A DNA stretch of 64,000 nt from a virus (IMGVR_UViG_3300042868_005676:3201-67200), one strand, 5' to 3'; numbered from the stretch's first letter, positions 1 to 64,000 are shown. The notes: a model not told the origin generated them from the letters alone. Numbers and translations: made by a program.

Positions 1-787
1 AACTTTCATAAACCAATAAATCATTGTTAGTCTCAGAAGTTACAAGAACTCCGTGTAATTCGTTTAACTCATAGCCGTTTTGAATAACGATAACCAAACG
101 ACCTTGTGTTGGGTGAGCCCTAGCAATATACCCGATAAAAACTGCATGATTGGGTTCAGCAGGAATTGTGCTTGTCATTCCTCCAGCTGTAGCGGCAGAT
201 AACCAAACAGCATCTCCAGCCGTAAAAGCCGAAGTGTTTAAGTCATGAAGAGTTCCATTTACTGCAATATAACCATCTGAATTATTATTAATATTCGCTA
301 CAACTATACCTATGGTTTTAGAGGAAGTAGCCTCGGTATGTGCTTGAGACAAGAGAGCATTAGGTCTATTACCTGTTGCTCCACTTAAATAGACTACTTG
401 TCCTTTGGTCAAGGTAGCGCCAGTAGAGTTTCTTACTATAATTTGAGTGGTCTCAGCACTATCTACTACTCCGTCATTATCAACATCATACGTGCTTTTG
501 AGCATATCCCCACCGCCACCAGCAGCAGGGGTTTGATTCTCCCATTGTAAAGTGGTAGAGTTGTAAGCTAAAACTTGAGCATTAGCAGGTGCACTTATTG
601 TTACGTCAGATAAACTATCTAGATTTGTTACGTTACTCGTACCAATAACTAAAGATTCTAATTCAACTACAATTCTGCGAATTCTGGTCTCTTGGTCCTT
701 ATAGTCTTGAACACGAGTTGTCTCATATAGCTTTTTAAGATATATCGCTTGTTTAAGTAACTCTTGTTTTGTGACTTCTAAGGACAT
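1..787 (-). CDS. Tail fibre/spike-like virion protein, partial (runs off window start)
   Basis: Read manually: ATG at 787 overlaps the upstream TAA. MSLEVTKQELLKQ...LDSLSDVTISAPANAQVLAYNSTTLQWEN...VRNSTGATLTKGQVVYLSG are typical fibre segments. Confidence 0.7.
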   Translation of the reverse strand, partial: MSLEVTKQELLKQAIYLKKLYETTRVQDYKDQETRIRRIVVELESLVIGTSNVTNLDSLSDVTISAPANAQVLAYNSTTLQWENQTPAAGGGGDMLKSTYDVDNDGVVDSAETTQIIVRNSTGATLTKGQVVYLSGATGNRPNALLSQAHTEATSSKTIGIVVANINNNSDGYIAVNGTLHDLNTSAFTAGDAVWLSAATAGGMTSTIPAEPNHAVFIGYIARAHPTQGRLVIVIQNGYELNELHGVLVTSETNNDLLVYES

Positions 788-1131
788 TACTTTGCTAAAA
801 TTTGCGTTTGGGTTTGATTAATTTTGAACAATACTCCACCATCAATTCTCTTTACTTCTTTTCCGTTTTCGTAAATAATAATTGTAGGTAAACTTTTTAT
901 GTTCATTTTATTTTTCAACTCTGGATATTTATCCATCCCCAAATAAAAATATTTAGCTTGTGGATTTAATACCCACTTGAATTCGTTTAGTTTATTCCAA
1001 TCGGCATTTATTTGTAATACACACTTACCGTGAGATACAAGTTGCTGTAGATTATTAGGTGTTATAATCTGAGGGGCTGGTTGGGTAAAACTGAGACCCA
1101 AAGCCAAAAATAAAATAGTTAAGTGCTTCAT
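787..1131 (-). CDS. Thioredoxin-fold protein with signal peptide, lacking CxxC
   Basis: CVLQINADWNKLN sits where WCxxC is expected. IKSLPTIIIYENGKEVKRIDG matches the Trx C-terminal motif. Hydrophobic N-terminus. Confidence 0.7.
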   Translation of the reverse strand: MKHLTILFLALGLSFTQPAPQIITPNNLQQLVSHGKCVLQINADWNKLNEFKWVLNPQAKYFYLGMDKYPELKNKMNIKSLPTIIIYENGKEVKRIDGGVLFKINQTQTQILAK

Positions 1132-1430
1132 TTTTGTTCTATACGCTCTACACGCCTTTTTAAATCTTCAATGTATTCACCATAGAGTTGTAATTTCATA
1201 TCGCTCTCTGGTCTTGACGCAGGCCAAGTTTCTTTTGCGGCAGGGTCTCCAGGATCAACTTGATAAAAGCCTTTTCCCACTTTCATGCTCTGTAGTTTCT
1301 CGTCTATTTTAGAGTCGATACTCGCATCGTAAGCATAAAAAGCACCAATCGCAGCCGCTATTATACCAATAATTATCCCTAGTGTTTTAGGAGTAATTAT
1401 CAGTTTACTTTCTTCATTTATTTCTTTCAT
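1128..1430 (-). CDS. Small membrane protein
   Basis: One TM helix (TLGIIIGIIAAAIGAFYAY) and a C-terminal coiled coil. Confidence 0.55.
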   Translation of the reverse strand: MKEINEESKLIITPKTLGIIIGIIAAAIGAFYAYDASIDSKIDEKLQSMKVGKGFYQVDPGDPAAKETWPASRPESDMKLQLYGEYIEDLKRRVERIEQK

Positions 1431-2635
1431 TATGAGATGTCACCAGTAGCCACATAAGTATTAGCAACGCTAGTTGCTACAGATGTAACAAATACTTGTA
1501 ATCCCTTCTGATTAACCAATGCTTTAGGGGCAATTGAAGTAATTGTTCCTCCCTTGAATACAGCAGTATGTGAACCAGGCGTACCCAATTCAACGTAGTC
1601 TGTTCCCATCGTAACAATTCTCACCCAGAATCCCTCTGGAAGTCCGTCTGCAAAATTAATTCTAACTGGAATTGTGTTTGTACAAACTAAGGTTAGTGCT
1701 CCCATTGTATTATCGACATTGAACGTTGTGTTAGATACAACCATTGTCAGATGACGATAATTTACAAAGGTCTGACCACCGCCATTTAAAGCAGTGTTAT
1801 TTCTGAGAACGTTTGAAGATAAACGAGCATCTGCAATAGTACCAGTTGTAATATTATTAGCGGCTAAGTTTGTCAAGTTACTTCCGTTTAACGTAGGTAA
1901 ATGACCACTGCTGTTTAATTGAACTAAATCATCTGCTCCGTTAAAAGTATTACCCATTAAAGTAACAGCAGAAGTTAAACGAGCATCTGCAACAGTACCA
2001 GTAGTGATTGCTGTACCATTCAGATTAGTTATTAAAGAACCATCCAATGCAGGAATCTTACCGGCAGCAGTTGTCTCCATTAACTGAGAAACACCATTGA
2101 ATACGTTTGCCTTTAATGTTACGTTTGATGATAGTCTAGCATCTGCAACAGTACCACTAGTAACTGCTGTTCCATTTAAGTTAGTTATTAGTGTGCCGCT
2201 TAAGGCAGGAATTCTAGAACTAGAATCTGTCTGAATTAATTGGGTTGCTCCGTTAAAAGTATTTCCTTGTACAGTAACGTTTCCGCTCAAACGAGCATCT
2301 GCAACAGTACCACTCGAAATACTCGAAGCGTTCAAGGTAGTTAACAAAGAAGCATCTACAGCAGGTAATTTAGTACTTGCGTCTAACTTCACCAACTTAC
2401 TGGCAGAGTTAAAAGTATTTCCTTCTAAAGTAACACTACTAGTCAAACGTGCATTGTCTAATGTACCCGTATCAATCAAATCTGCATTGATACTAGTTAA
2501 ACTAGAACCAATCTGATCTATAGTAATTTTTTTTGTTGTGCCAGCCGCCCCATCAGATACATCCACAATAGGAATATAATCCGAAGCACTAACAACTACT
2601 ATCGGATCTAATTGGCTTATTTTCTTGTCTTGCAT
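1430..2635 (-). CDS. Tail fibre with about five ~53-aa repeats
   Basis: N-terminal KKISQL motif; repeated GTVADARLS-NVT-GNTFNG...PALDGSLITNLN units. Confidence 0.75.
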   Translation of the reverse strand: MQDKKISQLDPIVVVSASDYIPIVDVSDGAAGTTKKITIDQIGSSLTSINADLIDTGTLDNARLTSSVTLEGNTFNSASKLVKLDASTKLPAVDASLLTTLNASSISSGTVADARLSGNVTVQGNTFNGATQLIQTDSSSRIPALSGTLITNLNGTAVTSGTVADARLSSNVTLKANVFNGVSQLMETTAAGKIPALDGSLITNLNGTAITTGTVADARLTSAVTLMGNTFNGADDLVQLNSSGHLPTLNGSNLTNLAANNITTGTIADARLSSNVLRNNTALNGGGQTFVNYRHLTMVVSNTTFNVDNTMGALTLVCTNTIPVRINFADGLPEGFWVRIVTMGTDYVELGTPGSHTAVFKGGTITSIAPKALVNQKGLQVFVTSVATSVANTYVATGDIS

Positions 2636-2653
2636 AATACAAATATAATAAAA

Positions 2654-3037
2654 TTAGAGGAGAATTCTAAATCCATTCTGCTGTAAATAGAACGCATCTC
2701 CATCTGTTAATAAAAATCCTCCGTTGTTATAACGTAAAGCCAATTCTCTTCCTCTCGTTGTATATGAGAATGTGTATGCCTCATCATCTGAGACCGAACA
2801 GTTACCACAATTCTTAGCAAGTCTATTTGCCTTTTTAATAACCTTATCTAAATCATCAAAGCAGTTCATGTTTTCAAGAGAAAAAAGCAAAAACAAAGCC
2901 TCTTTTTCTTGAGATTCTATATTGCAACAAGGCTTATCATACTTCTGAGCAGAAATTCTTTCTGTCTCAAGAGAAATGATTACCTTTCTAAGAGCTAAAA
3001 AAGTCTTTAAAAATGAATATAGAGTATGGTACTGCAT
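2654..3037 (-). CDS. Cys-rich virion/tail-associated protein
   Basis: ATG at 3037 coupled to the upstream stop (TAATG); C-terminal FLLTDG...LQQNGFRILL. Confidence 0.5.
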   Translation of the reverse strand: MQYHTLYSFLKTFLALRKVIISLETERISAQKYDKPCCNIESQEKEALFLLFSLENMNCFDDLDKVIKKANRLAKNCGNCSVSDDEAYTFSYTTRGRELALRYNNGGFLLTDGDAFYLQQNGFRILL

Positions 3038-3822
3038 TAACAACCACAAGGTTTAATTGATGGATAACACTCGGTTAAAGCATCTTGAATGTCATCATAG
3101 ATTTCTTGTGCTAAATCATATTCGCCACATTCAAAGGCATTTACCATTTTATCATACATCAATTTAATTTCTGCATAATCATTAGAAGTCATATTTCCTA
3201 ATGCCAGTTGACTTAATGTACAAGTCAAATCGTTGGTTCTCAGAGCATAAACAGTTTCTATTACTGGTGAACCATCATTTGTAAATGTAACAACAAATTT
3301 CCATATTCCATCTGTTAAAGTAACACTACTAGTTAAATTATAAGCGTAGTCTATACTTGTCCAGAAAGTAGTAGTATATAAATTAATTGCCGAAAGCGGT
3401 GTTGTTGTTCCGGGCTGTGTTATAGATAAAGAAATAGCACTAATTCTCGCTCTTACATCATTGTAAGGAGTAAATGTATTACTTACTAAAGTAGCGTTAT
3501 TAATATCCACAAAAGGTAAGAGTGTTGCGCTATAAGATAATTTAATCGTATTCGGATCTATTACAGTCACATAAACTTCGTCTCCGCTGCTTGCTGCAAA
3601 CGCCCCAGTACCACCAAAAGTATACGTTACTTGTTGGCCCGTATAGAATCCATGAGAAGGAACAGTCATGGTATCTGCTACTGTACTAGCACTGCTCACC
3701 GACTTAGCGGTAGCAGTTATCCAACCTGTAGGATTTGTAACAGCGTTGTATTCACCAGTAAGATCGTAAATAACCATCTTGGCCTTTTCGTTCTGAATCC
3801 CAATTTTAATATCAAGTGCCAT
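3037..3822 (-). CDS. Structural (tail hub/fibre-associated) protein
   Basis: Beta-rich, ends CYPSIKPCGC, lies in the structural module with an upstream TATCTTTG promoter. Confidence 0.5.
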   Translation of the reverse strand: MALDIKIGIQNEKAKMVIYDLTGEYNAVTNPTGWITATAKSVSSASTVADTMTVPSHGFYTGQQVTYTFGGTGAFAASSGDEVYVTVIDPNTIKLSYSATLLPFVDINNATLVSNTFTPYNDVRARISAISLSITQPGTTTPLSAINLYTTTFWTSIDYAYNLTSSVTLTDGIWKFVVTFTNDGSPVIETVYALRTNDLTCTLSQLALGNMTSNDYAEIKLMYDKMVNAFECGEYDLAQEIYDDIQDALTECYPSIKPCGC

Positions 3823-3845
3823 AATTCAAAGATACAAAATTTCCT

Positions 3846-6800
3846 TTAAAAATTACCATAAATTTGTCTGAGCTTATCGAACTGAGTTTCATCAAGCACA
3901 CCTCTTCTTTTCATTTCTAAAAGATTAGCCTTTTCTCTGCTTTGTTTATAATCAATCAACCAAGAGCCATCCGCTTGGTCTGATGTATTTTTATAATAAG
4001 CAAATAATTGTTCTATGTTACCCATAGCCTGTTTTTTATTTTGTTCTCCTTTATAGAATTTCTGTAAATAATTAATATTATCTATACTTTTTTGATATAC
4101 GTCTTGATGAAGATTATAAAGAATATCTCCTCGTTTTTTCAATTCATTTCTATACATATCATTAGGGAGATTATATTTCAAGAATATACCATTTGATTCT
4201 AACGTAAACTCGTTAGGTATTTCTTTAGTTAATACACTCACCAAATCTCCTTCTATAGTCATGTTAGGTTTTTGTGCTATTGTACCACCAGTTAATTCTC
4301 TATACGCTTGAGACAATTGATACATATTAGCACTTATCCCCACCGCAAATCTATATCTTTGTGTTTCACGTTTACTATCTTGCAAACCAATTCTTCTACT
4401 AGCAAAAGGATTAAATATTGTTTCTACATAAGCACCCAAAGTTCCTGGCTCAGCATTTGTAGTTCTAAACTGCAAGTCCTCTCCATAAGGTCCTATTTTT
4501 GCTTTATAGAATTGATTTTTGGCAATAAAACTAACGTTTCTGTTTAGCTTTTGAATCATTCTTACTCCGACTTCTCCGAATACATCACCTAAAATGTTTA
4601 AATCTTCTGTTCTTAAATTTACTTGATTTAAAGATTGTACAGTTTCTGCGTTTGCTTTACTGATAACCGAAAACAATCCTGGAGATGTAAAAGATAAAGC
4701 CGTTGCTGATGTAGATGCAAGAAATTGATTAACACTTGCTTCGTCTCCCTCAGAAAATAATTGTCCAACACGAGCTATGCCTTGCAACATTGGTAATTGT
4801 TGAACACCTGCGTATAAAAATTGTCCTGTTACCAAAGCAAATAAATTACTTTTTATTAAATCAGGAGTAAGTTTATTTCTGTTTTCAACCGTTATCTTTT
4901 CATATTTTCTTGCTCCACTCGCATAACTACCAAAACCATATCCGATCAAGCCCATATTTGAAAATTGTTCTACATTATCTCCGGGTATCCAAGTACCTCT
5001 TTTGATGAAAAACTCTTTTTCTTTACCGTTATACAAAGCCTTCATGTATTCCCAATGTATTGTTCTATTATAAGAACCAGATTTGAAACCTATACTAGCC
5101 AGTGCTATTTCTTCATCATCGCCAGGCAACAATGCTGGGATGAGCGCACCTGCTGCATATGCAGTTGCTGCCAAAGCAAAAACAAAAGCACTTTCTGAAA
5201 TACACGCTTGATCATAAGTCATTTGACGCTTTAGTCCGAAAAGTTGAATTCTATCCTTTTCATATTGCATCTTCTCATCCTTGTTTTTAAATTGAACTAC
5301 CTCTCCATATTTAGAATCAAACTTTTCTTTTGCCGTATTGTAATTTCTTGCGCTGTTATAATAAAAGTAACTAGCAGCTAAAGGATTTACTTTTTGGTTT
5401 GCAGCCATAACCACGTTCCAAGGAACTCTAGCAAACGGAGCAACTGTCCAAACTGTTGTATCTGCTAACTGTATTGCTTGCTTAGCCATTACTTTATTAA
5501 TCTGCGATCCTTCTCCTTCTCTTATTTCTCTAGCTTTTTGTTTTATTTTTTTTCTGAGATATCCTCTTGCAGAACCTAAACCTTGAGATGCAAGATTATC
5601 AGCTAAGAATACTCTTTTGAGACCTTCTTTTTCAAAAAAGTTTTCGTTTCCTAATGTACTTTCTATTAGAACAATTAGTTTTTGTAATGTTTTTTCATCT
5701 ACCTGAGACCCATCACTTACGAAATCACCAAAGTAACCTTTCGATAAATCTTGAGTTGTAAAATAATCTAGCATTGCACGATAAGTAGTAGCATTTGCTA
5801 ATAATTTATCACCTCCAAACGCCATTGCTCTACCGGTAAATTCTGGAATTGAACCGAAAATTCCCCAAAACATAGACCTTGCTGCTGTATATGTTTTACC
5901 ATCGACTAGTTTTAATTTACCGTCTTTTGTTTTATATAAAGCCTGATCAAAAGCATCTGCAAACTCTTCATCAGTCATCTCGGTGATTTTCTTTCCTCCT
6001 ATTTTACCCAAAAGATTAAATACAAAATCTTTAGATAATTTAACATCATCGAAGAAATTAATATTAGCCATTGAGTCCATATACTTTTCTATAAAATCGC
6101 TATTTGCTTGGTTTCCATATTTAAACATTTCCCATATTTCTTGTTTACTCTTATCCCAAGAAAATCTATAAGAATTTAAAAGTAATTGAGGATTTACGGT
6201 ATTTGTTTTGATACCTTTCATATCCCCTAAAGATTGCATACCCTTAAAGAAAACGTTATCACTAAGAATAGCTTGTTCAACGTTAGCGTATAAAGACAAG
6301 AATACAGTTTGAAATCCTAATAAAGCACGACTTCCGGCAGAAGTAACTCTGTCGTTCCAAAACTTAGGTTTCAATGCGTCTAAAAATTTAATTAACTCCT
6401 TGGAAGCATTTTCAAAATTCTTCTTATCTTTTTCATACTGATTAAAATCAACATCAGTAAAAGTTTCCTCAAAGGTCTGTAAAGACTTTTCGGTATTTTG
6501 TTTAGCTGTGTTAAAATTATCAATTAAAACTTTAACTTTTTCTTTTTGAAAAGGACTTAGTGCAACACCTCCTTTGATAATACTTTCAGAAAGCATATTG
6601 CTAAGTTTATCTGGACTTGTGAATAAGCCTCTGTTAATATATAACAATCTACCTGCAATACTTTGAATTTTAGCCAATGTTTTAATTGCACTACTTACGT
6701 CCTCATTGACCTCTTTGTTTGCAATTTTATCTCTAAGCATTTGAGCAGTTGCTAATAAACCTCCAGCCTCTAATTCGTTTGCAACGTTTTCAACATAAAC

Positions 6801-9800
6801 AATACCATCAAGTAAATTAATACCAGACATTTCTGCTTCTGTACGCAAATCAGATTCTCTTTTTACGGCCTTAGCACTTCTTTCGTCACTAGTTAAAGAG
6901 GTGAAATATTCGGAATACTCTTCTGTATTTAAAGCATTCTTAATTGTTTCTCTGTAATCCTTACCGAATAATTCATCTATTTCGCCTTGTTCTGCTATAT
7001 CTAAGTCTTCAAATGCTTTTAGAATTTGAGGATTAGAGTAGCCCTCCCCTAATAATTTTTCTCTTAGGATTTCTAAAGGAAGAATTGCGTTATTGGGTTC
7101 GGTGATAAAATTTCTTATATTTTCTTGAGATTGTATTTTTGCATCAGAAATCTTCTTTGCTACCTCTTTTGCATCTTCAGAAACCATATTGTTCCAGTCT
7201 TGCTGAGAAAATGTAACCTCTCCTAGTTTTCTAGCGATATCATCATATGTATAACCTGCTTTGAATAGATTGCTTAAAGCCTCGTTCTTTGTCTTATTAG
7301 CGGCAATATCTGCTTGGTATTGTGTTCCGATATTGTCAGGATTAAGTTGTGACTTACTTTGGAACTGAGGCCCATTTGCTGGCTCAATGCCCAAGGCAGA
7401 TTCTACACTATTAACAAGTTCGGGATTAGTATTTGTTTCTTTCGCATTAACATATGCTCTAGCAACTTGATTAGAAACAACTTGCTTTGGATTTTTAACA
7501 GAACCATCTTGATTAAAACCATAGGTTTCATATTCAAAAGGCTTAGTCCTAGGTAAATCTTTAGCGTTTCCTTCTTTGTTAATCTGTGCTACTTCTTGTT
7601 CAGTTAAAACTCTATTGACTTTTATTTCGCCAGATATAACCCAACTTCCAGTCATGTTAGAATTTGTCTTATAACTATAAGAACCACCAAAAGGTATTTG
7701 ATCTGTTATGTGTGCAGTTTTAGCAATTGGTTTGCCGTTTTTACCTATGTCTGCTCTTTCATTTGCAATTGTTTGCCAATTAACATCGTCAGCAACTTCT
7801 ACCTCTGCCCATACTTGGTCAGCTGCTCTTAGTGCAGGTGCTTTATCATTTGGATTTATTTTTGCTCCAATATGAGTAGCAACAGCCAATTCGCCTGAAT
7901 GCCAACCCGGTCTATAAGCCAAAGGACCAATCTTAGACTTAACCATAGTTTTTCCTTCTTTGGTTTGTGTCAATTCTCCTGCTTTAGCTTCACTCCATTG
8001 TCCAGTACTTACTGATTCATTTGCATTTACAAATAAAGGAAATAACTCCCCTGGGAATTCTTTTTTAACTTTAAATAACTTATATGCCTTTTTTGTTTTT
8101 GTAGGGGCTTTTATTTCGCCATTTATTAGTTTTTTAAGATTTTCTAATTCGTTATCTGAAAGTGATTTGTTTAAGTTGTCAGATACACTAGCAATTTCTT
8201 TTGCTGATGCTTGAGATTTGCTCTTGAAAGCAACTGCTCCATCTTCAATACCAAACTGCTCATTTGCTTTTTGAAAATCCTCAAAAGTTTTTATTTCTTT
8301 AGATGCGACTTTTTGTGATTTACTTTGAAATTCCTTTTGTCTTTCTGCAATCTTTTTAGCATCAAAATCAGTAATAGGCATTGCGCCCATAATTGCTCTT
8401 GCTGCTTGGTCTTTTTCTCTGAGACCGAAAGGTGTTTGATTTGCTGTAGCAGATACTGGTTTAACATCATAGAAAATTGATCTACCATCCAAGAAATTAT
8501 TGAAGAACTTCATTCCCACTTTCTCTGCTGTTATAACAAAAGGATAAGAAGGATTATAAAATTCGCTATCTTCACTGACCTTTTCTATTTTTATTGTTGA
8601 TGGGTCATAAGTCAAATAACCAACAAAATCTCCATAACCAGCATTTTCAAACAAAGAATCATTTGCATAATCCAAAACGGTCTTATCATAAGTATATCCT
8701 TTTCCTGTCGCTAAACTAGGTAAATTAAATTTTTCATGATTAGTTATATTAAAAATTTTACCGAAGTAATTCGCTCTAAATTCATAACTTACCTTATCTA
8801 CATTTTTATTTTTACCGAAACGATTCTTAAATTCTTCTGTAGAAACAAAAGGATTAAGATAAGCATTCATTTCTTCTAGTGATTCAAAATTCCCTTCGAG
8901 TTTTAAATAATCTCTAAGTGGAACTTTAGTCATAGAACTATCTAAAGGCCTATTTAAAATATCAATTATTTCTTTTTCCGAAACTCCACTCTTAATAGCA
9001 TTTGACAACTCATCGGTAAAATAATTTAACATTTTAACGTTACCCAAAACTCCTGTTTTTTGTTGAGCCCCAATTAACGAACCGTCCACTTTTCGCATCT
9101 TGTTCGCTAATTTTGTTGTAGAGTCTTCAAAAGTAGATGCCCAAAGAGCGGCTGTACCTTTATATAAACCCGTAGCAGGGTCAATTTCAATATTTCTATT
9201 TGCCCACTTTGTAAAACCAGGTCCGCCTCTTCCGTTCAACTCTACTCCAGTAGGAGATGTAACGGTACCAGCCAATTGTAAATCACCTAAGAATCCCATC
9301 ATTGTCTTTCCATCAATTTCTTCTGGATTAACAAAATCTGTATCTTCTAATTTGAAGTCTCTTTTGATTTGAGATTTGCTAGAAAGATTAGGTCCTCTGT
9401 TTGTTTTACTACTCTGAACATCTATTGTCTTCTCTTCATTAAATACCTCATAACCAGGTTCTATTTGTCTACCCTCAACATTTTCAGTTCTTATTGGGTT
9501 GTCTAACGATTGAGCAATTACTTCTTCGCTTTGGTTTTCTTCGGTAACGACTTGAGGTTCTACAAATGGTTCATAATTATCACCTCGTTTGCCTTCCGGT
9601 AGAATCATCCTTATACTTTCCCAACTATTATCTGCTCTTTGTTTTTTCGTTTCTTCTAAAGATAATTCTTTCCCATCTTCAACGGCCCTCATACCCAACT
9701 TGTAATTCAAAGCAACTGCTACATCATTACTCGCCATGCCCGACAACTCACCTTTAGTTTCGTTCAATGCTCTCTTTAAAAGTGCAGTTGCTATTCCTTT

Positions 9801-12800
9801 GCTTCTTTGCTCCTCATCTACCATTAAAGTTATTATGCCATATCGTGTCGATCCTTTTACTTGACCTATTTCAAGATACCCACCTTCTACATTGAAATCA
9901 ATCATATCTGAAAAAGAAGGGTTTGGATATTTACCTTTAGTAACTTTAACGTCTTCTAAAGTTATTCTGGCTTTACTTTTTACTTCTTTTTCTTTTTGGG
10001 TAGTGACTTGAGGTTCTGTTTGGGGTTTTCCTTCCTCCATTTCTTGGCTACCTGTGGCTTCTGGCTGTACAGGTACTTGACTTGTTGTTTGCTCTTGAAT
10101 GGCATTTTGTTGTCTATTAGAGTTATAAGAATCAGCCAAATTATTAAAATAGTTAATAACTTGCTGCGTATCGTTTATATCTTTGAACGGAACAATTCTT
10201 CCGTTTGTTAATTTACCTACTATATCATTAATTAATTGCGCAATTTTAGAGAGAGTAGTAGGATTTAATCTAGTACCTTCAGTTCTCATTATACCTGATA
10301 ATTGTGCTAAGTATTCTTCTGCTTTCTCTGAATTTTTATATTCTTGTACGAAATCGTTTAGTGTTTTGTTATCTGAGTCCGAAACTATATTAGCTAGTCT
10401 GTTTTTCATGTCTACAAACTTGGTAATATCTGTTCCGAAATCTGCAAGCATAACAGCATGAGATACCTCGTGAGCAACAGTAACCGCATCGGCAGTGGCA
10501 GCATTCAATTGTATTTCAACACCGTATGTTCCATCATCATTTTTAACAAAACTAAAGTTACCCTTACTGTTCTGTTTTCCGTTTACCTCAGACATTTTTT
10601 GATTGTAAGATGCTGGAGAATGTAAAACAATTTTAACGTTTCCATCTGCAAATCTACTATCTATTACACCTTGAGCAACTTCAATTTCATTTGTTAAATT
10701 ATTAAACTCGGTCTCGTTTCTTTGTGTTTCTTGTTTTACTTTTTCTACTTGTTGTTTATTGTCAATAGTAGCACCATTTAAATTTGTTGCTGACTGAGTT
10801 CCCGTAACGGTCTGAGGCCCTTTTGCTTGTTCTACTTTAGGAGTAGCCTCTATCTGTTTTACTTTTTCTGTTATCTTACTATCATTACTTTCAACTTTAA
10901 GGTCTCCAGAATTAATACTTTCAATAGTATTTTTGTCTGTTAAAATAGCATTTGCTCTTTGGTTATCAGTTACATACTTAAAACCATCTTTTGCTGTAAA
11001 TACTGTATAATCTTCTACATTTTTATTGTTAACTATATTATCCATGGTTTTACTTAATTCATCGATTCTTTTTTGATATAATTCTTTAACCGCTTCGTTT
11101 TTAGGATCAGCCATTGCGGTCTCCATATCTTTTTTCTGAAGCATTAAATCTAAGTAATAACGACTCTTATCTTCATTACCAATTATATTTCTTACCGATG
11201 GATAAGTTTTAATTAACTCGTCCATATTCTTTTTCATTGCAACAAATTCTTGCACATCAATATTACCAGTACGATATAAATATTCAGGAATAATACCTAC
11301 CGAATTTTCTCCTAATACATCAATAGCGTCTGCCATACTTTGACTTAATCCTCTTTGTCCCAATGAACTTTTTAATTTGTCTATCGCCTTGGCTGTTGAA
11401 ACCTCACCTAGACGCTCTGAGATAACCGCTGAGCCACTCATTGCCAAAACAGTTGGTAATACATCAAGAGAAATTTTTCCTCCGTTTAAAGCGGAATACT
11501 CACCTATTCCCATATTTTTACCAGTCTCTTTATTATAGAGTTTTCCTGCTAATTGGTCAGATTTGAAGTTTTGAATAATTTCCGTAGTTATCTCAGGAAG
11601 AAGTTCTGTAGCTCCTAATTCTGCAACATCGGTAGCAATTGCTTTTGTTGTAAAGCCTTTAGCGGTAGATAAGAAACCTTTCGAAAAAGGAGCAAATTGT
11701 ATCGCATATAAAGGAAACATTGCTGTTTGAACCTTTAATGTTTCTCCTGCTGCATCACGTGCCTCATCGACAGAACCTGTTTCTTTGAATTTTTGTTTGT
11801 ATGCTTCTCCTATTTGGTCAACAGTATCTTGACTCCAACCTACACTACCTGCCACCCAAGGATTTTTTGTTAGAATAGCAGTTGAAATACCCACAGAAAC
11901 ATTTGGAACCTGATCAATAATTCCTGTTATAACAGACTGTACAATGTCTAAAAAATTTCCTTTCTTTAAAGCGTCTGAAAAACTTATATCAACAGGTTTA
12001 CTTTTGGCTTCAACATAGTCTAAATATTTCAATGCTCCCGTTAAAGGATTATTTTCTGTTCCTATACTAGCATTTAATGCCTCAATAGCATTACTAAAAG
12101 TTCTTGCTGATTTAGCTTGAATTCTATCCAATAAAGTTCCGCCCATTTTTTGAAACGCACCTAAAGGATATCTTTTTAATGCCTTAGACCAAATTTGTTC
12201 TTCTTCTCTTTCATTTTCCCTTTCGCTTTGGAATTCGTTCATTGACTCCTCAAATATTTTATTGTAGTCTTTTAATTTGAGTTGTCCGTTTTCCATCTCT
12301 ATCCCATACTGCTTATTTATTTTTTCGAGATCGGCCTCTCTTTGTTTCTGAACATTTTCGACTAATTGTTGTCTCTTTTGTTTATATCCTTCAAATAGAT
12401 TAGCCTTTGCGGATTCTGTTTTTTTATTTGCTTCTGAAACAGCATTTACATATTGAGCATATTCTGCCTCATATTCTTCTTTGCTGCCGTATAATTTATT
12501 GTTTATTCTATTTTGTATATTTTTTAATAGGGGATCAATAACAGCATTGTTTTGTTCTTTTATTTTGTTGAGTTCTCCTTCAATATAATTAATATTTGTT
12601 TTGTCAAAATCAGAAACTGTTTTCTTTGAGTTATTAACAACGGATTCTACAGCAGAAATTGCCAATACCGGGGCTCTTTGAATATCTTCTAGCGTTCTAC
12701 CTTCTTTAGATAATTTTTCTTCTAGTTTTTTCTTTGCTCCTTCCATAAGGAACTTTTCTTCCAGTTTGCTTTCAACCAAACGAGTCAATCTTTGTGTAAC

Positions 12801-13676
12801 TACACCTTTTAGTTCTTTAGGGATATCTAATGCGCTATTAACATAACTTTCTATCTTCTTACCTGTATACAATGGATTTATTTCTACTATACCATTATCA
12901 TTTTTAAATAGGAAACCTTCATCGTTTGCTTCTGTAACATTTTTATCATTCCAATTACCAAATTTTAATACTTGATCTGCATCTTTTTGTAATTGTAAAT
13001 CAAGTTTTTGTTCGTCTGCTTGCACTTCCATAGCAGTTCTTTCTGGTAACTTACTATTATACGCAAACTCATCAAAAGCCTTTACTCTTTCTGACTTGCT
13101 TGGTTTAGGTCCTTCTATTACTTGCTTTTGAAAATTAAATTTCTGCTGCGCAGTTTGAGTAGGAGCTGCCTTAATAAACTTATTTGCAATCTTTAAATCC
13201 TCATTAAGTAATGGATCAGAAGCAATATTTGGATTGCTAGCACGCAATCGCTCAAGTTGTAATTGAGCATTACTTATCCCTGCTGAGTCATTCTTTTGTG
13301 CAGACTTCAGTAAAGAACGAGTCAATTCCTGGTGTGCTTGAAAGTCCCTAGACTCAATATTTTTATTGTAAGCGGATGGCTGACGTATTGGTTTTACAGG
13401 CGGTTGATTTACAACTCTAGCCTCTTTCTCCATTCCCATTGTGGGGTTTGCCACCACTTTTTGAGTCTCAACGCCAACCGATGGCGAACTCGATATAGAA
13501 ACGTCTTCTTTTTTTTTTAAGAGTGACGAAGCATTTTCGACACCAAACATTTCTGACATTGTTTTGTCGGCTTCTGGGTTTGTCTCAAGAAAATTTTTAA
13601 ATTCATCTTGGTTCTCAAAATCAAAAAGAAAATTACCTTTAAGATTATCGTAGAGTTGTTCTATATTTTCTGCCAT
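3846..13676 (-). CDS. Giant internal-virion (ejected) polyvalent protein with zincin HExxH, GNAT acetyltransferase and further modules
   Basis: 3276 aa. AHEVSHA at ~10458-10472; GNAT-like LMVDEEQRSKGIATALLK...VALNYKLGM; YKLF...LAYRPGWH domain. No DxDxD RNAP motif found. Confidence 0.7.
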   Translation of the reverse strand: MAENIEQLYDNLKGNFLFDFENQDEFKNFLETNPEADKTMSEMFGVENASSLLKKKEDVSISSSPSVGVETQKVVANPTMGMEKEARVVNQPPVKPIRQPSAYNKNIESRDFQAHQELTRSLLKSAQKNDSAGISNAQLQLERLRASNPNIASDPLLNEDLKIANKFIKAAPTQTAQQKFNFQKQVIEGPKPSKSERVKAFDEFAYNSKLPERTAMEVQADEQKLDLQLQKDADQVLKFGNWNDKNVTEANDEGFLFKNDNGIVEINPLYTGKKIESYVNSALDIPKELKGVVTQRLTRLVESKLEEKFLMEGAKKKLEEKLSKEGRTLEDIQRAPVLAISAVESVVNNSKKTVSDFDKTNINYIEGELNKIKEQNNAVIDPLLKNIQNRINNKLYGSKEEYEAEYAQYVNAVSEANKKTESAKANLFEGYKQKRQQLVENVQKQREADLEKINKQYGIEMENGQLKLKDYNKIFEESMNEFQSERENEREEEQIWSKALKRYPLGAFQKMGGTLLDRIQAKSARTFSNAIEALNASIGTENNPLTGALKYLDYVEAKSKPVDISFSDALKKGNFLDIVQSVITGIIDQVPNVSVGISTAILTKNPWVAGSVGWSQDTVDQIGEAYKQKFKETGSVDEARDAAGETLKVQTAMFPLYAIQFAPFSKGFLSTAKGFTTKAIATDVAELGATELLPEITTEIIQNFKSDQLAGKLYNKETGKNMGIGEYSALNGGKISLDVLPTVLAMSGSAVISERLGEVSTAKAIDKLKSSLGQRGLSQSMADAIDVLGENSVGIIPEYLYRTGNIDVQEFVAMKKNMDELIKTYPSVRNIIGNEDKSRYYLDLMLQKKDMETAMADPKNEAVKELYQKRIDELSKTMDNIVNNKNVEDYTVFTAKDGFKYVTDNQRANAILTDKNTIESINSGDLKVESNDSKITEKVKQIEATPKVEQAKGPQTVTGTQSATNLNGATIDNKQQVEKVKQETQRNETEFNNLTNEIEVAQGVIDSRFADGNVKIVLHSPASYNQKMSEVNGKQNSKGNFSFVKNDDGTYGVEIQLNAATADAVTVAHEVSHAVMLADFGTDITKFVDMKNRLANIVSDSDNKTLNDFVQEYKNSEKAEEYLAQLSGIMRTEGTRLNPTTLSKIAQLINDIVGKLTNGRIVPFKDINDTQQVINYFNNLADSYNSNRQQNAIQEQTTSQVPVQPEATGSQEMEEGKPQTEPQVTTQKEKEVKSKARITLEDVKVTKGKYPNPSFSDMIDFNVEGGYLEIGQVKGSTRYGIITLMVDEEQRSKGIATALLKRALNETKGELSGMASNDVAVALNYKLGMRAVEDGKELSLEETKKQRADNSWESIRMILPEGKRGDNYEPFVEPQVVTEENQSEEVIAQSLDNPIRTENVEGRQIEPGYEVFNEEKTIDVQSSKTNRGPNLSSKSQIKRDFKLEDTDFVNPEEIDGKTMMGFLGDLQLAGTVTSPTGVELNGRGGPGFTKWANRNIEIDPATGLYKGTAALWASTFEDSTTKLANKMRKVDGSLIGAQQKTGVLGNVKMLNYFTDELSNAIKSGVSEKEIIDILNRPLDSSMTKVPLRDYLKLEGNFESLEEMNAYLNPFVSTEEFKNRFGKNKNVDKVSYEFRANYFGKIFNITNHEKFNLPSLATGKGYTYDKTVLDYANDSLFENAGYGDFVGYLTYDPSTIKIEKVSEDSEFYNPSYPFVITAEKVGMKFFNNFLDGRSIFYDVKPVSATANQTPFGLREKDQAARAIMGAMPITDFDAKKIAERQKEFQSKSQKVASKEIKTFEDFQKANEQFGIEDGAVAFKSKSQASAKEIASVSDNLNKSLSDNELENLKKLINGEIKAPTKTKKAYKLFKVKKEFPGELFPLFVNANESVSTGQWSEAKAGELTQTKEGKTMVKSKIGPLAYRPGWHSGELAVATHIGAKINPNDKAPALRAADQVWAEVEVADDVNWQTIANERADIGKNGKPIAKTAHITDQIPFGGSYSYKTNSNMTGSWVISGEIKVNRVLTEQEVAQINKEGNAKDLPRTKPFEYETYGFNQDGSVKNPKQVVSNQVARAYVNAKETNTNPELVNSVESALGIEPANGPQFQSKSQLNPDNIGTQYQADIAANKTKNEALSNLFKAGYTYDDIARKLGEVTFSQQDWNNMVSEDAKEVAKKISDAKIQSQENIRNFITEPNNAILPLEILREKLLGEGYSNPQILKAFEDLDIAEQGEIDELFGKDYRETIKNALNTEEYSEYFTSLTSDERSAKAVKRESDLRTEAEMSGINLLDGIVYVENVANELEAGGLLATAQMLRDKIANKEVNEDVSSAIKTLAKIQSIAGRLLYINRGLFTSPDKLSNMLSESIIKGGVALSPFQKEKVKVLIDNFNTAKQNTEKSLQTFEETFTDVDFNQYEKDKKNFENASKELIKFLDALKPKFWNDRVTSAGSRALLGFQTVFLSLYANVEQAILSDNVFFKGMQSLGDMKGIKTNTVNPQLLLNSYRFSWDKSKQEIWEMFKYGNQANSDFIEKYMDSMANINFFDDVKLSKDFVFNLLGKIGGKKITEMTDEEFADAFDQALYKTKDGKLKLVDGKTYTAARSMFWGIFGSIPEFTGRAMAFGGDKLLANATTYRAMLDYFTTQDLSKGYFGDFVSDGSQVDEKTLQKLIVLIESTLGNENFFEKEGLKRVFLADNLASQGLGSARGYLRKKIKQKAREIREGEGSQINKVMAKQAIQLADTTVWTVAPFARVPWNVVMAANQKVNPLAASYFYYNSARNYNTAKEKFDSKYGEVVQFKNKDEKMQYEKDRIQLFGLKRQMTYDQACISESAFVFALAATAYAAGALIPALLPGDDEEIALASIGFKSGSYNRTIHWEYMKALYNGKEKEFFIKRGTWIPGDNVEQFSNMGLIGYGFGSYASGARKYEKITVENRNKLTPDLIKSNLFALVTGQFLYAGVQQLPMLQGIARVGQLFSEGDEASVNQFLASTSATALSFTSPGLFSVISKANAETVQSLNQVNLRTEDLNILGDVFGEVGVRMIQKLNRNVSFIAKNQFYKAKIGPYGEDLQFRTTNAEPGTLGAYVETIFNPFASRRIGLQDSKRETQRYRFAVGISANMYQLSQAYRELTGGTIAQKPNMTIEGDLVSVLTKEIPNEFTLESNGIFLKYNLPNDMYRNELKKRGDILYNLHQDVYQKSIDNINYLQKFYKGEQNKKQAMGNIEQLFAYYKNTSDQADGSWLIDYKQSREKANLLEMKRRGVLDETQFDKLRQIYGNF

Positions 13677-15157
13677 TATTTTTTATATTCTTGTTCGAAA
13701 AGATTAGATATTTCATCTGCTGATTTACCACTTCCTATTACCGATTGAATTGCAGCATTTGCTTTATCTGTTCTTCTTTTCATTTCAGAAACGGTCTGTT
13801 TGATATTTTTAGTTTTTGTTTTGTCTTTTATAAAACCGTCATACGCAAAGTTCTCCAAAGGTAGGAAATATTGCTGACCCGGTTGTCCAAACATAACAAA
13901 AGGCATAAATCCATGTATGGTATTTTTTCCACTTGCTGTCTTCTTATTGTTTTCATTTACCATAATCAATTCACCATTAGCACTTTTACTATAAGGTAAT
14001 ACACGGATTTCAGCTACTTGATTGTCGTTTTTAACTCCCGTAGATACTTTTCTTCCTTCGGCATCAAATAAATTTTGTTGAGCAGGCACAGTAAAGTTTT
14101 CTACATTGAAACCCATATTATCCATTGAAGTATATTTAATATTAGGATTTGTAGCAGACGGAGCAATTACAGTCTTCTGTTTAGTAGACTCAAAAATATC
14201 TCTTTCGGTATCGCCTCCCATAGAAATATTAAATGTACTTGGGGCTCTTTCGATTTTACTACTTACAGTAGGATTTTTAAATTCAACAAGATAAGTCATC
14301 ATTGCATCTTTAATCTTCTTACCGCTTTCCTGATTCAACATTCCAGTAGCAGGATCTACAGTCATTGAAATATTGTTGCGCTCTGCAAACTGAAAAGTTC
14401 CTTCTGGATTATTTTTCATATAAGCCATGGTTAAATCTTCTAAAGATGCAGGTCTGCCTTCTGGATACAAACTAGGATTTTTTCCAAATGCTCTTTCAGA
14501 TGCTGCTATATCCCAAGGTCTTTGTTTTGCTGTAGTTGTTTTTACATTACCTAAAGCAGTAGGACTATTGAATTCCGCAGAAATCAATGTTGTTAATTTT
14601 TGTGCCTCAGACTCTAAGTCCTTCTCGACATCAATTTTCTTATTCCCAGTAAAGTCAAAAGTTCCGTCTCCGTGAAATTTAACATACGGATCGTCAGTTA
14701 AACCCAACTTACCTCTTCTCTGTTCTACTTCATCTAAATCTTTAGAAGAGTTCCATATTTCAAGACCTTTACGTAAATTATTAGTAAAGAATACGTTGTT
14801 CTTGTCTATCGATTGTGTCTGATTGTCTATAGCATTTGCAGTCAAATTCTTAGACTCTAAATCAATCATTTTTCTTTTAAAATCAGAAGCAATACCAGGG
14901 ATTTCATTTTGCCACGATGGCTGACTTCTATCTAAGCTAGACAATTTAGACTGAGCCTCATCGTATGCTTTTATCACCATAGGTGCAACTAAACGATTAT
15001 ATTTACCCGTAGGTAAAGTTATGTCTTTAGAAGCCTTTGCTGTTGCAGACGCTGCTGCTCTGTCCGCAGCAAGTCCTCTTTGATATTGTAATTTTCCTAC
15101 TTGTTCAGCGATTCCGCTTCGTCCTTGTAACGATATTGCTTCTCCTATTGATGGCAT
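13676..15157 (-). CDS. Internal virion/ejection protein
   Basis: 493 aa, helical, lies between two other cargo-type genes. Confidence 0.5.
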   Translation of the reverse strand: MPSIGEAISLQGRSGIAEQVGKLQYQRGLAADRAAASATAKASKDITLPTGKYNRLVAPMVIKAYDEAQSKLSSLDRSQPSWQNEIPGIASDFKRKMIDLESKNLTANAIDNQTQSIDKNNVFFTNNLRKGLEIWNSSKDLDEVEQRRGKLGLTDDPYVKFHGDGTFDFTGNKKIDVEKDLESEAQKLTTLISAEFNSPTALGNVKTTTAKQRPWDIAASERAFGKNPSLYPEGRPASLEDLTMAYMKNNPEGTFQFAERNNISMTVDPATGMLNQESGKKIKDAMMTYLVEFKNPTVSSKIERAPSTFNISMGGDTERDIFESTKQKTVIAPSATNPNIKYTSMDNMGFNVENFTVPAQQNLFDAEGRKVSTGVKNDNQVAEIRVLPYSKSANGELIMVNENNKKTASGKNTIHGFMPFVMFGQPGQQYFLPLENFAYDGFIKDKTKTKNIKQTVSEMKRRTDKANAAIQSVIGSGKSADEISNLFEQEYKK

Positions 15158-15159
15158 AA

Positions 15160-16809
15160 TTATTTTCGTATATATTGAATTCCTTGATCAGTCATAACTG
15201 CTTGGTATTGTCCCATAAAACCTGGTGTTCTTGATCCTAAGAACGTATTGGCTCTATTGTAAGGAACAGTATTCATTGGTGTCATACCTCCTTGTGGATC
15301 GTAGCCTTGTGGCGCACTCATAAAACTCTGAGGCCCAACTGGTGAGAACATCGATTGTGGTGACGCAAACATATTAGGATATTGTCCATAAGGCATATTT
15401 AATGTTGGCTGTTGAGGAGCAAACATATTAGCTTGAACAGGTCCTTGTCCAGAAGGTCGGCTATTGAAAAATTGATAGCCAGGAGTTCCCATCATAGATG
15501 ATTCTTGCATAAGCATATTTCTGTAGTCTTCAGTAGATGAAGGCGGAGTTTGTACTTGTTGCTGATTAGGCTGCATAAAACCTCTTGATATTGCGCTTTT
15601 ACCGGCATTTTCTAAAACAGAAAATACACTAGTATAATTTTCTTGTTGTGGTTGTTGATATTCTTGAGGATTCATCTTTGCTATATCTGTTCCTTGTGCT
15701 ACCATATTAGATGGAGCAGCAAGATTTTGATATGGGTTCGGAGGCAATGCTGTTGCTGGTAAACCAAGACCTGCTTTTGCAGTATATTCACTTCCCATCA
15801 AATCACCGAGGTAATTTTGAGTTGGGGGGACTTGAGCAACTTGCTCTGGTGGATTAAACTGATTCATATCAACTTCTCCCATCACTTTAGCCACATCGGC
15901 ACTATCTGGACCCACTGCTCCTGGAGCAACTCTATTTTCTCTTGATACGGTAGGTATTGTAATTTTATCTGCTAAATTGGCAGGTGCTGTTATTTGTCCT
16001 ACGTCTGTAGTTGTCAATGGTTTTCTATAAGCATTTTGTGTAGCATTATCCAAAGTTGACATTGCTTCTGGAGACAAGGCAGTATTACCAAAAGAATAAG
16101 GACTAGTTGGAGTACTAATATTAGTACCAGGCGCAAAAGAAGCATTGTCAGTAGTAATTGTACCCAACGGTGCTCCGCCTAAATCAGCAGCCTTAGCAGC
16201 ACTTGTAGCAGCAGCTGCTCCTCCATTACCTCTAAACAGAGAAATATTTTTTCCTAAATTGCCCATAGCCCATCCTCCGATAGCACCTAAGACATCCATT
16301 TTACCTTGTTGGGAAGCCAAGCCATAACCTTTCTGTTGTGCTTGCAAATCAGAAATATCTTGAGATACATCTGCTCTTTGTAAACCACTCAGTTGCTGAT
16401 TAGCTCCCATTATAGTATTTAATCCTCGTTGAGATGCTTGTTCATTCATTCCTGCCATTCTTAATCCGAAATCGGCAGTTGATGCTCCAGCAACTCTTCC
16501 TATATTTTGTCTCATCTGAGCCCCAACTGGAGAAGATAAAAGACCTCTTTGCTGTGAAGCAAATTGATTTTCAGCTAAGGCCTTGCTGCCAGGTGTTAAA
16601 CCGAACTTGTAGCCTAATTGCCCGTATTGCTTATTTTCTTGTATAGGAGCAGCAGCATCCATAAAACGAGCTTGTCTTCTCTTTTCTAGGTCTGCAAGTG
16701 CAGAATCTGCTTTCAATCCTCTATATAATCCATAAGCACCTTGTGCTATAGCAGCAATCGCCAATGGAGCAATAGCGAACTGTTCTTTGAAATCTAATAA
16801 ATAGGTCAT
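15160..16809 (-). CDS. Internal virion/ejection protein with hydrophobic N-terminus and low-complexity P/Q/M/G tail
   Basis: AIAPLAIAAIAQGAYGLY segment, A/G/Q-rich, follows the tail stabilisation gene. Confidence 0.55.
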   Translation of the reverse strand: MTYLLDFKEQFAIAPLAIAAIAQGAYGLYRGLKADSALADLEKRRQARFMDAAAPIQENKQYGQLGYKFGLTPGSKALAENQFASQQRGLLSSPVGAQMRQNIGRVAGASTADFGLRMAGMNEQASQRGLNTIMGANQQLSGLQRADVSQDISDLQAQQKGYGLASQQGKMDVLGAIGGWAMGNLGKNISLFRGNGGAAAATSAAKAADLGGAPLGTITTDNASFAPGTNISTPTSPYSFGNTALSPEAMSTLDNATQNAYRKPLTTTDVGQITAPANLADKITIPTVSRENRVAPGAVGPDSADVAKVMGEVDMNQFNPPEQVAQVPPTQNYLGDLMGSEYTAKAGLGLPATALPPNPYQNLAAPSNMVAQGTDIAKMNPQEYQQPQQENYTSVFSVLENAGKSAISRGFMQPNQQQVQTPPSSTEDYRNMLMQESSMMGTPGYQFFNSRPSGQGPVQANMFAPQQPTLNMPYGQYPNMFASPQSMFSPVGPQSFMSAPQGYDPQGGMTPMNTVPYNRANTFLGSRTPGFMGQYQAVMTDQGIQYIRK

Positions 16810-16830
16810 CTTTACAAAGGTAAATGATTT

Positions 16831-19800
16831 TTATGTATTATACAATCTAGCCATCGGTCTAAATTTAACTATAAAATTAAATAGTTTTTGATAATTATTA
16901 GATTGAAAATTAATTTTTGCTTTTAAATATGGCCCCCAAAGTCTAGATGTGTTTCCTGTAGATACGCCAGTACCAGTAGAATCGTTCTTTACTTGCCCAT
17001 AAAAGAAATTTTCTCTGCCTACAAAATCACTAGTTGTGGACGTATGATTCTTGGTATAAAAATTAACAGAAGATGGTGCAATATGAGAATTAACTTGTAA
17101 TGCATCATAATTCTTAGAAACGTTAGGTTCATAATTCATAACTGCTGTTATATGACCATCATAAGAAACACCATAAAAACTTCCGTAGTTTCCTACATCA
17201 TGCAAATACAATTTGTTTTTCTGAAGAGGATTTACGCTATAAAATGTATTTTTATTTTGTACGTAAACACTAGGCCAAAAAGAAGCATATGTAATAAAAC
17301 CATTACTGAGTTCATCATAAACAATTGTATAAATTGTATAATATTCTGGATTGGATGTAGGAGTTAACTGATTCCAATATGTTGTCCAAGAAGAACCAAC
17401 TCCTGGCTCTTGGTCATCACTGCTAACAGTAAAATTACTTTTCGCTTGATAAATATAACTAAGCCCAGAAGTTAATAATGGACCAGTTGTATTTATAACC
17501 AAAGAGCCTGTTGTATATGTACCTCCGTTGGGATAATCAATAATATTAGGATCAATAGCTTTAAAAGTAAAAATTGCTTCTGAGTATTTGTCATTCCACA
17601 CACCATTAATTCCATAATTGCTTATCGGCTGCTCGTAACTACCCAAGAAATTAAAGTTGTTTTGCAAAACAGAAGATATTTTTCCTTCCGAAATAACTTT
17701 GATTCCGTCTTGTCCAAATCTCATAAACTTTTTAAGTTTATCGTTGTACCAATAAACAGAATCTTTTCCTCCCGGTGTTTTACCTTTTACAATAGACCAT
17801 TTTTTATTTGTTCCTATAGAAGATATTTCTGCTCCTCTAGGGCCAGCAAAAGAACCCGTACCTAAAACAATATCTGCTCCACTTTGAGGATTAACTAAAG
17901 TACCTTCGTTAAAATATTGTCTTTGGAAACTTTTTTCTTGCCATGTATAAATAGCATTGTTTATAACTTCGTGATTTGCAATCTCTCCGTAGGTCATATC
18001 CAAGTCCAATATATCATTAGGCATAAATAGTCTATGGCCATCTACACTACTTCCGATAACTTTTATCTGAGACCAAGCCAAAGAAGATGATTTTCTTCCG
18101 TCATAGTCATTATTCGAATCAAAACCTGCTTCTGATATAACATCATTTTTGATATTGTATCCTTTATTGTAGCGATCTTGATTACTATTGAAAATAGAAT
18201 CGTTAAGATAACTTATTAGTCCGCTACCCCAAGTGTCTAAACCAGCAGCACTAAAAGTTCCGAGTACATTTTTCTTATATAAATACTGAGGAAATTTATA
18301 ACCAGGTCCTCCGTCTGCTAAAGTATGTTCTAGTACGGTAGCAAGTTGAGTATTGACTACGTTCTGAGAATAAAAACCAACCCCGTAACCAGGACCCCCT
18401 TCTGATTTATCGGGGATAAATAATTTAAGATGTGTTTTCTGTGTGAAAACATCTCCTCCGAAAACAGACTCATCAATAAAGTCAGCATCAAAAATACTTA
18501 TCTTTCTCAAATGACCAGTACCATAATAAAGACTTTGTTCTTTGTTTGTTGGATACTTTAAGTTAGCTCCCTTGTCTCTAAATACTTGACCCATAGCTAA
18601 TCCATTATCAAATTTCTTTCTGAAATTATTTGTACCAGTAGGACTAGCAATCTTAAAGGCGTGCGAAAAAGTAGATGTTCTTTGAGTATCGGTTGTTGTA
18701 CCCCCTACCTTTCTTAGTTTTTTATTTACAGGAATAGTTCCGTCAATAAGTATAGGAGTGTCTCCAATTAGCGTTATGCCATTACTAACGGCAATATCAA
18801 AATAATCTCTATCATTGACAAAACCAGTATAGTCTTGATACTGATGCGAAAAAGGAGAAGCTAAATTATGTTTAGCGTCTATCCTATCTATTCCTTTGTC
18901 TCCAGAAAGCATCAATGGAGTACCTAACATCTTTAATTTGTCACCGCTTTGATACTCATAGTTTGTTTGACCATAATAGTAATCAGGGGAAATAAAATAA
19001 GTTACATAATCTCCATCTGTTGTTGTGGCACTTGGGTATCCGCTTGAAAAAATTTCAGAATAACTGCCAATAGGTAAAAAAGGCTGTACATCATCCAATA
19101 CAAAACCAGGACTAAAGTTAGGTTCAGATAATACAAATAAACCAGCAGCAATTACTTCTGGTATTCTCTCTGATCTCACAAATCTAATTGCAGATACAGA
19201 CTCTTTTAATTTTCTTCCGTCAGATAAAGTATAAGATAAATTTATATCTTCAAAATTAATGTAATAAACAGTAGTTTCGGTTGTCCAATCTGGGTCCGTA
19301 GTTAAAGCATTCTCACCCTTTGTCAAATTTGTTAAAACGGTATTGCTAGTTCTTCTGTTTGTAGTATCATTTTTTATGTTATAAGACAGATTATCTATTC
19401 TGATATCATCTACCCAATATGGTTGACTCCATTTTCCACTGTCGTTCCATTTTACTTGTATACCAAAACGATAAGTATCGTTAAACATATAACCACTAAA
19501 ATAAAACACGTTAGAAGGATCTTGATATTCTCCAAATTTATATGCAGGATTAGCATTTAATGTTGATAATCCCATAAGCCCAACAGAATCTAAAAATGTC
19601 TGCTGAACAGAATGATTAATTGTTTTTGCCCAATCACTCAAATCCTCGTCTATTTTTTCTGTCAAATTAGAAATGAGTAATCTGTTAGAGAACAATTTTA
19701 AATTTTGAACTTTTGTATACTTAGAATAAAGAGTAACGATTTCTTCAAAGGATATTAATTCATTTAACTCACCGAATCCGTTATGTTCTAGTTCTAAAAC

Positions 19801-21402
19801 AGTATCGTTTTCACCTAGAGAATATCTTCTTAGTTTCTTAGCGACTACTCCTTCTCCGTTATATTCTATTACAACAAAATCAAAATACTTATAAACGCCT
19901 TTAGGTATATCGGTAAGCGACAAAAGAACTGACTTTTGAGCAATTTCATTTATATCACCGCCAGAAATTTCTATATGGTTTGATGATTTCTTAGGATAAA
20001 TAACAATTGGTCCGGTAGGATATAGATACTCACTAGGACTTAGTCCTTCCGTCAAGAAAAACCCAGTATATCTTTTAGTCCCACACAATAAATTACCAGC
20101 CCCGTCTTTTATCTGCTCAAAAGACATATAAGAACTAGGAATACTTTGAAACAAGTTTGTTTCCTCTAAAACACTATCTAAATTATAAAATCCTCCGTTT
20201 ATACTTAACGCCCCATCTTGGATATACGGACGTTTTAAATAAATAGCTCTAGGAGTTGTATTGTTGTCTGTAACATATAAATTAACTCCGCTTTTAGTTT
20301 TTTCTCCTTCTCCTTGTATTTGAAAGTTTTCATTAAAACCTAAGTCTTTACTTCTCAGCAATCTGATATATGTATGAGTATTAGAAAGTTCATCGTACTT
20401 TAAATATCCAACTTCTCCATATCTAACAAGACCTTCTCCGCTCAAGGCAGAAGCATACCCATATGGTATTAATTTAGTAGTCGAAAATAAAAAAGTTTCG
20501 TTTTCTACTTCTACACTGCCTATAATATTAAGAGGTTCGTTTATTGCCGTCAAACCAGCCACAGCCTCTTGAATCAATTCCCTTTGGAATATTTCAGGGT
20601 AATTTTCTACAGGACTAGTTTTTAAAATCCAAGACTCATCTAAATTACTACTAATATCAAAATAACCCTCAAGATCTTCGATTCTACCTAAAGTGTGTGT
20701 TCCACTTAAAGTTCCAGTTATATCAACAATGCTTGTGAGAGCCCTATCGGTATATAATTCTACAGATATACCAGTAATATATTTAACGTAATAAATTTGA
20801 TTTTTAGTAAGCCCACCTATTGCTGTACCTGACGTTTTATAAATTACTCTGTCTCCGTTTACATATGTAGGCTCTCCTATAAAACTTAAACCAAAATCTA
20901 ACCTATTTAAAGTTGTATTTATAGAAGTTAAAGTTCTTACGTTGTCGGCAGAATTTAAGTGTTCTCTGTATTTAGTTATAAATATACTACTAGAGGTAAC
21001 ATTGCTTATAGATGCTGGACTTACTGCGCTATTTAACGCACTAAACAATGTTGTATATAAACCTATAAGTTTTACATTTCTATCTGTAGAAACAGTATTT
21101 GTTATATTAACACCGCTTAAGTCTGTAAAGTTATATAATGTCTTTGCTGTTTCAGAACCGCTGGTACCAGTATATAAACCACTAACAGACAAATAAATTC
21201 TGTATAGTTTATTTTGATCTACCACATTAGGCAAAGTCAAACTCAAAGCGTTACCTTTAATAAAATTAACAGATGCATCTGTGTTATTAGATTCAATATC
21301 TCTGTGTCTAATGTTTAAGGCATCTACATAATTTCCTTGACCTATATATTGTATGTCGGTATCATGGTCTAGTACACCATTTGGAGTTACTCTTACTTGC
21401 AT
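16831..21402 (-). CDS. Tail stabilisation/muzzle (nozzle)-type protein
   Basis: 1523 aa, beta-propeller-like. GVLDHD...GNYVDALNIR start; GYMFNDTYRFGI, GGDVFTQK and LDLDMTYGEI segments resemble crAss-like muzzle proteins; synteny. Confidence 0.65.
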   Translation of the reverse strand: MQVRVTPNGVLDHDTDIQYIGQGNYVDALNIRHRDIESNNTDASVNFIKGNALSLTLPNVVDQNKLYRIYLSVSGLYTGTSGSETAKTLYNFTDLSGVNITNTVSTDRNVKLIGLYTTLFSALNSAVSPASISNVTSSSIFITKYREHLNSADNVRTLTSINTTLNRLDFGLSFIGEPTYVNGDRVIYKTSGTAIGGLTKNQIYYVKYITGISVELYTDRALTSIVDITGTLSGTHTLGRIEDLEGYFDISSNLDESWILKTSPVENYPEIFQRELIQEAVAGLTAINEPLNIIGSVEVENETFLFSTTKLIPYGYASALSGEGLVRYGEVGYLKYDELSNTHTYIRLLRSKDLGFNENFQIQGEGEKTKSGVNLYVTDNNTTPRAIYLKRPYIQDGALSINGGFYNLDSVLEETNLFQSIPSSYMSFEQIKDGAGNLLCGTKRYTGFFLTEGLSPSEYLYPTGPIVIYPKKSSNHIEISGGDINEIAQKSVLLSLTDIPKGVYKYFDFVVIEYNGEGVVAKKLRRYSLGENDTVLELEHNGFGELNELISFEEIVTLYSKYTKVQNLKLFSNRLLISNLTEKIDEDLSDWAKTINHSVQQTFLDSVGLMGLSTLNANPAYKFGEYQDPSNVFYFSGYMFNDTYRFGIQVKWNDSGKWSQPYWVDDIRIDNLSYNIKNDTTNRRTSNTVLTNLTKGENALTTDPDWTTETTVYYINFEDINLSYTLSDGRKLKESVSAIRFVRSERIPEVIAAGLFVLSEPNFSPGFVLDDVQPFLPIGSYSEIFSSGYPSATTTDGDYVTYFISPDYYYGQTNYEYQSGDKLKMLGTPLMLSGDKGIDRIDAKHNLASPFSHQYQDYTGFVNDRDYFDIAVSNGITLIGDTPILIDGTIPVNKKLRKVGGTTTDTQRTSTFSHAFKIASPTGTNNFRKKFDNGLAMGQVFRDKGANLKYPTNKEQSLYYGTGHLRKISIFDADFIDESVFGGDVFTQKTHLKLFIPDKSEGGPGYGVGFYSQNVVNTQLATVLEHTLADGGPGYKFPQYLYKKNVLGTFSAAGLDTWGSGLISYLNDSIFNSNQDRYNKGYNIKNDVISEAGFDSNNDYDGRKSSSLAWSQIKVIGSSVDGHRLFMPNDILDLDMTYGEIANHEVINNAIYTWQEKSFQRQYFNEGTLVNPQSGADIVLGTGSFAGPRGAEISSIGTNKKWSIVKGKTPGGKDSVYWYNDKLKKFMRFGQDGIKVISEGKISSVLQNNFNFLGSYEQPISNYGINGVWNDKYSEAIFTFKAIDPNIIDYPNGGTYTTGSLVINTTGPLLTSGLSYIYQAKSNFTVSSDDQEPGVGSSWTTYWNQLTPTSNPEYYTIYTIVYDELSNGFITYASFWPSVYVQNKNTFYSVNPLQKNKLYLHDVGNYGSFYGVSYDGHITAVMNYEPNVSKNYDALQVNSHIAPSSVNFYTKNHTSTTSDFVGRENFFYGQVKNDSTGTGVSTGNTSRLWGPYLKAKINFQSNNYQKLFNFIVKFRPMARLYNT

Positions 21403-21899
21403 TATATATTAGATAATTTTTGTGTTTGGTATTCTCTCTGAAAGTTTTGCATTACACTGAGACCGAAATCTTTCGCATATCTGCGAGAATATTTCCATCC
21501 GATATAAGCAACAAGCATTCGCTCCCAATCATCGGGAAGAATCAATTTGTTCTTTTTATCTACTGTTAATGTTTTATAATAGTACGTAACTTTTGTTCCG
21601 TCTTGTAATCCCAAAGAAGAATCAAAAATCACAACATTGTTTTGAAGACAATAATCTATATCTGGACAATACTTATGTCCTGTCTTATATAAATAAATAC
21701 CATCTAGTCTTGCCCATCCAGCAGGCATCTCAAACTTATTATCTTCAATGGTAGCATATGTATGCTTATCCATGAATTTCTTACTTGTTTTCTGAGACCG
21801 AACTGCTTGGTGAATAAGAACTTCAAACCATAAAGCATTTGATTCATAAGAACAATTTAATTCTTCGCAAGCAGCCGAAATTACATCATCAATCTTCAT
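21402..21899 (-). CDS. Tail ring/adaptor protein
   Basis: Synteny between capsid and muzzle genes; LILPDD...LVAYIGWK. Confidence 0.5.
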   Translation of the reverse strand: MKIDDVISAACEELNCSYESNALWFEVLIHQAVRSQKTSKKFMDKHTYATIEDNKFEMPAGWARLDGIYLYKTGHKYCPDIDYCLQNNVVIFDSSLGLQDGTKVTYYYKTLTVDKKNKLILPDDWERMLVAYIGWKYSRRYAKDFGLSVMQNFQREYQTQKLSNI

Positions 21900-22534
21900 T
21901 ATGGTATAGTTGTTATTTTATCGCTACTAAGTTCAACTGGTCTAGTTGTTTTTCTAAACAAGTCAGCAGTAACTAATTGTACAATATCATGCTTTAAATT
22001 AGCATCAACCGGATAAGGATCAGTCGCTCTATTCCAGTTAGCAATAGTAGTAGGATTATTAAAAACTGCTCTAATCATCAAGTATTCTAATTTATTATTG
22101 TTATAAAACATTAATAGATTTCTTCCTTGGTCTAATTGTTTGTAGTCCCACATAATCTCATCGTTTTGCATAACTATACTGTGTCTAGTCAAGGTCGTGT
22201 ATCCTTTTCTTATTCTAGCCCAAGGCTTCATTCCATTAGCATGGCCAACATAAACAAAACCATCGTTTTGTCCATCAAACGTAATTACACTAGGACACTC
22301 GAATGTTATAGTATCACAATCTTTTTCTCTTTCTGTAAAACGATGGTCGATAGTCTGTACCCACGCATCATTTATGAATTTTCCTATTTTAATTAAATAA
22401 CTAGAAATTAAATGCGCTCTGGCAGAATGAATCTTTGTTTCAATATATTCATCGTCATAACGAGATTCGTTATATGACATACCGCCATTCAAGTCGCTTT
22501 TTATTTCGTCTACTATTTCTGATAAATATATCAT
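21899..22534 (-). CDS. Tail ring/tubular protein
   Basis: IRAVFNNP...DPYPVD C-terminal motif typical of crAss-like ring proteins; synteny. Confidence 0.55.
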   Translation of the reverse strand: MIYLSEIVDEIKSDLNGGMSYNESRYDDEYIETKIHSARAHLISSYLIKIGKFINDAWVQTIDHRFTEREKDCDTITFECPSVITFDGQNDGFVYVGHANGMKPWARIRKGYTTLTRHSIVMQNDEIMWDYKQLDQGRNLLMFYNNNKLEYLMIRAVFNNPTTIANWNRATDPYPVDANLKHDIVQLVTADLFRKTTRPVELSSDKITTIP

Positions 22535-23355
22535 TATGGATTTTGAATTATGTCTTGTTGTGCAGATTGCTTAGTTTGGTAATCTTTTGTCTGAGCACCA
22601 AAGTTAAGCACACATTCGTCTAATAAACTATACAAAAACTTCTGAGAGTAATAGTCAGTTAAAAGAACTGCATTGTTTGTAATATCAATATCGTAAGGAG
22701 GAACTCTAAAGTAATCCACCTTTGCAGCATAAGGAGTAGGTGATATTTTTACAGAACGGTTTTTACTAGTTCCGTCATTTAAAAACTCATATCTAGGAGT
22801 AACTATATTCGCCTTGTGGAAAGATCCTGCTTTTCTAGATGATGACATAGGTTTTAATTCAATGTCATAAGCAAAAAAATAAGTTCCTACAGCCGTTGCT
22901 AAGTTTCCACCAGAATCAACAGCCTTGAAATTATTTCCATCAACGAATATAACTGTATAAGTAGTTGCTCCATTAATTACAGTTGACCCTTTTCTTAACT
23001 TGTGATTTACGCTGCTTAAAAGCGTTCCGCTTCCAGTGACAACCAAAGTGTCTCTATAAGTCGCTAGAATACGCATCATGTGCATATAAAAAGGAATCTC
23101 AGAAACTACAGTTGGAGTAGTCTTACCCTTATTTAAAGTACACAATCCAGAAGCTGGCGTAACCGAATACTCGGTAACCATAAAGGCAACCATCTCATCG
23201 GCCTCTTTTTCAAAAGACAAACGATGGTACATTTGATCAACAATTTTATACATAGACTCTTTTATTAATGCCTGAGCCTTTGTATTATCCAAATAAGAAG
23301 AATAATCCTTATCGATTTTTTGTTGAAGATACTGCCAAAATTCTAAACCTGTCAT
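22534..23355 (-). CDS. Head-tail connector/ring protein
   Basis: ATG at 23355, 6 nt after TATATTTG; synteny. Confidence 0.5.
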   Translation of the reverse strand: MTGLEFWQYLQQKIDKDYSSYLDNTKAQALIKESMYKIVDQMYHRLSFEKEADEMVAFMVTEYSVTPASGLCTLNKGKTTPTVVSEIPFYMHMMRILATYRDTLVVTGSGTLLSSVNHKLRKGSTVINGATTYTVIFVDGNNFKAVDSGGNLATAVGTYFFAYDIELKPMSSSRKAGSFHKANIVTPRYEFLNDGTSKNRSVKISPTPYAAKVDYFRVPPYDIDITNNAVLLTDYYSQKFLYSLLDECVLNFGAQTKDYQTKQSAQQDIIQNP

Positions 23356-23372
23356 TATATACAAATATAATA

Positions 23373-23406
23373 AAAAAAGGGCAATTATTTCTAACTACCC
23401 TTTTTA
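23373..23406 (-). terminator. Probable intrinsic terminator
   Basis: AAAAAAAGGG...CCCTTTTT inverted repeat downstream of 23422..24273. Confidence 0.55.
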
Positions 23407-23421
23407 TTATGAAACACAAAA

Positions 23422-24273
23422 TTACTGATTTCCTTCTCTCTTAGCTCTTTTCTTTTCAAATGCTCCAGACGCAGGTAAAAGATTTTTAATCTCTTCCGGT
23501 AATTCTAGGGGATTTAAAGTTTCAAACTTAAGAATAGAATTGGCATCCATCTTATCTACTTCGGGTTTAATATAATTCTCGAACATCTCGCTATCCGAAA
23601 GAATCAAAGAAATTACTGAGTCTTTAGTTGTGCCAGCATTTCTTCCTGCTATCTTATAAACAGAACCTTCTTTGGTTACAATATTATAAGCGATTGCTTT
23701 ATGAGCATAGTCAGTAGCCATTCTTTCAACAGTTCTAATTGTCAAATAATTAAATACTTCGTCTTTCTTAGCGATAGCCATACCGTTAAGAGTTAATCCA
23801 ATTAACTTCAAGTATACTTCTTTTTCGTTCATTCCTCTAGGATCAAGACCTAAAGCAAATGCTAAGTTCATCTGTTCTTCGTAAGACATAGAAGAAACTT
23901 TAGAAACAGCCGTTAACTTTTTCAACAACTCTTCATATTCAACCCTAACCTTTTCAGATTTAATTTCGAATTTGAACTGAGCAGTAACTAAGTTAGGATT
24001 TAAATATCCATCTGTTTCAACAAGCGGATGGTTTTTCCAAAAGTCAAGAACGGCTTTCTGAGAAAAATCATCATCTTCTAGTGTGATTGTCAAGGGCTGA
24101 CCTTCTTCAAAAGTATAATTGAATATACGATCAGTATCCTCTAATGAAGTAACTACTTTCTTTCCAGAAGACAAAAGAAACAATTCTTTGTCAGTTTCTC
24201 TGTTTCTGTAAGAACCCACAACAGATACGTTACCACGAGTTCTGTATGGAATTAATAAGGCTTTAATTTGCAT
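23422..24273 (-). CDS. Conserved head-module protein of unknown function
   Basis: 283-aa ORF with its own TATATTTG promoter, downstream of the capsid genes. Confidence 0.5.
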   Translation of the reverse strand: MQIKALLIPYRTRGNVSVVGSYRNRETDKELFLLSSGKKVVTSLEDTDRIFNYTFEEGQPLTITLEDDDFSQKAVLDFWKNHPLVETDGYLNPNLVTAQFKFEIKSEKVRVEYEELLKKLTAVSKVSSMSYEEQMNLAFALGLDPRGMNEKEVYLKLIGLTLNGMAIAKKDEVFNYLTIRTVERMATDYAHKAIAYNIVTKEGSVYKIAGRNAGTTKDSVISLILSDSEMFENYIKPEVDKMDANSILKFETLNPLELPEEIKNLLPASGAFEKKRAKREGNQ

Positions 24274-24311
24274 AAATATTTACAAATATAAATTATTTTA
24301 TTATAAAATAC

Positions 24312-24342
24312 AAAAAAAGAGGGAGAAAAATCCCCCTCTCTT
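24312..24342 (-). terminator. Intrinsic terminator after capsid operon
   Basis: AAGAGAGGGGGA-TTTT-TCTCCCTCTTTTTTT on the minus strand. Confidence 0.7.
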
Positions 24343-24357
24343 AAAGATTAGTTAAAG

Positions 24358-25122
24358 TTATGACATTACATCAAGGTAGTTAGCAGTTGTGCTAGATCCG
24401 TTAAGGATTGTGCTCAACGCTGTACCATAAGCACCAGAAGTTGTTCCGGCAGTCTCGTCAATGAACAAAGTAATAAGATCAGAACGCTCAGAAACATCAT
24501 CTGCTGAAGTATACTTGAAGGTTTTGAAAGTTACGTTGTAAACATCATAAGATTGTCCAGAAACCGCCTCAGCGATACCTAAAGCAATTAAGTCTGCTCC
24601 TACACCGATACCTTTAACACCAGCGGTGGTATTGGTAATCGCAAGATTTGCACCTTGGTCAGAAACCTCAGCACCGATGATGCTAGGATTTGCAGCAGTA
24701 GCAGTAATGGTAACTGTTCCGCTTGAGTTAGCAGCAGTAGCCTCGAAAGGTAAGTTGTTAATCATCAATGCGATTGCATCACCAACAGTAGTTGCAGTAT
24801 CGCCACTCTTGATTGTATAAGAAATCAAAGAACTGTAAGTATCAGGTAAGTTGTTGTTTAAAGAACTGATGTCTTGAACCAATTGGAAAGAAAAAATATT
24901 TCCTGCGGTCAAAGTACCAGAAACAACAGCAGTTACTACACCTTGTGTAGCAGCAGCACCTTCACCAAATTTTACTTTTTTTACACCATTGTAATCTAAA
25001 GTAACGGTTTTGGTTGTACCGCTGTTTGCATCGTAAACACCAGGAAGACTGATTACACCATTTGCTAATGAAGCGTCTGATGCAGTCCAAGTGCTACGAA
25101 CTAAGTATGTTAAGTTTGCCAT
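24358..25122 (-). CDS. Auxiliary capsid/decoration protein
   Basis: A/T/G/S-rich beta protein directly after the MCP. Confidence 0.55.
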   Translation of the reverse strand: MANLTYLVRSTWTASDASLANGVISLPGVYDANSGTTKTVTLDYNGVKKVKFGEGAAATQGVVTAVVSGTLTAGNIFSFQLVQDISSLNNNLPDTYSSLISYTIKSGDTATTVGDAIALMINNLPFEATAANSSGTVTITATAANPSIIGAEVSDQGANLAITNTTAGVKGIGVGADLIALGIAEAVSGQSYDVYNVTFKTFKYTSADDVSERSDLITLFIDETAGTTSGAYGTALSTILNGSSTTANYLDVMS

Positions 25123-25133
25123 TTTTTTATTTA

Positions 25134-26468
25134 TTAATAAGCGAATTCAATCAGACCCATACGGTCAGCAACACAATACAAACCACAATCAGAAAGAATG
25201 TGGAAGTCTACTCCGTCTACATCACTAGTTCCTAAAGATGCAACTTGAGAACCTCCGATAGCAGCTTTAATAGTGCTAGGATCAGAAGAATCCAAACCAA
25301 TCATACCTGGTACATAGTTAGCAATCAATTCGTCATTGTTGAAGTGATACTTCTGCATAGGAGAGATTGAACCACTACCGTCAGCAGCAGCAACTGGAGT
25401 CATGTCAAGGAAATAGATTGAGTTACTCATTCTAGGTTTACCGTTGATTCCAGAAAGTTCGCTACGGAACATTTCGTCATCTAAGATATTCCAACGAACG
25501 AATTCAATTTCCAAACCAGCATAAGCATATTTCATTACGTTCAAACCAGTAACTGAAGTACCACCAAGGGTATTTGCAGTACCAGCAAATTTAATGTAAT
25601 CACCTAAGATAGTTTGTAAACGACCCATAGCAGCAGATCCCATCAAAGCTACAAGTTTACGTCCACCTTCAGCAGATACACGAACCATTTGCTCTAAGAA
25701 ATCATTGAAAGTGCTTTGAGTCAATTCGCCAGTCAAAGGAAGGTAAGTACCGCCATTGTTGATGATAGACCAACGAAGACCACCAGTAGTGTAATATTCA
25801 CCATAAGGGCCAGTTTTGATTTGTCTTTCAGAGAAAGCATATTTATACTCTAATTGCTTAGCGAACGCTTTCAAAGTAAGATCGTCATAACTTCTCCACC
25901 AGAAATCACCGCTCCATTTTACGAATGAACCAGTACGATCTCTACGTGCTTGATGTGAACTTTCACGAGTTACAGCAGTCAAAGCAAAATCAGTGTCAGG
26001 AGTGTAGTTCAAAGTGCTCTTACCGAAAGAAGAACGGTTAGGAGAAGCATCGAAGAATCTTTTCGCTGTGTGATTTAACGCAAAGTGTGATGAAGTGAAG
26101 CTACCAACACTGTGAGGAACTAAAGTAATACTACCAGCAGCAATATTAACATCAGTAACCAAACCTTGTACTAAGTTAGCATCAGCAACGATATCACCAA
26201 TACGGAATTTAGAAGCATCAGTTACACCAACTACACCAGTAGATGTGTTTATTGCAACGTTAACTTTAGAGAAAACACCCAAGTTACCCAAAGAAGAAAC
26301 CTCAATCTTCGCTTGTGCAGAAGTAATTGAAGGAGCTAATTTAGAAGTTAATTGAGTCAAAACGTTATACCCATAATCTTGAGCATACACCATTGCCATT
26401 TTGTTAGGCAAAGAAAGTCCTTTAAGTAAAAGTGATTGACTTAAAGGAAGATTAGTTGCGGTTGCCAT
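25134..26468 (-). CDS. Major capsid protein
   Basis: 444 aa. AFAKQLEYKYAF...YTTGGLRW HK97-fold-like segment; portal-scaffold-MCP order; strong codon bias. Confidence 0.75.
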   Translation of the reverse strand: MATATNLPLSQSLLLKGLSLPNKMAMVYAQDYGYNVLTQLTSKLAPSITSAQAKIEVSSLGNLGVFSKVNVAINTSTGVVGVTDASKFRIGDIVADANLVQGLVTDVNIAAGSITLVPHSVGSFTSSHFALNHTAKRFFDASPNRSSFGKSTLNYTPDTDFALTAVTRESSHQARRDRTGSFVKWSGDFWWRSYDDLTLKAFAKQLEYKYAFSERQIKTGPYGEYYTTGGLRWSIINNGGTYLPLTGELTQSTFNDFLEQMVRVSAEGGRKLVALMGSAAMGRLQTILGDYIKFAGTANTLGGTSVTGLNVMKYAYAGLEIEFVRWNILDDEMFRSELSGINGKPRMSNSIYFLDMTPVAAADGSGSISPMQKYHFNNDELIANYVPGMIGLDSSDPSTIKAAIGGSQVASLGTSDVDGVDFHILSDCGLYCVADRMGLIEFAY

Positions 26469-26502
26469 TGTTTTTTTTTATTTTGTGTTTTTTTGTTTGT
26501 GT

Positions 26503-27423
26503 TTAGTTTCCAGAAAATCTGGAATCAAAGGCATCTTGTATAGCCTCAAGTCCTGAGCCAGCACTACGAGCATTAGAATTAGAATTTTTACTAGGATTGG
26601 TCACCTCCTTAATTACTTGTTCACGTCCTTCATTTTTTGCTTTCGTAATGTTAGCCTTTACTAAGTCTCCTCCGTGCTTTAACCATAAAGCAACAGAATA
26701 AACTTTTTCGATGTCGAAAGAACCATCTTCTCTTTGTAAGCTGAACTCTTCATTTATGAACTTCTTAAGATCCTTTGACATTTCGTCAGTCACTTTTAAT
26801 CCATAAACTTCCTTTCCAACAATACCTTGAGAGTACTGATCCATTTCTTGCTCGTATTTAGCAGTCATGGCCTTTCTTTGCCCTTCCATTTGTTCATTAG
26901 AACCTGTCAATTGTTTCAATTTCATTTGGTTCTCTTGTTCAAACTTTATCTTAAAGTTTTCGGCCCACTGTTTCTTTTGGAATATAGAAGCGTTATCGTA
27001 TTCATACACCGCTTGCTCGGTTTCTTCCGGAGTCAAGTTCATGTACTTCTTTAACCCTTCTTTTACAAACTGATCATCTGACCACTTAGTTAAGTCCTCG
27101 ATTTGATAATCCTTAACTAGATCAGAAAGACTTTTTCCGTTTTTCTTATACTCCATAAGGAGTTTAATTTCTTCGTCAATAGCCTCTTGCTCAGTTATTT
27201 TCTGCTCGGTTGTTTTTGTTTCTGTTTCTTGTTTTTGTTCCCACCAAGGAATTTCTTCTTTCGTTTCTGTTTGAGTCTCATTTGTGTTCTGAGTCTCTTG
27301 TGTTTCTACTTCTTGCTCTGTAGTTTCAACTACTTCTTGAGGAGTTTCAACTACTTCTTGAGTTTCAGTAGGTTGTTCTGCTTTTAATTGAGCAGCCATT
27401 TGTTCAAAAAATTCGTTTGACAT
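26503..27423 (-). CDS. Scaffold-like protein
   Basis: Acidic E/T/Q-rich N-terminus with QEVVET repeats, helical, between portal and MCP. Confidence 0.55.
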   Translation of the reverse strand: MSNEFFEQMAAQLKAEQPTETQEVVETPQEVVETTEQEVETQETQNTNETQTETKEEIPWWEQKQETETKTTEQKITEQEAIDEEIKLLMEYKKNGKSLSDLVKDYQIEDLTKWSDDQFVKEGLKKYMNLTPEETEQAVYEYDNASIFQKKQWAENFKIKFEQENQMKLKQLTGSNEQMEGQRKAMTAKYEQEMDQYSQGIVGKEVYGLKVTDEMSKDLKKFINEEFSLQREDGSFDIEKVYSVALWLKHGGDLVKANITKAKNEGREQVIKEVTNPSKNSNSNARSAGSGLEAIQDAFDSRFSGN

Positions 27424-27435
27424 ATATTGTTTTTT

Positions 27436-29631
27436 TTATTGTTGCGCTTGGTCTTCCGGAATTTGTTGTGAAGAAGATGCTTCTTCATCTAATGCTTTAC
27501 CCATTGCTAATTGAGACATTTGACTTTCTGCATCTAACTGCTTTCTGTAATTTGCTCCTTCTTCTTTCATTCCTGCAAGTTGTTGTTGCTGAGACATCTG
27601 CTGTTCCGCTTGAGCTTGCTGCATCATCTGCATCATTGCTTGCTGTTTCTCAGCATCTCGTTTTTTCTTATTCAAACTGTACTCCAACTCAGAAATTAAT
27701 TCGCTGTAAGTTTTAGCCTTTTCGATAGCTAGATAATCTAGCATATCAATCATTTGGTTTTGCATTGATGCCTGAGCCAAAGAAAGAATTCTCTCTCTTG
27801 CAGCATCATCAATAAAGTCTTTAACTTTAATGTAAACTCCTAATTCTTCGAACTGAAAATCTTTAACGATTTTTAAGTACTCTTTTCCTCTTGATCCAAC
27901 AACAGGAATATCATTTTCATCTTCCCCTGTTAAAGAGATTTTGTACTGATTTAGAGCGAATGCTAATTGTTTCTCGATGAACTGAATAAATCCTTGATAC
28001 AAGTATGTAGTTCCTAAATTTGATTGTGCGATAGTTCCCGCTTGAGTTTTTGCTCCAACATATCCAGACTGCTGACCTAATGCAACCTTTGGAATATTCA
28101 CAATCTCTTCCATTAGACGTTCTTCTTCTCTTCTCAAAGAGATTAGTTGTTGAACGTTAGGATCTAATGTCATGTCTACAACTTCTACAAGTTTTGCTTC
28201 CTGTCCTGCTACATAGTCTTCTCCTGTGGCACTACCATCGGTGATGTGCATACCCATTCTTTCGAAATCTGATATTACATCTTGAGCCGTTGAAGTTCCT
28301 AACTTTTGACGATTGATAAGATACACTTTGCCTTTCGCACGTGTCATCATCTTTGTAATCTCATTAGTTATGAAGTCGATTCTGTCTTGGTGCTGATGTA
28401 GTCTTGACACAACACTTTTGTTTTCTCCCATGACCATGTTGGGTAAAAACACTTTTAGTGGTAATTCTACATCTCCAGGATTATCATGCTTACGAACGAT
28501 GTTCGTTGCTTCTTTGTTATCAACAATATACTTGTTTCCAATTACTGTACTTTCGTATATTGTCTTTGTCCAAAATGAGCCTTTTTTATCTTTACGCATT
28601 TTAGCGTAGTGTGTATTTCCGAACTTGTCGTTTGTTTTTTCATAACGCAAGTCTTTCATACCTACCCAGTAACCAGTTACACACGCAAGAACAGGTAAGT
28701 TGTTCAGATTGAACGCCCATGTAGTTGCATAAGGATGCGTGGTTAAATCTAATAATTGATAAAGATTGTTAGAGTTTAATTTCTTTAATTCTGAAATCTC
28801 CTCTATTGTTAAACTGTCTTGGTATCTTTCAATAACATCTGAGACCGTTAACCAATCTATTTTTCCAACAAATCGGGCCTCGGAATTAAAATCGTCATCT
28901 TTAGATTTATCTACAATAAGATTCTGAGGAAGGATAATATCAAAATATTGTTTTGCATTCTCTACTCTATTCTCGATACCTACGTATCCTCCCAATAGAG
29001 TATATAAAAACGCTTGTTTGTATTTATTTAAAAAATCATTACGATTAAGAATATCCTCACACATACGCTCAGCAAGAATTTCTGCGTTCTCTCTGTAATC
29101 ATACTCCATGTATCTATGTACTGCTTCTGGAGTTTCAAGTTCGTCTGTTTTAGGTCCTAATGGTCTATACTTAATTCCAAACTCATTTAGAACATCCATT
29201 AGTTCCGGGGCTTGAAATTTAAGCAGGCTTTTTTCAAGTAGCTGAGTTTTTTTATTTACTGCTGCTTTACTTTGCGCCTTGACACTAGGTTCAATATTCT
29301 GAATCATCTTGATTGCATTACCAACCATGTAATCAACCAAAGAGGTGATTTTTTGGCCGTTTATCCAAACTGTCGGTAAGTCGCAATTATTTTGGTCTTG
29401 AGTTGTGTAATAATAATCTTTGTTGTATTGTCTCCCTAAGTAATAAGTAAACATTCTTACAACTTCATCGATGGGTTTTTCTAGAACTTGAGTCGATCTA
29501 ATTCTTGTTATTCTATCGTTGCGCTTATTAAAATGAGATAAGATAAAAGAAACATTTTCCTTATACCAGGATTTGTTTTTTTCTCCTTCACTGATAAATT
29601 GATTTGGTTGCGCCTTAAGAGTAAATGCCAT
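27436..29631 (-). CDS. Portal protein
   Basis: 731 aa, crAss-like portal features (FPxQ-like start, EKNKSWYK, NIPKVALGQ, Q-rich C-terminal coil). Confidence 0.8.
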   Translation of the reverse strand: MAFTLKAQPNQFISEGEKNKSWYKENVSFILSHFNKRNDRITRIRSTQVLEKPIDEVVRMFTYYLGRQYNKDYYYTTQDQNNCDLPTVWINGQKITSLVDYMVGNAIKMIQNIEPSVKAQSKAAVNKKTQLLEKSLLKFQAPELMDVLNEFGIKYRPLGPKTDELETPEAVHRYMEYDYRENAEILAERMCEDILNRNDFLNKYKQAFLYTLLGGYVGIENRVENAKQYFDIILPQNLIVDKSKDDDFNSEARFVGKIDWLTVSDVIERYQDSLTIEEISELKKLNSNNLYQLLDLTTHPYATTWAFNLNNLPVLACVTGYWVGMKDLRYEKTNDKFGNTHYAKMRKDKKGSFWTKTIYESTVIGNKYIVDNKEATNIVRKHDNPGDVELPLKVFLPNMVMGENKSVVSRLHQHQDRIDFITNEITKMMTRAKGKVYLINRQKLGTSTAQDVISDFERMGMHITDGSATGEDYVAGQEAKLVEVVDMTLDPNVQQLISLRREEERLMEEIVNIPKVALGQQSGYVGAKTQAGTIAQSNLGTTYLYQGFIQFIEKQLAFALNQYKISLTGEDENDIPVVGSRGKEYLKIVKDFQFEELGVYIKVKDFIDDAARERILSLAQASMQNQMIDMLDYLAIEKAKTYSELISELEYSLNKKKRDAEKQQAMMQMMQQAQAEQQMSQQQQLAGMKEEGANYRKQLDAESQMSQLAMGKALDEEASSSQQIPEDQAQQ

Positions 29632-29689
29632 TTATATTACAAATGTATGAAATTTTATTGAAAAAACACAATTTTTCATTTAGAATAAA

Positions 29690-29952
29690 ATTCTTCTAAG
29701 TAAAAGTTAATTTTAACTTCTTTACTTATCTCTAATACTCTGATATCCTTATACTCTGATATCGTAGTAGTAGTAATAATGCTTGCTTGATGAGACACTG
29801 ATAAACCATACCCCCCTTTCCCCCCTTTCCATAAAAACGCTTTAAAACGTTTTCTTGAAAATTGGTTCAGGTGGTAGTGGTTGCCTCATCAATTGCTTGC
29901 TCGACTTCGCCACACAGTCCGATAACATACCCCCATTACAAAATAAGGACTG
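29690..29952 (-). ncRNA. Candidate structured ncRNA
   Basis: TATATTTG promoter at ~29958-29965, no sizeable ORF, several nested complementary helices. Confidence 0.4.
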
Positions 29953-30008
29953 CGGTGCAAATATATTATTATTTTTTGAAGTAAAGCAAGCATTGTTGAT
30001 ATTTTTTT

Positions 30009-30395
30009 TTAAAACATCATGTGACGAGGAGTTAACTTTCTGATTCTGAATTCGATAAACTCAAAATTTTTCTGTACTAATTGTTTCTCAACGATTAATC
30101 TGAAGATATATTTGTCGTTGAAATTGAATTTTTTCTGTAGTACATCGATAAAGGGTTTGACTATATTATCAATATCTGAGGCCATATTACTTAGCCCTAC
30201 GGTTAAATCTAGTTCGATAGGTACTTTATCCCAATTTAACTCAATGGTTTCTAGTTTAAATAGCAATTCTAATTCGTATGCTGCATATTTTTTAGATTTA
30301 AATCTTTTGCCTTGCCAGGCTTCATTAACCGATAGCGGTTTAATATTGACTCTGTTTGAATAGAGCAGCGTAGTTACTTTTGAGTTGTTCTCCAT
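30009..30395 (-). CDS. RusA-like Holliday junction resolvase
   Basis: KPLSVN and SDIDNIVKPFIDVLQ...FNDK catalytic motifs. Confidence 0.8.
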   Translation of the reverse strand: MENNSKVTTLLYSNRVNIKPLSVNEAWQGKRFKSKKYAAYELELLFKLETIELNWDKVPIELDLTVGLSNMASDIDNIVKPFIDVLQKKFNFNDKYIFRLIVEKQLVQKNFEFIEFRIRKLTPRHMMF

Positions 30396-30753
30396 AAGCT
30401 TCGAGGTCGTGAAATAATAATAGTTCGGCTGGGATGCCGTAAAACATAGACATGATTAGTACAAACTTCATGTTGTAAACATCTTGCTTATCAGAATAAA
30501 ACTTTAGGTATGCGTCATCTACATCGATACCCATAAACTCTTTGATATTTGATTTAACTGGCGAGGTTTTATATTTCGCCACTAGGAAGTGAATATTCTT
30601 AAAGAAACGATCCTTTATAACTTTTTGATTTTGTTTTATTTTTAAGCTATAGTATTCTTTTCTTACTTCGGATATCTTTGAGATTTCAAGTATTGGACTG
30701 AGACCTAATTTTTTTATTTCGATTGTTTTTTTATCTAATTCATCGAATGTCAT
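30340..30753 (-). CDS. Hypothetical, possible HTH regulator
   Basis: 137-aa ORF; MSMFYGIPAELLL resembles an XRE C-terminus. Confidence 0.35.
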   Translation of the reverse strand: MTFDELDKKTIEIKKLGLSPILEISKISEVRKEYYSLKIKQNQKVIKDRFFKNIHFLVAKYKTSPVKSNIKEFMGIDVDDAYLKFYSDKQDVYNMKFVLIMSMFYGIPAELLLFHDLEAYGEQLKSNYAALFKQSQY

Positions 30754-30989
30754 GCTGTAGCAACATTAAACTCGTTTAGAAACTTTTGATTTTCGTCAAT
30801 ACATTTTTTAGCTTCTGATAATACCAAGATCATTTTTTGATTGTCAATCAATGACTTGCCGTTGATAATGTTGTATACATCATACTGTCTGATGTTATAC
30901 TTTTCTACTTTTTCTACAATTCTAGCCAAATCGCCTCTGCGTAATTTGCTTTTCATTTCTAGAATTTTTTCTTTTAGTTCCTTGTTCAT
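30750..30989 (-). CDS. Small putative DNA-binding protein
   Basis: LRRGDLARIVEK...YDVYNIING is HTH-like; divergent from the SSB gene. Confidence 0.4.
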   Translation of the reverse strand: MNKELKEKILEMKSKLRRGDLARIVEKVEKYNIRQYDVYNIINGKSLIDNQKMILVLSEAKKCIDENQKFLNEFNVATA

Positions 30990-31079
30990 AATTTTGTCTG
31001 AAATATTATACAATTTTACAGAAAATATTTGGATTTTCAAAATTTCGCCTTTACATTTGCATCATATAACTATAAAAAA

Positions 31080-31688
31080 ATGGGATTAGTAACTGAAAAA
31101 ACCAAAAAAACGTATTTACAAATTCGTGATGGTAAGGTAGCAAAATGGAACGGTACTGAAAATGAATTGTTTCATTCTGTAATTGGTCAAATTGTCGGCA
31201 TCTCAACTAGAGACCACACTTATGGCACAGACTTGTGTATTGATTTGAAAGATGACAAAGAAACTTTTCAACTTCAAATTAGAATCAAAGGAGCTGATGC
31301 AGACTCTAAACAAACATCTTATTTTATTGCTTTTGCACACTGTGCTCCTGCAATTGATGTTTCAAAGCCTGTAGAATTTACTCCGTTTTTAAAAGTAGAA
31401 AACGACAAGAAAAAGAGTGCTCTATTTTTAAGACAGGGTTTGGAAAACTTAAAGTGGGCCTACAAGGTAGGAGACGAAGGCATTCCTAAGCCAGAAGAGG
31501 TATTCAACAAAAAGGGTGAGTTGGTAGCAACTGACTGGAGCGAGGTTGAGATTTTTCGTATGAACAAGGTCAATGAACTTGCTCAGAGAGCTAATGAATA
31601 TTCAAAAGCTATTAATTTTGACATTCCGTCAGAAAAGATTGTAGATGAAGTATTCGATGAACAATCCGCTGACGATTTACCATTCTAA
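31080..31688 (+). CDS. Single-stranded DNA-binding protein
   Basis: Acidic tail ending SADDLPF; TACATTTG promoter at ~31051; adjacent to the exonuclease. Confidence 0.65.
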   Translation: MGLVTEKTKKTYLQIRDGKVAKWNGTENELFHSVIGQIVGISTRDHTYGTDLCIDLKDDKETFQLQIRIKGADADSKQTSYFIAFAHCAPAIDVSKPVEFTPFLKVENDKKKSALFLRQGLENLKWAYKVGDEGIPKPEEVFNKKGELVATDWSEVEIFRMNKVNELAQRANEYSKAINFDIPSEKIVDEVFDEQSADDLPF

Positions 31689-31690
31689 TT

Positions 31691-31930
31691 ATGGCAAGAG
31701 GAGTAAGTAACAAAGAACTTACTGACAAGATTGCAACTAAGGTTGAACCTGCTCATATGAAACACTATGGGCAGGAACAACAGTCAATCATTCGTCAGTC
31801 AAGTTTAAAGGCAGCAGTTAATCATATTGATAATTTGCTACCAAAATTAAATGGTGAGTTTAACGTTACAGATATCAGAGGTCTTATTTTAGAAACTGCT
31901 GAGGCTTTTGAACAATGGGTTTGCAGATAG
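31691..31930 (+). CDS. Small recombination-module protein
   Basis: IIRQSSLKAAV motif, between SSB and exonuclease. Confidence 0.45.
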   Translation: MARGVSNKELTDKIATKVEPAHMKHYGQEQQSIIRQSSLKAAVNHIDNLLPKLNGEFNVTDIRGLILETAEAFEQWVCR

Positions 31931-32898
31931 TCCAAATAGACAAGGAGAAATCTTACGAGGAATGGCTTGCGTTCAGAGAACGTGGTTTAGGTGCTTCTGA
32001 AATTGGCACTCTTATGGGTGTCAATTCTTGGAAGTCTCCGGCTGAGTTGTATTATCAAAAGATAGGAATAATTCCTCAGAAGCAAGTGCAGAATATGCCG
32101 ATGTTTATGGGAACTATTCTTGAGCAAACTGTTGCAGACATATTTGAACATTGGGAGAAGGACGAGGCTACAATGATTAAGAACTTCGGTGAAGGTAAGA
32201 AGGTTAGACAACTATATGAACCAGTAGGTTATATTGTCAATCCTTTATACCCACATCTATTCTTTTCTCCAGACAGACTAATTACAACAAAGGATATCAG
32301 AGTTCGCAACTCAAAAATTAATCTTGAGAACGTAGAAGCCATTGCTGAAATTAAAACCATAAACGGCTGGTCTGCTAAACAATGGGAAGGTGGAATTCCT
32401 CCGTCTTACTATTTACAATTGCAAACTTACTTATTGGGTCTCGGAGTTCAAAAAGGATATCTTGTTGTCTTAAAGGACGGAAGAGACTTTAGTGTACATG
32501 AGTTCGATGCCGATGAGGAAATGATTGACTCGATTATCAATATCACAACTGATTTTTGGAAAAGAGTTGAGTTAGGTAGAGAAGCATATAAAAACGGAGG
32601 AGACTATGATCAGTATGCTCCACCACCAGACGGTACAGAAGCATTTGCTGAGTACTTAACTGAAAGGTATGCTAATCCGGAAGATAAAAGTATTGCTTCG
32701 AGTGTAGAGATTGATAACTATATAGCTCAATACTTGGAACTTGGCGGAAAAATTGCCGAGTTGGAAGATGAGAAAAGAGAGGCTTCCAATATGATTAAGA
32801 ACCATATGGGTAACTATGCTTTGTTAAACTCTGACATAGCGAAAGTTACGTGGAGACCTAACAAGAATGGTTCACGTGTATTTAGGATAAATGGCTAA
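31915..32898 (+). CDS. YqaJ/lambda-type recombination exonuclease
   Basis: EWLAFRERGLGASE, SPD, EIKT and YYLQLQTYL motifs. Confidence 0.9.
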   Translation: MGLQIVQIDKEKSYEEWLAFRERGLGASEIGTLMGVNSWKSPAELYYQKIGIIPQKQVQNMPMFMGTILEQTVADIFEHWEKDEATMIKNFGEGKKVRQLYEPVGYIVNPLYPHLFFSPDRLITTKDIRVRNSKINLENVEAIAEIKTINGWSAKQWEGGIPPSYYLQLQTYLLGLGVQKGYLVVLKDGRDFSVHEFDADEEMIDSIINITTDFWKRVELGREAYKNGGDYDQYAPPPDGTEAFAEYLTERYANPEDKSIASSVEIDNYIAQYLELGGKIAELEDEKREASNMIKNHMGNYALLNSDIAKVTWRPNKNGSRVFRING

Positions 32899-33178
32899 AG
32901 GAGACAAAGAATGGTACAAGAGTATGTGGTCAACACGACAGAATCATCAGTGCGAAGAGTGTGGGACTCATCTTCCACATTTCTCACCGATGTTCGTGTC
33001 GCATATAATTACGAAAGGAAGTTATCCGAGTTTGAGACAACATCCCGAAAATTGGATGTTATACTGTATGCAATGTCATCAGAAGTGGGAGTTTGGGAAG
33101 AGGACGGAGATGAAGACATATGCGAGGGCGATGGAGATTACTGATAAGTTAAAAAGAGAATATCATGAATCACGGTAG
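32891..33178 (+). CDS. HNH/NinG-like Zn-binding nuclease
   Basis: CEECG...SHII...N...CMQCH. Confidence 0.7.
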   Translation: MAKGDKEWYKSMWSTRQNHQCEECGTHLPHFSPMFVSHIITKGSYPSLRQHPENWMLYCMQCHQKWEFGKRTEMKTYARAMEITDKLKREYHESR

Positions 33179-34100
33179 TTTATTTAGTGGCATTGGAGGA
33201 TTTGACTTGGCAGCCGAGTGGATGGGTTGGGAAAACAAGTTCCATTGCGATATTAATCCGTTTAGTAGAAAATTATGTAGTTTTTATTGGCCTGAGGCCG
33301 AATCATATGACAACATCAAGACAACAGACTTTAGAAAATGGAGAGGAACAATTGATGTCCTCTCAGGGGGATTTCCATGCCAGCCCTTTAGTACCGCTGG
33401 AAAAAGATTGGGAAAAGAAGATGACCGCCATCTTTGGCCCTATATGCTCCAAGCAATCAAAGACATCAGACCAAGATATGTCGTGGGGGAGAATGTTCGT
33501 GGACTCCTTAGTTGGTCGGACGGATTGGTTCTCGAAGAGGTGTATGCTGACTTGGAAGGTGAGGGATACGAAATCCAAACGTTTGTACTTCCAGCTGTCG
33601 GCATCAACGCTCCACACAAAAGAGACAGGGTCTGGATTATTGCTAAAGACACCAGCAGCGATGGACGGGTACAGCGAGAATCTGAGCAAGAAGGAACAAG
33701 TATTCGGGAATTCGGGAACACTGGCTCAAGAAGTAGCAACGGGGTTCATATACAAGAGGGGTCTACTGCCGACACCGAACAGTTACGATTGGAACACGGC
33801 AGCAAAACCAGAGACGTATTTGGCTCGGTCTCAGAGACACAAGGACAAGAACGTAAATCTTCAAATGAGTCTAAGACAGATGACTATGTTTATACCGAAC
33901 AAGGTGGACCATCCGAAGCTTGGGACTGCTTCCCAATTAAATCCCCACTTTGTAGCGGAGATGATGGGCTTCCCCTTGAATTGGACGGACTTACCTTTCC
34001 TAAGTGGAGAAAAGAAAGTATAATGGGATATGGCAATGCCATTGTTCCTCAAATCGCATATCGTATATTTGAAACTATAAATGAACTCAAAAATAAATAA
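33165..34100 (+). CDS. C5-cytosine DNA methyltransferase, alpha chain (motifs I-VIII and X)
   Basis: SLFSGIGG, GGFPCQPFS, GENV, APHKRDRVWI and GYGNAIVP present; motif IX absent in this frame. Confidence 0.9.
   Translation: MNHGSLFSGIGGFDLAAEWMGWENKFHCDINPFSRKLCSFYWPEAESYDNIKTTDFRKWRGTIDVLSGGFPCQPFSTAGKRLGKEDDRHLWPYMLQAIKDIRPRYVVGENVRGLLSWSDGLVLEEVYADLEGEGYEIQTFVLPAVGINAPHKRDRVWIIAKDTSSDGRVQRESEQEGTSIREFGNTGSRSSNGVHIQEGSTADTEQLRLEHGSKTRDVFGSVSETQGQERKSSNESKTDDYVYTEQGGPSEAWDCFPIKSPLCSGDDGLPLELDGLTFPKWRKESIMGYGNAIVPQIAYRIFETINELKNK
33187..34023 (+). CDS. Nested +1-frame methyltransferase beta chain (TRD plus motif IX); true start uncertain
   Basis: 278-codon stop-free frame ending QLNPHFVAEMMGFPLNWT (motif IX-like), with LLKTP/LLPTP repeats. 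Confidence 0.7.
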   Translation: MALEDLTWQPSGWVGKTSSIAILIRLVENYVVFIGLRPNHMTTSRQQTLENGEEQLMSSQGDFHASPLVPLEKDWEKKMTAIFGPICSKQSKTSDQDMSWGRMFVDSLVGRTDWFSKRCMLTWKVRDTKSKRLYFQLSASTLHTKETGSGLLLKTPAAMDGYSENLSKKEQVFGNSGTLAQEVATGFIYKRGLLPTPNSYDWNTAAKPETYLARSQRHKDKNVNLQMSLRQMTMFIPNKVDHPKLGTASQLNPHFVAEMMGFPLNWTDLPFLSGEKKV

Positions 34101-34374
34101 AAGACAATATCTCCGCTATATGAAAACATTTGTATGGGCGAGTAAGCAGAGCATAGATACTTTGCTACAGATCAACAAGAAGGGAGTTATGGAAAACTAC
34201 CCTGTAATTGCCAACACGGTTGAAGACTCTATTAATTATGTGGAGACTGGGGACGGCCTCAGAACAACCAATGTAAGCATGACTGACGTATACGCTATAA
34301 TGGAAGTACTAAAACACAGAGAACATGAATCATCTACAAACACTCCGCCAGAGACTGAAGAGAATAGAGATTGA
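34081..34374 (+). CDS. Hypothetical protein
   Basis: ORF coupled to the MTase gene. Confidence 0.45.
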   Translation: MNSKINKRQYLRYMKTFVWASKQSIDTLLQINKKGVMENYPVIANTVEDSINYVETGDGLRTTNVSMTDVYAIMEVLKHREHESSTNTPPETEENRD

Positions 34375-34546
34375 AATAGAACTACTAGGGAACATTCCTT
34401 GGATATATCTATACAGCGTAAATGGTAACCCTATTCTCAAGAAGGACTGGAACGATAACCATGGCTTCACAGTTGCCTATTACAATTGGGAAATAGAACT
34501 TACTGATACCAAACGTATCTTCGAAGTAATAAGAAAATACAAATAA
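34325..34546 (+). CDS. Hypothetical protein
   Basis: IELLGNIPWIYLYSVNG; last gene of the operon. Confidence 0.5.
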   Translation: MNHLQTLRQRLKRIEIEIELLGNIPWIYLYSVNGNPILKKDWNDNHGFTVAYYNWEIELTDTKRIFEVIRKYK

Positions 34547-34582
34547 ACTTGCTTAGTAGGGAATAAAGACTATATTTGCAGC

Positions 34583-34643
34583 ATAGTGTTCCCCCGACAC
34601 TATAAACGTTCAGTTAAAGGCCATCTTCACAGGTGGCTTTTTT
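34583..34643 (+). ncRNA. Candidate ~60-nt small RNA
   Basis: TTG-N19-TATATTTG promoter (34549-34578), ATAGTGT/ACACTAT hairpin, then GGCCATC/GGTGGCT-T6 terminator. Confidence 0.5.
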
Positions 34644-34679
34644 ATGCTCTGTATTGTGGATAAAATGTTACTAGGCTCA

Positions 34680-34840
34680 AAAAATACGGGGGTAAGACAA
34701 AATAGCCCCCCCATAAAATCTAGAAATTAAAAATAGCCCCCCTGGGTTAAATTCTGAAATATAAAATTTGTGCGAGGGGTGGTGGTAATACGTACCAATC
34801 CAGGGGAGGGTGCGTCCAAAAAAAACACTCCCCTATGCCA
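34680..34840. repeat. G/C-run direct repeats in the longest non-coding gap; possible origin or genome terminus
   Basis: AAAATAGCCCCCCC twice (~34699 and ~34730) plus GGGG runs. Confidence 0.45.
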
Positions 34841-35248
34841 TCTTTAGCCTTGCAAATCACAAAAGCAAACTTAATTTGTGCCTCATTTTATTTGAATTTA
34901 AAATGCATAAAGAATCTAAACCAATGTACGCACGATAAAAATGTGTATACAATTGGTCAATCGTATACAACACAACAATAAAAAATAAATCTTATTGCAT
35001 TGGTGACAATAACGCAATGCAAAATAAAAAATCTTTGCATTCATTATCAGTAATTATCCATCCATTTTTACCCTTTCAAATTTCCTTCATTCAATCCCAA
35101 CAATTCGAATTTTTTTTGTCTCACTGCGAACCCAATATTCACCAAATGAAATTCATAATCATTCTAAACAACATATTCAAATCATTAAACTACAATACTT
35201 TAGCCCTATGAATTTTATTTATAATCATTCTAAATTACATACTGCCTA

Positions 35249-35280
35249 TTGACAAATTGAAATCTATAGCTTTATCTTCG
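35249..35280 (+). promoter_or_regulatory. Promoter of the early gene block
   Basis: TTGACA ... TATCTTCG (variant of the Bacteroidota -7 TAnnTTTG). Confidence 0.45.
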
Positions 35281-35301
35281 TGGCATCAAATCGAAATAAT
35301 T

Positions 35302-35601
35302 ATGAAGTTTACAATAGAAACCCAAAATGATTTGTTTAATCAAATCACAGAAATTTTATCAGACCACTTTGATAATGTAACAGATGTAACTTACCACAAT
35401 GATGCAAGGATGTCACTAAGTATAAATGAATATATTCTATTTATGCCCAACTCATTAATTACAGACTACGACAAAGAATGTGTGAATTACTATAGACTAA
35501 TGTTAGATGAAGATTACGGCATTTTTAATGAAGAAGCATATACATTTAGTTCAACTTCATTTGAAGATATCATTAGCGAATTAAACAATATAATCAAATA
35601 A
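35302..35601 (+). CDS. Acidic early protein
   Basis: ATG at 35302, D/E-rich. Confidence 0.5.
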   Translation: MKFTIETQNDLFNQITEILSDHFDNVTDVTYHNDARMSLSINEYILFMPNSLITDYDKECVNYYRLMLDEDYGIFNEEAYTFSSTSFEDIISELNNIIK

Positions 35602-35602
35602 T

Positions 35603-35776
35603 ATGAACAACAAGAAACAGACCATCGTTATCAGTTTACTGACATTAGTAATTTCCTTATTGCTTATTGTCTTAACTGCATTATCATTTCGTGTACCTAT
35701 GTTCTTCTTCTATGTGGGATTCATAGGTTGTGTTATGTCCTCCCTTAGTATTGTAGTAACTAAATTCAATTTGTAA
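35603..35776 (+). CDS. Small two-TM membrane protein (57 aa)
   Basis: Manual translation MNNKKQTIVISLLTLVISLLLIVLTALSFRVPMFFFYVGFIGCVMSSLSIVVTKFNL. Confidence 0.5.
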   Translation: MNNKKQTIVISLLTLVISLLLIVLTALSFRVPMFFFYVGFIGCVMSSLSIVVTKFNL

Positions 35777-35816
35777 TCTGAGACCCAAAGCAAACTATCA
35801 TAAACCAACAAAAAAC

Positions 35817-36533
35817 ATGAAAAAGATAATTTTTAGAACAGCAAATGTGATTACTATAATCACGATTGGTAAAACAAGCAATAAGAAAATTGCAGACAGC
35901 ACAGAAACAATTGTTCAAACGTCACATTTCAGCAGAGAGCAATTTGAAATTGCACAAAGTAAAACAAGTATGCGAGAATTTTTTAATGCAGACGGCAAAG
36001 TATGTATGGACTGCCCATTTGCAGTAAGTAACGGAGCAAAATTGAGTGCTTGTTATACGCACAAAATGATGCAATATTCGGGCTTTCTTTCTACATTAAG
36101 AAGTACAGCAAAATTGTATCCTACATTTGAATCAATACCAAATTTGTCGATGGCTTTGTATAATACCATTGTATCAGTATGTGAAGGTAGATTTGTGAGA
36201 TTCGGAACATATGGAGAGCCAACATTATTACCTATTATGTTGGTTGCTGACATCTGTAATGTTGCTAAGAATTGGACGGGTTATACTCACCAATGGCGAA
36301 AAGATGATTCATTTGCTCCTTTCTTTATGGCATCTGTACATAGTGCAGAAGAAGAAAGAATTGCTTCTCTTGTGGGTTATAGATCCTTTGTTGTATCTGA
36401 GACCCGAATCCCTGGTTTTATACCTTGTCCGGCAAGTATTGAGCAAGGTTTTAGAAGTAATTGCAGTAAGTGTAATTTGTGCAGTGGTACAAATGGCAAA
36501 GGTAAAAAATCAGTTAACATATTAAACCATTAA
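35817..36533 (+). CDS. Cys-rich putative Fe-S protein (phage gp88-like/radical-SAM-derived)
   Basis: CMDCPF...ACY, RFGTYGEP, GYTHQW, CPAS...CSKCNLC. Confidence 0.55.
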   Translation: MKKIIFRTANVITIITIGKTSNKKIADSTETIVQTSHFSREQFEIAQSKTSMREFFNADGKVCMDCPFAVSNGAKLSACYTHKMMQYSGFLSTLRSTAKLYPTFESIPNLSMALYNTIVSVCEGRFVRFGTYGEPTLLPIMLVADICNVAKNWTGYTHQWRKDDSFAPFFMASVHSAEEERIASLVGYRSFVVSETRIPGFIPCPASIEQGFRSNCSKCNLCSGTNGKGKKSVNILNH

Positions 36534-36546
36534 AAAAACTATCATC

Positions 36547-37203
36547 ATGACAAAAAAATTAAACATATTAATTGCTTGTGAGTATTCGGGAGCAGTAAGA
36601 CAAGCATTCAGAAAATTAGGTCATAACGCAATTTCTTGCGACCTATTAGAAGCCGAAGACAATTCACCTTATCATCACCAAGGTAATGTATTCGACATAA
36701 TCGACAAAAATCCTTTAAACGGAGAAAAATGGGATTTAATGATTGCCCATCCACCATGTACGGATCTTGCAGTAAGTGGTAGCAGATGGTTTCCCGAAAA
36801 GATTGCAGACGGCAGACAAGAAAGAGCACTTCAATTTGTTCGTGACCTCATGAACGCACCAATTGAACATATTCTGATTGAGAATCCAATTTCGGTTATC
36901 TCCAGTAAGATTAAAAAACCCGATCAGATTATACAGCCTTGGCAGTTTGGCGATCCATTTCAAAAATCAACTTGTTTGTGGCTTAAAAACCTTCCTTTGT
37001 TAACCCACACTAAAATTGTAGACAAAGGAGAATTTAAAGAATGGATCGATAAAAAGACCGGGAAAACTAAACGCCAAGCAACATGGTATTATGAAGCTTT
37101 TAAACGAGGCAAAGAAAACAGATGGAAAGATAGATCTCGCACCTTTCAAGGAATTGCAGATGCCATTGCAGACCAATACAGCAAGTACTTAACAGAAAAG
37201 TAA
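36547..37203 (+). CDS. Short C5 DNA methyltransferase-like protein
   Basis: LIACEYSG, AHPPCT, IENP, QPWQFG and KSTCLW motifs. Confidence 0.75.
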   Translation: MTKKLNILIACEYSGAVRQAFRKLGHNAISCDLLEAEDNSPYHHQGNVFDIIDKNPLNGEKWDLMIAHPPCTDLAVSGSRWFPEKIADGRQERALQFVRDLMNAPIEHILIENPISVISSKIKKPDQIIQPWQFGDPFQKSTCLWLKNLPLLTHTKIVDKGEFKEWIDKKTGKTKRQATWYYEAFKRGKENRWKDRSRTFQGIADAIADQYSKYLTEK

Positions 37204-37293
37204 AAAAATTATTTAAAATTATTAGGAATTATAAAAAGATTAACTATATTTGCAAAACAATCCACAAACAATAAACAAAATAAACACATAGAT

Positions 37294-37560
37294 ATGAGCA
37301 CAATTTTAGTAAAAAACGCAATCGAGATTATCAAAAGTAAAAAGTTTTTCTCGGCATCCTTTGTAAAGAAGGACGGAACAATACGCCACATTCACGGTAA
37401 GTATGGTGTAAAAAAACATCTTAAAACTGGTGCAAAGGCACAAGCATATAACCCAACAGAAAGAGGTTATCTTACTATCTGGGATTTAAAAAAGAAAGAA
37501 TATCGTCTATTGAATACTCAAACTATCATCACCATCAATCACCAATTAATCAACAAATAA
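37294..37560 (+). CDS. SH3/Sm-like (WYL_2-type) beta-barrel protein
   Basis: FVKKDGTIR...TIWDLKKKEYR; TATATTTG promoter at ~37246. Confidence 0.65.
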   Translation: MSTILVKNAIEIIKSKKFFSASFVKKDGTIRHIHGKYGVKKHLKTGAKAQAYNPTERGYLTIWDLKKKEYRLLNTQTIITINHQLINK

Positions 37561-37561
37561 T

Positions 37562-37801
37562 ATGACTAAATTAGATTATTTTAAACAAGAATTACATTCG
37601 GCAATTCAAGAGAATGCAGAAATAAAAGAGCAAATCTTAGATATTTACAACTTATGTATGTCTGAGTCAGAAGATCCATCCACCTCTTTAGATCATGAAA
37701 TTGATTTAGGTTTAGAGTCTCTGAAACAATTGTTAGAAGACAACAAAGAAATTAACCAAGGTTTAACTGACTGGGAAACACAACACGAAAGGGAATTATA
37801 A
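37562..37801 (+). CDS. Acidic early hypothetical protein
   Basis: ORF in a tightly packed operon. Confidence 0.5.
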   Translation: MTKLDYFKQELHSAIQENAEIKEQILDIYNLCMSESEDPSTSLDHEIDLGLESLKQLLEDNKEINQGLTDWETQHEREL

Positions 37802-37802
37802 T

Positions 37803-38279
37803 ATGAGAAACACTATAGAAAACTTGTCGGTAGATTATGACCACTTTGCCGAAAATCCATTATTGTTAGATGAGAACATTACACCGGTTATGTTTCACAA
37901 GAGATATGACTTACCGAATCCATTAGGATTAAATCACGAAGACTTTAATTCTTGGGACGAATTAGAAAGCCACTTAAAAGAAAAATTCAAAAATGTACAA
38001 AAAGTATATATGTATGATCATTCTGGATTAGCGTTTAGAACAGAGCCTTTCCCTGATCAATGGGACTCAGGTGTGGTAGGTTTCCTATGTTCAGATGATA
38101 TCGAAGATATGTCTCAAGACTTGCAGATGTTTGAACATTACACGAATGGAAGTTGCTATCTCATACAAGTTAACGAAGATATGTACACCCTTTATGGATT
38201 TGGTGAGATGATCAAAGATTTAGAAATAGAACACGAATGTACTGACGAAGAAATAAAAGATTTAATAAAACAACTATAA
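37803..38279 (+). CDS. Acidic early hypothetical protein
   Basis: YMYDHSGL...WDSGVVG motif recurrent in phage early genes. Confidence 0.55.
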   Translation: MRNTIENLSVDYDHFAENPLLLDENITPVMFHKRYDLPNPLGLNHEDFNSWDELESHLKEKFKNVQKVYMYDHSGLAFRTEPFPDQWDSGVVGFLCSDDIEDMSQDLQMFEHYTNGSCYLIQVNEDMYTLYGFGEMIKDLEIEHECTDEEIKDLIKQL

Positions 38280-38464
38280 AACAAAACTATGAACTACACT
38301 ACAGAAGAAATTGATTTGATGCTGGATGCATTAAACGATGCAATTGACGAATTAGATTTGACCTTAGGAATTTTAGATGATAAAGAGCAGAGAGATGCTT
38401 ACATCGAACAACTAAAACAATTAGACAAAATAGTAAACTTATTAAACGATTTAAAAAACACATT

Positions 38465-39103
38465 ATGACAACAAAAGAATTAATATACTCTATGCTTGTA
38501 GAGAACACCGGCTCACATATGTTAGATAGTGGTGGTGCTTACGGACGTGCTTGGGAACGTAACCAAGGAAAGACTATTGAAGACTTCGAACGTGAACCAG
38601 AGGAACGTATTGTTTGGACTGGGAATTATTTAGAACGTACCGTGTCTGTCTTTCATTATCTATCACATTTATATACCGATGCTATATGTAATCAGTTTAA
38701 TAGAATGCCATGCTTAGATTGGGATGCCGATGGAGATGTTTATGGGGTATCTGAGTCCCAATGGAATTGGCTTAATGATTTAGGAGATGTTGAACTTATA
38801 GAAGGTTTCAATACATATAACGGGGACTCAGACCTATCTCAAATCCTCCAAGGATCATGGCTTAAAATTAACGATGAGCAGTATTTACTTCTTCAAATTC
38901 ATGGAGGTTGTGATGCACGTGGTGGATACACTGATGCAAAACTATTCAAGCCAGAAGAAGAATATCGTATCCACGAATATCTACAAGAGTACATGGATAG
39001 CCGTGATCTTGAAGATAACATCAAACAAGATTATGCCGTTGTGCATGATCAAGAAGGTAATGTTATGGACAACAAAGAACTATTAGAACTATTAAATAAA
39101 TAA
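38465..39103 (+). CDS. Early hypothetical protein
   Basis: ENTGSHMLDSGGAYGRAW, NTYNGDSDLSQ, QIHGGCDARGGYT. Confidence 0.6.
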   Translation: MTTKELIYSMLVENTGSHMLDSGGAYGRAWERNQGKTIEDFEREPEERIVWTGNYLERTVSVFHYLSHLYTDAICNQFNRMPCLDWDADGDVYGVSESQWNWLNDLGDVELIEGFNTYNGDSDLSQILQGSWLKINDEQYLLLQIHGGCDARGGYTDAKLFKPEEEYRIHEYLQEYMDSRDLEDNIKQDYAVVHDQEGNVMDNKELLELLNK

Positions 39104-39127
39104 ACAATTTAAAAACAACATAAAAAC

Positions 39128-39487
39128 ATGGGACGTTATTATTCAGGGGACATCGAAGGCAAGTTTTGGTTCGCTGTCCAATCATCAGATTGTGCTGACC
39201 GTTTTGGTAGCATTGGCAATACACCTTTTTACATTGAATACTATTTCGATACCGACCATTTGTCGGGAGTAAAAGAAGAAATTCAAAACATAGAACAATT
39301 TTTAGGAGATAAAAAAGAAAAGTTAGATCACTTCTTTGCAGAAAGAAATGGTTATACCGATTCTGATCTTGAGGAAATAGGCATCAGCAAACAAGATTTA
39401 AAAGAGTATGCTGACTTACTAATGGGTTATGAAATTAGAGATTGTATTGAGGACACTGGGGCGTGTGGTTTTACTGCTGAGACATAA
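39128..39487 (+). CDS. Early hypothetical protein
   Basis: MGRYYSGDIEGKFWFAVQSS. Confidence 0.6.
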   Translation: MGRYYSGDIEGKFWFAVQSSDCADRFGSIGNTPFYIEYYFDTDHLSGVKEEIQNIEQFLGDKKEKLDHFFAERNGYTDSDLEEIGISKQDLKEYADLLMGYEIRDCIEDTGACGFTAET

Positions 39488-39509
39488 TAAACAATTTAAA
39501 AACAAATAT

Positions 39510-39755
39510 ATGAGACAAGTAATAATTAAAGTACAACGTACTTACACCAAAGAAGCAGAGGTAATTATTGAATTGCCCGACAATGTAGTAATCGACTACG
39601 TAGATGATTATCTACTTGCAAATCAAGGATTGTATGAGAATAGAATTCAATATGCAATGGATAAGCAAGAACATTCTTTTGATGATGAAACAATACGCTA
39701 TGATGTTACCGAAGAAGTAACTGAAGTTAGACATATCTGGGGAGGTACATTATGA
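39510..39755 (+). CDS. Early hypothetical protein
   Basis: ATG at 39510 after an A-rich leader. Confidence 0.5.
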   Translation: MRQVIIKVQRTYTKEAEVIIELPDNVVIDYVDDYLLANQGLYENRIQYAMDKQEHSFDDETIRYDVTEEVTEVRHIWGGTL

Positions 39756-40036
39756 CAAAGAAAGAACTAATTAAATTGCTTTTGGGGAGGTATCCAAAAA
39801 TGCATATTATGGTAGATGGTAACGGATGGGTCTCAGAATCTGATGATAGTTTTGCCATCAGCACAGAACACGATGTTATGGCATCCAATGGTTATGATTT
39901 ATTCAACTATTGGACAGAAAACTACACAGACTTTGAGTTCGGTGTTCACAACGAACTAATAAGTTTATTGGAAGATAACGGATGGTATCCAGAATGGGTT
40001 AATCCAGGGGTATTAGGAATACATAAAAATATTTAA
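39752..40036 (+). CDS. Early hypothetical protein
   Basis: ATGA overlap with the upstream gene. Confidence 0.5.
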   Translation: MTKKELIKLLLGRYPKMHIMVDGNGWVSESDDSFAISTEHDVMASNGYDLFNYWTENYTDFEFGVHNELISLLEDNGWYPEWVNPGVLGIHKNI

Positions 40037-40052
40037 TATACGGAGGTAACAA

Positions 40053-40676
40053 ATGAAAACATTAGAATTATTCGCTGGTAGCCGTTCAATCGGTAAGGTG
40101 TGTAATGAGTTAGGGCACAAGGTGTTCTCCTCAGATTGGGAGCAATTTGACGGCATAGACTATGCTGTAGACATTAACAAGTTTGATACTTCTCAAGTAC
40201 CATTCATTCCGGATGTTATATGGGCATCTCCTCCTTGTACTACATTCTCTGTTGCTTCTATAGGTAAGCATTGGGATATGAATCGGAGACCCAAAACTGA
40301 ATCTGCTCTTATGGGTTTGCAAATCCTTAAGAAAACTATTTCAATTATTGAATTCTACATGAAGTACAATCCAAATCTTATTTGGTACATCGAGAATCCT
40401 CGTGGTATGATGAGGAAGGTAAATGTATGGGACAGCATTCAGCATATACGTCAAACCGTGACCTATTGTCAGTACGGAGATACACGCATGAAACCTACAG
40501 ATATTTGGACAAATAACTTTGCTTGGAAACCTCGTATGGCTTGTAAGAATGGAGACCCTTGCCATATCTCTGCTCCTCGTGGTAGCAGTACTGGTACTCA
40601 AGGCTTGAAAGGATCTTATATTCGGTCTCAGATTCCTTATGAGTTATGTTTGGAAATAGTTAAGAGTTGTTTATGA
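40053..40676 (+). CDS. Short C5 DNA methyltransferase
   Basis: LELFAGS, WASPPCT, IENP, YCQYG and KPTDIW motifs. Confidence 0.8.
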   Translation: MKTLELFAGSRSIGKVCNELGHKVFSSDWEQFDGIDYAVDINKFDTSQVPFIPDVIWASPPCTTFSVASIGKHWDMNRRPKTESALMGLQILKKTISIIEFYMKYNPNLIWYIENPRGMMRKVNVWDSIQHIRQTVTYCQYGDTRMKPTDIWTNNFAWKPRMACKNGDPCHISAPRGSSTGTQGLKGSYIRSQIPYELCLEIVKSCL

Positions 40677-40944
40677 TAGTTAGTTCGTATTATAACATCC
40701 CAAGTGATATTAAGCTACCAAATTCACTTGCCGAGTCAGACATGATTTTGCATGATTTAGCACTCAGAAAGATAGGAGAAGATTTGTATGCAATCGATAT
40801 GACATTGGTGGTTGATGACCAGTTTAATTTTATGACTGAAATCACCACAGATAAAGAATTGGTAAACAACTGGTTTGGTATGTTTACTATAGGAGAAAAC
40901 ACAATTAAAAAATGCTTAGAAATATTTTTAAAAAGATTTGAATC

Positions 40945-41340
40945 ATGAAAAACTTAAGTGAAGAAATTGTAAACAAGGGAAGTGTGAACGTACACTTTAA
41001 GACAATGACCAAGGAACAAAAAACCTTCGTTATATTTTTACCTTCGATATTTGTTATGGACTCTGATTGGGTCTCAGATGTTGATTGGGAAGCACAATTA
41101 GAAAACGCAAAGGTAAAGTCCCAGAAGGTAGTAGATGATTTTGAAACAGACATCTCAGACCTGCTATATTTCAACCTGCAAGGAGATCAGACATTTGTAA
41201 GTTTAGAATTCGAATTAGGATTCGATACGTTAGAAGAGGCAATGGAAATTGCACAATTTTATGAATTTGAAGAGATTGTCGATTTAGAAAACGAAGAGGC
41301 ATATGATTCAGAAGGGAGACTAATAGATGAGCACTCGTAA
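40945..41340 (+). CDS. Highly acidic hypothetical protein (possible DNA mimic)
   Basis: Very D/E-rich C-terminal half. Confidence 0.45.
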   Translation: MKNLSEEIVNKGSVNVHFKTMTKEQKTFVIFLPSIFVMDSDWVSDVDWEAQLENAKVKSQKVVDDFETDISDLLYFNLQGDQTFVSLEFELGFDTLEEAMEIAQFYEFEEIVDLENEEAYDSEGRLIDEHS

Positions 41341-41623
41341 ATATCAAATCGAAGTACCCAGCGAATTTTATAAAAGATACGTCTCTAAGTTTGAGAACGA
41401 GAAAAATGCGACTGATTACTTAGAGTTGAGTTTTGATACCATCGCCCGATCTCATAGAACACTACTAAGAAAACATAAACACAAAGAATTAGAAACAAAG
41501 ATAGTAGACATTCACATACATGAATTTTTATGTGAGATTTTTGAACAATACTGCACATTAAAAAATATTACTCCGAGACATATTGCAGTTAAAATAATGA
41601 ACAAAACAATTATAAAGAAATGA
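41327..41623 (+). CDS. Hypothetical protein
   Basis: ORF coupled to the recombinase gene. Confidence 0.45.
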   Translation: MSTRKYQIEVPSEFYKRYVSKFENEKNATDYLELSFDTIARSHRTLLRKHKHKELETKIVDIHIHEFLCEIFEQYCTLKNITPRHIAVKIMNKTIIKK

Positions 41624-42312
41624 AGGCTGTAGGTTATATAAGAGTATCGACAGATGCCCAAGCAGACAAGGGTGCATCTTTAGAGAATCAAGTAGCTCGT
41701 ATTGAAGAATACGCACTGAAGAAAGGTTTTATTCTGGAAAATATTTTCGAAGATGCCGGTTATAGTGGAAAAAATACGAAGAGACCTGGGTTTCAAGATA
41801 TGTTCAACAGAGTTAGAAAGGGTGGTATCACTGCTGTGATAGTTTGGCATAGCACTCGTTTCGCCCGTAATCTGAAGGATAATATTGTACACCTATACGA
41901 ATTAGAAAAACTAAAGGTTAAGTTCTATTCTGTGGAAGAACCAGAGATGAGTGGTACAAGTGGTAAAGCAATGCGTAATCTGATGGCAGTATTTGCTGAG
42001 TACCAATCCGATCTTACCGGAGACCAGGTAAGAAGTGTAAAAGGTAATTTAAAAAGAAATAAGAAGGTGTACTCTGGCTTTGCTCCCTTGGGATATAAAC
42101 ACGATAATGGGGACTTAGTTGAGACAGCAGAGATGGAGATTGTAAAAGAAATATTTGATCTGAGGCACAACGGATACTCTTATAACAAAATAGCAAAACA
42201 ATTAAATAATAAAAACTTAAAAGGAAACAAAGGAGGGAAATTTTATCCCATAACAATTTATAAAGTAATTAACAATAAAATATATGAAACGCAAGGATAT
42301 AGTATTAACTAA
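41620..42312 (+). CDS. Serine recombinase (catalytic domain plus short recombinase domain)
   Basis: GYIRVST, RPGF, TRFARN, APLGY and IAKQLN. Confidence 0.9.
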   Translation: MKAVGYIRVSTDAQADKGASLENQVARIEEYALKKGFILENIFEDAGYSGKNTKRPGFQDMFNRVRKGGITAVIVWHSTRFARNLKDNIVHLYELEKLKVKFYSVEEPEMSGTSGKAMRNLMAVFAEYQSDLTGDQVRSVKGNLKRNKKVYSGFAPLGYKHDNGDLVETAEMEIVKEIFDLRHNGYSYNKIAKQLNNKNLKGNKGGKFYPITIYKVINNKIYETQGYSIN

Positions 42313-42637
42313 ACAAGACAGACGATTCGCTTTTGAAATATTCGAGACCGTCAGCAACGTAACAAATGTACCTCAAGAAGACTTCATCGAAAAGAGAAGC
42401 AGAAAAATGACCGTGGTTATTTTAAGACAGATATCAACTTATCTGCTCAAAACTTACACTAAATTATCACAAACAGAAATTGGTTTTGTGATTGGTGGTT
42501 ATGATCACTCTACCGTTATTCACTCCTTAGAGAAAGTTGAACACTGGTTGCAGACTCCTAGGCTATATAGGACTGAGACCGAAATTTTACAATCATGTTT
42601 CACTGCATTAAACGAAAAGTATGGACGTAACGAGTAA
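42284..42637 (+). CDS. Stand-alone DnaA C-terminal (domain IV-like) HTH protein
   Basis: RQISTYLLK...LSQTEIGFVIGGYDHSTVIHSLEKV. Confidence 0.85.
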   Translation: MKRKDIVLTKQDRRFAFEIFETVSNVTNVPQEDFIEKRSRKMTVVILRQISTYLLKTYTKLSQTEIGFVIGGYDHSTVIHSLEKVEHWLQTPRLYRTETEILQSCFTALNEKYGRNE

Positions 42638-42911
42638 AATATTATTTAAACATCTTTTAGTTACTATACATGGAGAAATTCCACAAGAACTTCAGCAGTA
42701 TTTTAAGGATGATAGGGTATTTGTACCACCGACAATTGAAGAAGTAACACTGCATTTAAAAGAGTTAAGAATCAGAGAAGCTAAACAATGTGCTGAGAAA
42801 TTTGTAAATTTTTACGAGGCAAAGGGTTGGATGATTGGTAAGAACAAAATGAAAAATTGGAAATCTGCAATTAATACTTGGGGATTTGAAAGAAATAATT
42901 TAATATTGTAA
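42621..42911 (+). CDS. Replication-initiator C-terminal-like protein
   Basis: FVPPTIEEV...FYEAKGWMIGKNKMKNWKSAINTW. Confidence 0.6.
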   Translation: MDVTSKILFKHLLVTIHGEIPQELQQYFKDDRVFVPPTIEEVTLHLKELRIREAKQCAEKFVNFYEAKGWMIGKNKMKNWKSAINTWGFERNNLIL

Positions 42912-42922
42912 AGAATTTTAAT

Positions 42923-43423
42923 ATGAGATTTATGTTGAATAAAGATATGGAGGTAAAGATTTTGCCAAAATATAGTTGGAAAATAATTGTGATGTTGTTA
43001 TTGTGTTTAGGATCAGTAGGTGTTAGCATATATTCTATTTTGCGTCAGCCTGAGATTAAACATATATATCATAAAATAACTCAAACAGAAGAACACATTG
43101 ATGATGTGCCACTAAATGATACGGCTATCCTTAAAGAGTTGGTCAGTGATGGATGTGTGTTAGCAAATATTGGTGTAGCACAAGCTAAGATAGAATCTAA
43201 TTTAGGTCAGAGTTCTGTAGGCAAAAATGCTAAGAATTTATTTGGTATAACTCACCATCGTTGCAAGTATGTATCTGGCAAGTACGGAGTGTATGCTAAA
43301 TACAATACTTATCGTGATAATATTAAATGCTATATTCACATTCAAGATTATTACTTGCGTAATATCGATGGGAAATATGCTGAGGCTGGTATTTATATTG
43401 AAAAACTAAAAGAATTCAAATGA
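42923..43423 (+). CDS. Membrane-anchored GH73-like glucosaminidase
   Basis: TM helix followed by AQAKIES...NLFGI...YA. Confidence 0.7.
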   Translation: MRFMLNKDMEVKILPKYSWKIIVMLLLCLGSVGVSIYSILRQPEIKHIYHKITQTEEHIDDVPLNDTAILKELVSDGCVLANIGVAQAKIESNLGQSSVGKNAKNLFGITHHRCKYVSGKYGVYAKYNTYRDNIKCYIHIQDYYLRNIDGKYAEAGIYIEKLKEFK

Positions 43424-43659
43424 AAAATAAAATATACGCAACTTTGAATGTTTTATATTTTGTAATATGTGCAATCTTAACAATAAAAATATATATATGG
43501 TTTACAGATCAGTTAGTAAAGTAAAATGTTTCTTGTTACAGTTCATGATTGAGTCTGCTTTTGAGCATAACCCAAGGGCGATGAGTACTGTAGAACCAGA
43601 AACAAAGGTGAGTTTTAACGAATTTCAAAAAAATATTAAAGAACAATTAAAAAAACAAT

Positions 43660-43908
43660 ATGACACTAAGAGAAGCAATTAGTTTTCGTTTTGATAAACT
43701 CACGATAACTACACAAATGAGTGGTGGTAATGAAGTATTTCATTATTTCCACAAGACAATTAATGGAGTTCCTTTGATGATTGACATAGACAAAGATGGT
43801 AACTGGTATGGTACAATCTTTGACATGGGGGTTAAGTTTTATACTGCCAGATTATTTCAGGACATTGTAAACGCTGTTGAGAAAGGGCAATGGGATGTTG
43901 AAATTTGA
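43660..43908 (+). CDS. Hypothetical protein
   Basis: ORF in operon. Confidence 0.45.
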   Translation: MTLREAISFRFDKLTITTQMSGGNEVFHYFHKTINGVPLMIDIDKDGNWYGTIFDMGVKFYTARLFQDIVNAVEKGQWDVEI

Positions 43909-44299
43909 TTTTGTAAATCGTTATGATGATACCATTTCTTTTGTTCAATCTGGAGATTTTACAATTAGGATGATAGGTGGTCAATATTATCGATATGGTT
44001 ATAGCGGTAAAGAACCATTGAATCAATACAATATGGTTGATCCGAGTGGTGGTCCTTACATTGGTTCGGGCTCAGACATGGGAAGATTCCTCAAAGAATG
44101 GAAAGGTTTAATTGTCAGCCATATCACCGTGGAGTCAGTTACCAATGAAAAAGTATTACATCTATTCGAGGGAAGAATAATGAAGGGTAAAACAAATGAC
44201 GAAGAAGAACTTAGATGGTATAAAGCTGGAGATTCTTCTGGACAATTTGAAAGATACAATGACATGGAACAATTTTTAGTAGCACAGAATGACCGGTAA
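43895..44299 (+). CDS. Hypothetical protein
   Basis: NRYDD...MVDPSGGPYI motif. Confidence 0.5.
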   Translation: MLKFDFVNRYDDTISFVQSGDFTIRMIGGQYYRYGYSGKEPLNQYNMVDPSGGPYIGSGSDMGRFLKEWKGLIVSHITVESVTNEKVLHLFEGRIMKGKTNDEEELRWYKAGDSSGQFERYNDMEQFLVAQNDR

Positions 44300-44910
44300 A
44301 ACAAACAAAAATGAACGATAAAAAGTTTTCTAATAGTAAACCAAATTTCAAAGAAACATACGGAGGTAACAAATGAAAAAGCTATTTATAATATTTATAT
44401 TTTGGGGATGTTCTGAGAACCAATCTGAGCATAAACTAAATGTCACCGACAGTACAATATACTGGGATAGCATGGAACTTATAAATGAATCACCATAAAA
44501 AAGGTAACAAATGAAAACATTCGTAATTAAAATAGAAATTGAACACACCGACAAGACTTATGATTCTGAGCCAGTCCAAGAGTTTATCAATTCGCTTGGG
44601 TCTCCGGATATAAACTGGACTAAACAGATGAAAAAAGCATTTAAAGAAACAACACTAGGCAAAGATGCCTTCAACATAAACATAACATACGCACTAAAAT
44701 TATGACACTATACGAAAAATTTTTAACTAGACCTCCAATGTTTTGGAATCCTAGCGATGCTAGAGAAATTAGCGGAAACCAACAACTTACAGACGAACAA
44801 TGTAAAGAAATCATTCAAAAGAGTTTGACGGATAAAAAAATATTTGATTTAATTGTAAAACTGATCAAAGAAAATACACCTAAATAATATATATTTGCAA
44901 CCCTGAAAAT

Positions 44911-46650
44911 ATGAACTCGGATAAATTAATTAGATTAGGAATAGATTTGCGTGGTAAATATAGTGGTGAGGTAAAAACACTTTGTCCTAAATGTGCACAC
45001 AGCAGAAAGAAAAAGAACGATCCTTCTTTGGGTGTTAATATTGATAGTGGGGTTTGGAAGTGCCATCATTGTGGATGGAGTGGAAGTGTTAATCAATATG
45101 TGAGACCCGAACCAAGGTCGCTAGTTGCGACTGCTAAAATTCTCCAGTACTTTGAGAACAGAAAGATTAAAACCGAAACGGTTGAACACTTTAAGGTTTC
45201 TGAGAGTATTGAATGGATGCCTCAAGATCAGAAAGAACATAAGGTAGTTTGTTTTAACTATTTTATGGACGGAGAACTAATTAATATTAAGTTTAAGACA
45301 TCCGATAAAATGTTTAAAATGGTCAAGGATGCCCGTAAAATTCCATATAATATTGATTGTATCAAGGACTCTCCGTATGTAATTATATGTGAGGGTGAAG
45401 AAGAGACCATGGTTTGGCACCAGAGCGGATTAAATGCAATTTCTGTGCCTAATGGTGCCAGCAAAAATAACAATAATTTAGATTGGTTGGATTCTGTCTA
45501 CGATTTATTTGAAGAGAAAACAATTTACTTGGCCACAGATAATGATGAGCCAGGCAGAAAGTTAAAAGAAGATTTAGCACGTAGATTTGGTGGTCAAGAC
45601 ATCCGAATGATTGAGTTTCCAGAGAGTGAGAAGGATGCCAATGATTGCCTTAAGACATATGGACAAGGCTTACTGAGGCAGATATTTGAAAATGCCAAGC
45701 CATTACCAATCACTGAGATTTCCTCGGCAATTGATTATTTGAGCATAATTGATTCTTATAGAATAGACGGATATCCAAAAGGTTCTTTGGTAGAAATGCC
45801 AATTACCGATGAACATATGTCTTGGAACAGAGGAGAATTAGGAGTAGTTACGGGAATTCCAGGTATGGGAAAAACTACTTGGTTGGATTATATGTTTGTT
45901 CGTCTTGCTTATCTTAAGGGTTGGAAGTTTGGAATATTTTCACCAGAGAACATTGCTCCACTAAAAATAACAAGATTATCTGAGCAGCTGAGCGGTAAGG
46001 CTTTAAGCAAAATGAATTATGGCGAAGTAAATAGAGCAGTGAGTATTATTGATAAGCACTTTTGGTTTTACAACGTTGAGGTTATGTCAGACTATAGTTT
46101 GAATAACTTATTGCGTCTTGCAGAAACAATGGTTAAAAGAAACGGTATTGATTGTTTATGTTTAGATCCTTTCAATTATATTGAGCAAGACGGTAACGAA
46201 GAGAGTAGTAACGAAAGAATTGGCGGTTTACTTAGAAGACTTAAGCAGTTTGCTATTAAGATGAATGTGCTTGTTATTTTAGTGGCTCACCCAAGAAAAA
46301 TGGATAAGAGCGGAAATAGTTATAATGTACCTCGTCTTTATGATATTTCGGGCTCACACCATTTCTTTAACGTTCCTGACTGGGGTATTGCTGTACACAG
46401 AACATTTGAAAACGGACAGAGAGACCCTGTAGAAGTACACGTACAAAAAATGAAATACCACTTTAGAGGTAAGTTAGGCAGTATTGAGTATGAGTTCAAT
46501 AGAGAAACTGGAGAGTATACAGAAGATGGAAAATTTAAACCTTTAATAGATAAGATATATGATTTGGAAAACAATGATGATAATTTGTTCAGCTCACTAC
46601 AAGCGTGGGGAAATGGTCAAGGAATTCAACCTCAGTCCTTACTTTTATGA
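44911..46650 (+). CDS. Primase-helicase (T7 gp4/Twinkle-like)
   Basis: CPKC...CHHC Zn finger; TOPRIM CEGE, DND, KDAND; Walker A GIPGMGKT; VAHP; DISGS; promoter TATATTTG at ~44890. Confidence 0.92.
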   Translation: MNSDKLIRLGIDLRGKYSGEVKTLCPKCAHSRKKKNDPSLGVNIDSGVWKCHHCGWSGSVNQYVRPEPRSLVATAKILQYFENRKIKTETVEHFKVSESIEWMPQDQKEHKVVCFNYFMDGELINIKFKTSDKMFKMVKDARKIPYNIDCIKDSPYVIICEGEEETMVWHQSGLNAISVPNGASKNNNNLDWLDSVYDLFEEKTIYLATDNDEPGRKLKEDLARRFGGQDIRMIEFPESEKDANDCLKTYGQGLLRQIFENAKPLPITEISSAIDYLSIIDSYRIDGYPKGSLVEMPITDEHMSWNRGELGVVTGIPGMGKTTWLDYMFVRLAYLKGWKFGIFSPENIAPLKITRLSEQLSGKALSKMNYGEVNRAVSIIDKHFWFYNVEVMSDYSLNNLLRLAETMVKRNGIDCLCLDPFNYIEQDGNEESSNERIGGLLRRLKQFAIKMNVLVILVAHPRKMDKSGNSYNVPRLYDISGSHHFFNVPDWGIAVHRTFENGQRDPVEVHVQKMKYHFRGKLGSIEYEFNRETGEYTEDGKFKPLIDKIYDLENNDDNLFSSLQAWGNGQGIQPQSLLL

Positions 46651-46806
46651 TTTATTTAAGTCCGGTCAAAAAGATAAGAAGTTTATCTTCAGAGGCACAG
46701 AGATTGATGTTATTTCAAAAGGATGGAAACAATTGGGAAACCTCTTTTACATGGAGTTAATGACTTCAGAAGGAGACATGGTAGTTACTAATTATACGTA
46801 TAAAAA

Positions 46807-48738
46807 ATGAGAAAAGTTTATGATATCGAGACGTTCCCTAATTTCTTTTCCTACACAGATGTAGATTGTGATAGTAATGAGGTGAATGTATTTGTGATTA
46901 GCACATTTAAAAATCAAACAGCAGAGTTCTTGTTGTATTTAGATTCCCTAGAACAAAATAAAGCAGGGATGATTGGCTTCAATAATATTCATTTTGATTG
47001 GCCGGTGGTTAACTATATCCGAGAGATAGGTAATAAAATTACTCCGGATAGAATTTATGATTTTGTAATGACCATCATTAAATCTGAAAAAAATATTTAT
47101 ACCAAACAAACAATTAAGCAACTTGATTTGTTCTTATTGAATCACTACGATAATAAGGCTCGCTCAGCTTCTTTGAAGTCCTTGGAGGTGTCATTGAATT
47201 GGGAGAACGTTATGGATATGCCTATTGCTGTAGGTAGTATGATTTCTGAGGCCCAAGAGACTATGGTTCTTGAGTATAACTTAAATGATGTTCTATTCAC
47301 TAGAAAGTTTTACGAAGAGTGCGCAGACAAAATAGAACTCCGTAAGAAAATTGGCAACAAGTACAAATTAGATCTGATTAATAAGAGTGATGTTGTCATA
47401 GGAGAAACAATCTTCTTAAAGTATTTAAGTCAAGCAATGAATATGCCAGTGAGCGAACTTAAAAAGATTCGTGGCAAGAGGGCTAAAGTTCCTTTGAAGG
47501 ACATCATATTTGACTATATTAAATTCACAGAGCCTAAATTTCAAAAGTTATTAGGAACTATGTGTGAAACAACGAGTTCTTCTGAGTACTTAGAAGAGTG
47601 GGTTAGCAATTTTAAAACTAATAAGCCCGTGAATGAGTTATATGAACAAGTTGTTAGTCACAATATCGAACTAAAAAAATTAGCACAGAAGAAAAAATCA
47701 TTTGGTTTCTTTGTTAATTATGCCGGGTTAAGAATTGATTATGGTGTTGGTGGTATTCATGGATGTATCAAACCAGGTGTTTATAAGTCTAGCGATAAGT
47801 ATAAAATACTTGACATTGACGTGAAGTCATATTACCCTAACTTATTTATTCAGAATAACTTACATCCTCGCCAAATGGATCAGAATACTTTTATCAGTGT
47901 GTATAAGTTCATTTTTGACGAGAGGGTTAAGGCTCAAAAAGAAAAGGATGATATCACAAGTGCGGCACTTAAATTGGCACTGAACGGTCTCTTTGGTAAA
48001 ACGGGCTCAGATGTAAGTTGCTTCTACGATCCGTTTGTATTCTTTGCCATAACAGTTAATGGACAATTGTTAATCACAATGCTATTGGAAAAATTAATTC
48101 AAGCAGGTGCAGAACTCCTTCAGGTAAATACAGATGGCGTGACCATTATGATTCCTTCTGATCAGGAGCACATATTTAAAAACATTTGTGCTGAGTGGGA
48201 GTCTGTTACTAAATTACAATTAGAATATGCAGATTATGCATCCATGGTCATCCGTGATGTAAATAATTATATTGCTGTTTCTACCAACGGAAAAGTAAAA
48301 GAAAAAGGAATCTTTGAAACTAAGAAGGACTGGCATAAAGACAATTCTTTCATGGTTGTACCAACTGCTGTACGAAATTATTTTGTAGATGGAATACCAA
48401 TTACACAAACATTAGATAATCACAAAAATATTTACGACTTTTGTGGTCGCTATAAAGCAACAAAAGGATGGCACGCAGAGTGGGTATATCTAGAAAACGA
48501 CCAAGAGAAAAGAAAAGGCTTTGGAAAAATATATCGATTCATTCCAGTGAAGAAGGGGGGAGTAAGCCTAAAAATAAATCAAGACGGAAGAGAACATCAA
48601 CTTCTAGACGGCTACCAAACAAAACCATTCAACCAGATCATCAATATAAAAAAGAAAGACTTGGATTTCTCGTACTACGTAGCGGAATGCGAGAAACTGA
48701 TATCGATGATTTCACCTTCGCAGATGACCCTATTATAG
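46807..48738 (+). CDS. Family B DNA polymerase
   Basis: YDIET and YNLNDV exonuclease motifs; DVKSYYP, KLALNGLFGK and NTDG polymerase motifs. Confidence 0.9.
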   Translation: MRKVYDIETFPNFFSYTDVDCDSNEVNVFVISTFKNQTAEFLLYLDSLEQNKAGMIGFNNIHFDWPVVNYIREIGNKITPDRIYDFVMTIIKSEKNIYTKQTIKQLDLFLLNHYDNKARSASLKSLEVSLNWENVMDMPIAVGSMISEAQETMVLEYNLNDVLFTRKFYEECADKIELRKKIGNKYKLDLINKSDVVIGETIFLKYLSQAMNMPVSELKKIRGKRAKVPLKDIIFDYIKFTEPKFQKLLGTMCETTSSSEYLEEWVSNFKTNKPVNELYEQVVSHNIELKKLAQKKKSFGFFVNYAGLRIDYGVGGIHGCIKPGVYKSSDKYKILDIDVKSYYPNLFIQNNLHPRQMDQNTFISVYKFIFDERVKAQKEKDDITSAALKLALNGLFGKTGSDVSCFYDPFVFFAITVNGQLLITMLLEKLIQAGAELLQVNTDGVTIMIPSDQEHIFKNICAEWESVTKLQLEYADYASMVIRDVNNYIAVSTNGKVKEKGIFETKKDWHKDNSFMVVPTAVRNYFVDGIPITQTLDNHKNIYDFCGRYKATKGWHAEWVYLENDQEKRKGFGKIYRFIPVKKGGVSLKINQDGREHQLLDGYQTKPFNQIINIKKKDLDFSYYVAECEKLISMISPSQMTLL

Positions 48739-49103
48739 ACATTATTGCTCCTCCTAATAGTTTGAATCTAAAGCCTATTATGATGGCACTAAGATGGGAA
48801 ATTATAAATGGTGGCATTACTGTATGTGGAAGGCGTAATCCTCGTTATAAAAATAACGTGATTATTCCTTCCCTTAAGTATAGTTTTCATATAACTTATA
48901 TGGACGGATATATTTTACTAGGGACTAGAGTATCTAGGTGGTGTAAAATACCAGTATCTTTTATAGATGATACTATTCCAGAAGAAACAATTAATTTATT
49001 GGTTGCTTACATTGAATACAAGAAGGCAAACGGAATGAATAGTATTAACGAGTACGTTAACGCATACGAACTTTCTTCCATACTCGTTGATAACGACCAT
49101 TAA
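48687..49103 (+). CDS. Hypothetical protein, last gene of the plus-strand block
   Basis: Probable ATG at 48687; 3' end overlaps the terminase 3' end by 47 bp. Confidence 0.4.
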   Translation: MRETDIDDFTFADDPIIDIIAPPNSLNLKPIMMALRWEIINGGITVCGRRNPRYKNNVIIPSLKYSFHITYMDGYILLGTRVSRWCKIPVSFIDDTIPEETINLLVAYIEYKKANGMNSINEYVNAYELSSILVDNDH

Positions 49104-50892
49104 CATACTCTAGCATGGGAATTGTTTTTTCTATTGGTTTAAAATCGGTCTCAGTTTTCTTATGCTTCTCAACAATATTTTTATGTAACAATTCACAGGC
49201 GATAAGAGCATCTAAAATATCCGTATTCTCTTTTAAGTAACCCTTAGCCTCTTCTATAATCTCCATAAACCATACATCAGTGCTATTAGCCGATAGATAT
49301 TCGATTAGATAGGTGTTACCCCTCTCTGAGGTTGTATCGTTCTTATAGTAGCCATATGAGCCGTCTGCTTTTGTAAAACCTTTACCTAAGAAGATTGGTT
49401 TCTTAGCTAGTAGATTTATCTTATTAAATTGTTTATATTTATCAAGTACCACACCACCTCGGTTTACCTCAATCATTGCTACTGCATTGTTGTAGTACTC
49501 TTGTAATAAAATCATATTGCTGACAATTTGGTCTGGATCTGAGTCCCTTTCTGTATAGTGCGCAACATATCTATTCAAGTCTAAATCTTTAATGATTATG
49601 GCTTGATTAGAACCATCGCCCATGTTCTTACTGATAAATGGAATAGGGTCAATACCTGCAATATATGTGTGAGTAGGATTTGGTGGTTCTAATAACTGCA
49701 TAGAACTACGATTGTCTCCTCTCTTTTGGATTGTTCCGTCTAAATCTTTATAGAGAATAACCTTTTCGATAGGGGGTTGAGTCGCAAGAATAATTCTTTC
49801 TTGAGCGTTTAATTTATCAATGATATGTTTAGGAAGAGCACCCTCTGCTGTAGATGAAAATACTTCATGAATTTCTAGGGGATACTGCTTAACAAAAGAG
49901 TTTAAGAAAGACTTATCGTCAATCTTATCTAATTTATCTCTAGTCTTCATCAACCACTCCTTAGCAGCAACTTCATCGCTCCATCCGTTAGGGCAAAAGT
50001 TTAATACCTTTCCGGTCTCCTTACCATTTTCATCTAATTCTGGAGCCTCCATGATACCTTGATACCCAGGAAGAAATATTGTTAACAAGTTTAGATTGTC
50101 TGCGTTGTTCCACAAGTTATTAGCTAACTTCTGTCCAATGGATGTAGATTCACCAGCACTTCCTCCAATAACAATAGGTGCTACCTTTAAGAAACCCGAC
50201 TTAACGCTAGCTTGAGCAGATTTATATACTTGGTCTGCTTTAGGATGAAGAAATGCCTCATCCAAAAAACAATGCATAGCACGAAATGCCTCCAATGCTG
50301 TTGGTGTATCTACTGTTTCTTTTGTAATAATCTGAGAATCGATACCCGTAATCTCACCCGTAATATTATTTCTTTGGCCCATGTGTAGGTAACCTGCTTG
50401 TCTTGTTGAAACAACACCAGGTCTTACCCAAGGATCTAAGTTATCAAATACCACACGAGTCTTCTCTTTAAATAGAGTCTCAAGACGAGTTTTATCTGCG
50501 CTAGTAATTAAAGATGTTGATCCCGGATAAGTTAAGGCAACCCAAACAGGAACTATTCCTCCAAAGATTAAAGAAAGACCTACCTCACGTCTCTTACTTA
50601 CAAATAAATCGTGATTTGTTTCTCTTGCGTTCTTGTATCCTTCGTAGATTAATTCATCTATATCTCGCCAAATCGGTCTTTTTTTGAAACCTCTGGCGTC
50701 TTTTATCGTACCTTGAGTTAGCGCAAAGTAATGAGTACCAGTCAATCCGAAGCGACCTTCTTGCCAGTATTCTCTTTCTTTACCCCACCACAAATCTTTT
50801 TCTTTAGATGTTGCTTTGGGATCTAGTCCATACTTAGCGTTCCATTTATCATATTCAAAACGGGAAGGTTTTTTCTTATTGATTATCTCCAT
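49057..50892 (-). CDS. terL: Terminase large subunit
   Basis: KRREVGLS Walker A-like, FLDEA Walker B, GGSAG, AGIDP nuclease motif, IEVNRG. Confidence 0.85.
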   Translation of the reverse strand: MEIINKKKPSRFEYDKWNAKYGLDPKATSKEKDLWWGKEREYWQEGRFGLTGTHYFALTQGTIKDARGFKKRPIWRDIDELIYEGYKNARETNHDLFVSKRREVGLSLIFGGIVPVWVALTYPGSTSLITSADKTRLETLFKEKTRVVFDNLDPWVRPGVVSTRQAGYLHMGQRNNITGEITGIDSQIITKETVDTPTALEAFRAMHCFLDEAFLHPKADQVYKSAQASVKSGFLKVAPIVIGGSAGESTSIGQKLANNLWNNADNLNLLTIFLPGYQGIMEAPELDENGKETGKVLNFCPNGWSDEVAAKEWLMKTRDKLDKIDDKSFLNSFVKQYPLEIHEVFSSTAEGALPKHIIDKLNAQERIILATQPPIEKVILYKDLDGTIQKRGDNRSSMQLLEPPNPTHTYIAGIDPIPFISKNMGDGSNQAIIIKDLDLNRYVAHYTERDSDPDQIVSNMILLQEYYNNAVAMIEVNRGGVVLDKYKQFNKINLLAKKPIFLGKGFTKADGSYGYYKNDTTSERGNTYLIEYLSANSTDVWFMEIIEEAKGYLKENTDILDALIACELLHKNIVEKHKKTETDFKPIEKTIPMLEYVNGRYQRVWKKVRMR

Positions 50893-51215
50893 TATTTTCT
50901 ACTTGCTTGACGATCCAAGAAAGATACATTCTCTTCCTCTTTGTCTTCTTGTGGATAAGCCTCTAACTTTGCGAGTTTTAAACTCTTGTTGATTTTGTCT
51001 CCTGCTTGTAATAATTGAAACAAGCCCTTCTGATAAGGCTCATCTAAATCTAAGGTTTCATCCTTTACAGCAGACATCAATTGTTTTGATGCTGAGACCA
51101 AAGTCGAATAGAAATCTTTAGCAGGATCAAAGTCTTGAAGCTGAAGCCTTTGTATGGCCTCGTCTTCTTTTATCTTATTATCCTTTAGGAATTTGGAGAG
51201 TTTTTCTAAGCTCAT
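50892..51215 (-). CDS. Possible terminase small subunit
   Basis: Helical 107 aa, translationally coupled upstream of terL. Confidence 0.4.
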   Translation of the reverse strand: MSLEKLSKFLKDNKIKEDEAIQRLQLQDFDPAKDFYSTLVSASKQLMSAVKDETLDLDEPYQKGLFQLLQAGDKINKSLKLAKLEAYPQEDKEEENVSFLDRQASRK

Positions 51216-51338
51216 TTATTTTCTTTTTTTGTTCTTCAATTTCTTTTTGGGTTTTGTTTGCCTCAAAAGGATTATTGATTAGTGTGTAATACTCACACCA
51301 AGAAATTAATTTCTGAAGTTCTAAAACTTCTGTTTCGA

Positions 51339-51710
51339 TTATTTGTTTATTGCTTTTAGCCATTGTTCTAAATTGAAATTTGAAAAGTCCCCCTCTTCAA
51401 CGTTCTCTCCTAAAGACAAATAAAATCTCACTATATTTCCTAGTGCCAATAACTGTGCTGTACTCGCAGTATTCTTAAATTCATATTCATTATTCAATCC
51501 TCCTATTAACGCTAGGTGAATCTCATTACCTGGACAATAATTTAGCGTATGTAAATAACCATCATGTGTAATACAATGTGTAATAATCGGTTCTCTTTCA
51601 AGACCGCCTATGTGGTATCTATCATTAGATAATTTAGATGCTGCCCTCTCGTGTTTTCTTATATCTGAGGCCAACAAATTTATCTTGCTGTATGTCCAGT
51701 AGATTTTCAT
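51339..51710 (-). CDS. Degenerate T7-lysozyme-like amidase fold protein
   Basis: HCITHDG...IHLALIGG...TASTAQLLAL pattern; first Zn-ligand His appears missing. Confidence 0.45.
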   Translation of the reverse strand: MKIYWTYSKINLLASDIRKHERAASKLSNDRYHIGGLEREPIITHCITHDGYLHTLNYCPGNEIHLALIGGLNNEYEFKNTASTAQLLALGNIVRFYLSLGENVEEGDFSNFNLEQWLKAINK

Positions 51711-52000
51711 AGTTTACTAAAACTTGTAGTATCTTGCATTGAAATAACAGCTACGTGATTACTAGATACAAGGTCACTAGATTGTTTTTCTTCCTCTTTC
51801 TCAATCATGTGTATAAGATACCATAATCCTTTTTTCATGTCTTCTAAACCGTTCTTCTCTTCGCAACGCCATACATATTTAATTATGTTAGCAGTGCACA
51901 CTGCCATTATACCTGTCTTACCAATAGTTGCTGATTCAATTGCATCAATACACTCAACCTTTCCTTGCTTGTAGTGTGATGGATTAATATTGTCTTTCAT
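51707..52000 (-). CDS. DUF3310 (SaV/nucleotide kinase-like) protein
   Basis: DNINPSHYKQGKVECIDAI...NIIKYVWR...KNGLEDMKKGLWYL. Confidence 0.85.
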   Translation of the reverse strand: MKDNINPSHYKQGKVECIDAIESATIGKTGIMAVCTANIIKYVWRCEEKNGLEDMKKGLWYLIHMIEKEEEKQSSDLVSSNHVAVISMQDTTSFSKL

Positions 52001-52440
52001 ATTGCGAAATCTTTTGAGGTCACAAATATACACAAATCTTTTGGAACACGAAAAAATTTATCCACACCTTTTCTTTCTTGAGTATAAATGCGTATAGTTT
52101 CTTTAAATCCTTCGTTAAAAATAACATCTGATTTGCAGAAAATAGCTGCTTGGGTCTCAGAACATATGATCACATACCAAAATGAATTATCTTTCCACTT
52201 GGCTTTTCTGCTGAGGAACGATACAGAATCAAAAGGAAAGTCTTCTTTACAAGTCCATGGCCTTTTAGATTTCATCTCCACCTCCCAAAAGTATTTCTTA
52301 TCGTCTTTTTCCGAAAAGAAATCTATACCATAAACGTCACAATTCTCCAAAATATTGTGACCATTTGAAACTAAAAAAGCCTTAAGTAATTCCTTACCTT
52401 TGGCATCATTACGATTAAAACTTTCTTGATTAAACTTCAT
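51997..52440 (-). CDS. PD-(D/E)xK nuclease-like protein
   Basis: YGIDFF...WEVEMK. Confidence 0.55.
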   Translation of the reverse strand: MKFNQESFNRNDAKGKELLKAFLVSNGHNILENCDVYGIDFFSEKDDKKYFWEVEMKSKRPWTCKEDFPFDSVSFLSRKAKWKDNSFWYVIICSETQAAIFCKSDVIFNEGFKETIRIYTQERKGVDKFFRVPKDLCIFVTSKDFAI

Positions 52441-52889
52441 TCTTTATGTGTCCGTTGTGCAATCCCAAAACCTAGAATAAAACCAAGTAAGCAAACAATT
52501 ATAAGTTGCTCCCAATCATTTGATTTTTTAACATATGATTTACCTGGTACTTTTACTTCGTAAGGGATTGTATCTCTAAAATTTATAGTATCTCTTTTGG
52601 CGGTAACTCTGAATTCATCTCCGTCCTTTTCAATAATAAACATTTCACTTTCGATAAAAGTGTCTGTGGTAATGATAAATGAATCTCTTCTTTCTGGTAC
52701 TGGAACCTTAGTAATTTTGATAATGGTATCTTTTACAATTACAGTGTCTATTGTACACAAGTCTCCATACTTCAAGGTGAGAATGTCATGTCTTTGTTGA
52801 GGCGTTCTACATCCAGCAAAAGCCCCAAAGATTATTGCTCCTACAAAAACAATAAGAAACAATACGATATAGGATTTTAGATTTTTCAT
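52437..52889 (-). CDS. Lipoprotein with C-terminal TM, unimolecular spanin-like
   Basis: Lipobox FAGC, DT-rich beta region, C-terminal TM helix. Confidence 0.55.
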   Translation of the reverse strand: MKNLKSYIVLFLIVFVGAIIFGAFAGCRTPQQRHDILTLKYGDLCTIDTVIVKDTIIKITKVPVPERRDSFIITTDTFIESEMFIIEKDGDEFRVTAKRDTINFRDTIPYEVKVPGKSYVKKSNDWEQLIIVCLLGFILGFGIAQRTHKE

Positions 52890-52904
52890 TTGTGCAAAGA
52901 TAAT

Positions 52905-53050
52905 AAAAATGTCCAGTTTTTAACATAATAAACCAAACATTGGTAGCAAATAATGTTGAATATAATAATCCTTATCGGTAATAAACCGAGTTAATGTTGG
53001 GTATATTCCACATTTATACCCTATCGGTAATAAAATTTATTCCGTAACGA
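52905..53050. repeat. Tiled short palindromes (left part of array)
   Basis: AATGT..GTTT/AAAC..ACATT, TCGGT-N5-ACCGA, ATGTTGG/CCACAT, TACC-N5-GGTA. Confidence 0.45.
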
Positions 53051-53599
53051 TTATTCACTTTCTATTCTGACAACACCAAGCGTAGATCCGAATAAAGCCA
53101 AAACTTGATTTACTTTATCCATTTGAGCTGTCCTTTTTCCTTGTTCTAATTCACGAACAAAACGCAATCCCACACCCGCCTTTTCGGCCAATTCTGGCTG
53201 CGTTAGTTGGAATCGCTTCCTTTTTTCTTTAATAAACTTACCAATTCGTAAATATTCATCATTTGCCTTTCCATTAATTACATAGTCTAAATTATGAGAA
53301 ATTAATAATGGGGTAATCAAGGAGGCATTTAAAAGTAAAGCACCTTTGTTTATTTCTTTTTGAATCCAGTATCTTTCACGAGCATCTAAGTCTTCATCAA
53401 AAGCAACATATTCTAAAATTTTAACAGTCGGAGCATGATTAATTTTTTTTAAATCTTCAACCCATTCTACAACTTTTACTGAATGACTTTTACTTAGGTG
53501 CTGCATGGGTCTAATCATGCCTTGTGTTGATTTTCCAATATAATGTACAGCATTTGTAAAAGGACAACAAAGGGAATAGATTAATTTTTGCGATTTCAT
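53051..53599 (-). CDS. GIY-YIG endonuclease fused to XRE (y4mF/HipB-like) HTH
   Basis: LIYSL...HYIGKS...R..QH...ERYWI...LLN, then LTQPELAEKAGVGLRFVRELEQGK...DKVNQVLALFG. Confidence 0.8.
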   Translation of the reverse strand: MKSQKLIYSLCCPFTNAVHYIGKSTQGMIRPMQHLSKSHSVKVVEWVEDLKKINHAPTVKILEYVAFDEDLDARERYWIQKEINKGALLLNASLITPLLISHNLDYVINGKANDEYLRIGKFIKEKRKRFQLTQPELAEKAGVGLRFVRELEQGKRTAQMDKVNQVLALFGSTLGVVRIESE

Positions 53600-53653
53600 A
53601 AATATACCTTTTCGAATACAAATATACGAAAAATAATAAAATAATTTATATAA

Positions 53654-53815
53654 TATACCTAATTGGGTATAATAAACTCAATAGGTTTATTGAGCACATA
53701 TTAGTTTACTGACATATAAATGCTCAATATAAGTTTGTGGTCTTAATGTGTCATAAAAGTTACTTAAGGATGTGGTATTGTACCTTATATGGCACTTTAT
53801 TGTGAAAAAATCACA
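53654..53815. repeat. Tiled short palindromes (right part of array)
   Basis: TATACC-N6-GGTATA, CTCAATA-N4-TATTGAG, TAAG-N8-CTTA, GTACC-N6-GGCAC, TGTGA-N5-TCACA. Confidence 0.55.
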
Positions 53816-54040
53816 CTAATCAAACTTAAGACCATGTTCGGTCATTATCTCATGGAGCTTATCTCTTGTGTCTATTAGTGCTTGATAAGTATCTCCTGAT
53901 ATTGTGTCTGGGGCGTACTTAGTCTGAGACCGAAGGTGTTGGTCTAACTCCCACATACAGAGTGACCACCTGCTACCATTTACAGCAAGATCAAATTCCA
54001 TTTGATCCTCTGGCAGATTAAATTCTAAGACAGCTTTCAT
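53816..54040 (-). CDS. Small conserved phage protein
   Basis: MKAVLEFNLPEDQ...WELDQHLR...KY. Confidence 0.65.
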   Translation of the reverse strand: MKAVLEFNLPEDQMEFDLAVNGSRWSLCMWELDQHLRSQTKYAPDTISGDTYQALIDTRDKLHEIMTEHGLKFD

Positions 54041-54042
54041 TT

Positions 54043-54134
54043 GCCACATAGAAAGGATTCGAACCTTTATCTTTCACCTACAATGATGGAGCGTTACCAC
54101 GTCAGGGACATCCCTAACCTTACGCCACTATGTG
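54043..54134 (-). tRNA. tRNA-like element with expanded D-loop and degenerate anticodon arm (identity unassignable)
   Basis: Acceptor CACATAG/CTATGTG, D-stem GCGT/ACGC, T-arm AAAGG-TTCGAAT-CCTTT. Confidence 0.6.
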
Positions 54135-54139
54135 ATATT

Positions 54140-54470
54140 TGCCTTTTTGAACGATGTCGGGAAGGCTAACCCTATCTCCTATACGATGAGAACAGATGTC
54201 TTGGGCATTGTTAAGAGGCCAATCTGTATTTTACGATCCCTTGGCCAACAGGGCTAATTTCTTTTAAAAGCCCACCAACGTAATTCTTTGTTTATTAATA
54301 ACAATAATAATAATAATAATATTTTTTCTTCTTTCCCGTTTTTACAGAGAATGGTAAAAAACATTCATCCTTCCGAAGAAGGACACTATCCGATTTGAGC
54401 ATTACCTCCAGATAGCACAATCAATTGTTGTCGGTGGGTCTTTTTTCTAAAAGCAGATTTGACAGAACGT
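54140..54470 (-). ncRNA. Candidate multi-branch structured ncRNA
   Basis: TTTG...TATATTTG promoter (~54475-54505), CCCACCGAC/GTTGGTGGG closing helix, C(UUCG)G hairpin. Confidence 0.5.
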
Positions 54471-54510
54471 GATGCAAATATAGTATTAATATTTATAAAT
54501 GCAAATTATT

Positions 54511-56367
54511 TTAAATTATTTCACAAGCACCGCCAGCACAAGCTGATTCGCCCATAAGATTAGTATTGTCACTAATTTCGATAACTTTTGTGACATCAAT
54601 CTGATGAATGTTTTTAGACATCTCATCGTACTCTTCCTTCGTAATTGTTTCAAATGGAGTCTGTGGATAAGAACCTAAGTTTTCAGGCAAGAAGGATAAG
54701 CCATTGTAATGATTTTGATTTTCCCACAACCATTCTCCTACCATTGCCCACTCGTTCTTCTTAACAGTAACTGTTGCTGAAACGTTATGTGTATTGTCTC
54801 CATAGATATGACCAGGCTTAATCCATTTCTCGTGAATAAGTTTAACACGCTCAAGGAATTCAATAGCACTTTCCAAACTCCTAGTAATAGCCCCCTTGGG
54901 CGCAGCTACCGGAATACTTACTACCGAGTTGATAGTGGGTTGGTATACGCAATCCTCAAGAAGTTCTGGATGATGGATTGATAAGTAAGTATAAATGGCT
55001 TCGTTCTTACCAATTCGCATTCTGCGAACATAATACTCATCATGCCAAGCGTGTACACCAGACGAAGTACCTAGAACCAAAGATGAAGTTCCGCTAGGTT
55101 TAACAGTAGTGATACGAGCAGCAGTATTAATTCCAATAGTAGCAGCAGTAAATGAATTTACTCTAATTGTAGCCTCAGCAGCCTCGGCCATATCTAAATC
55201 AAAAATCTTACCACTTGCAATACCAGTCATACCAACACCTAATAGTGCCTCACGTTCTGTTACTTCTTTCCAGATAGGTCTCAGATAATGAAAGTCTGTA
55301 TAAGATGCCTGCAGTGTACCAATGAATGCAGCAGTCTCAGCCCTCGCTTCAAAATCAAATTGGTCTCTGATATCTGAAGCATTGATTTCCACTAAGTTAC
55401 AAAACTGGTGTGAATTCAAACTGATTTCTGCGCAAGGATTTGTTCCTAACTCTAAATCGTTTGTAAAGAAGAAACCTGGTTCTCCGGCATTACTATCTTC
55501 AACTTTTTTCCATAGATTCAAAAACAATTGCTTATCTACAGATCCACGCTTTAATTTTACACTGTTGTTAGCTCTTCCTCTTTGAGGATTAAGATCATAC
55601 CACTCTCCAGACTTACAAGTCAACATTTCCTCATCATCTTCATCAAAGAGAGCAATCATTGCTGATCTACGAATTCCTCCACTTAACACAGCGTTAGCAA
55701 TGTGACATAGGATATCGTGACACTCCAAAGAAGTCAATTGTTGTCCGTCTTGTTTGCGTTCAAGAACAGCCTCGATGTGTGCTAAGCAAATCTTTAATGG
55801 CTCTGGTCCTGGTGCTACTCCACCACTTGTAATTAGTCTTTCACCCTTCGCTCTAATAGCACGGTAATCAAAGTTTGGTTTCCATGTGCTGAGACCCAAA
55901 TAAGACTTCATTAATACTTTTATGGCATCAGCCCATCCCTCAATATTGTCTGGAATTAAATACCTTCTGTGTTTTTTAGAACGAGAAATAGCAGGTAGTT
56001 TGCTTATGTGGTTTTTGCTGACACTATAGCCGACACCCGTCCCAGACAATAACAAAAACATTGTTTCATTGAATGCCCTATAATCATCAATATGTAGATA
56101 GCTACAATTAAATAAACGAGCATTGTTAACCTCAATTGGCTTACCACCGAACTGAAGCGAACGCATAGAAGGCAATACTTTTTTTTCATAGACTAGTTCG
56201 TAGTTTGTTCTGATTAATTTTTCTAACTGAGGAAACTTACGAATATGCATTTCCATATTACGGGTCACAATTTCTTCCCAGGTCTCTCTTCTTTGTTTAC
56301 CATTAATGTATTTAGCGTATTTGCTCCATACAACAGTTGAGGATAAAATTTCGTGATTTAATTCCAT
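54511..56367 (-). CDS. nrdJ: Class II (B12-dependent) ribonucleotide reductase
   Basis: LPSMR, FNC, GTGVG, GGIRRSA, TNPCAEI, TVKPSGT and C-terminal ACAGGACE; no adjacent beta-subunit gene. Confidence 0.9.
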   Translation of the reverse strand: MELNHEILSSTVVWSKYAKYINGKQRRETWEEIVTRNMEMHIRKFPQLEKLIRTNYELVYEKKVLPSMRSLQFGGKPIEVNNARLFNCSYLHIDDYRAFNETMFLLLSGTGVGYSVSKNHISKLPAISRSKKHRRYLIPDNIEGWADAIKVLMKSYLGLSTWKPNFDYRAIRAKGERLITSGGVAPGPEPLKICLAHIEAVLERKQDGQQLTSLECHDILCHIANAVLSGGIRRSAMIALFDEDDEEMLTCKSGEWYDLNPQRGRANNSVKLKRGSVDKQLFLNLWKKVEDSNAGEPGFFFTNDLELGTNPCAEISLNSHQFCNLVEINASDIRDQFDFEARAETAAFIGTLQASYTDFHYLRPIWKEVTEREALLGVGMTGIASGKIFDLDMAEAAEATIRVNSFTAATIGINTAARITTVKPSGTSSLVLGTSSGVHAWHDEYYVRRMRIGKNEAIYTYLSIHHPELLEDCVYQPTINSVVSIPVAAPKGAITRSLESAIEFLERVKLIHEKWIKPGHIYGDNTHNVSATVTVKKNEWAMVGEWLWENQNHYNGLSFLPENLGSYPQTPFETITKEEYDEMSKNIHQIDVTKVIEISDNTNLMGESACAGGACEII

Positions 56368-56369
56368 AA

Positions 56370-56768
56370 TTAAAATGCTTTTCCGTGTTTATAACCTCTC
56401 ATTGAATTATACTTCATTTTCAATTCGATGTGCTGTTCAAGGTTAATATTTAAACCGCCACATAAATCAAACAGTCTGATTGCAACATCTGCAATCTCAT
56501 CTTCAAAAGAAGACTTGATATTCTTTTCGAATACCGTTTTCCAATCTTCTGCATCAAATTTGAATTCCTCATCATGCTGTAACAGAGCTAAGTCTTGTTG
56601 CAAATGAGTTGCAATTGTCTTATCTGCATAATGATTTTTACGGAGTGCCTCTTGGGCCTCAGCGAGTTCGCTCACAATTAACATTAACAATTCCGAAAGA
56701 TTTCTTTCGTTTTCCCAGAAGCCTTTTTCTTTGGCTGTGCTGTGTGCTTTTTCTATTAAATTTCTCAT
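56370..56768 (-). CDS. MazG-like NTP pyrophosphohydrolase
   Basis: LIVSELAEAQEALRK...EDEIADVAIRLFD...KMKYN..R..KHGK; ATG at 56768 after a promoter. Confidence 0.85.
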   Translation of the reverse strand: MRNLIEKAHSTAKEKGFWENERNLSELLMLIVSELAEAQEALRKNHYADKTIATHLQQDLALLQHDEEFKFDAEDWKTVFEKNIKSSFEDEIADVAIRLFDLCGGLNINLEQHIELKMKYNSMRGYKHGKAF

Positions 56769-56817
56769 AGGGGCTACAAATATAATCTGAGACCCATCGA
56801 AAAAACAAATAAAGTTT

Positions 56818-57093
56818 TTATTTTTTTGTTGTTTTACCATTATGACCATTTCTTGAGCGATTTTTAGATCTGTTCTCAAGTGTCATTTTACCAGACTTGG
56901 TATGGCTTAAATCTTTTCCAGCAGCATAACGCTTGCCGTATATGCCTCGCTTCTTTGCTTCTCCATTTAGTTCTGCTCTGTATTTTTTACGGGCAGGAGA
57001 AGACTGGTACGCTTTTTCTTTGGAATAGTCACGTCCTGTAGCCTTGTTAGACCCAGGACGTTTACTTTTCCCTATAATTTTGTTTTTAGGCAT
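56818..57093 (-). CDS. Small basic protein with HNH-like tail
   Basis: K/R-rich; GKDLSH...NRSRN. Confidence 0.55.
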   Translation of the reverse strand: MPKNKIIGKSKRPGSNKATGRDYSKEKAYQSSPARKKYRAELNGEAKKRGIYGKRYAAGKDLSHTKSGKMTLENRSKNRSRNGHNGKTTKK

Positions 57094-57095
57094 AA

Positions 57096-57242
57096 TTATT
57101 TTTTCTTAGCAGTTTTAGCAGATTGTTTAAATGCCTTCGCTGTCGGTGCACCCTTTGTGCCCGGCTTTCTCATTTTCTCACCGCTGCCTGCTGCAATACG
57201 CTTTTTCTTAGCGTTTATGTTTGCGTACAAACCTCGCTTCAT
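57096..57242 (-). CDS. 48-aa basic protein
   Basis: Manual translation MKRGLYANINAKKKRIAAGSGEKMRKPGTKGAPTAKAFKQSAKTAKKK. Confidence 0.65.
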   Translation of the reverse strand: MKRGLYANINAKKKRIAAGSGEKMRKPGTKGAPTAKAFKQSAKTAKKK

Positions 57243-57243
57243 T

Positions 57244-57549
57244 TTACTGAATAATAGTTACAGAGTCCTCACCTAAAACTTGCTCGATTTGTGCTACACA
57301 CTTTTCGTGTACAACTAAAGCAACTTGTCCCCAAAATTCTTGAACAGTTAATTCTGTTTGAACTTGATTTGGAAGAGAACTTACATTTAGTGGTGACTTA
57401 CCGTCTACCCAATCTTGCTGACTTTTATAGTAACTCAAGTTAACCCAGTTCGAGTTAGGAGCTAATATAAAAATGTTTAGATAAGCAAAGGCATTCGATA
57501 CCTCGAACCCTTCGTCTGTTGTTAGTTTTTTATTTATTTGTAGTGCCAT
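57244..57549 (-). CDS. Tail-fibre-associated/chaperone-like protein
   Basis: Directly downstream of the fibre genes. Confidence 0.45.
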   Translation of the reverse strand: MALQINKKLTTDEGFEVSNAFAYLNIFILAPNSNWVNLSYYKSQQDWVDGKSPLNVSSLPNQVQTELTVQEFWGQVALVVHEKCVAQIEQVLGEDSVTIIQ

Positions 57550-57560
57550 AATTTTATTTA

Positions 57561-58775
57561 TTAATATGCTACTTCTACTAAAGCAACCTTTGAAACTATT
57601 CTGAATGTCACAGAACCACCACCGCTAAACAATGGAGCATTGAATACTATTTCTAGTTGTTGACTAGCACCGCTATTTATATCAATAGCACACGTTGCCA
57701 TAGATGTATCATTTTTAATACTAGTGGTATCTATAGATCCTACAATAGAAGATGTACCCCCTATGCGTTTAAACAATAAACAATCTTTCTGCATATAGCA
57801 GTCTCCCACAGTCACACCCGTTGCAGTTCCCGTAATTGCAGTTACTACTGCGATAGTGTCAATTTGAACATTCCATGCTCGGTTGTTGCCTGAAGGAATA
57901 ATTAAGTTTGTTACACCTGTTCCATCTAAAGATAAAACTGTTGTTCCTCCCGTTGTTAAAGATGCTGAACGCATAGGAACTAAATTCGATAATTGTGCCT
58001 CGCCATTACCTACAAAACCTCCATTTGTAGAAAAAGTTTGCATTCCTTGTAAATATGCTATAGCTCCTAATCCAGAAGCATTAGAATATTTAGCACTTGC
58101 AGTATTTTGATAACCAATAGAAACACCAGATTCTGCGTTTGCAGTACAAGACCTTCCTATTGCTACACTTCCAATTCCAGTTGCATTATTATTGCCACCT
58201 AAAGAAACTGTAGAAGTGTTTGATGCTACACTAGCAGCACCACCAGCAATTGAACGCTGCCCACTTGCCGTATTATTCTGCCCACCAACAACAGTTGCAT
58301 GAGTGTTTGTTGATGCTGTGTTGGATTGACCGCCTGAGATGGTTGAGCCAAAAGAACTTGCATTATTTCCATAACCACCACCTATACTAGAAGAATCTGC
58401 AGTAGCATTATTATCATAACCACCAGCAACAGTAGAATGATCTAATGTAGCATCATTTCTATATCCACCACCAACAGTACTATAATTACTAGATGATGTA
58501 TTAGAAAATCCTCCACCTATAGTACTATATACCCCGCTTGCAACTTGAGTATTGATTTGACGATTTCTTTGAAAATCTACACTATATGTTCCTCTCAAAT
58601 TTCCACCTGTAACAGTGCCATCGGGAATTTGAGCCACTAATGCACCAGTACCATTTGGAGCTATGACTAAACTTGAGTTAGTTGAATCCGCTTGTATAAC
58701 AGTTGCTGTCTGCGTTGTTACCGCAGGATCAGATGTTAATTTTAATCTTGAAAATAATTTTGTAAATGCTCCCAT
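57561..58775 (-). CDS. Tail fibre/receptor-binding protein with YadA-head-like GG repeats
   Basis: STIGGG-N-A repeats; paralog of 58781..60241. Confidence 0.7.
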   Translation of the reverse strand: MGAFTKLFSRLKLTSDPAVTTQTATVIQADSTNSSLVIAPNGTGALVAQIPDGTVTGGNLRGTYSVDFQRNRQINTQVASGVYSTIGGGFSNTSSSNYSTVGGGYRNDATLDHSTVAGGYDNNATADSSSIGGGYGNNASSFGSTISGGQSNTASTNTHATVVGGQNNTASGQRSIAGGAASVASNTSTVSLGGNNNATGIGSVAIGRSCTANAESGVSIGYQNTASAKYSNASGLGAIAYLQGMQTFSTNGGFVGNGEAQLSNLVPMRSASLTTGGTTVLSLDGTGVTNLIIPSGNNRAWNVQIDTIAVVTAITGTATGVTVGDCYMQKDCLLFKRIGGTSSIVGSIDTTSIKNDTSMATCAIDINSGASQQLEIVFNAPLFSGGGSVTFRIVSKVALVEVAY

Positions 58776-58780
58776 AATTT

Positions 58781-60241
58781 TTAGTATGCCACTTCGACTA
58801 ATGAAACTTTTGCAACTATTCGCATAGTTACACTACCTCCACCAGCAAATGTTGGGCCAGTGAATGTCATTGCTAATTGTTGAGATGCTCCTGCTGTGTA
58901 TGTCATAGAACAAGTGTCCATGATTAAACTATCTGAGGCCGATGCATCTCGTATAAAATTTCGTACAGAACTTGTACCACCAATTCTCTTGAATCCAAAT
59001 AGCGATTCTCCTGTGATTATATCTCCTACAGTTATACCTGTGGCAGTTCCCGTAATTCCAGTTACTACAGCTACCCAATCAACTGATACATTCCATGCTC
59101 TGTTTGTTGCAAGTGAATATGAAATATTGGGAATAATTAAATTTGTTACTCCAGTTCCGTCCAATGATAAAACTGTTGTTCCTCCAGTTGTTAACGTATC
59201 ATTTTTTGAAGATACCAATTGAGAAGCTTGAGAGCCACCGTTTATATTTACTCCGTTTGAAATTGCAAATTGATTGTGTAAAGTTGCCCTTGAATTTGTA
59301 TTAAAAGAAATTGATAAAGTTTCATCTGACTTACCTTCATTAAAAGCTATAGATTGAATTCCACTTGCATTGCCTTTATTAATTACCATTGAATTAGAAC
59401 CAGTTGCGCTAGAACCAGAAGTACTATTTAAAACCATAGATTGACTACCGCTTGCAGTGGCATACATACTATTTAAAACACAACTTATTCCAGCATTAGC
59501 CGTATTACCTTCTCCGCCAATAACTATAGAACGATTATTTGAGGCTATATTACCTCCCGATCCACCCATGCATAAAGAATTTGTACCTGAGGCTGTATTG
59601 CTATTTCCCCCAGCAATTGAACGCTGCCCACTTGCAGTATTGCTTGATCCGCCTATTACACTAGCGTGAGTATTAGTAGAAGTAGCATTACCTTCACCAC
59701 CTCCAATAAATCCCCTATCGCTATTGTTATTGTTATTTAATCCACCTGTTGTTACAGCATGATTCTGGAGAGCACGATTTTGTTGTCCGCCTCCTACATA
59801 ACTATAAACACCACTTGCCTTATTTGATACACCACCGCCAACTACAGAGTAGTTACCGCTAGCAACCTCGTCAGCATTATTTCTAGTCTTCTGTAAATCA
59901 ACAGAAAATAAACCCCTGCTATTACCCCCAAAGTTTGTATTGTCGGGAGCATTTCTCATCAGAGGGCCATTATTATTAGTACTTAAAATAAGTCCGTTAT
60001 CTACAACGCTAGACTGAATTAAAGCCGCAGCTTGAACCGTACTAGCAGAACTATTTTTAAGTGATAGTGTATTACCAACAAGAAGAGGGTTTGAATTTAC
60101 ATAACCATCAATCAACTCCTTGGGAGCAATCTTTTTGGTTTCTACGTCTGAAGTATCTACTACTGGTAACCAGTCTACTACAGAATCTAAGTTAGATCCC
60201 GTAAGTACATTGAGTTGTGATATTTTCTGATTGGTTGCCAT
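58781..60241 (-). CDS. Tail fibre/receptor-binding protein with YadA-head-like GG repeats
   Basis: KISQL N-terminus, VVGGG-N-A repeats, C-terminal domain shared with 57561..58775. Confidence 0.7.
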   Translation of the reverse strand: MATNQKISQLNVLTGSNLDSVVDWLPVVDTSDVETKKIAPKELIDGYVNSNPLLVGNTLSLKNSSASTVQAAALIQSSVVDNGLILSTNNNGPLMRNAPDNTNFGGNSRGLFSVDLQKTRNNADEVASGNYSVVGGGVSNKASGVYSYVGGGQQNRALQNHAVTTGGLNNNNNSDRGFIGGGEGNATSTNTHASVIGGSSNTASGQRSIAGGNSNTASGTNSLCMGGSGGNIASNNRSIVIGGEGNTANAGISCVLNSMYATASGSQSMVLNSTSGSSATGSNSMVINKGNASGIQSIAFNEGKSDETLSISFNTNSRATLHNQFAISNGVNINGGSQASQLVSSKNDTLTTGGTTVLSLDGTGVTNLIIPNISYSLATNRAWNVSVDWVAVVTGITGTATGITVGDIITGESLFGFKRIGGTSSVRNFIRDASASDSLIMDTCSMTYTAGASQQLAMTFTGPTFAGGGSVTMRIVAKVSLVEVAY

Positions 60242-60369
60242 TAGTATTCTTTTAACATTTGTGCGCCAGTCTCTAATAATAAATTAAAGCCAGTCTCTAA
60301 CTGAATAGGAAAATCGAAGAATATTCTTCTAATCCTTCTGCGAGATATTGGTAATCCAAAACCAATCAT
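60241..60369 (-). CDS. 42-aa putative fibre adaptor peptide
   Basis: Manual translation MIGFGLPISRRRIRRIFFDFPIQLETGFNLLLETGAQMLKEY; TAATG coupling on both sides. Confidence 0.5.
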   Translation of the reverse strand: MIGFGLPISRRRIRRIFFDFPIQLETGFNLLLETGAQMLKEY

Positions 60370-60653
60370 TATGGATAATAAGCAATTATGCTACCAGAGT
60401 TTAATCTAATCGAAGTGAAGTATTTTTCCTTCGCAGAACTAATTAACATTCCTTGTCTAATTGTTAATCCACTGAGACCCATTGTACTAGTAATGTCAAC
60501 TCCTTTATCATCAATGATTTCTGCAACTTCACAATCAGCATTTACAACAAATGCTTGGAATGCTCCAGTTACAGCGATTGTACCAGCGATTGCTCTGCAA
60601 CCTGTTAGTCCACCTTGAAAGTCTATTGACCTAGATTCAATTATGTCTGCCAT
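60369..60653 (-). CDS. Small structural protein
   Basis: FTSIRLNSGSIIAY C-terminus; promoter 4 nt upstream. Confidence 0.5.
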   Translation of the reverse strand: MADIIESRSIDFQGGLTGCRAIAGTIAVTGAFQAFVVNADCEVAEIIDDKGVDITSTMGLSGLTIRQGMLISSAKEKYFTSIRLNSGSIIAYYP

Positions 60654-60677
60654 AATACAAATATAACGAAAAAAATG

Positions 60678-60824
60678 TTATTTTCCTTGACCTCTATATA
60701 GCTTCTTATAATTCTTACTAGACTTTGATTTGCTAGTCTTAGTTTTAGCACTTACACCAGGTCTTTTTATTGTGGGTTTTGGTTTCCACCTAACCGCTTC
60801 CTTAGTTGCTTTTGCTTTTGCCAT
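60678..60824 (-). CDS. 48-aa basic protein
   Basis: Manual translation MAKAKATKEAVRWKPKPTIKRPGVSAKTKTSKSKSSKNYKKLYRGQGK. Confidence 0.6.
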   Translation of the reverse strand: MAKAKATKEAVRWKPKPTIKRPGVSAKTKTSKSKSSKNYKKLYRGQGK

Positions 60825-60990
60825 TTTTCATCATTCTGTAGAATGTAATAAGCGACACGACTATAGCGAGCATAAAAGAAATGAATTGAACAAGAGGCAA
60901 TAGTTCTGAGGCCCATCCTACAATTGTAAAAATCCAAGCACTTACCGTACCCTCAACCTCATTAGGCATTTTAATGAATAAGTTTTTCAT
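60802..60990 (-). CDS. Small membrane protein (holin-like)
   Basis: Two hydrophobic segments and a basic C-terminus. Confidence 0.45.
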   Translation of the reverse strand: MKNLFIKMPNEVEGTVSAWIFTIVGWASELLPLVQFISFMLAIVVSLITFYRMMKNGKSKSN

Positions 60991-61187
60991 TAATTACCGT
61001 ACATAAAAGGTTTTTTCTTAGCGGCAGACTTAGAAGTTGTCTTCTTCGCTCCCATCTTTTCCTTTTTTTCTACTTTCTTACTTTCTGCTTTTTCGTGTTT
61101 CATCTTAGCAGCCTTAGAAGCATATTTCTCTTTTCCTCCGTACTCAGATATCATCTTTTTTGAAGTCTTACTGGTTGATTTTTTCAT
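60990..61187 (-). CDS. Lys-rich small protein
   Basis: EYGGKEKYASKAAKMKHEKAE. Confidence 0.55.
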   Translation of the reverse strand: MKKSTSKTSKKMISEYGGKEKYASKAAKMKHEKAESKKVEKKEKMGAKKTTSKSAAKKKPFMYGN

Positions 61188-61200
61188 ATATTTTTGTAGA

Positions 61201-61512
61201 TTAACTTCCTTTTTTCCATTTTTTGCTTGGAGAAGCAGTCTTACTAGGACTCCATTTTACTTTATTAGCCCAGAATGCAGCAGACATTTTTCCTTTTGAA
61301 ATATTCTTAGCGTGGCGAGATTTAAATGCCTCACGTTGTCCAACAGTCTGATTGGTTTTAACACTCTGCTGTCCAAATCTAATTGTCTTAATTTTGCTAC
61401 CTTCTTTAACCACCACAATATGACTCTTGGTTGGATGACCGGGAGTTTTCTTGGGCTTATTAAAACCACTAACTCCAGCCCTTGCTAGTCTACTATCCTT
61501 CTTGCTCGCCAT
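61201..61512 (-). CDS. Basic conserved phage protein
   Basis: FNKPKKTPGHPTKSH...IRFGQ...FKSRH...SAAFWANKVKW. Confidence 0.6.
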   Translation of the reverse strand: MASKKDSRLARAGVSGFNKPKKTPGHPTKSHIVVVKEGSKIKTIRFGQQSVKTNQTVGQREAFKSRHAKNISKGKMSAAFWANKVKWSPSKTASPSKKWKKGS

Positions 61513-61741
61513 CTTTCTTAGAATTGATGTGCTTATCTATAGAGCCAATTGCTAAAGCAGCAGCTGCGAATAATAACAATCCTTCAAATACCCATCTGTG
61601 AACAGGCAATTCTCTTTGCATTAATCCGCTAACGATATCTGCAAGAGTAATTAACCCAATAAGAGCAAACGCAATAAAACCAATAAACGCTTTTTCGTTT
61701 AAATTGTTGTTATCGCTTATTAGTTCTCTAAAGAATTTCAT
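61493..61741 (-). CDS. Holin-like two-TM protein
   Basis: Two TM helices, adjacent to the endolysin. Confidence 0.55.
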   Translation of the reverse strand: MKFFRELISDNNNLNEKAFIGFIAFALIGLITLADIVSGLMQRELPVHRWVFEGLLLFAAAALAIGSIDKHINSKKDGEQEG

Positions 61742-61766
61742 ATAACAAATATAAGTATTTTTATAC

Positions 61767-62360
61767 TTATATCAAAATGAAGTCAATCACTTCACCGTTC
61801 TTGAAATACTTAACTACGTTAAACCAATACTTGTCTGGAACCACTTGACAACCAGCAGACCACCTATCGACAAATGATCCAAGTCCCGCCCTGTGTAAAT
61901 TAATTCCGAATAGACCTTCTGTTACGATATTCTTATCGATAACGTCATCTTTGTTTCCGTCTCTGTAAATCTTGATTGATTTAGTTTGTTGAAAATAAGG
62001 AGCACCTAACCATAAAGATTTCCAATTTGAGTTTGTATGGAATGTGTGAGACCCAACCACTTTTTGACGGCAAGCAATCGCAGTTCCTGTAATTCCTGCA
62101 TAGGTAATTGGATTCTTGACGTAGTGAGAACCTGCTGTTGTTGAACAAGGGAATACAGATGTTACTCTTCCTCCTACGAACAAAACTCCAAAATCATCAT
62201 AGGTATTTGTTAACCTTTCGTCACATCTTACCCATACAATTCCTTTTTGTGGTTTTTCTGGTAGATATTTCTCTAACGCAGCAATGGTCATTGGGCCAAC
62301 AACACCGTCTGGTTCTAGTTTGGCCCCTAACACGTTTAGGTAGATTTGTACTTGTTTCAT
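61767..62360 (-). CDS. Endolysin: PG-binding domain plus L,D-transpeptidase-like His/Cys domain
   Basis: DGVVGPMT PG-binding motif; GINLHRAG...WSAGCQV; ATG at 62360. Confidence 0.7.
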   Translation of the reverse strand: MKQVQIYLNVLGAKLEPDGVVGPMTIAALEKYLPEKPQKGIVWVRCDERLTNTYDDFGVLFVGGRVTSVFPCSTTAGSHYVKNPITYAGITGTAIACRQKVVGSHTFHTNSNWKSLWLGAPYFQQTKSIKIYRDGNKDDVIDKNIVTEGLFGINLHRAGLGSFVDRWSAGCQVVPDKYWFNVVKYFKNGEVIDFILI

Positions 62361-62436
62361 TATTAACAAAGATAACATTTTAAAACAAAAAACGCAAACC
62401 ATTGTAGATTTGCGTTTTCCTTAAATATTATTTGAT

Positions 62437-62700
62437 TTATTTAATCTCGGCTAAGATTTGAGCCTTACTTAAGATTGTTAATTGCTCTGAGTCTTTAATA
62501 AAGTTTCTCAAAGTTTCTGAATCGCTAGGATCTAGTTCTACTTCTTCTCCAGCGTAGAACTTTGTGCTCCAATGCCAGAACTTAGCAGCATCGCCTTTGT
62601 TTGCACTAGCTAATGTACTAGCTACTAATTTACCCATGTGGGAGTTTTCGATCTCTTGTCCGTCTAAACCTACAAGATTTTTGTTTAATTGTATTTTCAT
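62437..62700 (-). CDS. Hypothetical (fibre-associated) protein
   Basis: ORF downstream of the fibre gene. Confidence 0.45.
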   Translation of the reverse strand: MKIQLNKNLVGLDGQEIENSHMGKLVASTLASANKGDAAKFWHWSTKFYAGEEVELDPSDSETLRNFIKDSEQLTILSKAQILAEIK

Positions 62701-62966
62701 ATTTTAGTAAATCCTAATTCGTTTAATGCCCATTCGTAGCAGTAGTCATCATCTGAGGCCCATTGACTATAGGTCTCTTGATTCATGGTCAAGTTACCAT
62801 CAAGAATACACACTGCTGGAACTGATTGTTCCTCTACAATGTCTTCTGTGAATAACTGCCAATAAAAGCTAACGCTTGTTGGGTTCATTGGGAAGTTTAA
62901 AGCTAATAAATTAAAGTAAATTCCCGTTCCTTTGGTTGGAACTATTTCTGGTTGAATCTTGATCAT
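62697..62966 (-). CDS. Tail-fibre chaperone-like protein
   Basis: GNLTM...Y..W..DDDY...W....LG. Confidence 0.45.
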   Translation of the reverse strand: MIKIQPEIVPTKGTGIYFNLLALNFPMNPTSVSFYWQLFTEDIVEEQSVPAVCILDGNLTMNQETYSQWASDDDYCYEWALNELGFTKI

Positions 62967-62984
62967 GTTACAAAGATAATAAAA

Positions 62985-64000
62985 TTATGCAATATTTGTT
63001 ATAAGACCATTGGTGATTGTTATATTTGAGGTACCTGGTGGATTTGTTGGAATGTTTAAGGTTCCTGAGTACCCCTGTAGGGTATTTGTAAACAAAGCAC
63101 CATCTGCACGAATAGCAAATTTATCTGTATTTCCTGAGTTTCTAAATCTAGAGATATAAGTAGTGGAATCCGATGTTCTTCCCAATACACCAAACTCTGT
63201 ATCTGAGTTAGGTGGAGTGTTTGTGGTTACTCCAAAGTTAACGAAGATACCTTGGTTGCGCCCGCCCCCGTCTGTATCCATTAGAATAGGCTTATATGAT
63301 CCGGCACCTGCACCATAGTTATAACCAGAAAACTGAGTATAAGATGTGTTTGAGTAGTTAAAGATAAATCCTGAGTTTGATCCACCACCTTGACCACATC
63401 CAAAGAAAGCATATTGGTTATCTCTGAAGTCCATAATAGAAGCTCCTGCTCCGTTCTGTACCTCGAATACTTTTGTAGCAGTTAAACTAGTTGTTCCCTT
63501 TATAAATACATTACCGCTTACCTGTAGTCTTTGTCCTGCGTCTGTGGTTGTTCCTATTGCAAGGTTACCATTGCTAAAAAGTCGCATTCTTTCGTTAGTT
63601 GGTTCGGTAGCAGCATTTCCGATTACACTGCCTGCGTAAAATCTTATTGCTGAGGTAGATGCCATTTGAAGAGCATTAGTAGATACCGTTTCAATACCAA
63701 ACGCAGCTTGTAAACTTCCGCCTCCATCATACATCCCCAAGATAGAACATTGACCACCAGCTCCCGATTGTACATTTATTCTTCGAGGCGTGTTTGTTGT
63801 AAATATGGATAAGTTTCCTGCTGAAATTGACGTATTCCCACTTACCCTTGCAGTCCCATTAACATCTAGTTTGAATCCTGCGTCTGTGGTTGTATTAATT
63901 AATACGTTACCTGTAGTTACTGCTACCCTCATACCTTCAGCATATGTTCCGTACGATACAGCATATCCTAAGATTGTAGTATTTCCTTTTAAGGTTACTG
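62985..64000 (-). CDS. Tail fibre, C-terminal part (starts beyond window)
   Basis: GNVLINTTTDAGFKLDVNG and ERMRLFSNGNLAIGTT fibre repeats. Confidence 0.75.
   Translation of the reverse strand, partial: VTLKGNTTILGYAVSYGTYAEGMRVAVTTGNVLINTTTDAGFKLDVNGTARVSGNTSISAGNLSIFTTNTPRRINVQSGAGGQCSILGMYDGGGSLQAAFGIETVSTNALQMASTSAIRFYAGSVIGNAATEPTNERMRLFSNGNLAIGTTTDAGQRLQVSGNVFIKGTTSLTATKVFEVQNGAGASIMDFRDNQYAFFGCGQGGGSNSGFIFNYSNTSYTQFSGYNYGAGAGSYKPILMDTDGGGRNQGIFVNFGVTTNTPPNSDTEFGVLGRTSDSTTYISRFRNSGNTDKFAIRADGALFTNTLQGYSGTLNIPTNPPGTSNITITNGLITNIA

Follow-up and report, generated by a model that had tools for sequence, protein, structure and literature searches.

The window, by which we mean the whole stretch of 64,000 nucleotides of lake-phage DNA analysed here, carries 45 copies of an asymmetric 8-base word, CTGAGNCC/GGNCTCAG (Table 1), which, judged from its distribution and its fate among relatives, acts in cis as a DNA recognition site of some 12 bp kept by selection on either strand. 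On the same grounds, selection maintains about one copy per 1.5-2 kb across these lake phages.

The 31 plus-strand and 14 minus-strand matches lie exactly where the first-pass annotation had placed them, and were compared with a mean of 2.84 in 100 dinucleotide-preserving shuffles of the window (sd 1.67, largest 9), none of which reached 45, while zero- to fourth-order Markov models expected 2.4 to 5.3 copies. The extended form CTGAGNCC[CG]A, of which about 31 copies had been claimed, occurs 31 times versus 0.39 expected. The whole record (67,200 bases, 35.4% G+C) holds no further copies outside the window, and the word has the highest z-score (26.8) of any 6-, 7- or 8-mer in this 67.2-kb genome, 8-mers containing a single N included, which bears out the proposed genome-wide over-representation. 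The enrichment also persisted under the codon-preserving shuffles suggested earlier, with 44 copies inside ORFs versus a mean of 3.46 (largest 11) in 500 within-ORF synonymous-codon shuffles that kept the protein, and a mean of 1.90 when codon order was shuffled.

Table 1. Copies of the word in the window, with the strand of each copy, its gene context (gene strand in brackets) and, where given, the fraction of relatives in which it is kept in place.
Copy	Position	Strand	Context	Kept in place
CTGAGACC	449..456	-	antisense in ORF ending at 787 (-)	
CTGAGACC	1091..1098	+	GGNCTCAG on coding strand, ORF 787..1131 (-)	
CTGAGACC	2788..2795	+	sense, ORF 2654..3049 (-)	
CTGAGACC	5703..5710	+	sense, 3276-aa ORF 3846..13676 (-)	
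CTGAGGCC	7365..7372	+	sense, ORF 3846..13676 (-)	
CTGAGACC	8419..8426	+	sense, ORF 3846..13676 (-)	
CTGAGTCC	10373..10380	+	sense, ORF 3846..13676 (-)	
CTGAGGCC	10812..10819	+	sense, ORF 3846..13676 (-)	
CTGAGGCC	15328..15335	+	sense, ORF 15160..16809 (-)	
CTGAGCCC	16516..16523	+	sense, ORF 15160..16809 (-)	
CTGAGACC	18067..18074	+	sense, ORF 16831..21402 (-)	1/14 homologous segments
CTGAGACC	21457..21464	+	sense, ORF 21402..21899 (-)	0/21
CTGAGACC	21792..21799	+	sense, ORF 21402..21899 (-)	0/21
CTGAGACC	28839..28846	+	sense, portal gene 27436..29631 (-)	0/53
CTGAGGCC	30176..30183	+	sense, ORF 30009..30395 (-)	9/57
CTGAGACC	30698..30705	+	sense, ORF 30340..30753 (-)	0/47
CTGAGGCC	33292..33299	+	antisense, C5 methyltransferase gene 33165..34100 (+)	8/22
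CTGAGACC	33827..33834	-	sense, C5 methyltransferase gene 33165..34100 (+)	8/20
CTGAGGCC	34255..34262	-	sense, ORF 34081..34374 (+)	12/29, N varies in place
CTGAGACC	35778..35785	+	sole intergenic copy, between 35776 and 35817	
CTGAGACC	36397..36404	+	antisense, ORF 35817..36533 (+)	
CTGAGTCC	38063..38070	-	sense, ORF 37803..38279 (+)	
CTGAGTCC	38751..38758	+	antisense, ORF 38465..39103 (+)	
CTGAGTCC	38824..38831	-	sense, ORF 38465..39103 (+)	
CTGAGACC	39829..39836	-	sense, ORF 39752..40036 (+)	
CTGAGACC	40624..40631	-	sense, ORF 40053..40676 (+)	
CTGAGACC	41070..41077	-	sense, ORF 40945..41340 (+)	
CTGAGACC	42573..42580	+	antisense, DnaA-domain-IV gene 42284..42637 (+)	
CTGAGCCC	44068..44075	-	sense, ORF 43877..44299 (+)	
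CTGAGGCC	47246..47253	+	antisense, DNA polymerase gene 46807..48738 (+)	
CTGAGCCC	48003..48010	-	sense, DNA polymerase gene 46807..48738 (+)	
CTGAGACC	49147..49154	-	antisense, conserved 611-aa ORF 49057..50892 (-)	
CTGAGTCC	49539..49546	+	sense, ORF 49057..50892 (-)	
CTGAGACC	51092..51099	+	sense, ORF 50892..51215 (-)	
CTGAGGCC	51665..51672	+	sense, ORF 51339..51710 (-)	
CTGAGACC	52153..52160	-	antisense, ORF 51997..52440 (-)	
CTGAGACC	53924..53931	+	sense, small ORF 53816..54049 (-), adjoins tRNA-Val	2/9
CTGAGACC	55277..55284	-	antisense, ribonucleotide reductase gene 54511..56367 (-)	
CTGAGACC	55889..55896	+	sense, ribonucleotide reductase gene 54511..56367 (-)	
CTGAGGCC	56655..56662	-	antisense, ORF 56370..56879 (-)	
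CTGAGACC	56787..56794	+	sense, ORF 56370..56879 (-)	
CTGAGGCC	58933..58940	+	sense, ORF 58781..60241 (-)	
CTGAGACC	60472..60479	+	sense, ORF 60369..60653 (-)	
CTGAGGCC	60906..60913	+	sense, ORF 60802..60990 (-)	
CTGAGGCC	62753..62760	+	sense, ORF 62697..62966 (-)	

The full site spans about 12 bp, TT(G/C)GGNCTCAGA, in which N takes all four bases, as had been stated (on the GGN strand, T 25, C 12, A 5, G 3). The specificity of the word is sharp, since in 880 kb of relatives the exact word occurs 537 times versus 46 expected, while the 21 one-mismatch variants are not enriched (0.6-3.3 times expectation); the word is non-palindromic and its symmetric variants show no enrichment. Sense copies use all three frames (7, 10 and 17), and the 10 antisense copies divide nine to one between two frames, the third being one in which the word would contain TGA. 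All four classes of strand and gene orientation are enriched 8.6-13.4 fold, and both strands and all stop-free frames 9-13 fold, so that the word is non-polar and the apparent 31:14 strand asymmetry reflects coding constraints. Since some copies even arise through amino-acid changes, such as the portal gene copy at 28839..28846, the earlier view that selection acts on nucleic acid rather than protein is upheld, while the analogies with Chi and KOPS, as these are usually understood, are weakened by the enrichment on both strands. Gaps of less than 300 bases between copies number 14 in five genomes versus 29.3 simulated (P = 0.0002), and the closest pair in the window is 73 bases apart (38751 and 38824).

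The word is a feature of the whole lake-phage lineage and not a peculiarity of one genome, as 80 relative loci contain 657 copies versus 47 expected and the complete 67-69-kb genomes contain 39-45 each. These phages form a lake-water family whose hosts are probably Bacteroidota. Word places turn over between relatives; however, existing copies were kept in 72% of cases versus 45% of random windows in the same alignments at 82-88% identity, and in 52% versus 24% at 70-82% identity, conservation above background of the kind that the first-pass annotation had proposed to look for. Existing copies, by the measure of these alignments, are under purifying selection and outlast neighbouring sequence. 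A search of IMG/VR with a 15-mer form returned 52 loci, of which the 18 word-rich contigs all share genes with the genome of the window, none lying outside this phage group, and two cultured Bacteroidota phages lack the word (no copies in 88 and 93 kb, respectively).

One sub-clade, represented by G011, has lost the word. Copies have decayed there, and G011 carries one-mismatch relics at three of the seven mappable word places of its sister G012. G011 has six copies versus 3.24 expected (three in 54.6 kb across its clade), compared with 14 versus 3.25 in G012 and 32 versus 3.23 in G006, a contrast between word-rich and word-poor phages that rests on one evolutionary loss. The palindrome CTGCAG is avoided in the richest clades (observed/expected 15/82, 9/42, 0/11 and 1/17) and unavoided in the word-poor clade (16/10), which avoids TTCGAA (0/22). 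Three small ORFs (60369-60653, 62437-62700 and 62697-62966), which adjoin a tail-fibre-like gene and resemble hypothetical viral proteins only, occur in all complete word-rich genomes but not in G011. The different avoidance of restriction-site palindromes and the missing ORFs beside the tail-fibre-like gene would fit a different host for the word-poor clade. G011 retains the primase-helicase, polymerase, YqaJ exonuclease, recombinase, DnaA-domain-IV protein and 611-aa ORF. This counts against the primase-helicase, polymerase and recombinase as readers, and equally against the YqaJ exonuclease, one of the partners suggested by the first-pass annotation. A conserved core replication protein is an improbable reader, and loss of the word without loss of any core gene counts for a reader that depends on the host.

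We tentatively favour, as a possibility still short of probable, a host-lineage-dependent, Chi-like protective signal active in either orientation. A host helicase-nuclease that processes DNA ends (AddAB/RecBCD type), or else a defence nuclease of similar action, would be attenuated by the word, which would tell this factor, itself dependent on the host lineage, to "spare this DNA"; either orientation would work since ends and breaks in replicating phage DNA would allow entry from each side, and a sub-clade that moved to hosts with another restriction repertoire would no longer need the word and would lose it. The scarcity of close pairs fits diminishing returns from neighbouring sites. The authors of PMC2887965 did not know the Chi of Bacteroidota AddAB, so that this reading conflicts with no known Chi. 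However, the Chi-like reading is weakened by the strong one-sidedness of known Chi-rich phages, compared with enrichment in all four classes here, and by the YqaJ-type exonuclease of this phage, since Chi-rich lambdoid phages lack a recombination module of their own. Also against it, no replacement word was found in the word-poor clade, and avoidance of CTGCAG tracks the word imperfectly, since loci L238/L239 do not avoid it although they hold 0.43 words per kb. Moreover, a reader of general importance to the host might be expected to leave the word in unrelated phages of these hosts too, and the confinement of word-rich contigs to one phage group, as well as the absence of the word from two cultured Bacteroidota phages, speaks against this.

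A reader encoded by the phage itself, such as a site-specific nickase or base-modification enzyme whose accessory gene was lost or inactivated in the word-poor clade, is a rather doubtful candidate. The format of the word matches the nick-associated motifs of phages tf and Rembedalsseter, word-rich contigs occur in one phage group alone, and the three small ORFs accompany the word in all complete word-rich genomes, but G012 holds all three ORFs with only 4-fold enrichment, their similarity to hypothetical viral proteins and their place beside a tail-fibre-like gene count against them, the nicked phages described so far carry their motif on one strand while both are equally enriched here, and the GIY-YIG-HTH protein, like the methyltransferases, is missing from word-rich G006. 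It is unlikely that the word is a start signal for the phage's T7-gp4-like primase-helicase (ORF 44911-46650, with a CxxC...CxxC zinc ribbon, a Toprim domain and a DnaB-like helicase), although this gene is present in every relative and a mean spacing of 1.4-2.1 kb on both strands would suit lagging-strand priming every 1-2 kb on either strand; the zinc ribbons of G011 and G012 are almost identical to that of G006 with no alternative word, wordless stretches of 7-12 kb exist, and T7-gp4-like primases are known to read trinucleotides rather than 8-12 bases. The C5 methyltransferases (in a HIP1-like role) and the stand-alone DnaA-domain-IV protein, both proposed earlier as partners, are hardly credible readers. 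The three most position-conserved sites lie in or beside a C5 methyltransferase gene (8/22, 8/20 and 12/29), but PF00145 exceeds its cut-off in only two of five genomes, being sub-threshold in G002 (100% complete, 39 copies) and unmatched in G006 (99% complete, 32 copies), and the word lacks symmetry. The methyltransferase-target reading is thereby largely refuted and its HIP1-like version removed, and we infer that the putative reader is a sequence-specific factor other than a phage methyltransferase. The DnaA-domain-IV protein is present in all four genomes at least 90% complete, but it keeps the helix DHSTVIHS, which we take to be the recognition helix typical of real DnaA, and it is retained in word-poor G011 and in G012 at 32-35% identity; it more likely reads DnaA boxes.

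Statistically, the closest match is to uptake sequences, with the word arising through molecular drive or biased gene conversion; DNA that bears it would be favoured at a step of uptake, recombination or repair, and copies would build up without being of use to the phage. The density of 0.5-0.9 per kb and the nearly wordless, conserved capsid and portal region agree with it. We nevertheless consider it improbable, as one-mismatch variants are not enriched, existing copies are under purifying selection, the serine recombinase is a truncated form of 230 aa, and sequence-specific DNA uptake is, to our knowledge, not known in Bacteroidota. Likewise, the Pasteurellaceae phages that accumulate uptake sequences are temperate (PMC6776037), while a search of 185,579 species genomes found no integrated copy of the phage studied here, its single match being a mis-binned contig. 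Very unlikely is a dispersed packaging site read by a small terminase, with many headful starts on phage DNA and few on host DNA. A weak P22-like match of the portal, the terminal repeats in the assemblies of two relatives, which circular permutation could also explain, and the non-polar duplex word are compatible with it, but no terminase subunit was identified in the phage; the 611-aa ORF, a guessed large terminase, matches no family, its predicted structure is unusable (mean pLDDT 33), and word-poor G011 conserves both this ORF and the adjoining 107-aa one at 58-76%. We know of no precedent for such a dispersed terminase-read word.

Among known systems, KOPS serve as strictly polar signals along chromosome arms, and HIP1 is palindromic. 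Like KOPS/SRS (FtsK/SpoIIIE, GGGNAGGG), the lake-phage word is an 8-mer over-represented genome-wide, and KOPS share the internal N, but it is non-polar; it resembles HIP1 (GCGATCGC) in the same respects of length and over-representation but is asymmetric. Near-miss variants of the word are not enriched, a difference from the uptake sequences (USS/DUS) of Pasteurellaceae, Neisseria and their phages. These share with the word its non-polarity, a density of about 0.5-1 per kb, the use of all frames, a preference for less conserved genes and the existence of both rich and poor phage clades (PMC2817400, PMC6776037). Within genes, uptake sequences are found in either orientation, preferring poorly conserved genes and positions (PMC2817400), and Hin-type USS saturate near 750 per Mb in Pasteurellaceae hosts and phages, whose clusters are USS-rich or USS-poor (PMC6776037). 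However, they are a property of competent hosts, from which temperate phages acquire them as prophages, temperate phages accumulating them and likely lytic ones being poor in them (PMC6776037), while no sign of lysogeny was seen here.

Localized single-strand interruptions are reported for T5, phiKMV and tf-like phages, with the motif on one strand only: TACTRTGMC in 14 copies in phage tf, and WACTRTGAC in 13 copies in Rembedalsseter, with 60 relatives keeping about nine versus 0.7 expected despite diverged DNA (PMC3517423, PMC11780129). As in the T5, phiKMV-like and tf/LUZ24-like phages, the lake-phage word is family-specific, kept though the DNA of relatives diverged, located in and outside genes and enriched (about 13-20 fold), but those genomes have 4-14 motifs on one strand, compared with 30-45 copies on both strands in the contigs here. 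In PMC12315714, the Chi-rich lambdoid phage LLS has 23 Chi sites (0.85 expected), one per 1.86 kb, 20 of them on one strand, and in phage MD8 the two strands hold 32 and 0. Chi sites of this class lie 87-100% on one strand and cluster near one end, whereas the lake-phage word is spread throughout on both strands; those phages lack recombination genes, whereas this one has a YqaJ exonuclease. What the word shares with Chi of the LLS class is the exact short asymmetric sequence, the 20-30 fold excess over expectation at about one per 1.5-2 kb, the location inside genes, the presence in some relatives and not in others, and a benefit that grows with copy number (PMC12315714).

The asymmetric eight-letter word CTGAGNCC was found 45 times in the window by pattern count, 31 times on the plus strand and 14 times on the minus strand, at exactly the positions where the first-pass annotation had placed its approximately 45 copies. 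The extended form CTGAGNCC[CG]A, for which about 31 copies had been claimed, was indeed counted 31 times against 0.39 expected. Dinucleotide-preserving shuffles of the window (n = 100) gave a mean of 2.84 and a maximum of 9 copies, and the enrichment also stood under Markov models of order 0-4, which expected 2.4-5.3 copies. With z = 26.8, the word ranked 1 among 6- to 8-mers and singly gapped 8-mers, and the next ranks were occupied by its own sub-words. The source virus record, which comprises 67,200 bases and is estimated to be 98% complete, carries no copy in the 3.2 kb outside the window. A literature search for GGNCTCAG / CTGAGNCC as a motif returned only letter matches in primers and microRNA papers, with zero occurrences of either form in the main text of the 20 papers listed of 3,576, and a literature search for over-represented octamers in Bacteroidetes phages yielded one unrelated review.

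Almost all copies (44/45) lie inside ORFs. When synonymous codons were shuffled within each ORF and the proteins were kept (n = 500), the copies averaged 3.46 and never exceeded 11, compared with 44 observed, while shuffling the codon order gave a mean of 1.90. The sense copies occupy all three frames (7, 10 and 17), and the antisense copies fall in the two frames without TGA (9 and 1). The raw 34:10 sense bias in the window is that expected from coding alone (2.59:0.88). Across 1,172 ORFs from related loci, 268 sense copies were counted against 28.2 expected and 123 antisense copies against 20.1, with each possible frame enriched 6-18 fold. The earlier claim that selection acts on nucleic acid rather than on protein was thus borne out, as every possible frame and the antisense orientation are enriched and the enrichment survived the codon shuffles. 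Chance, composition, codon usage and protein motifs were ruled out as causes by the shuffles, Markov models, k-mer ranking and frame controls, and a signal at the mRNA level was excluded because the antisense copies are as enriched as the sense ones.

At first, the word appeared to be polar: the whole set split 31:14, the long gene blocks stood at 25:5 and the opposite block at 9:6. This polarity vanished when the nulls were computed separately per gene block in five word-rich genomes, which gave 92 vs 6.9 for major-block sense copies (13.4 fold), 24 vs 2.6 for major-block antisense (9.2 fold), 35 vs 3.9 for minor-block sense (9.0 fold) and 26 vs 3.0 for minor-block antisense (8.6 fold). Since the enrichment reaches 9-13 fold in each of the four strand and gene-orientation classes, the word is a DNA signal in which no polarity can be detected, and this weakens the usual polar models.

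The word is exact, and all seven fixed letters are required. Single-letter variants occur 1-12 times each in the genome compared with 45 for the word; across 880 kb from the phage group, 537 copies stand against 46 expected, and one-mismatch variants lie at 0.6-3.3 times expectation. The consensus over 382 distinct site contexts, T(67%) T(63%) G/C(64/20%) GG N CTCAG A(70%), gives a full site of about 12 bp in which the flanks add information, and the N position holds T in 37%, C in 34%, G in 17% and A in 13%. The site is non-palindromic; its halves, TGGG on the left and CTCA on the right, are almost mirror images, and the two symmetric versions of the word occur at 0.5-1.5 times expectation, that is, without enrichment. 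Pairs of the extended word within 600 bases were found 14 times in the 880 kb. The 12-bp site (duplex TTGGGTCTCAGA) and the non-enriched one-mismatch variants constitute ready-made pull-down probes.

The phage genome matches a P22-like portal, though weakly, and an SU10-like capsid protein, and its closest cultured kin are Flavobacterium psychrophilum phages, with a portal identity of 22%. In 57 IMG/VR loci with portals 66-80% identical, 409 copies were counted against 36.5 expected in 699 kb. Whole relative records carry 39, 44, 28 and 21 copies vs 0-3 for the reversed pattern used as control, and the strand splits in four relatives were 14/25, 14/30, 9/19 and 22/10. G006, a deeper lineage (portal 55%, capsid 66%, primase-helicase 51% and polymerase 43% identity), possesses 32 copies vs 3.2 expected. 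A search with a conserved 611-aa ORF, in which 80 of 122 relatives (58-77% identity) were analysed, gave 657 copies vs 46.9 expected in 957 kb, with at least 3 copies and at least 5-fold enrichment in 72 of these 80 loci, and the word-rich state was found on all deep branches of the tree of this ORF. The 15-letter consensus form was detected in 52 IMG/VR loci, of which 18 are word-rich and all 18 share genes with the window genome; none of the 52 without shared genes carries more than 3 copies. Outside the group, no copy was found in 88 kb of Flavobacterium phage Fpv3 or 93 kb of crAss002, one was found in a further 52 kb, and the portal relatives next in line (about 20% identity) gave none in 34 kb and none in 12 kb. 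Phage-group DNA is present in lake-water and freshwater metagenomes, and the word belongs to an abundant uncultured freshwater phage group.

The places of individual copies turn over. For the 11 window copies with homologous segments in the first 57 loci, the word stands at the same place in 40 of 298 segments; the portal-gene copy is common to 0/53 relatives and, measured against the versions of the homologous segment most often seen in relatives, came about through three amino-acid changes. The proposed check on conservation among relatives was nevertheless positive, as copies outlast their surroundings: with random windows drawn from the same blastn alignments, and with values to be read as effect sizes rather than probabilities given the non-independence of pairs, 72% of 288 copies were intact in the partner at 82-88% identity vs 45% of random windows, 52% of 517 vs 24% at 70-82% identity, and 85% of 111 vs 61% at 88-93% identity. 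Gaps shorter than 300 bases are scarce (14 vs 29.3 simulated, P = 0.0002, five genomes), spacing beyond this short range is near random, and the large gene blocks contain stretches of 7-12 kb that lack the word. Such turnover, retention and short-range avoidance are the behaviour of many weakly selected, interchangeable sites.

The word was lost in one clade, which is sister to G006 in the 611-aa ORF tree (80 loci of 122). G011 (95% complete) carries 6 copies vs 3.24 expected, and G011 with two close kin combined has 3 copies in 54.6 kb, while its neighbour G012 (99% complete) retains 14 vs 3.25 expected. Only 1 of the 7 G012 copies mappable to G006 is common to both, and of the seven G012 word places, one holds the identical word in G011 and three hold one-letter relics (CTGAA...), which fits decay in G011 after a presumed relaxation of selection. 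No replacement word took its place; GGCGGTG, GGTGGNGG and CCGGG-type candidates were only 2-10 fold enriched, also present in word-rich genomes, or glycine-codon-like. None of the conserved replication and recombination genes is missing from G011. Three small ORFs (87-94 aa) are the only ones found in all complete word-rich genomes and missing from G011, and G012 has all three; they adjoin a tail-fibre-like gene, match hypothetical viral proteins only and gave no family match in the protein Atlas, Pfam, PHROGs or NCBIfam. Several small early ORFs were found only in G011 and G012, likewise with no family match in these four collections. As well, a four-gene block of G006 (L128/L129) is common only to G006 and G011, at amino-acid identities of 56-95%, and of 77-95% in three of the four, mostly above their 60-70% genome average, and marks a recent mosaic exchange between lineages rich and poor in the word.

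Regarding the host, TAnnTTTG is located 12-13 bases before the ATG of about 10 operon-leading genes and a Shine-Dalgarno-like motif precedes only 3 of 88 ORFs, which we take to be the Bacteroidota style of promoter and translation. A portal search for a prophage copy in 185,579 species genomes gave one contig, a 23-kb phage-group contig (L059) with 38.9% G+C and 14 words in a 17.6-kb stretch, in MAG G001, labelled Sphingomonadaceae. The MAG itself has 62-65% G+C in two sampled 20-kb stretches, so the contig is a binning error and not a host link; the MAG carries 314 words in 3.4 Mb vs 119 for the reversed control. The best 120 of 8,000 ribonucleotide reductase homologues were taken as the same phage group, given at least 76% identity where aligned and contigs of at most about 70 kb, and one of the 120 listed is labelled as from a Cytophagia MAG. 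Several reductase homologues in related contigs (936-940 aa) contain intein and LAGLIDADG families (PF14890, PF14528), and the window's reductase is intein-free. A plasmid search with the recombinase showed no Bacteroidota among the 30 matches listed. In a metagenome scan covering 80 of 119 stretches, no word-rich bacterial contig was found: 70 were neither word-rich nor phage-group, and 7 without group genes cleared a lenient richness threshold (3-5 words vs 0.55-2.5 expected), the best of which, L327, is almost non-coding.

An indirect sign of a host difference comes from palindromes. CTGCAG is avoided in the four richest clades (observed/expected 15/82, 9/42, 0/11 and 1/17) and not in the G011 and G012 clades (16/10 and 7/7), in which TTCGAA is avoided (0/22 and 1/9). 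The correlation is imperfect, since the loci L238/L239 have 0.43 words per kb and CTGCAG stands at 11/6 in them. The window genome avoids CGCG (0/35), ACATGT (0/16.7), GCATGC (0/8.8), GGATCC (0/8.1), GAGCTC (0/8.1), CCCGGG (0/3.2), CTGCAG (2/14.5), AAGCTT (4/32.7) and AGATCT (4/31.2), and G006 tolerates CGCG (89/85) and avoids AGCT (14/212). From such extreme, lineage-specific avoidance, the restriction systems that each lineage encounters can be read.

Features with coordinates (window positions unless another genome is named)
Feature	Position	Strand	Remarks
Wordless stretch (G000)	21792-28839		7-kb gap, 0 copies; taken, from ORF coordinates, as covering capsid genes
YqaJ-like exonuclease	31915-32898		E = 3.9e-17
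Serine recombinase	41620-42312	+	230 aa; overlaps DnaA-domain-IV gene
Stand-alone DnaA-domain-IV protein	42284-42637	+	Canonical DHSTVIHS helix
Perfect TTATCCACA boxes (n = 4)	34655, 50950, 52058, 54662		
611-aa ORF	49057-50892	-	58-77% identity in at least 122 IMG/VR relatives
tRNA-Val	54043-54134	-	Anticodon GAC; ARAGORN and Rfam; single copy
Ribonucleotide reductase	54511-56367	-	Intein-free
Small ORFs (87-94 aa)	60369-60653, 62437-62700, 62697-62966		Missing from G011
C5 methyltransferase homologue	G003 42787-43332		In-frame TAA inside family match
Four-gene block	G006 39391-41906		Common to G006 and G011

The serine recombinase has a resolvase domain and the start of a 'Recombinase' domain, aligns to phage integrase profiles only in their N-terminal part, and is kept in all relatives, including the word-poor ones, though the phage otherwise looks lytic. 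No Rfam family other than the tRNA was above threshold in the window.

Words that are dispersed and over-represented provide a rare, strong hint of DNA transactions hidden from annotation. It was through such over-representation that Chi, uptake sequences, KOPS and phage nick motifs were discovered, and the enrichment of the present word matches that of any of them. Among the readers ranked here, the methyltransferase and DnaA-domain-IV partners named in the first-pass annotation are the least probable. PF00145 of the C5 methyltransferases is above threshold in two of five genomes, falls below it in G002 (39 copies) and is lacking in G006 (32 copies), which also has no homologues of the second methyltransferase, the GIY-YIG-HTH protein, the ribonucleotide reductase or the 3276-aa protein. 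The DnaA-domain-IV protein is present in 4/4 genomes at least 90% complete; however, it retains the DHSTVIHS helix, which in E. coli DnaA carries the base contacts for TTATCCACA, and is also kept in the word-poor G011 and G012. The loose DnaA box TTWTNCACA is not enriched (10 vs 10.6 expected), a search for longer homologues of the protein found none, and it may be a competitor or mimic of host DnaA. A primase start site seems unlikely: the primase-helicase does have a zinc ribbon, but this is almost identical in G006 (32 words), G011 (6 words) and G012 (14 words), so that the word does not co-vary with the zinc-binding domain. The 611-aa ORF, which has no Pfam, PHROGs, NCBIfam or PDB-sequence match and whose AlphaFold model from five sequences was unusable (mean pLDDT 33.1, pTM 0.20), is at a guess the large terminase; it is kept in G011, and we regard a packaging site as very improbable.

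The word itself, its exactness, non-polarity, selection and loss in one clade are established by these data, and the nature of its reader is inferred. What we tentatively place first is a host-lineage-dependent factor, which would read the word as a protective signal, Chi-like in its logic and free of orientation. A site for a phage-encoded nickase or modification enzyme is possible too and comes second in our judgement; it has the format common to nick-associated motifs in its favour, although the single-strand rule of those motifs is broken. More doubtful is a non-polar, phage-owned 'genome identity' mark, for which a small, as yet unannotated phage protein would occupy the 12-bp site at intervals of about 1.5 kb and tell phage from host DNA (for nuclease protection, selective replication or packaging), with the three 87-94-aa ORFs as candidates and the G011 clade having abandoned the system. 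An uptake or conversion drive has statistics like those of uptake sequences, but graded specificity is missing and a temperate lifestyle appears to be, and we hold it to be improbable. The sister clade that lost the word provides a natural control. If a host enzyme reads the word, it would reveal the Chi-type signal of a Bacteroidota lineage and serve as a sequence tag linking phages to hosts in metagenomes, whereas a phage-encoded reader would represent a new self-marking system.

Compared with known systems, KOPS/SRS are strictly polar whereas the word is non-polar, and HIP1 is palindromic and methyltransferase-coupled whereas the word is asymmetric, has non-enriched symmetric versions and persists in G006 without PF00145, which disposes of the suggested methyltransferase-coupled HIP1-like word. 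Nick-associated motifs (T5, phiKMV, tf) resemble it as family-conserved, enriched asymmetric motifs, but lie all on one strand, whereas the word occurs on both strands in the window and in relatives; such motifs are also marked by physical single-strand breaks in virion DNA. Uptake sequences (USS/DUS) are similar in their two orientations, density of about 1 per kb, location within genes, use of all frames and occurrence in less conserved genes, yet their graded specificity has no counterpart here. Uptake sequences further go with a competent host, saturated with them in its genome, and with temperate phage carriers; as to signs of lysogeny, no prophage copy was found in the 185,579 species genomes and the recombinase is a truncated form. 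The earlier suggestion of a Chi-like site holds in one respect, the strong over-representation as a short asymmetric word (45 vs 2.4-5.3; 657 vs 46.9), and fails in two. Chi is, in addition, over-represented in the host chromosome and read by host RecBCD/AddAB; on the host side, the scans above gave only the mis-binned contig and, among the metagenome stretches listed, no word-rich bacterial contig. In PMC12315714, Chi-rich phages have 20/23 and 32/32 sites on one strand and are described as without their own recombination module, whereas the word is enriched 8.6-13.4 fold in all four orientation classes and the phage has its own YqaJ-like exonuclease. We do not file the word as Chi, nick motif or uptake sequence, because it departs from each in the features given above; with the Chi sites of RecBCD-dependent lambdoid phages it shares enrichment, density and clade-wise presence.
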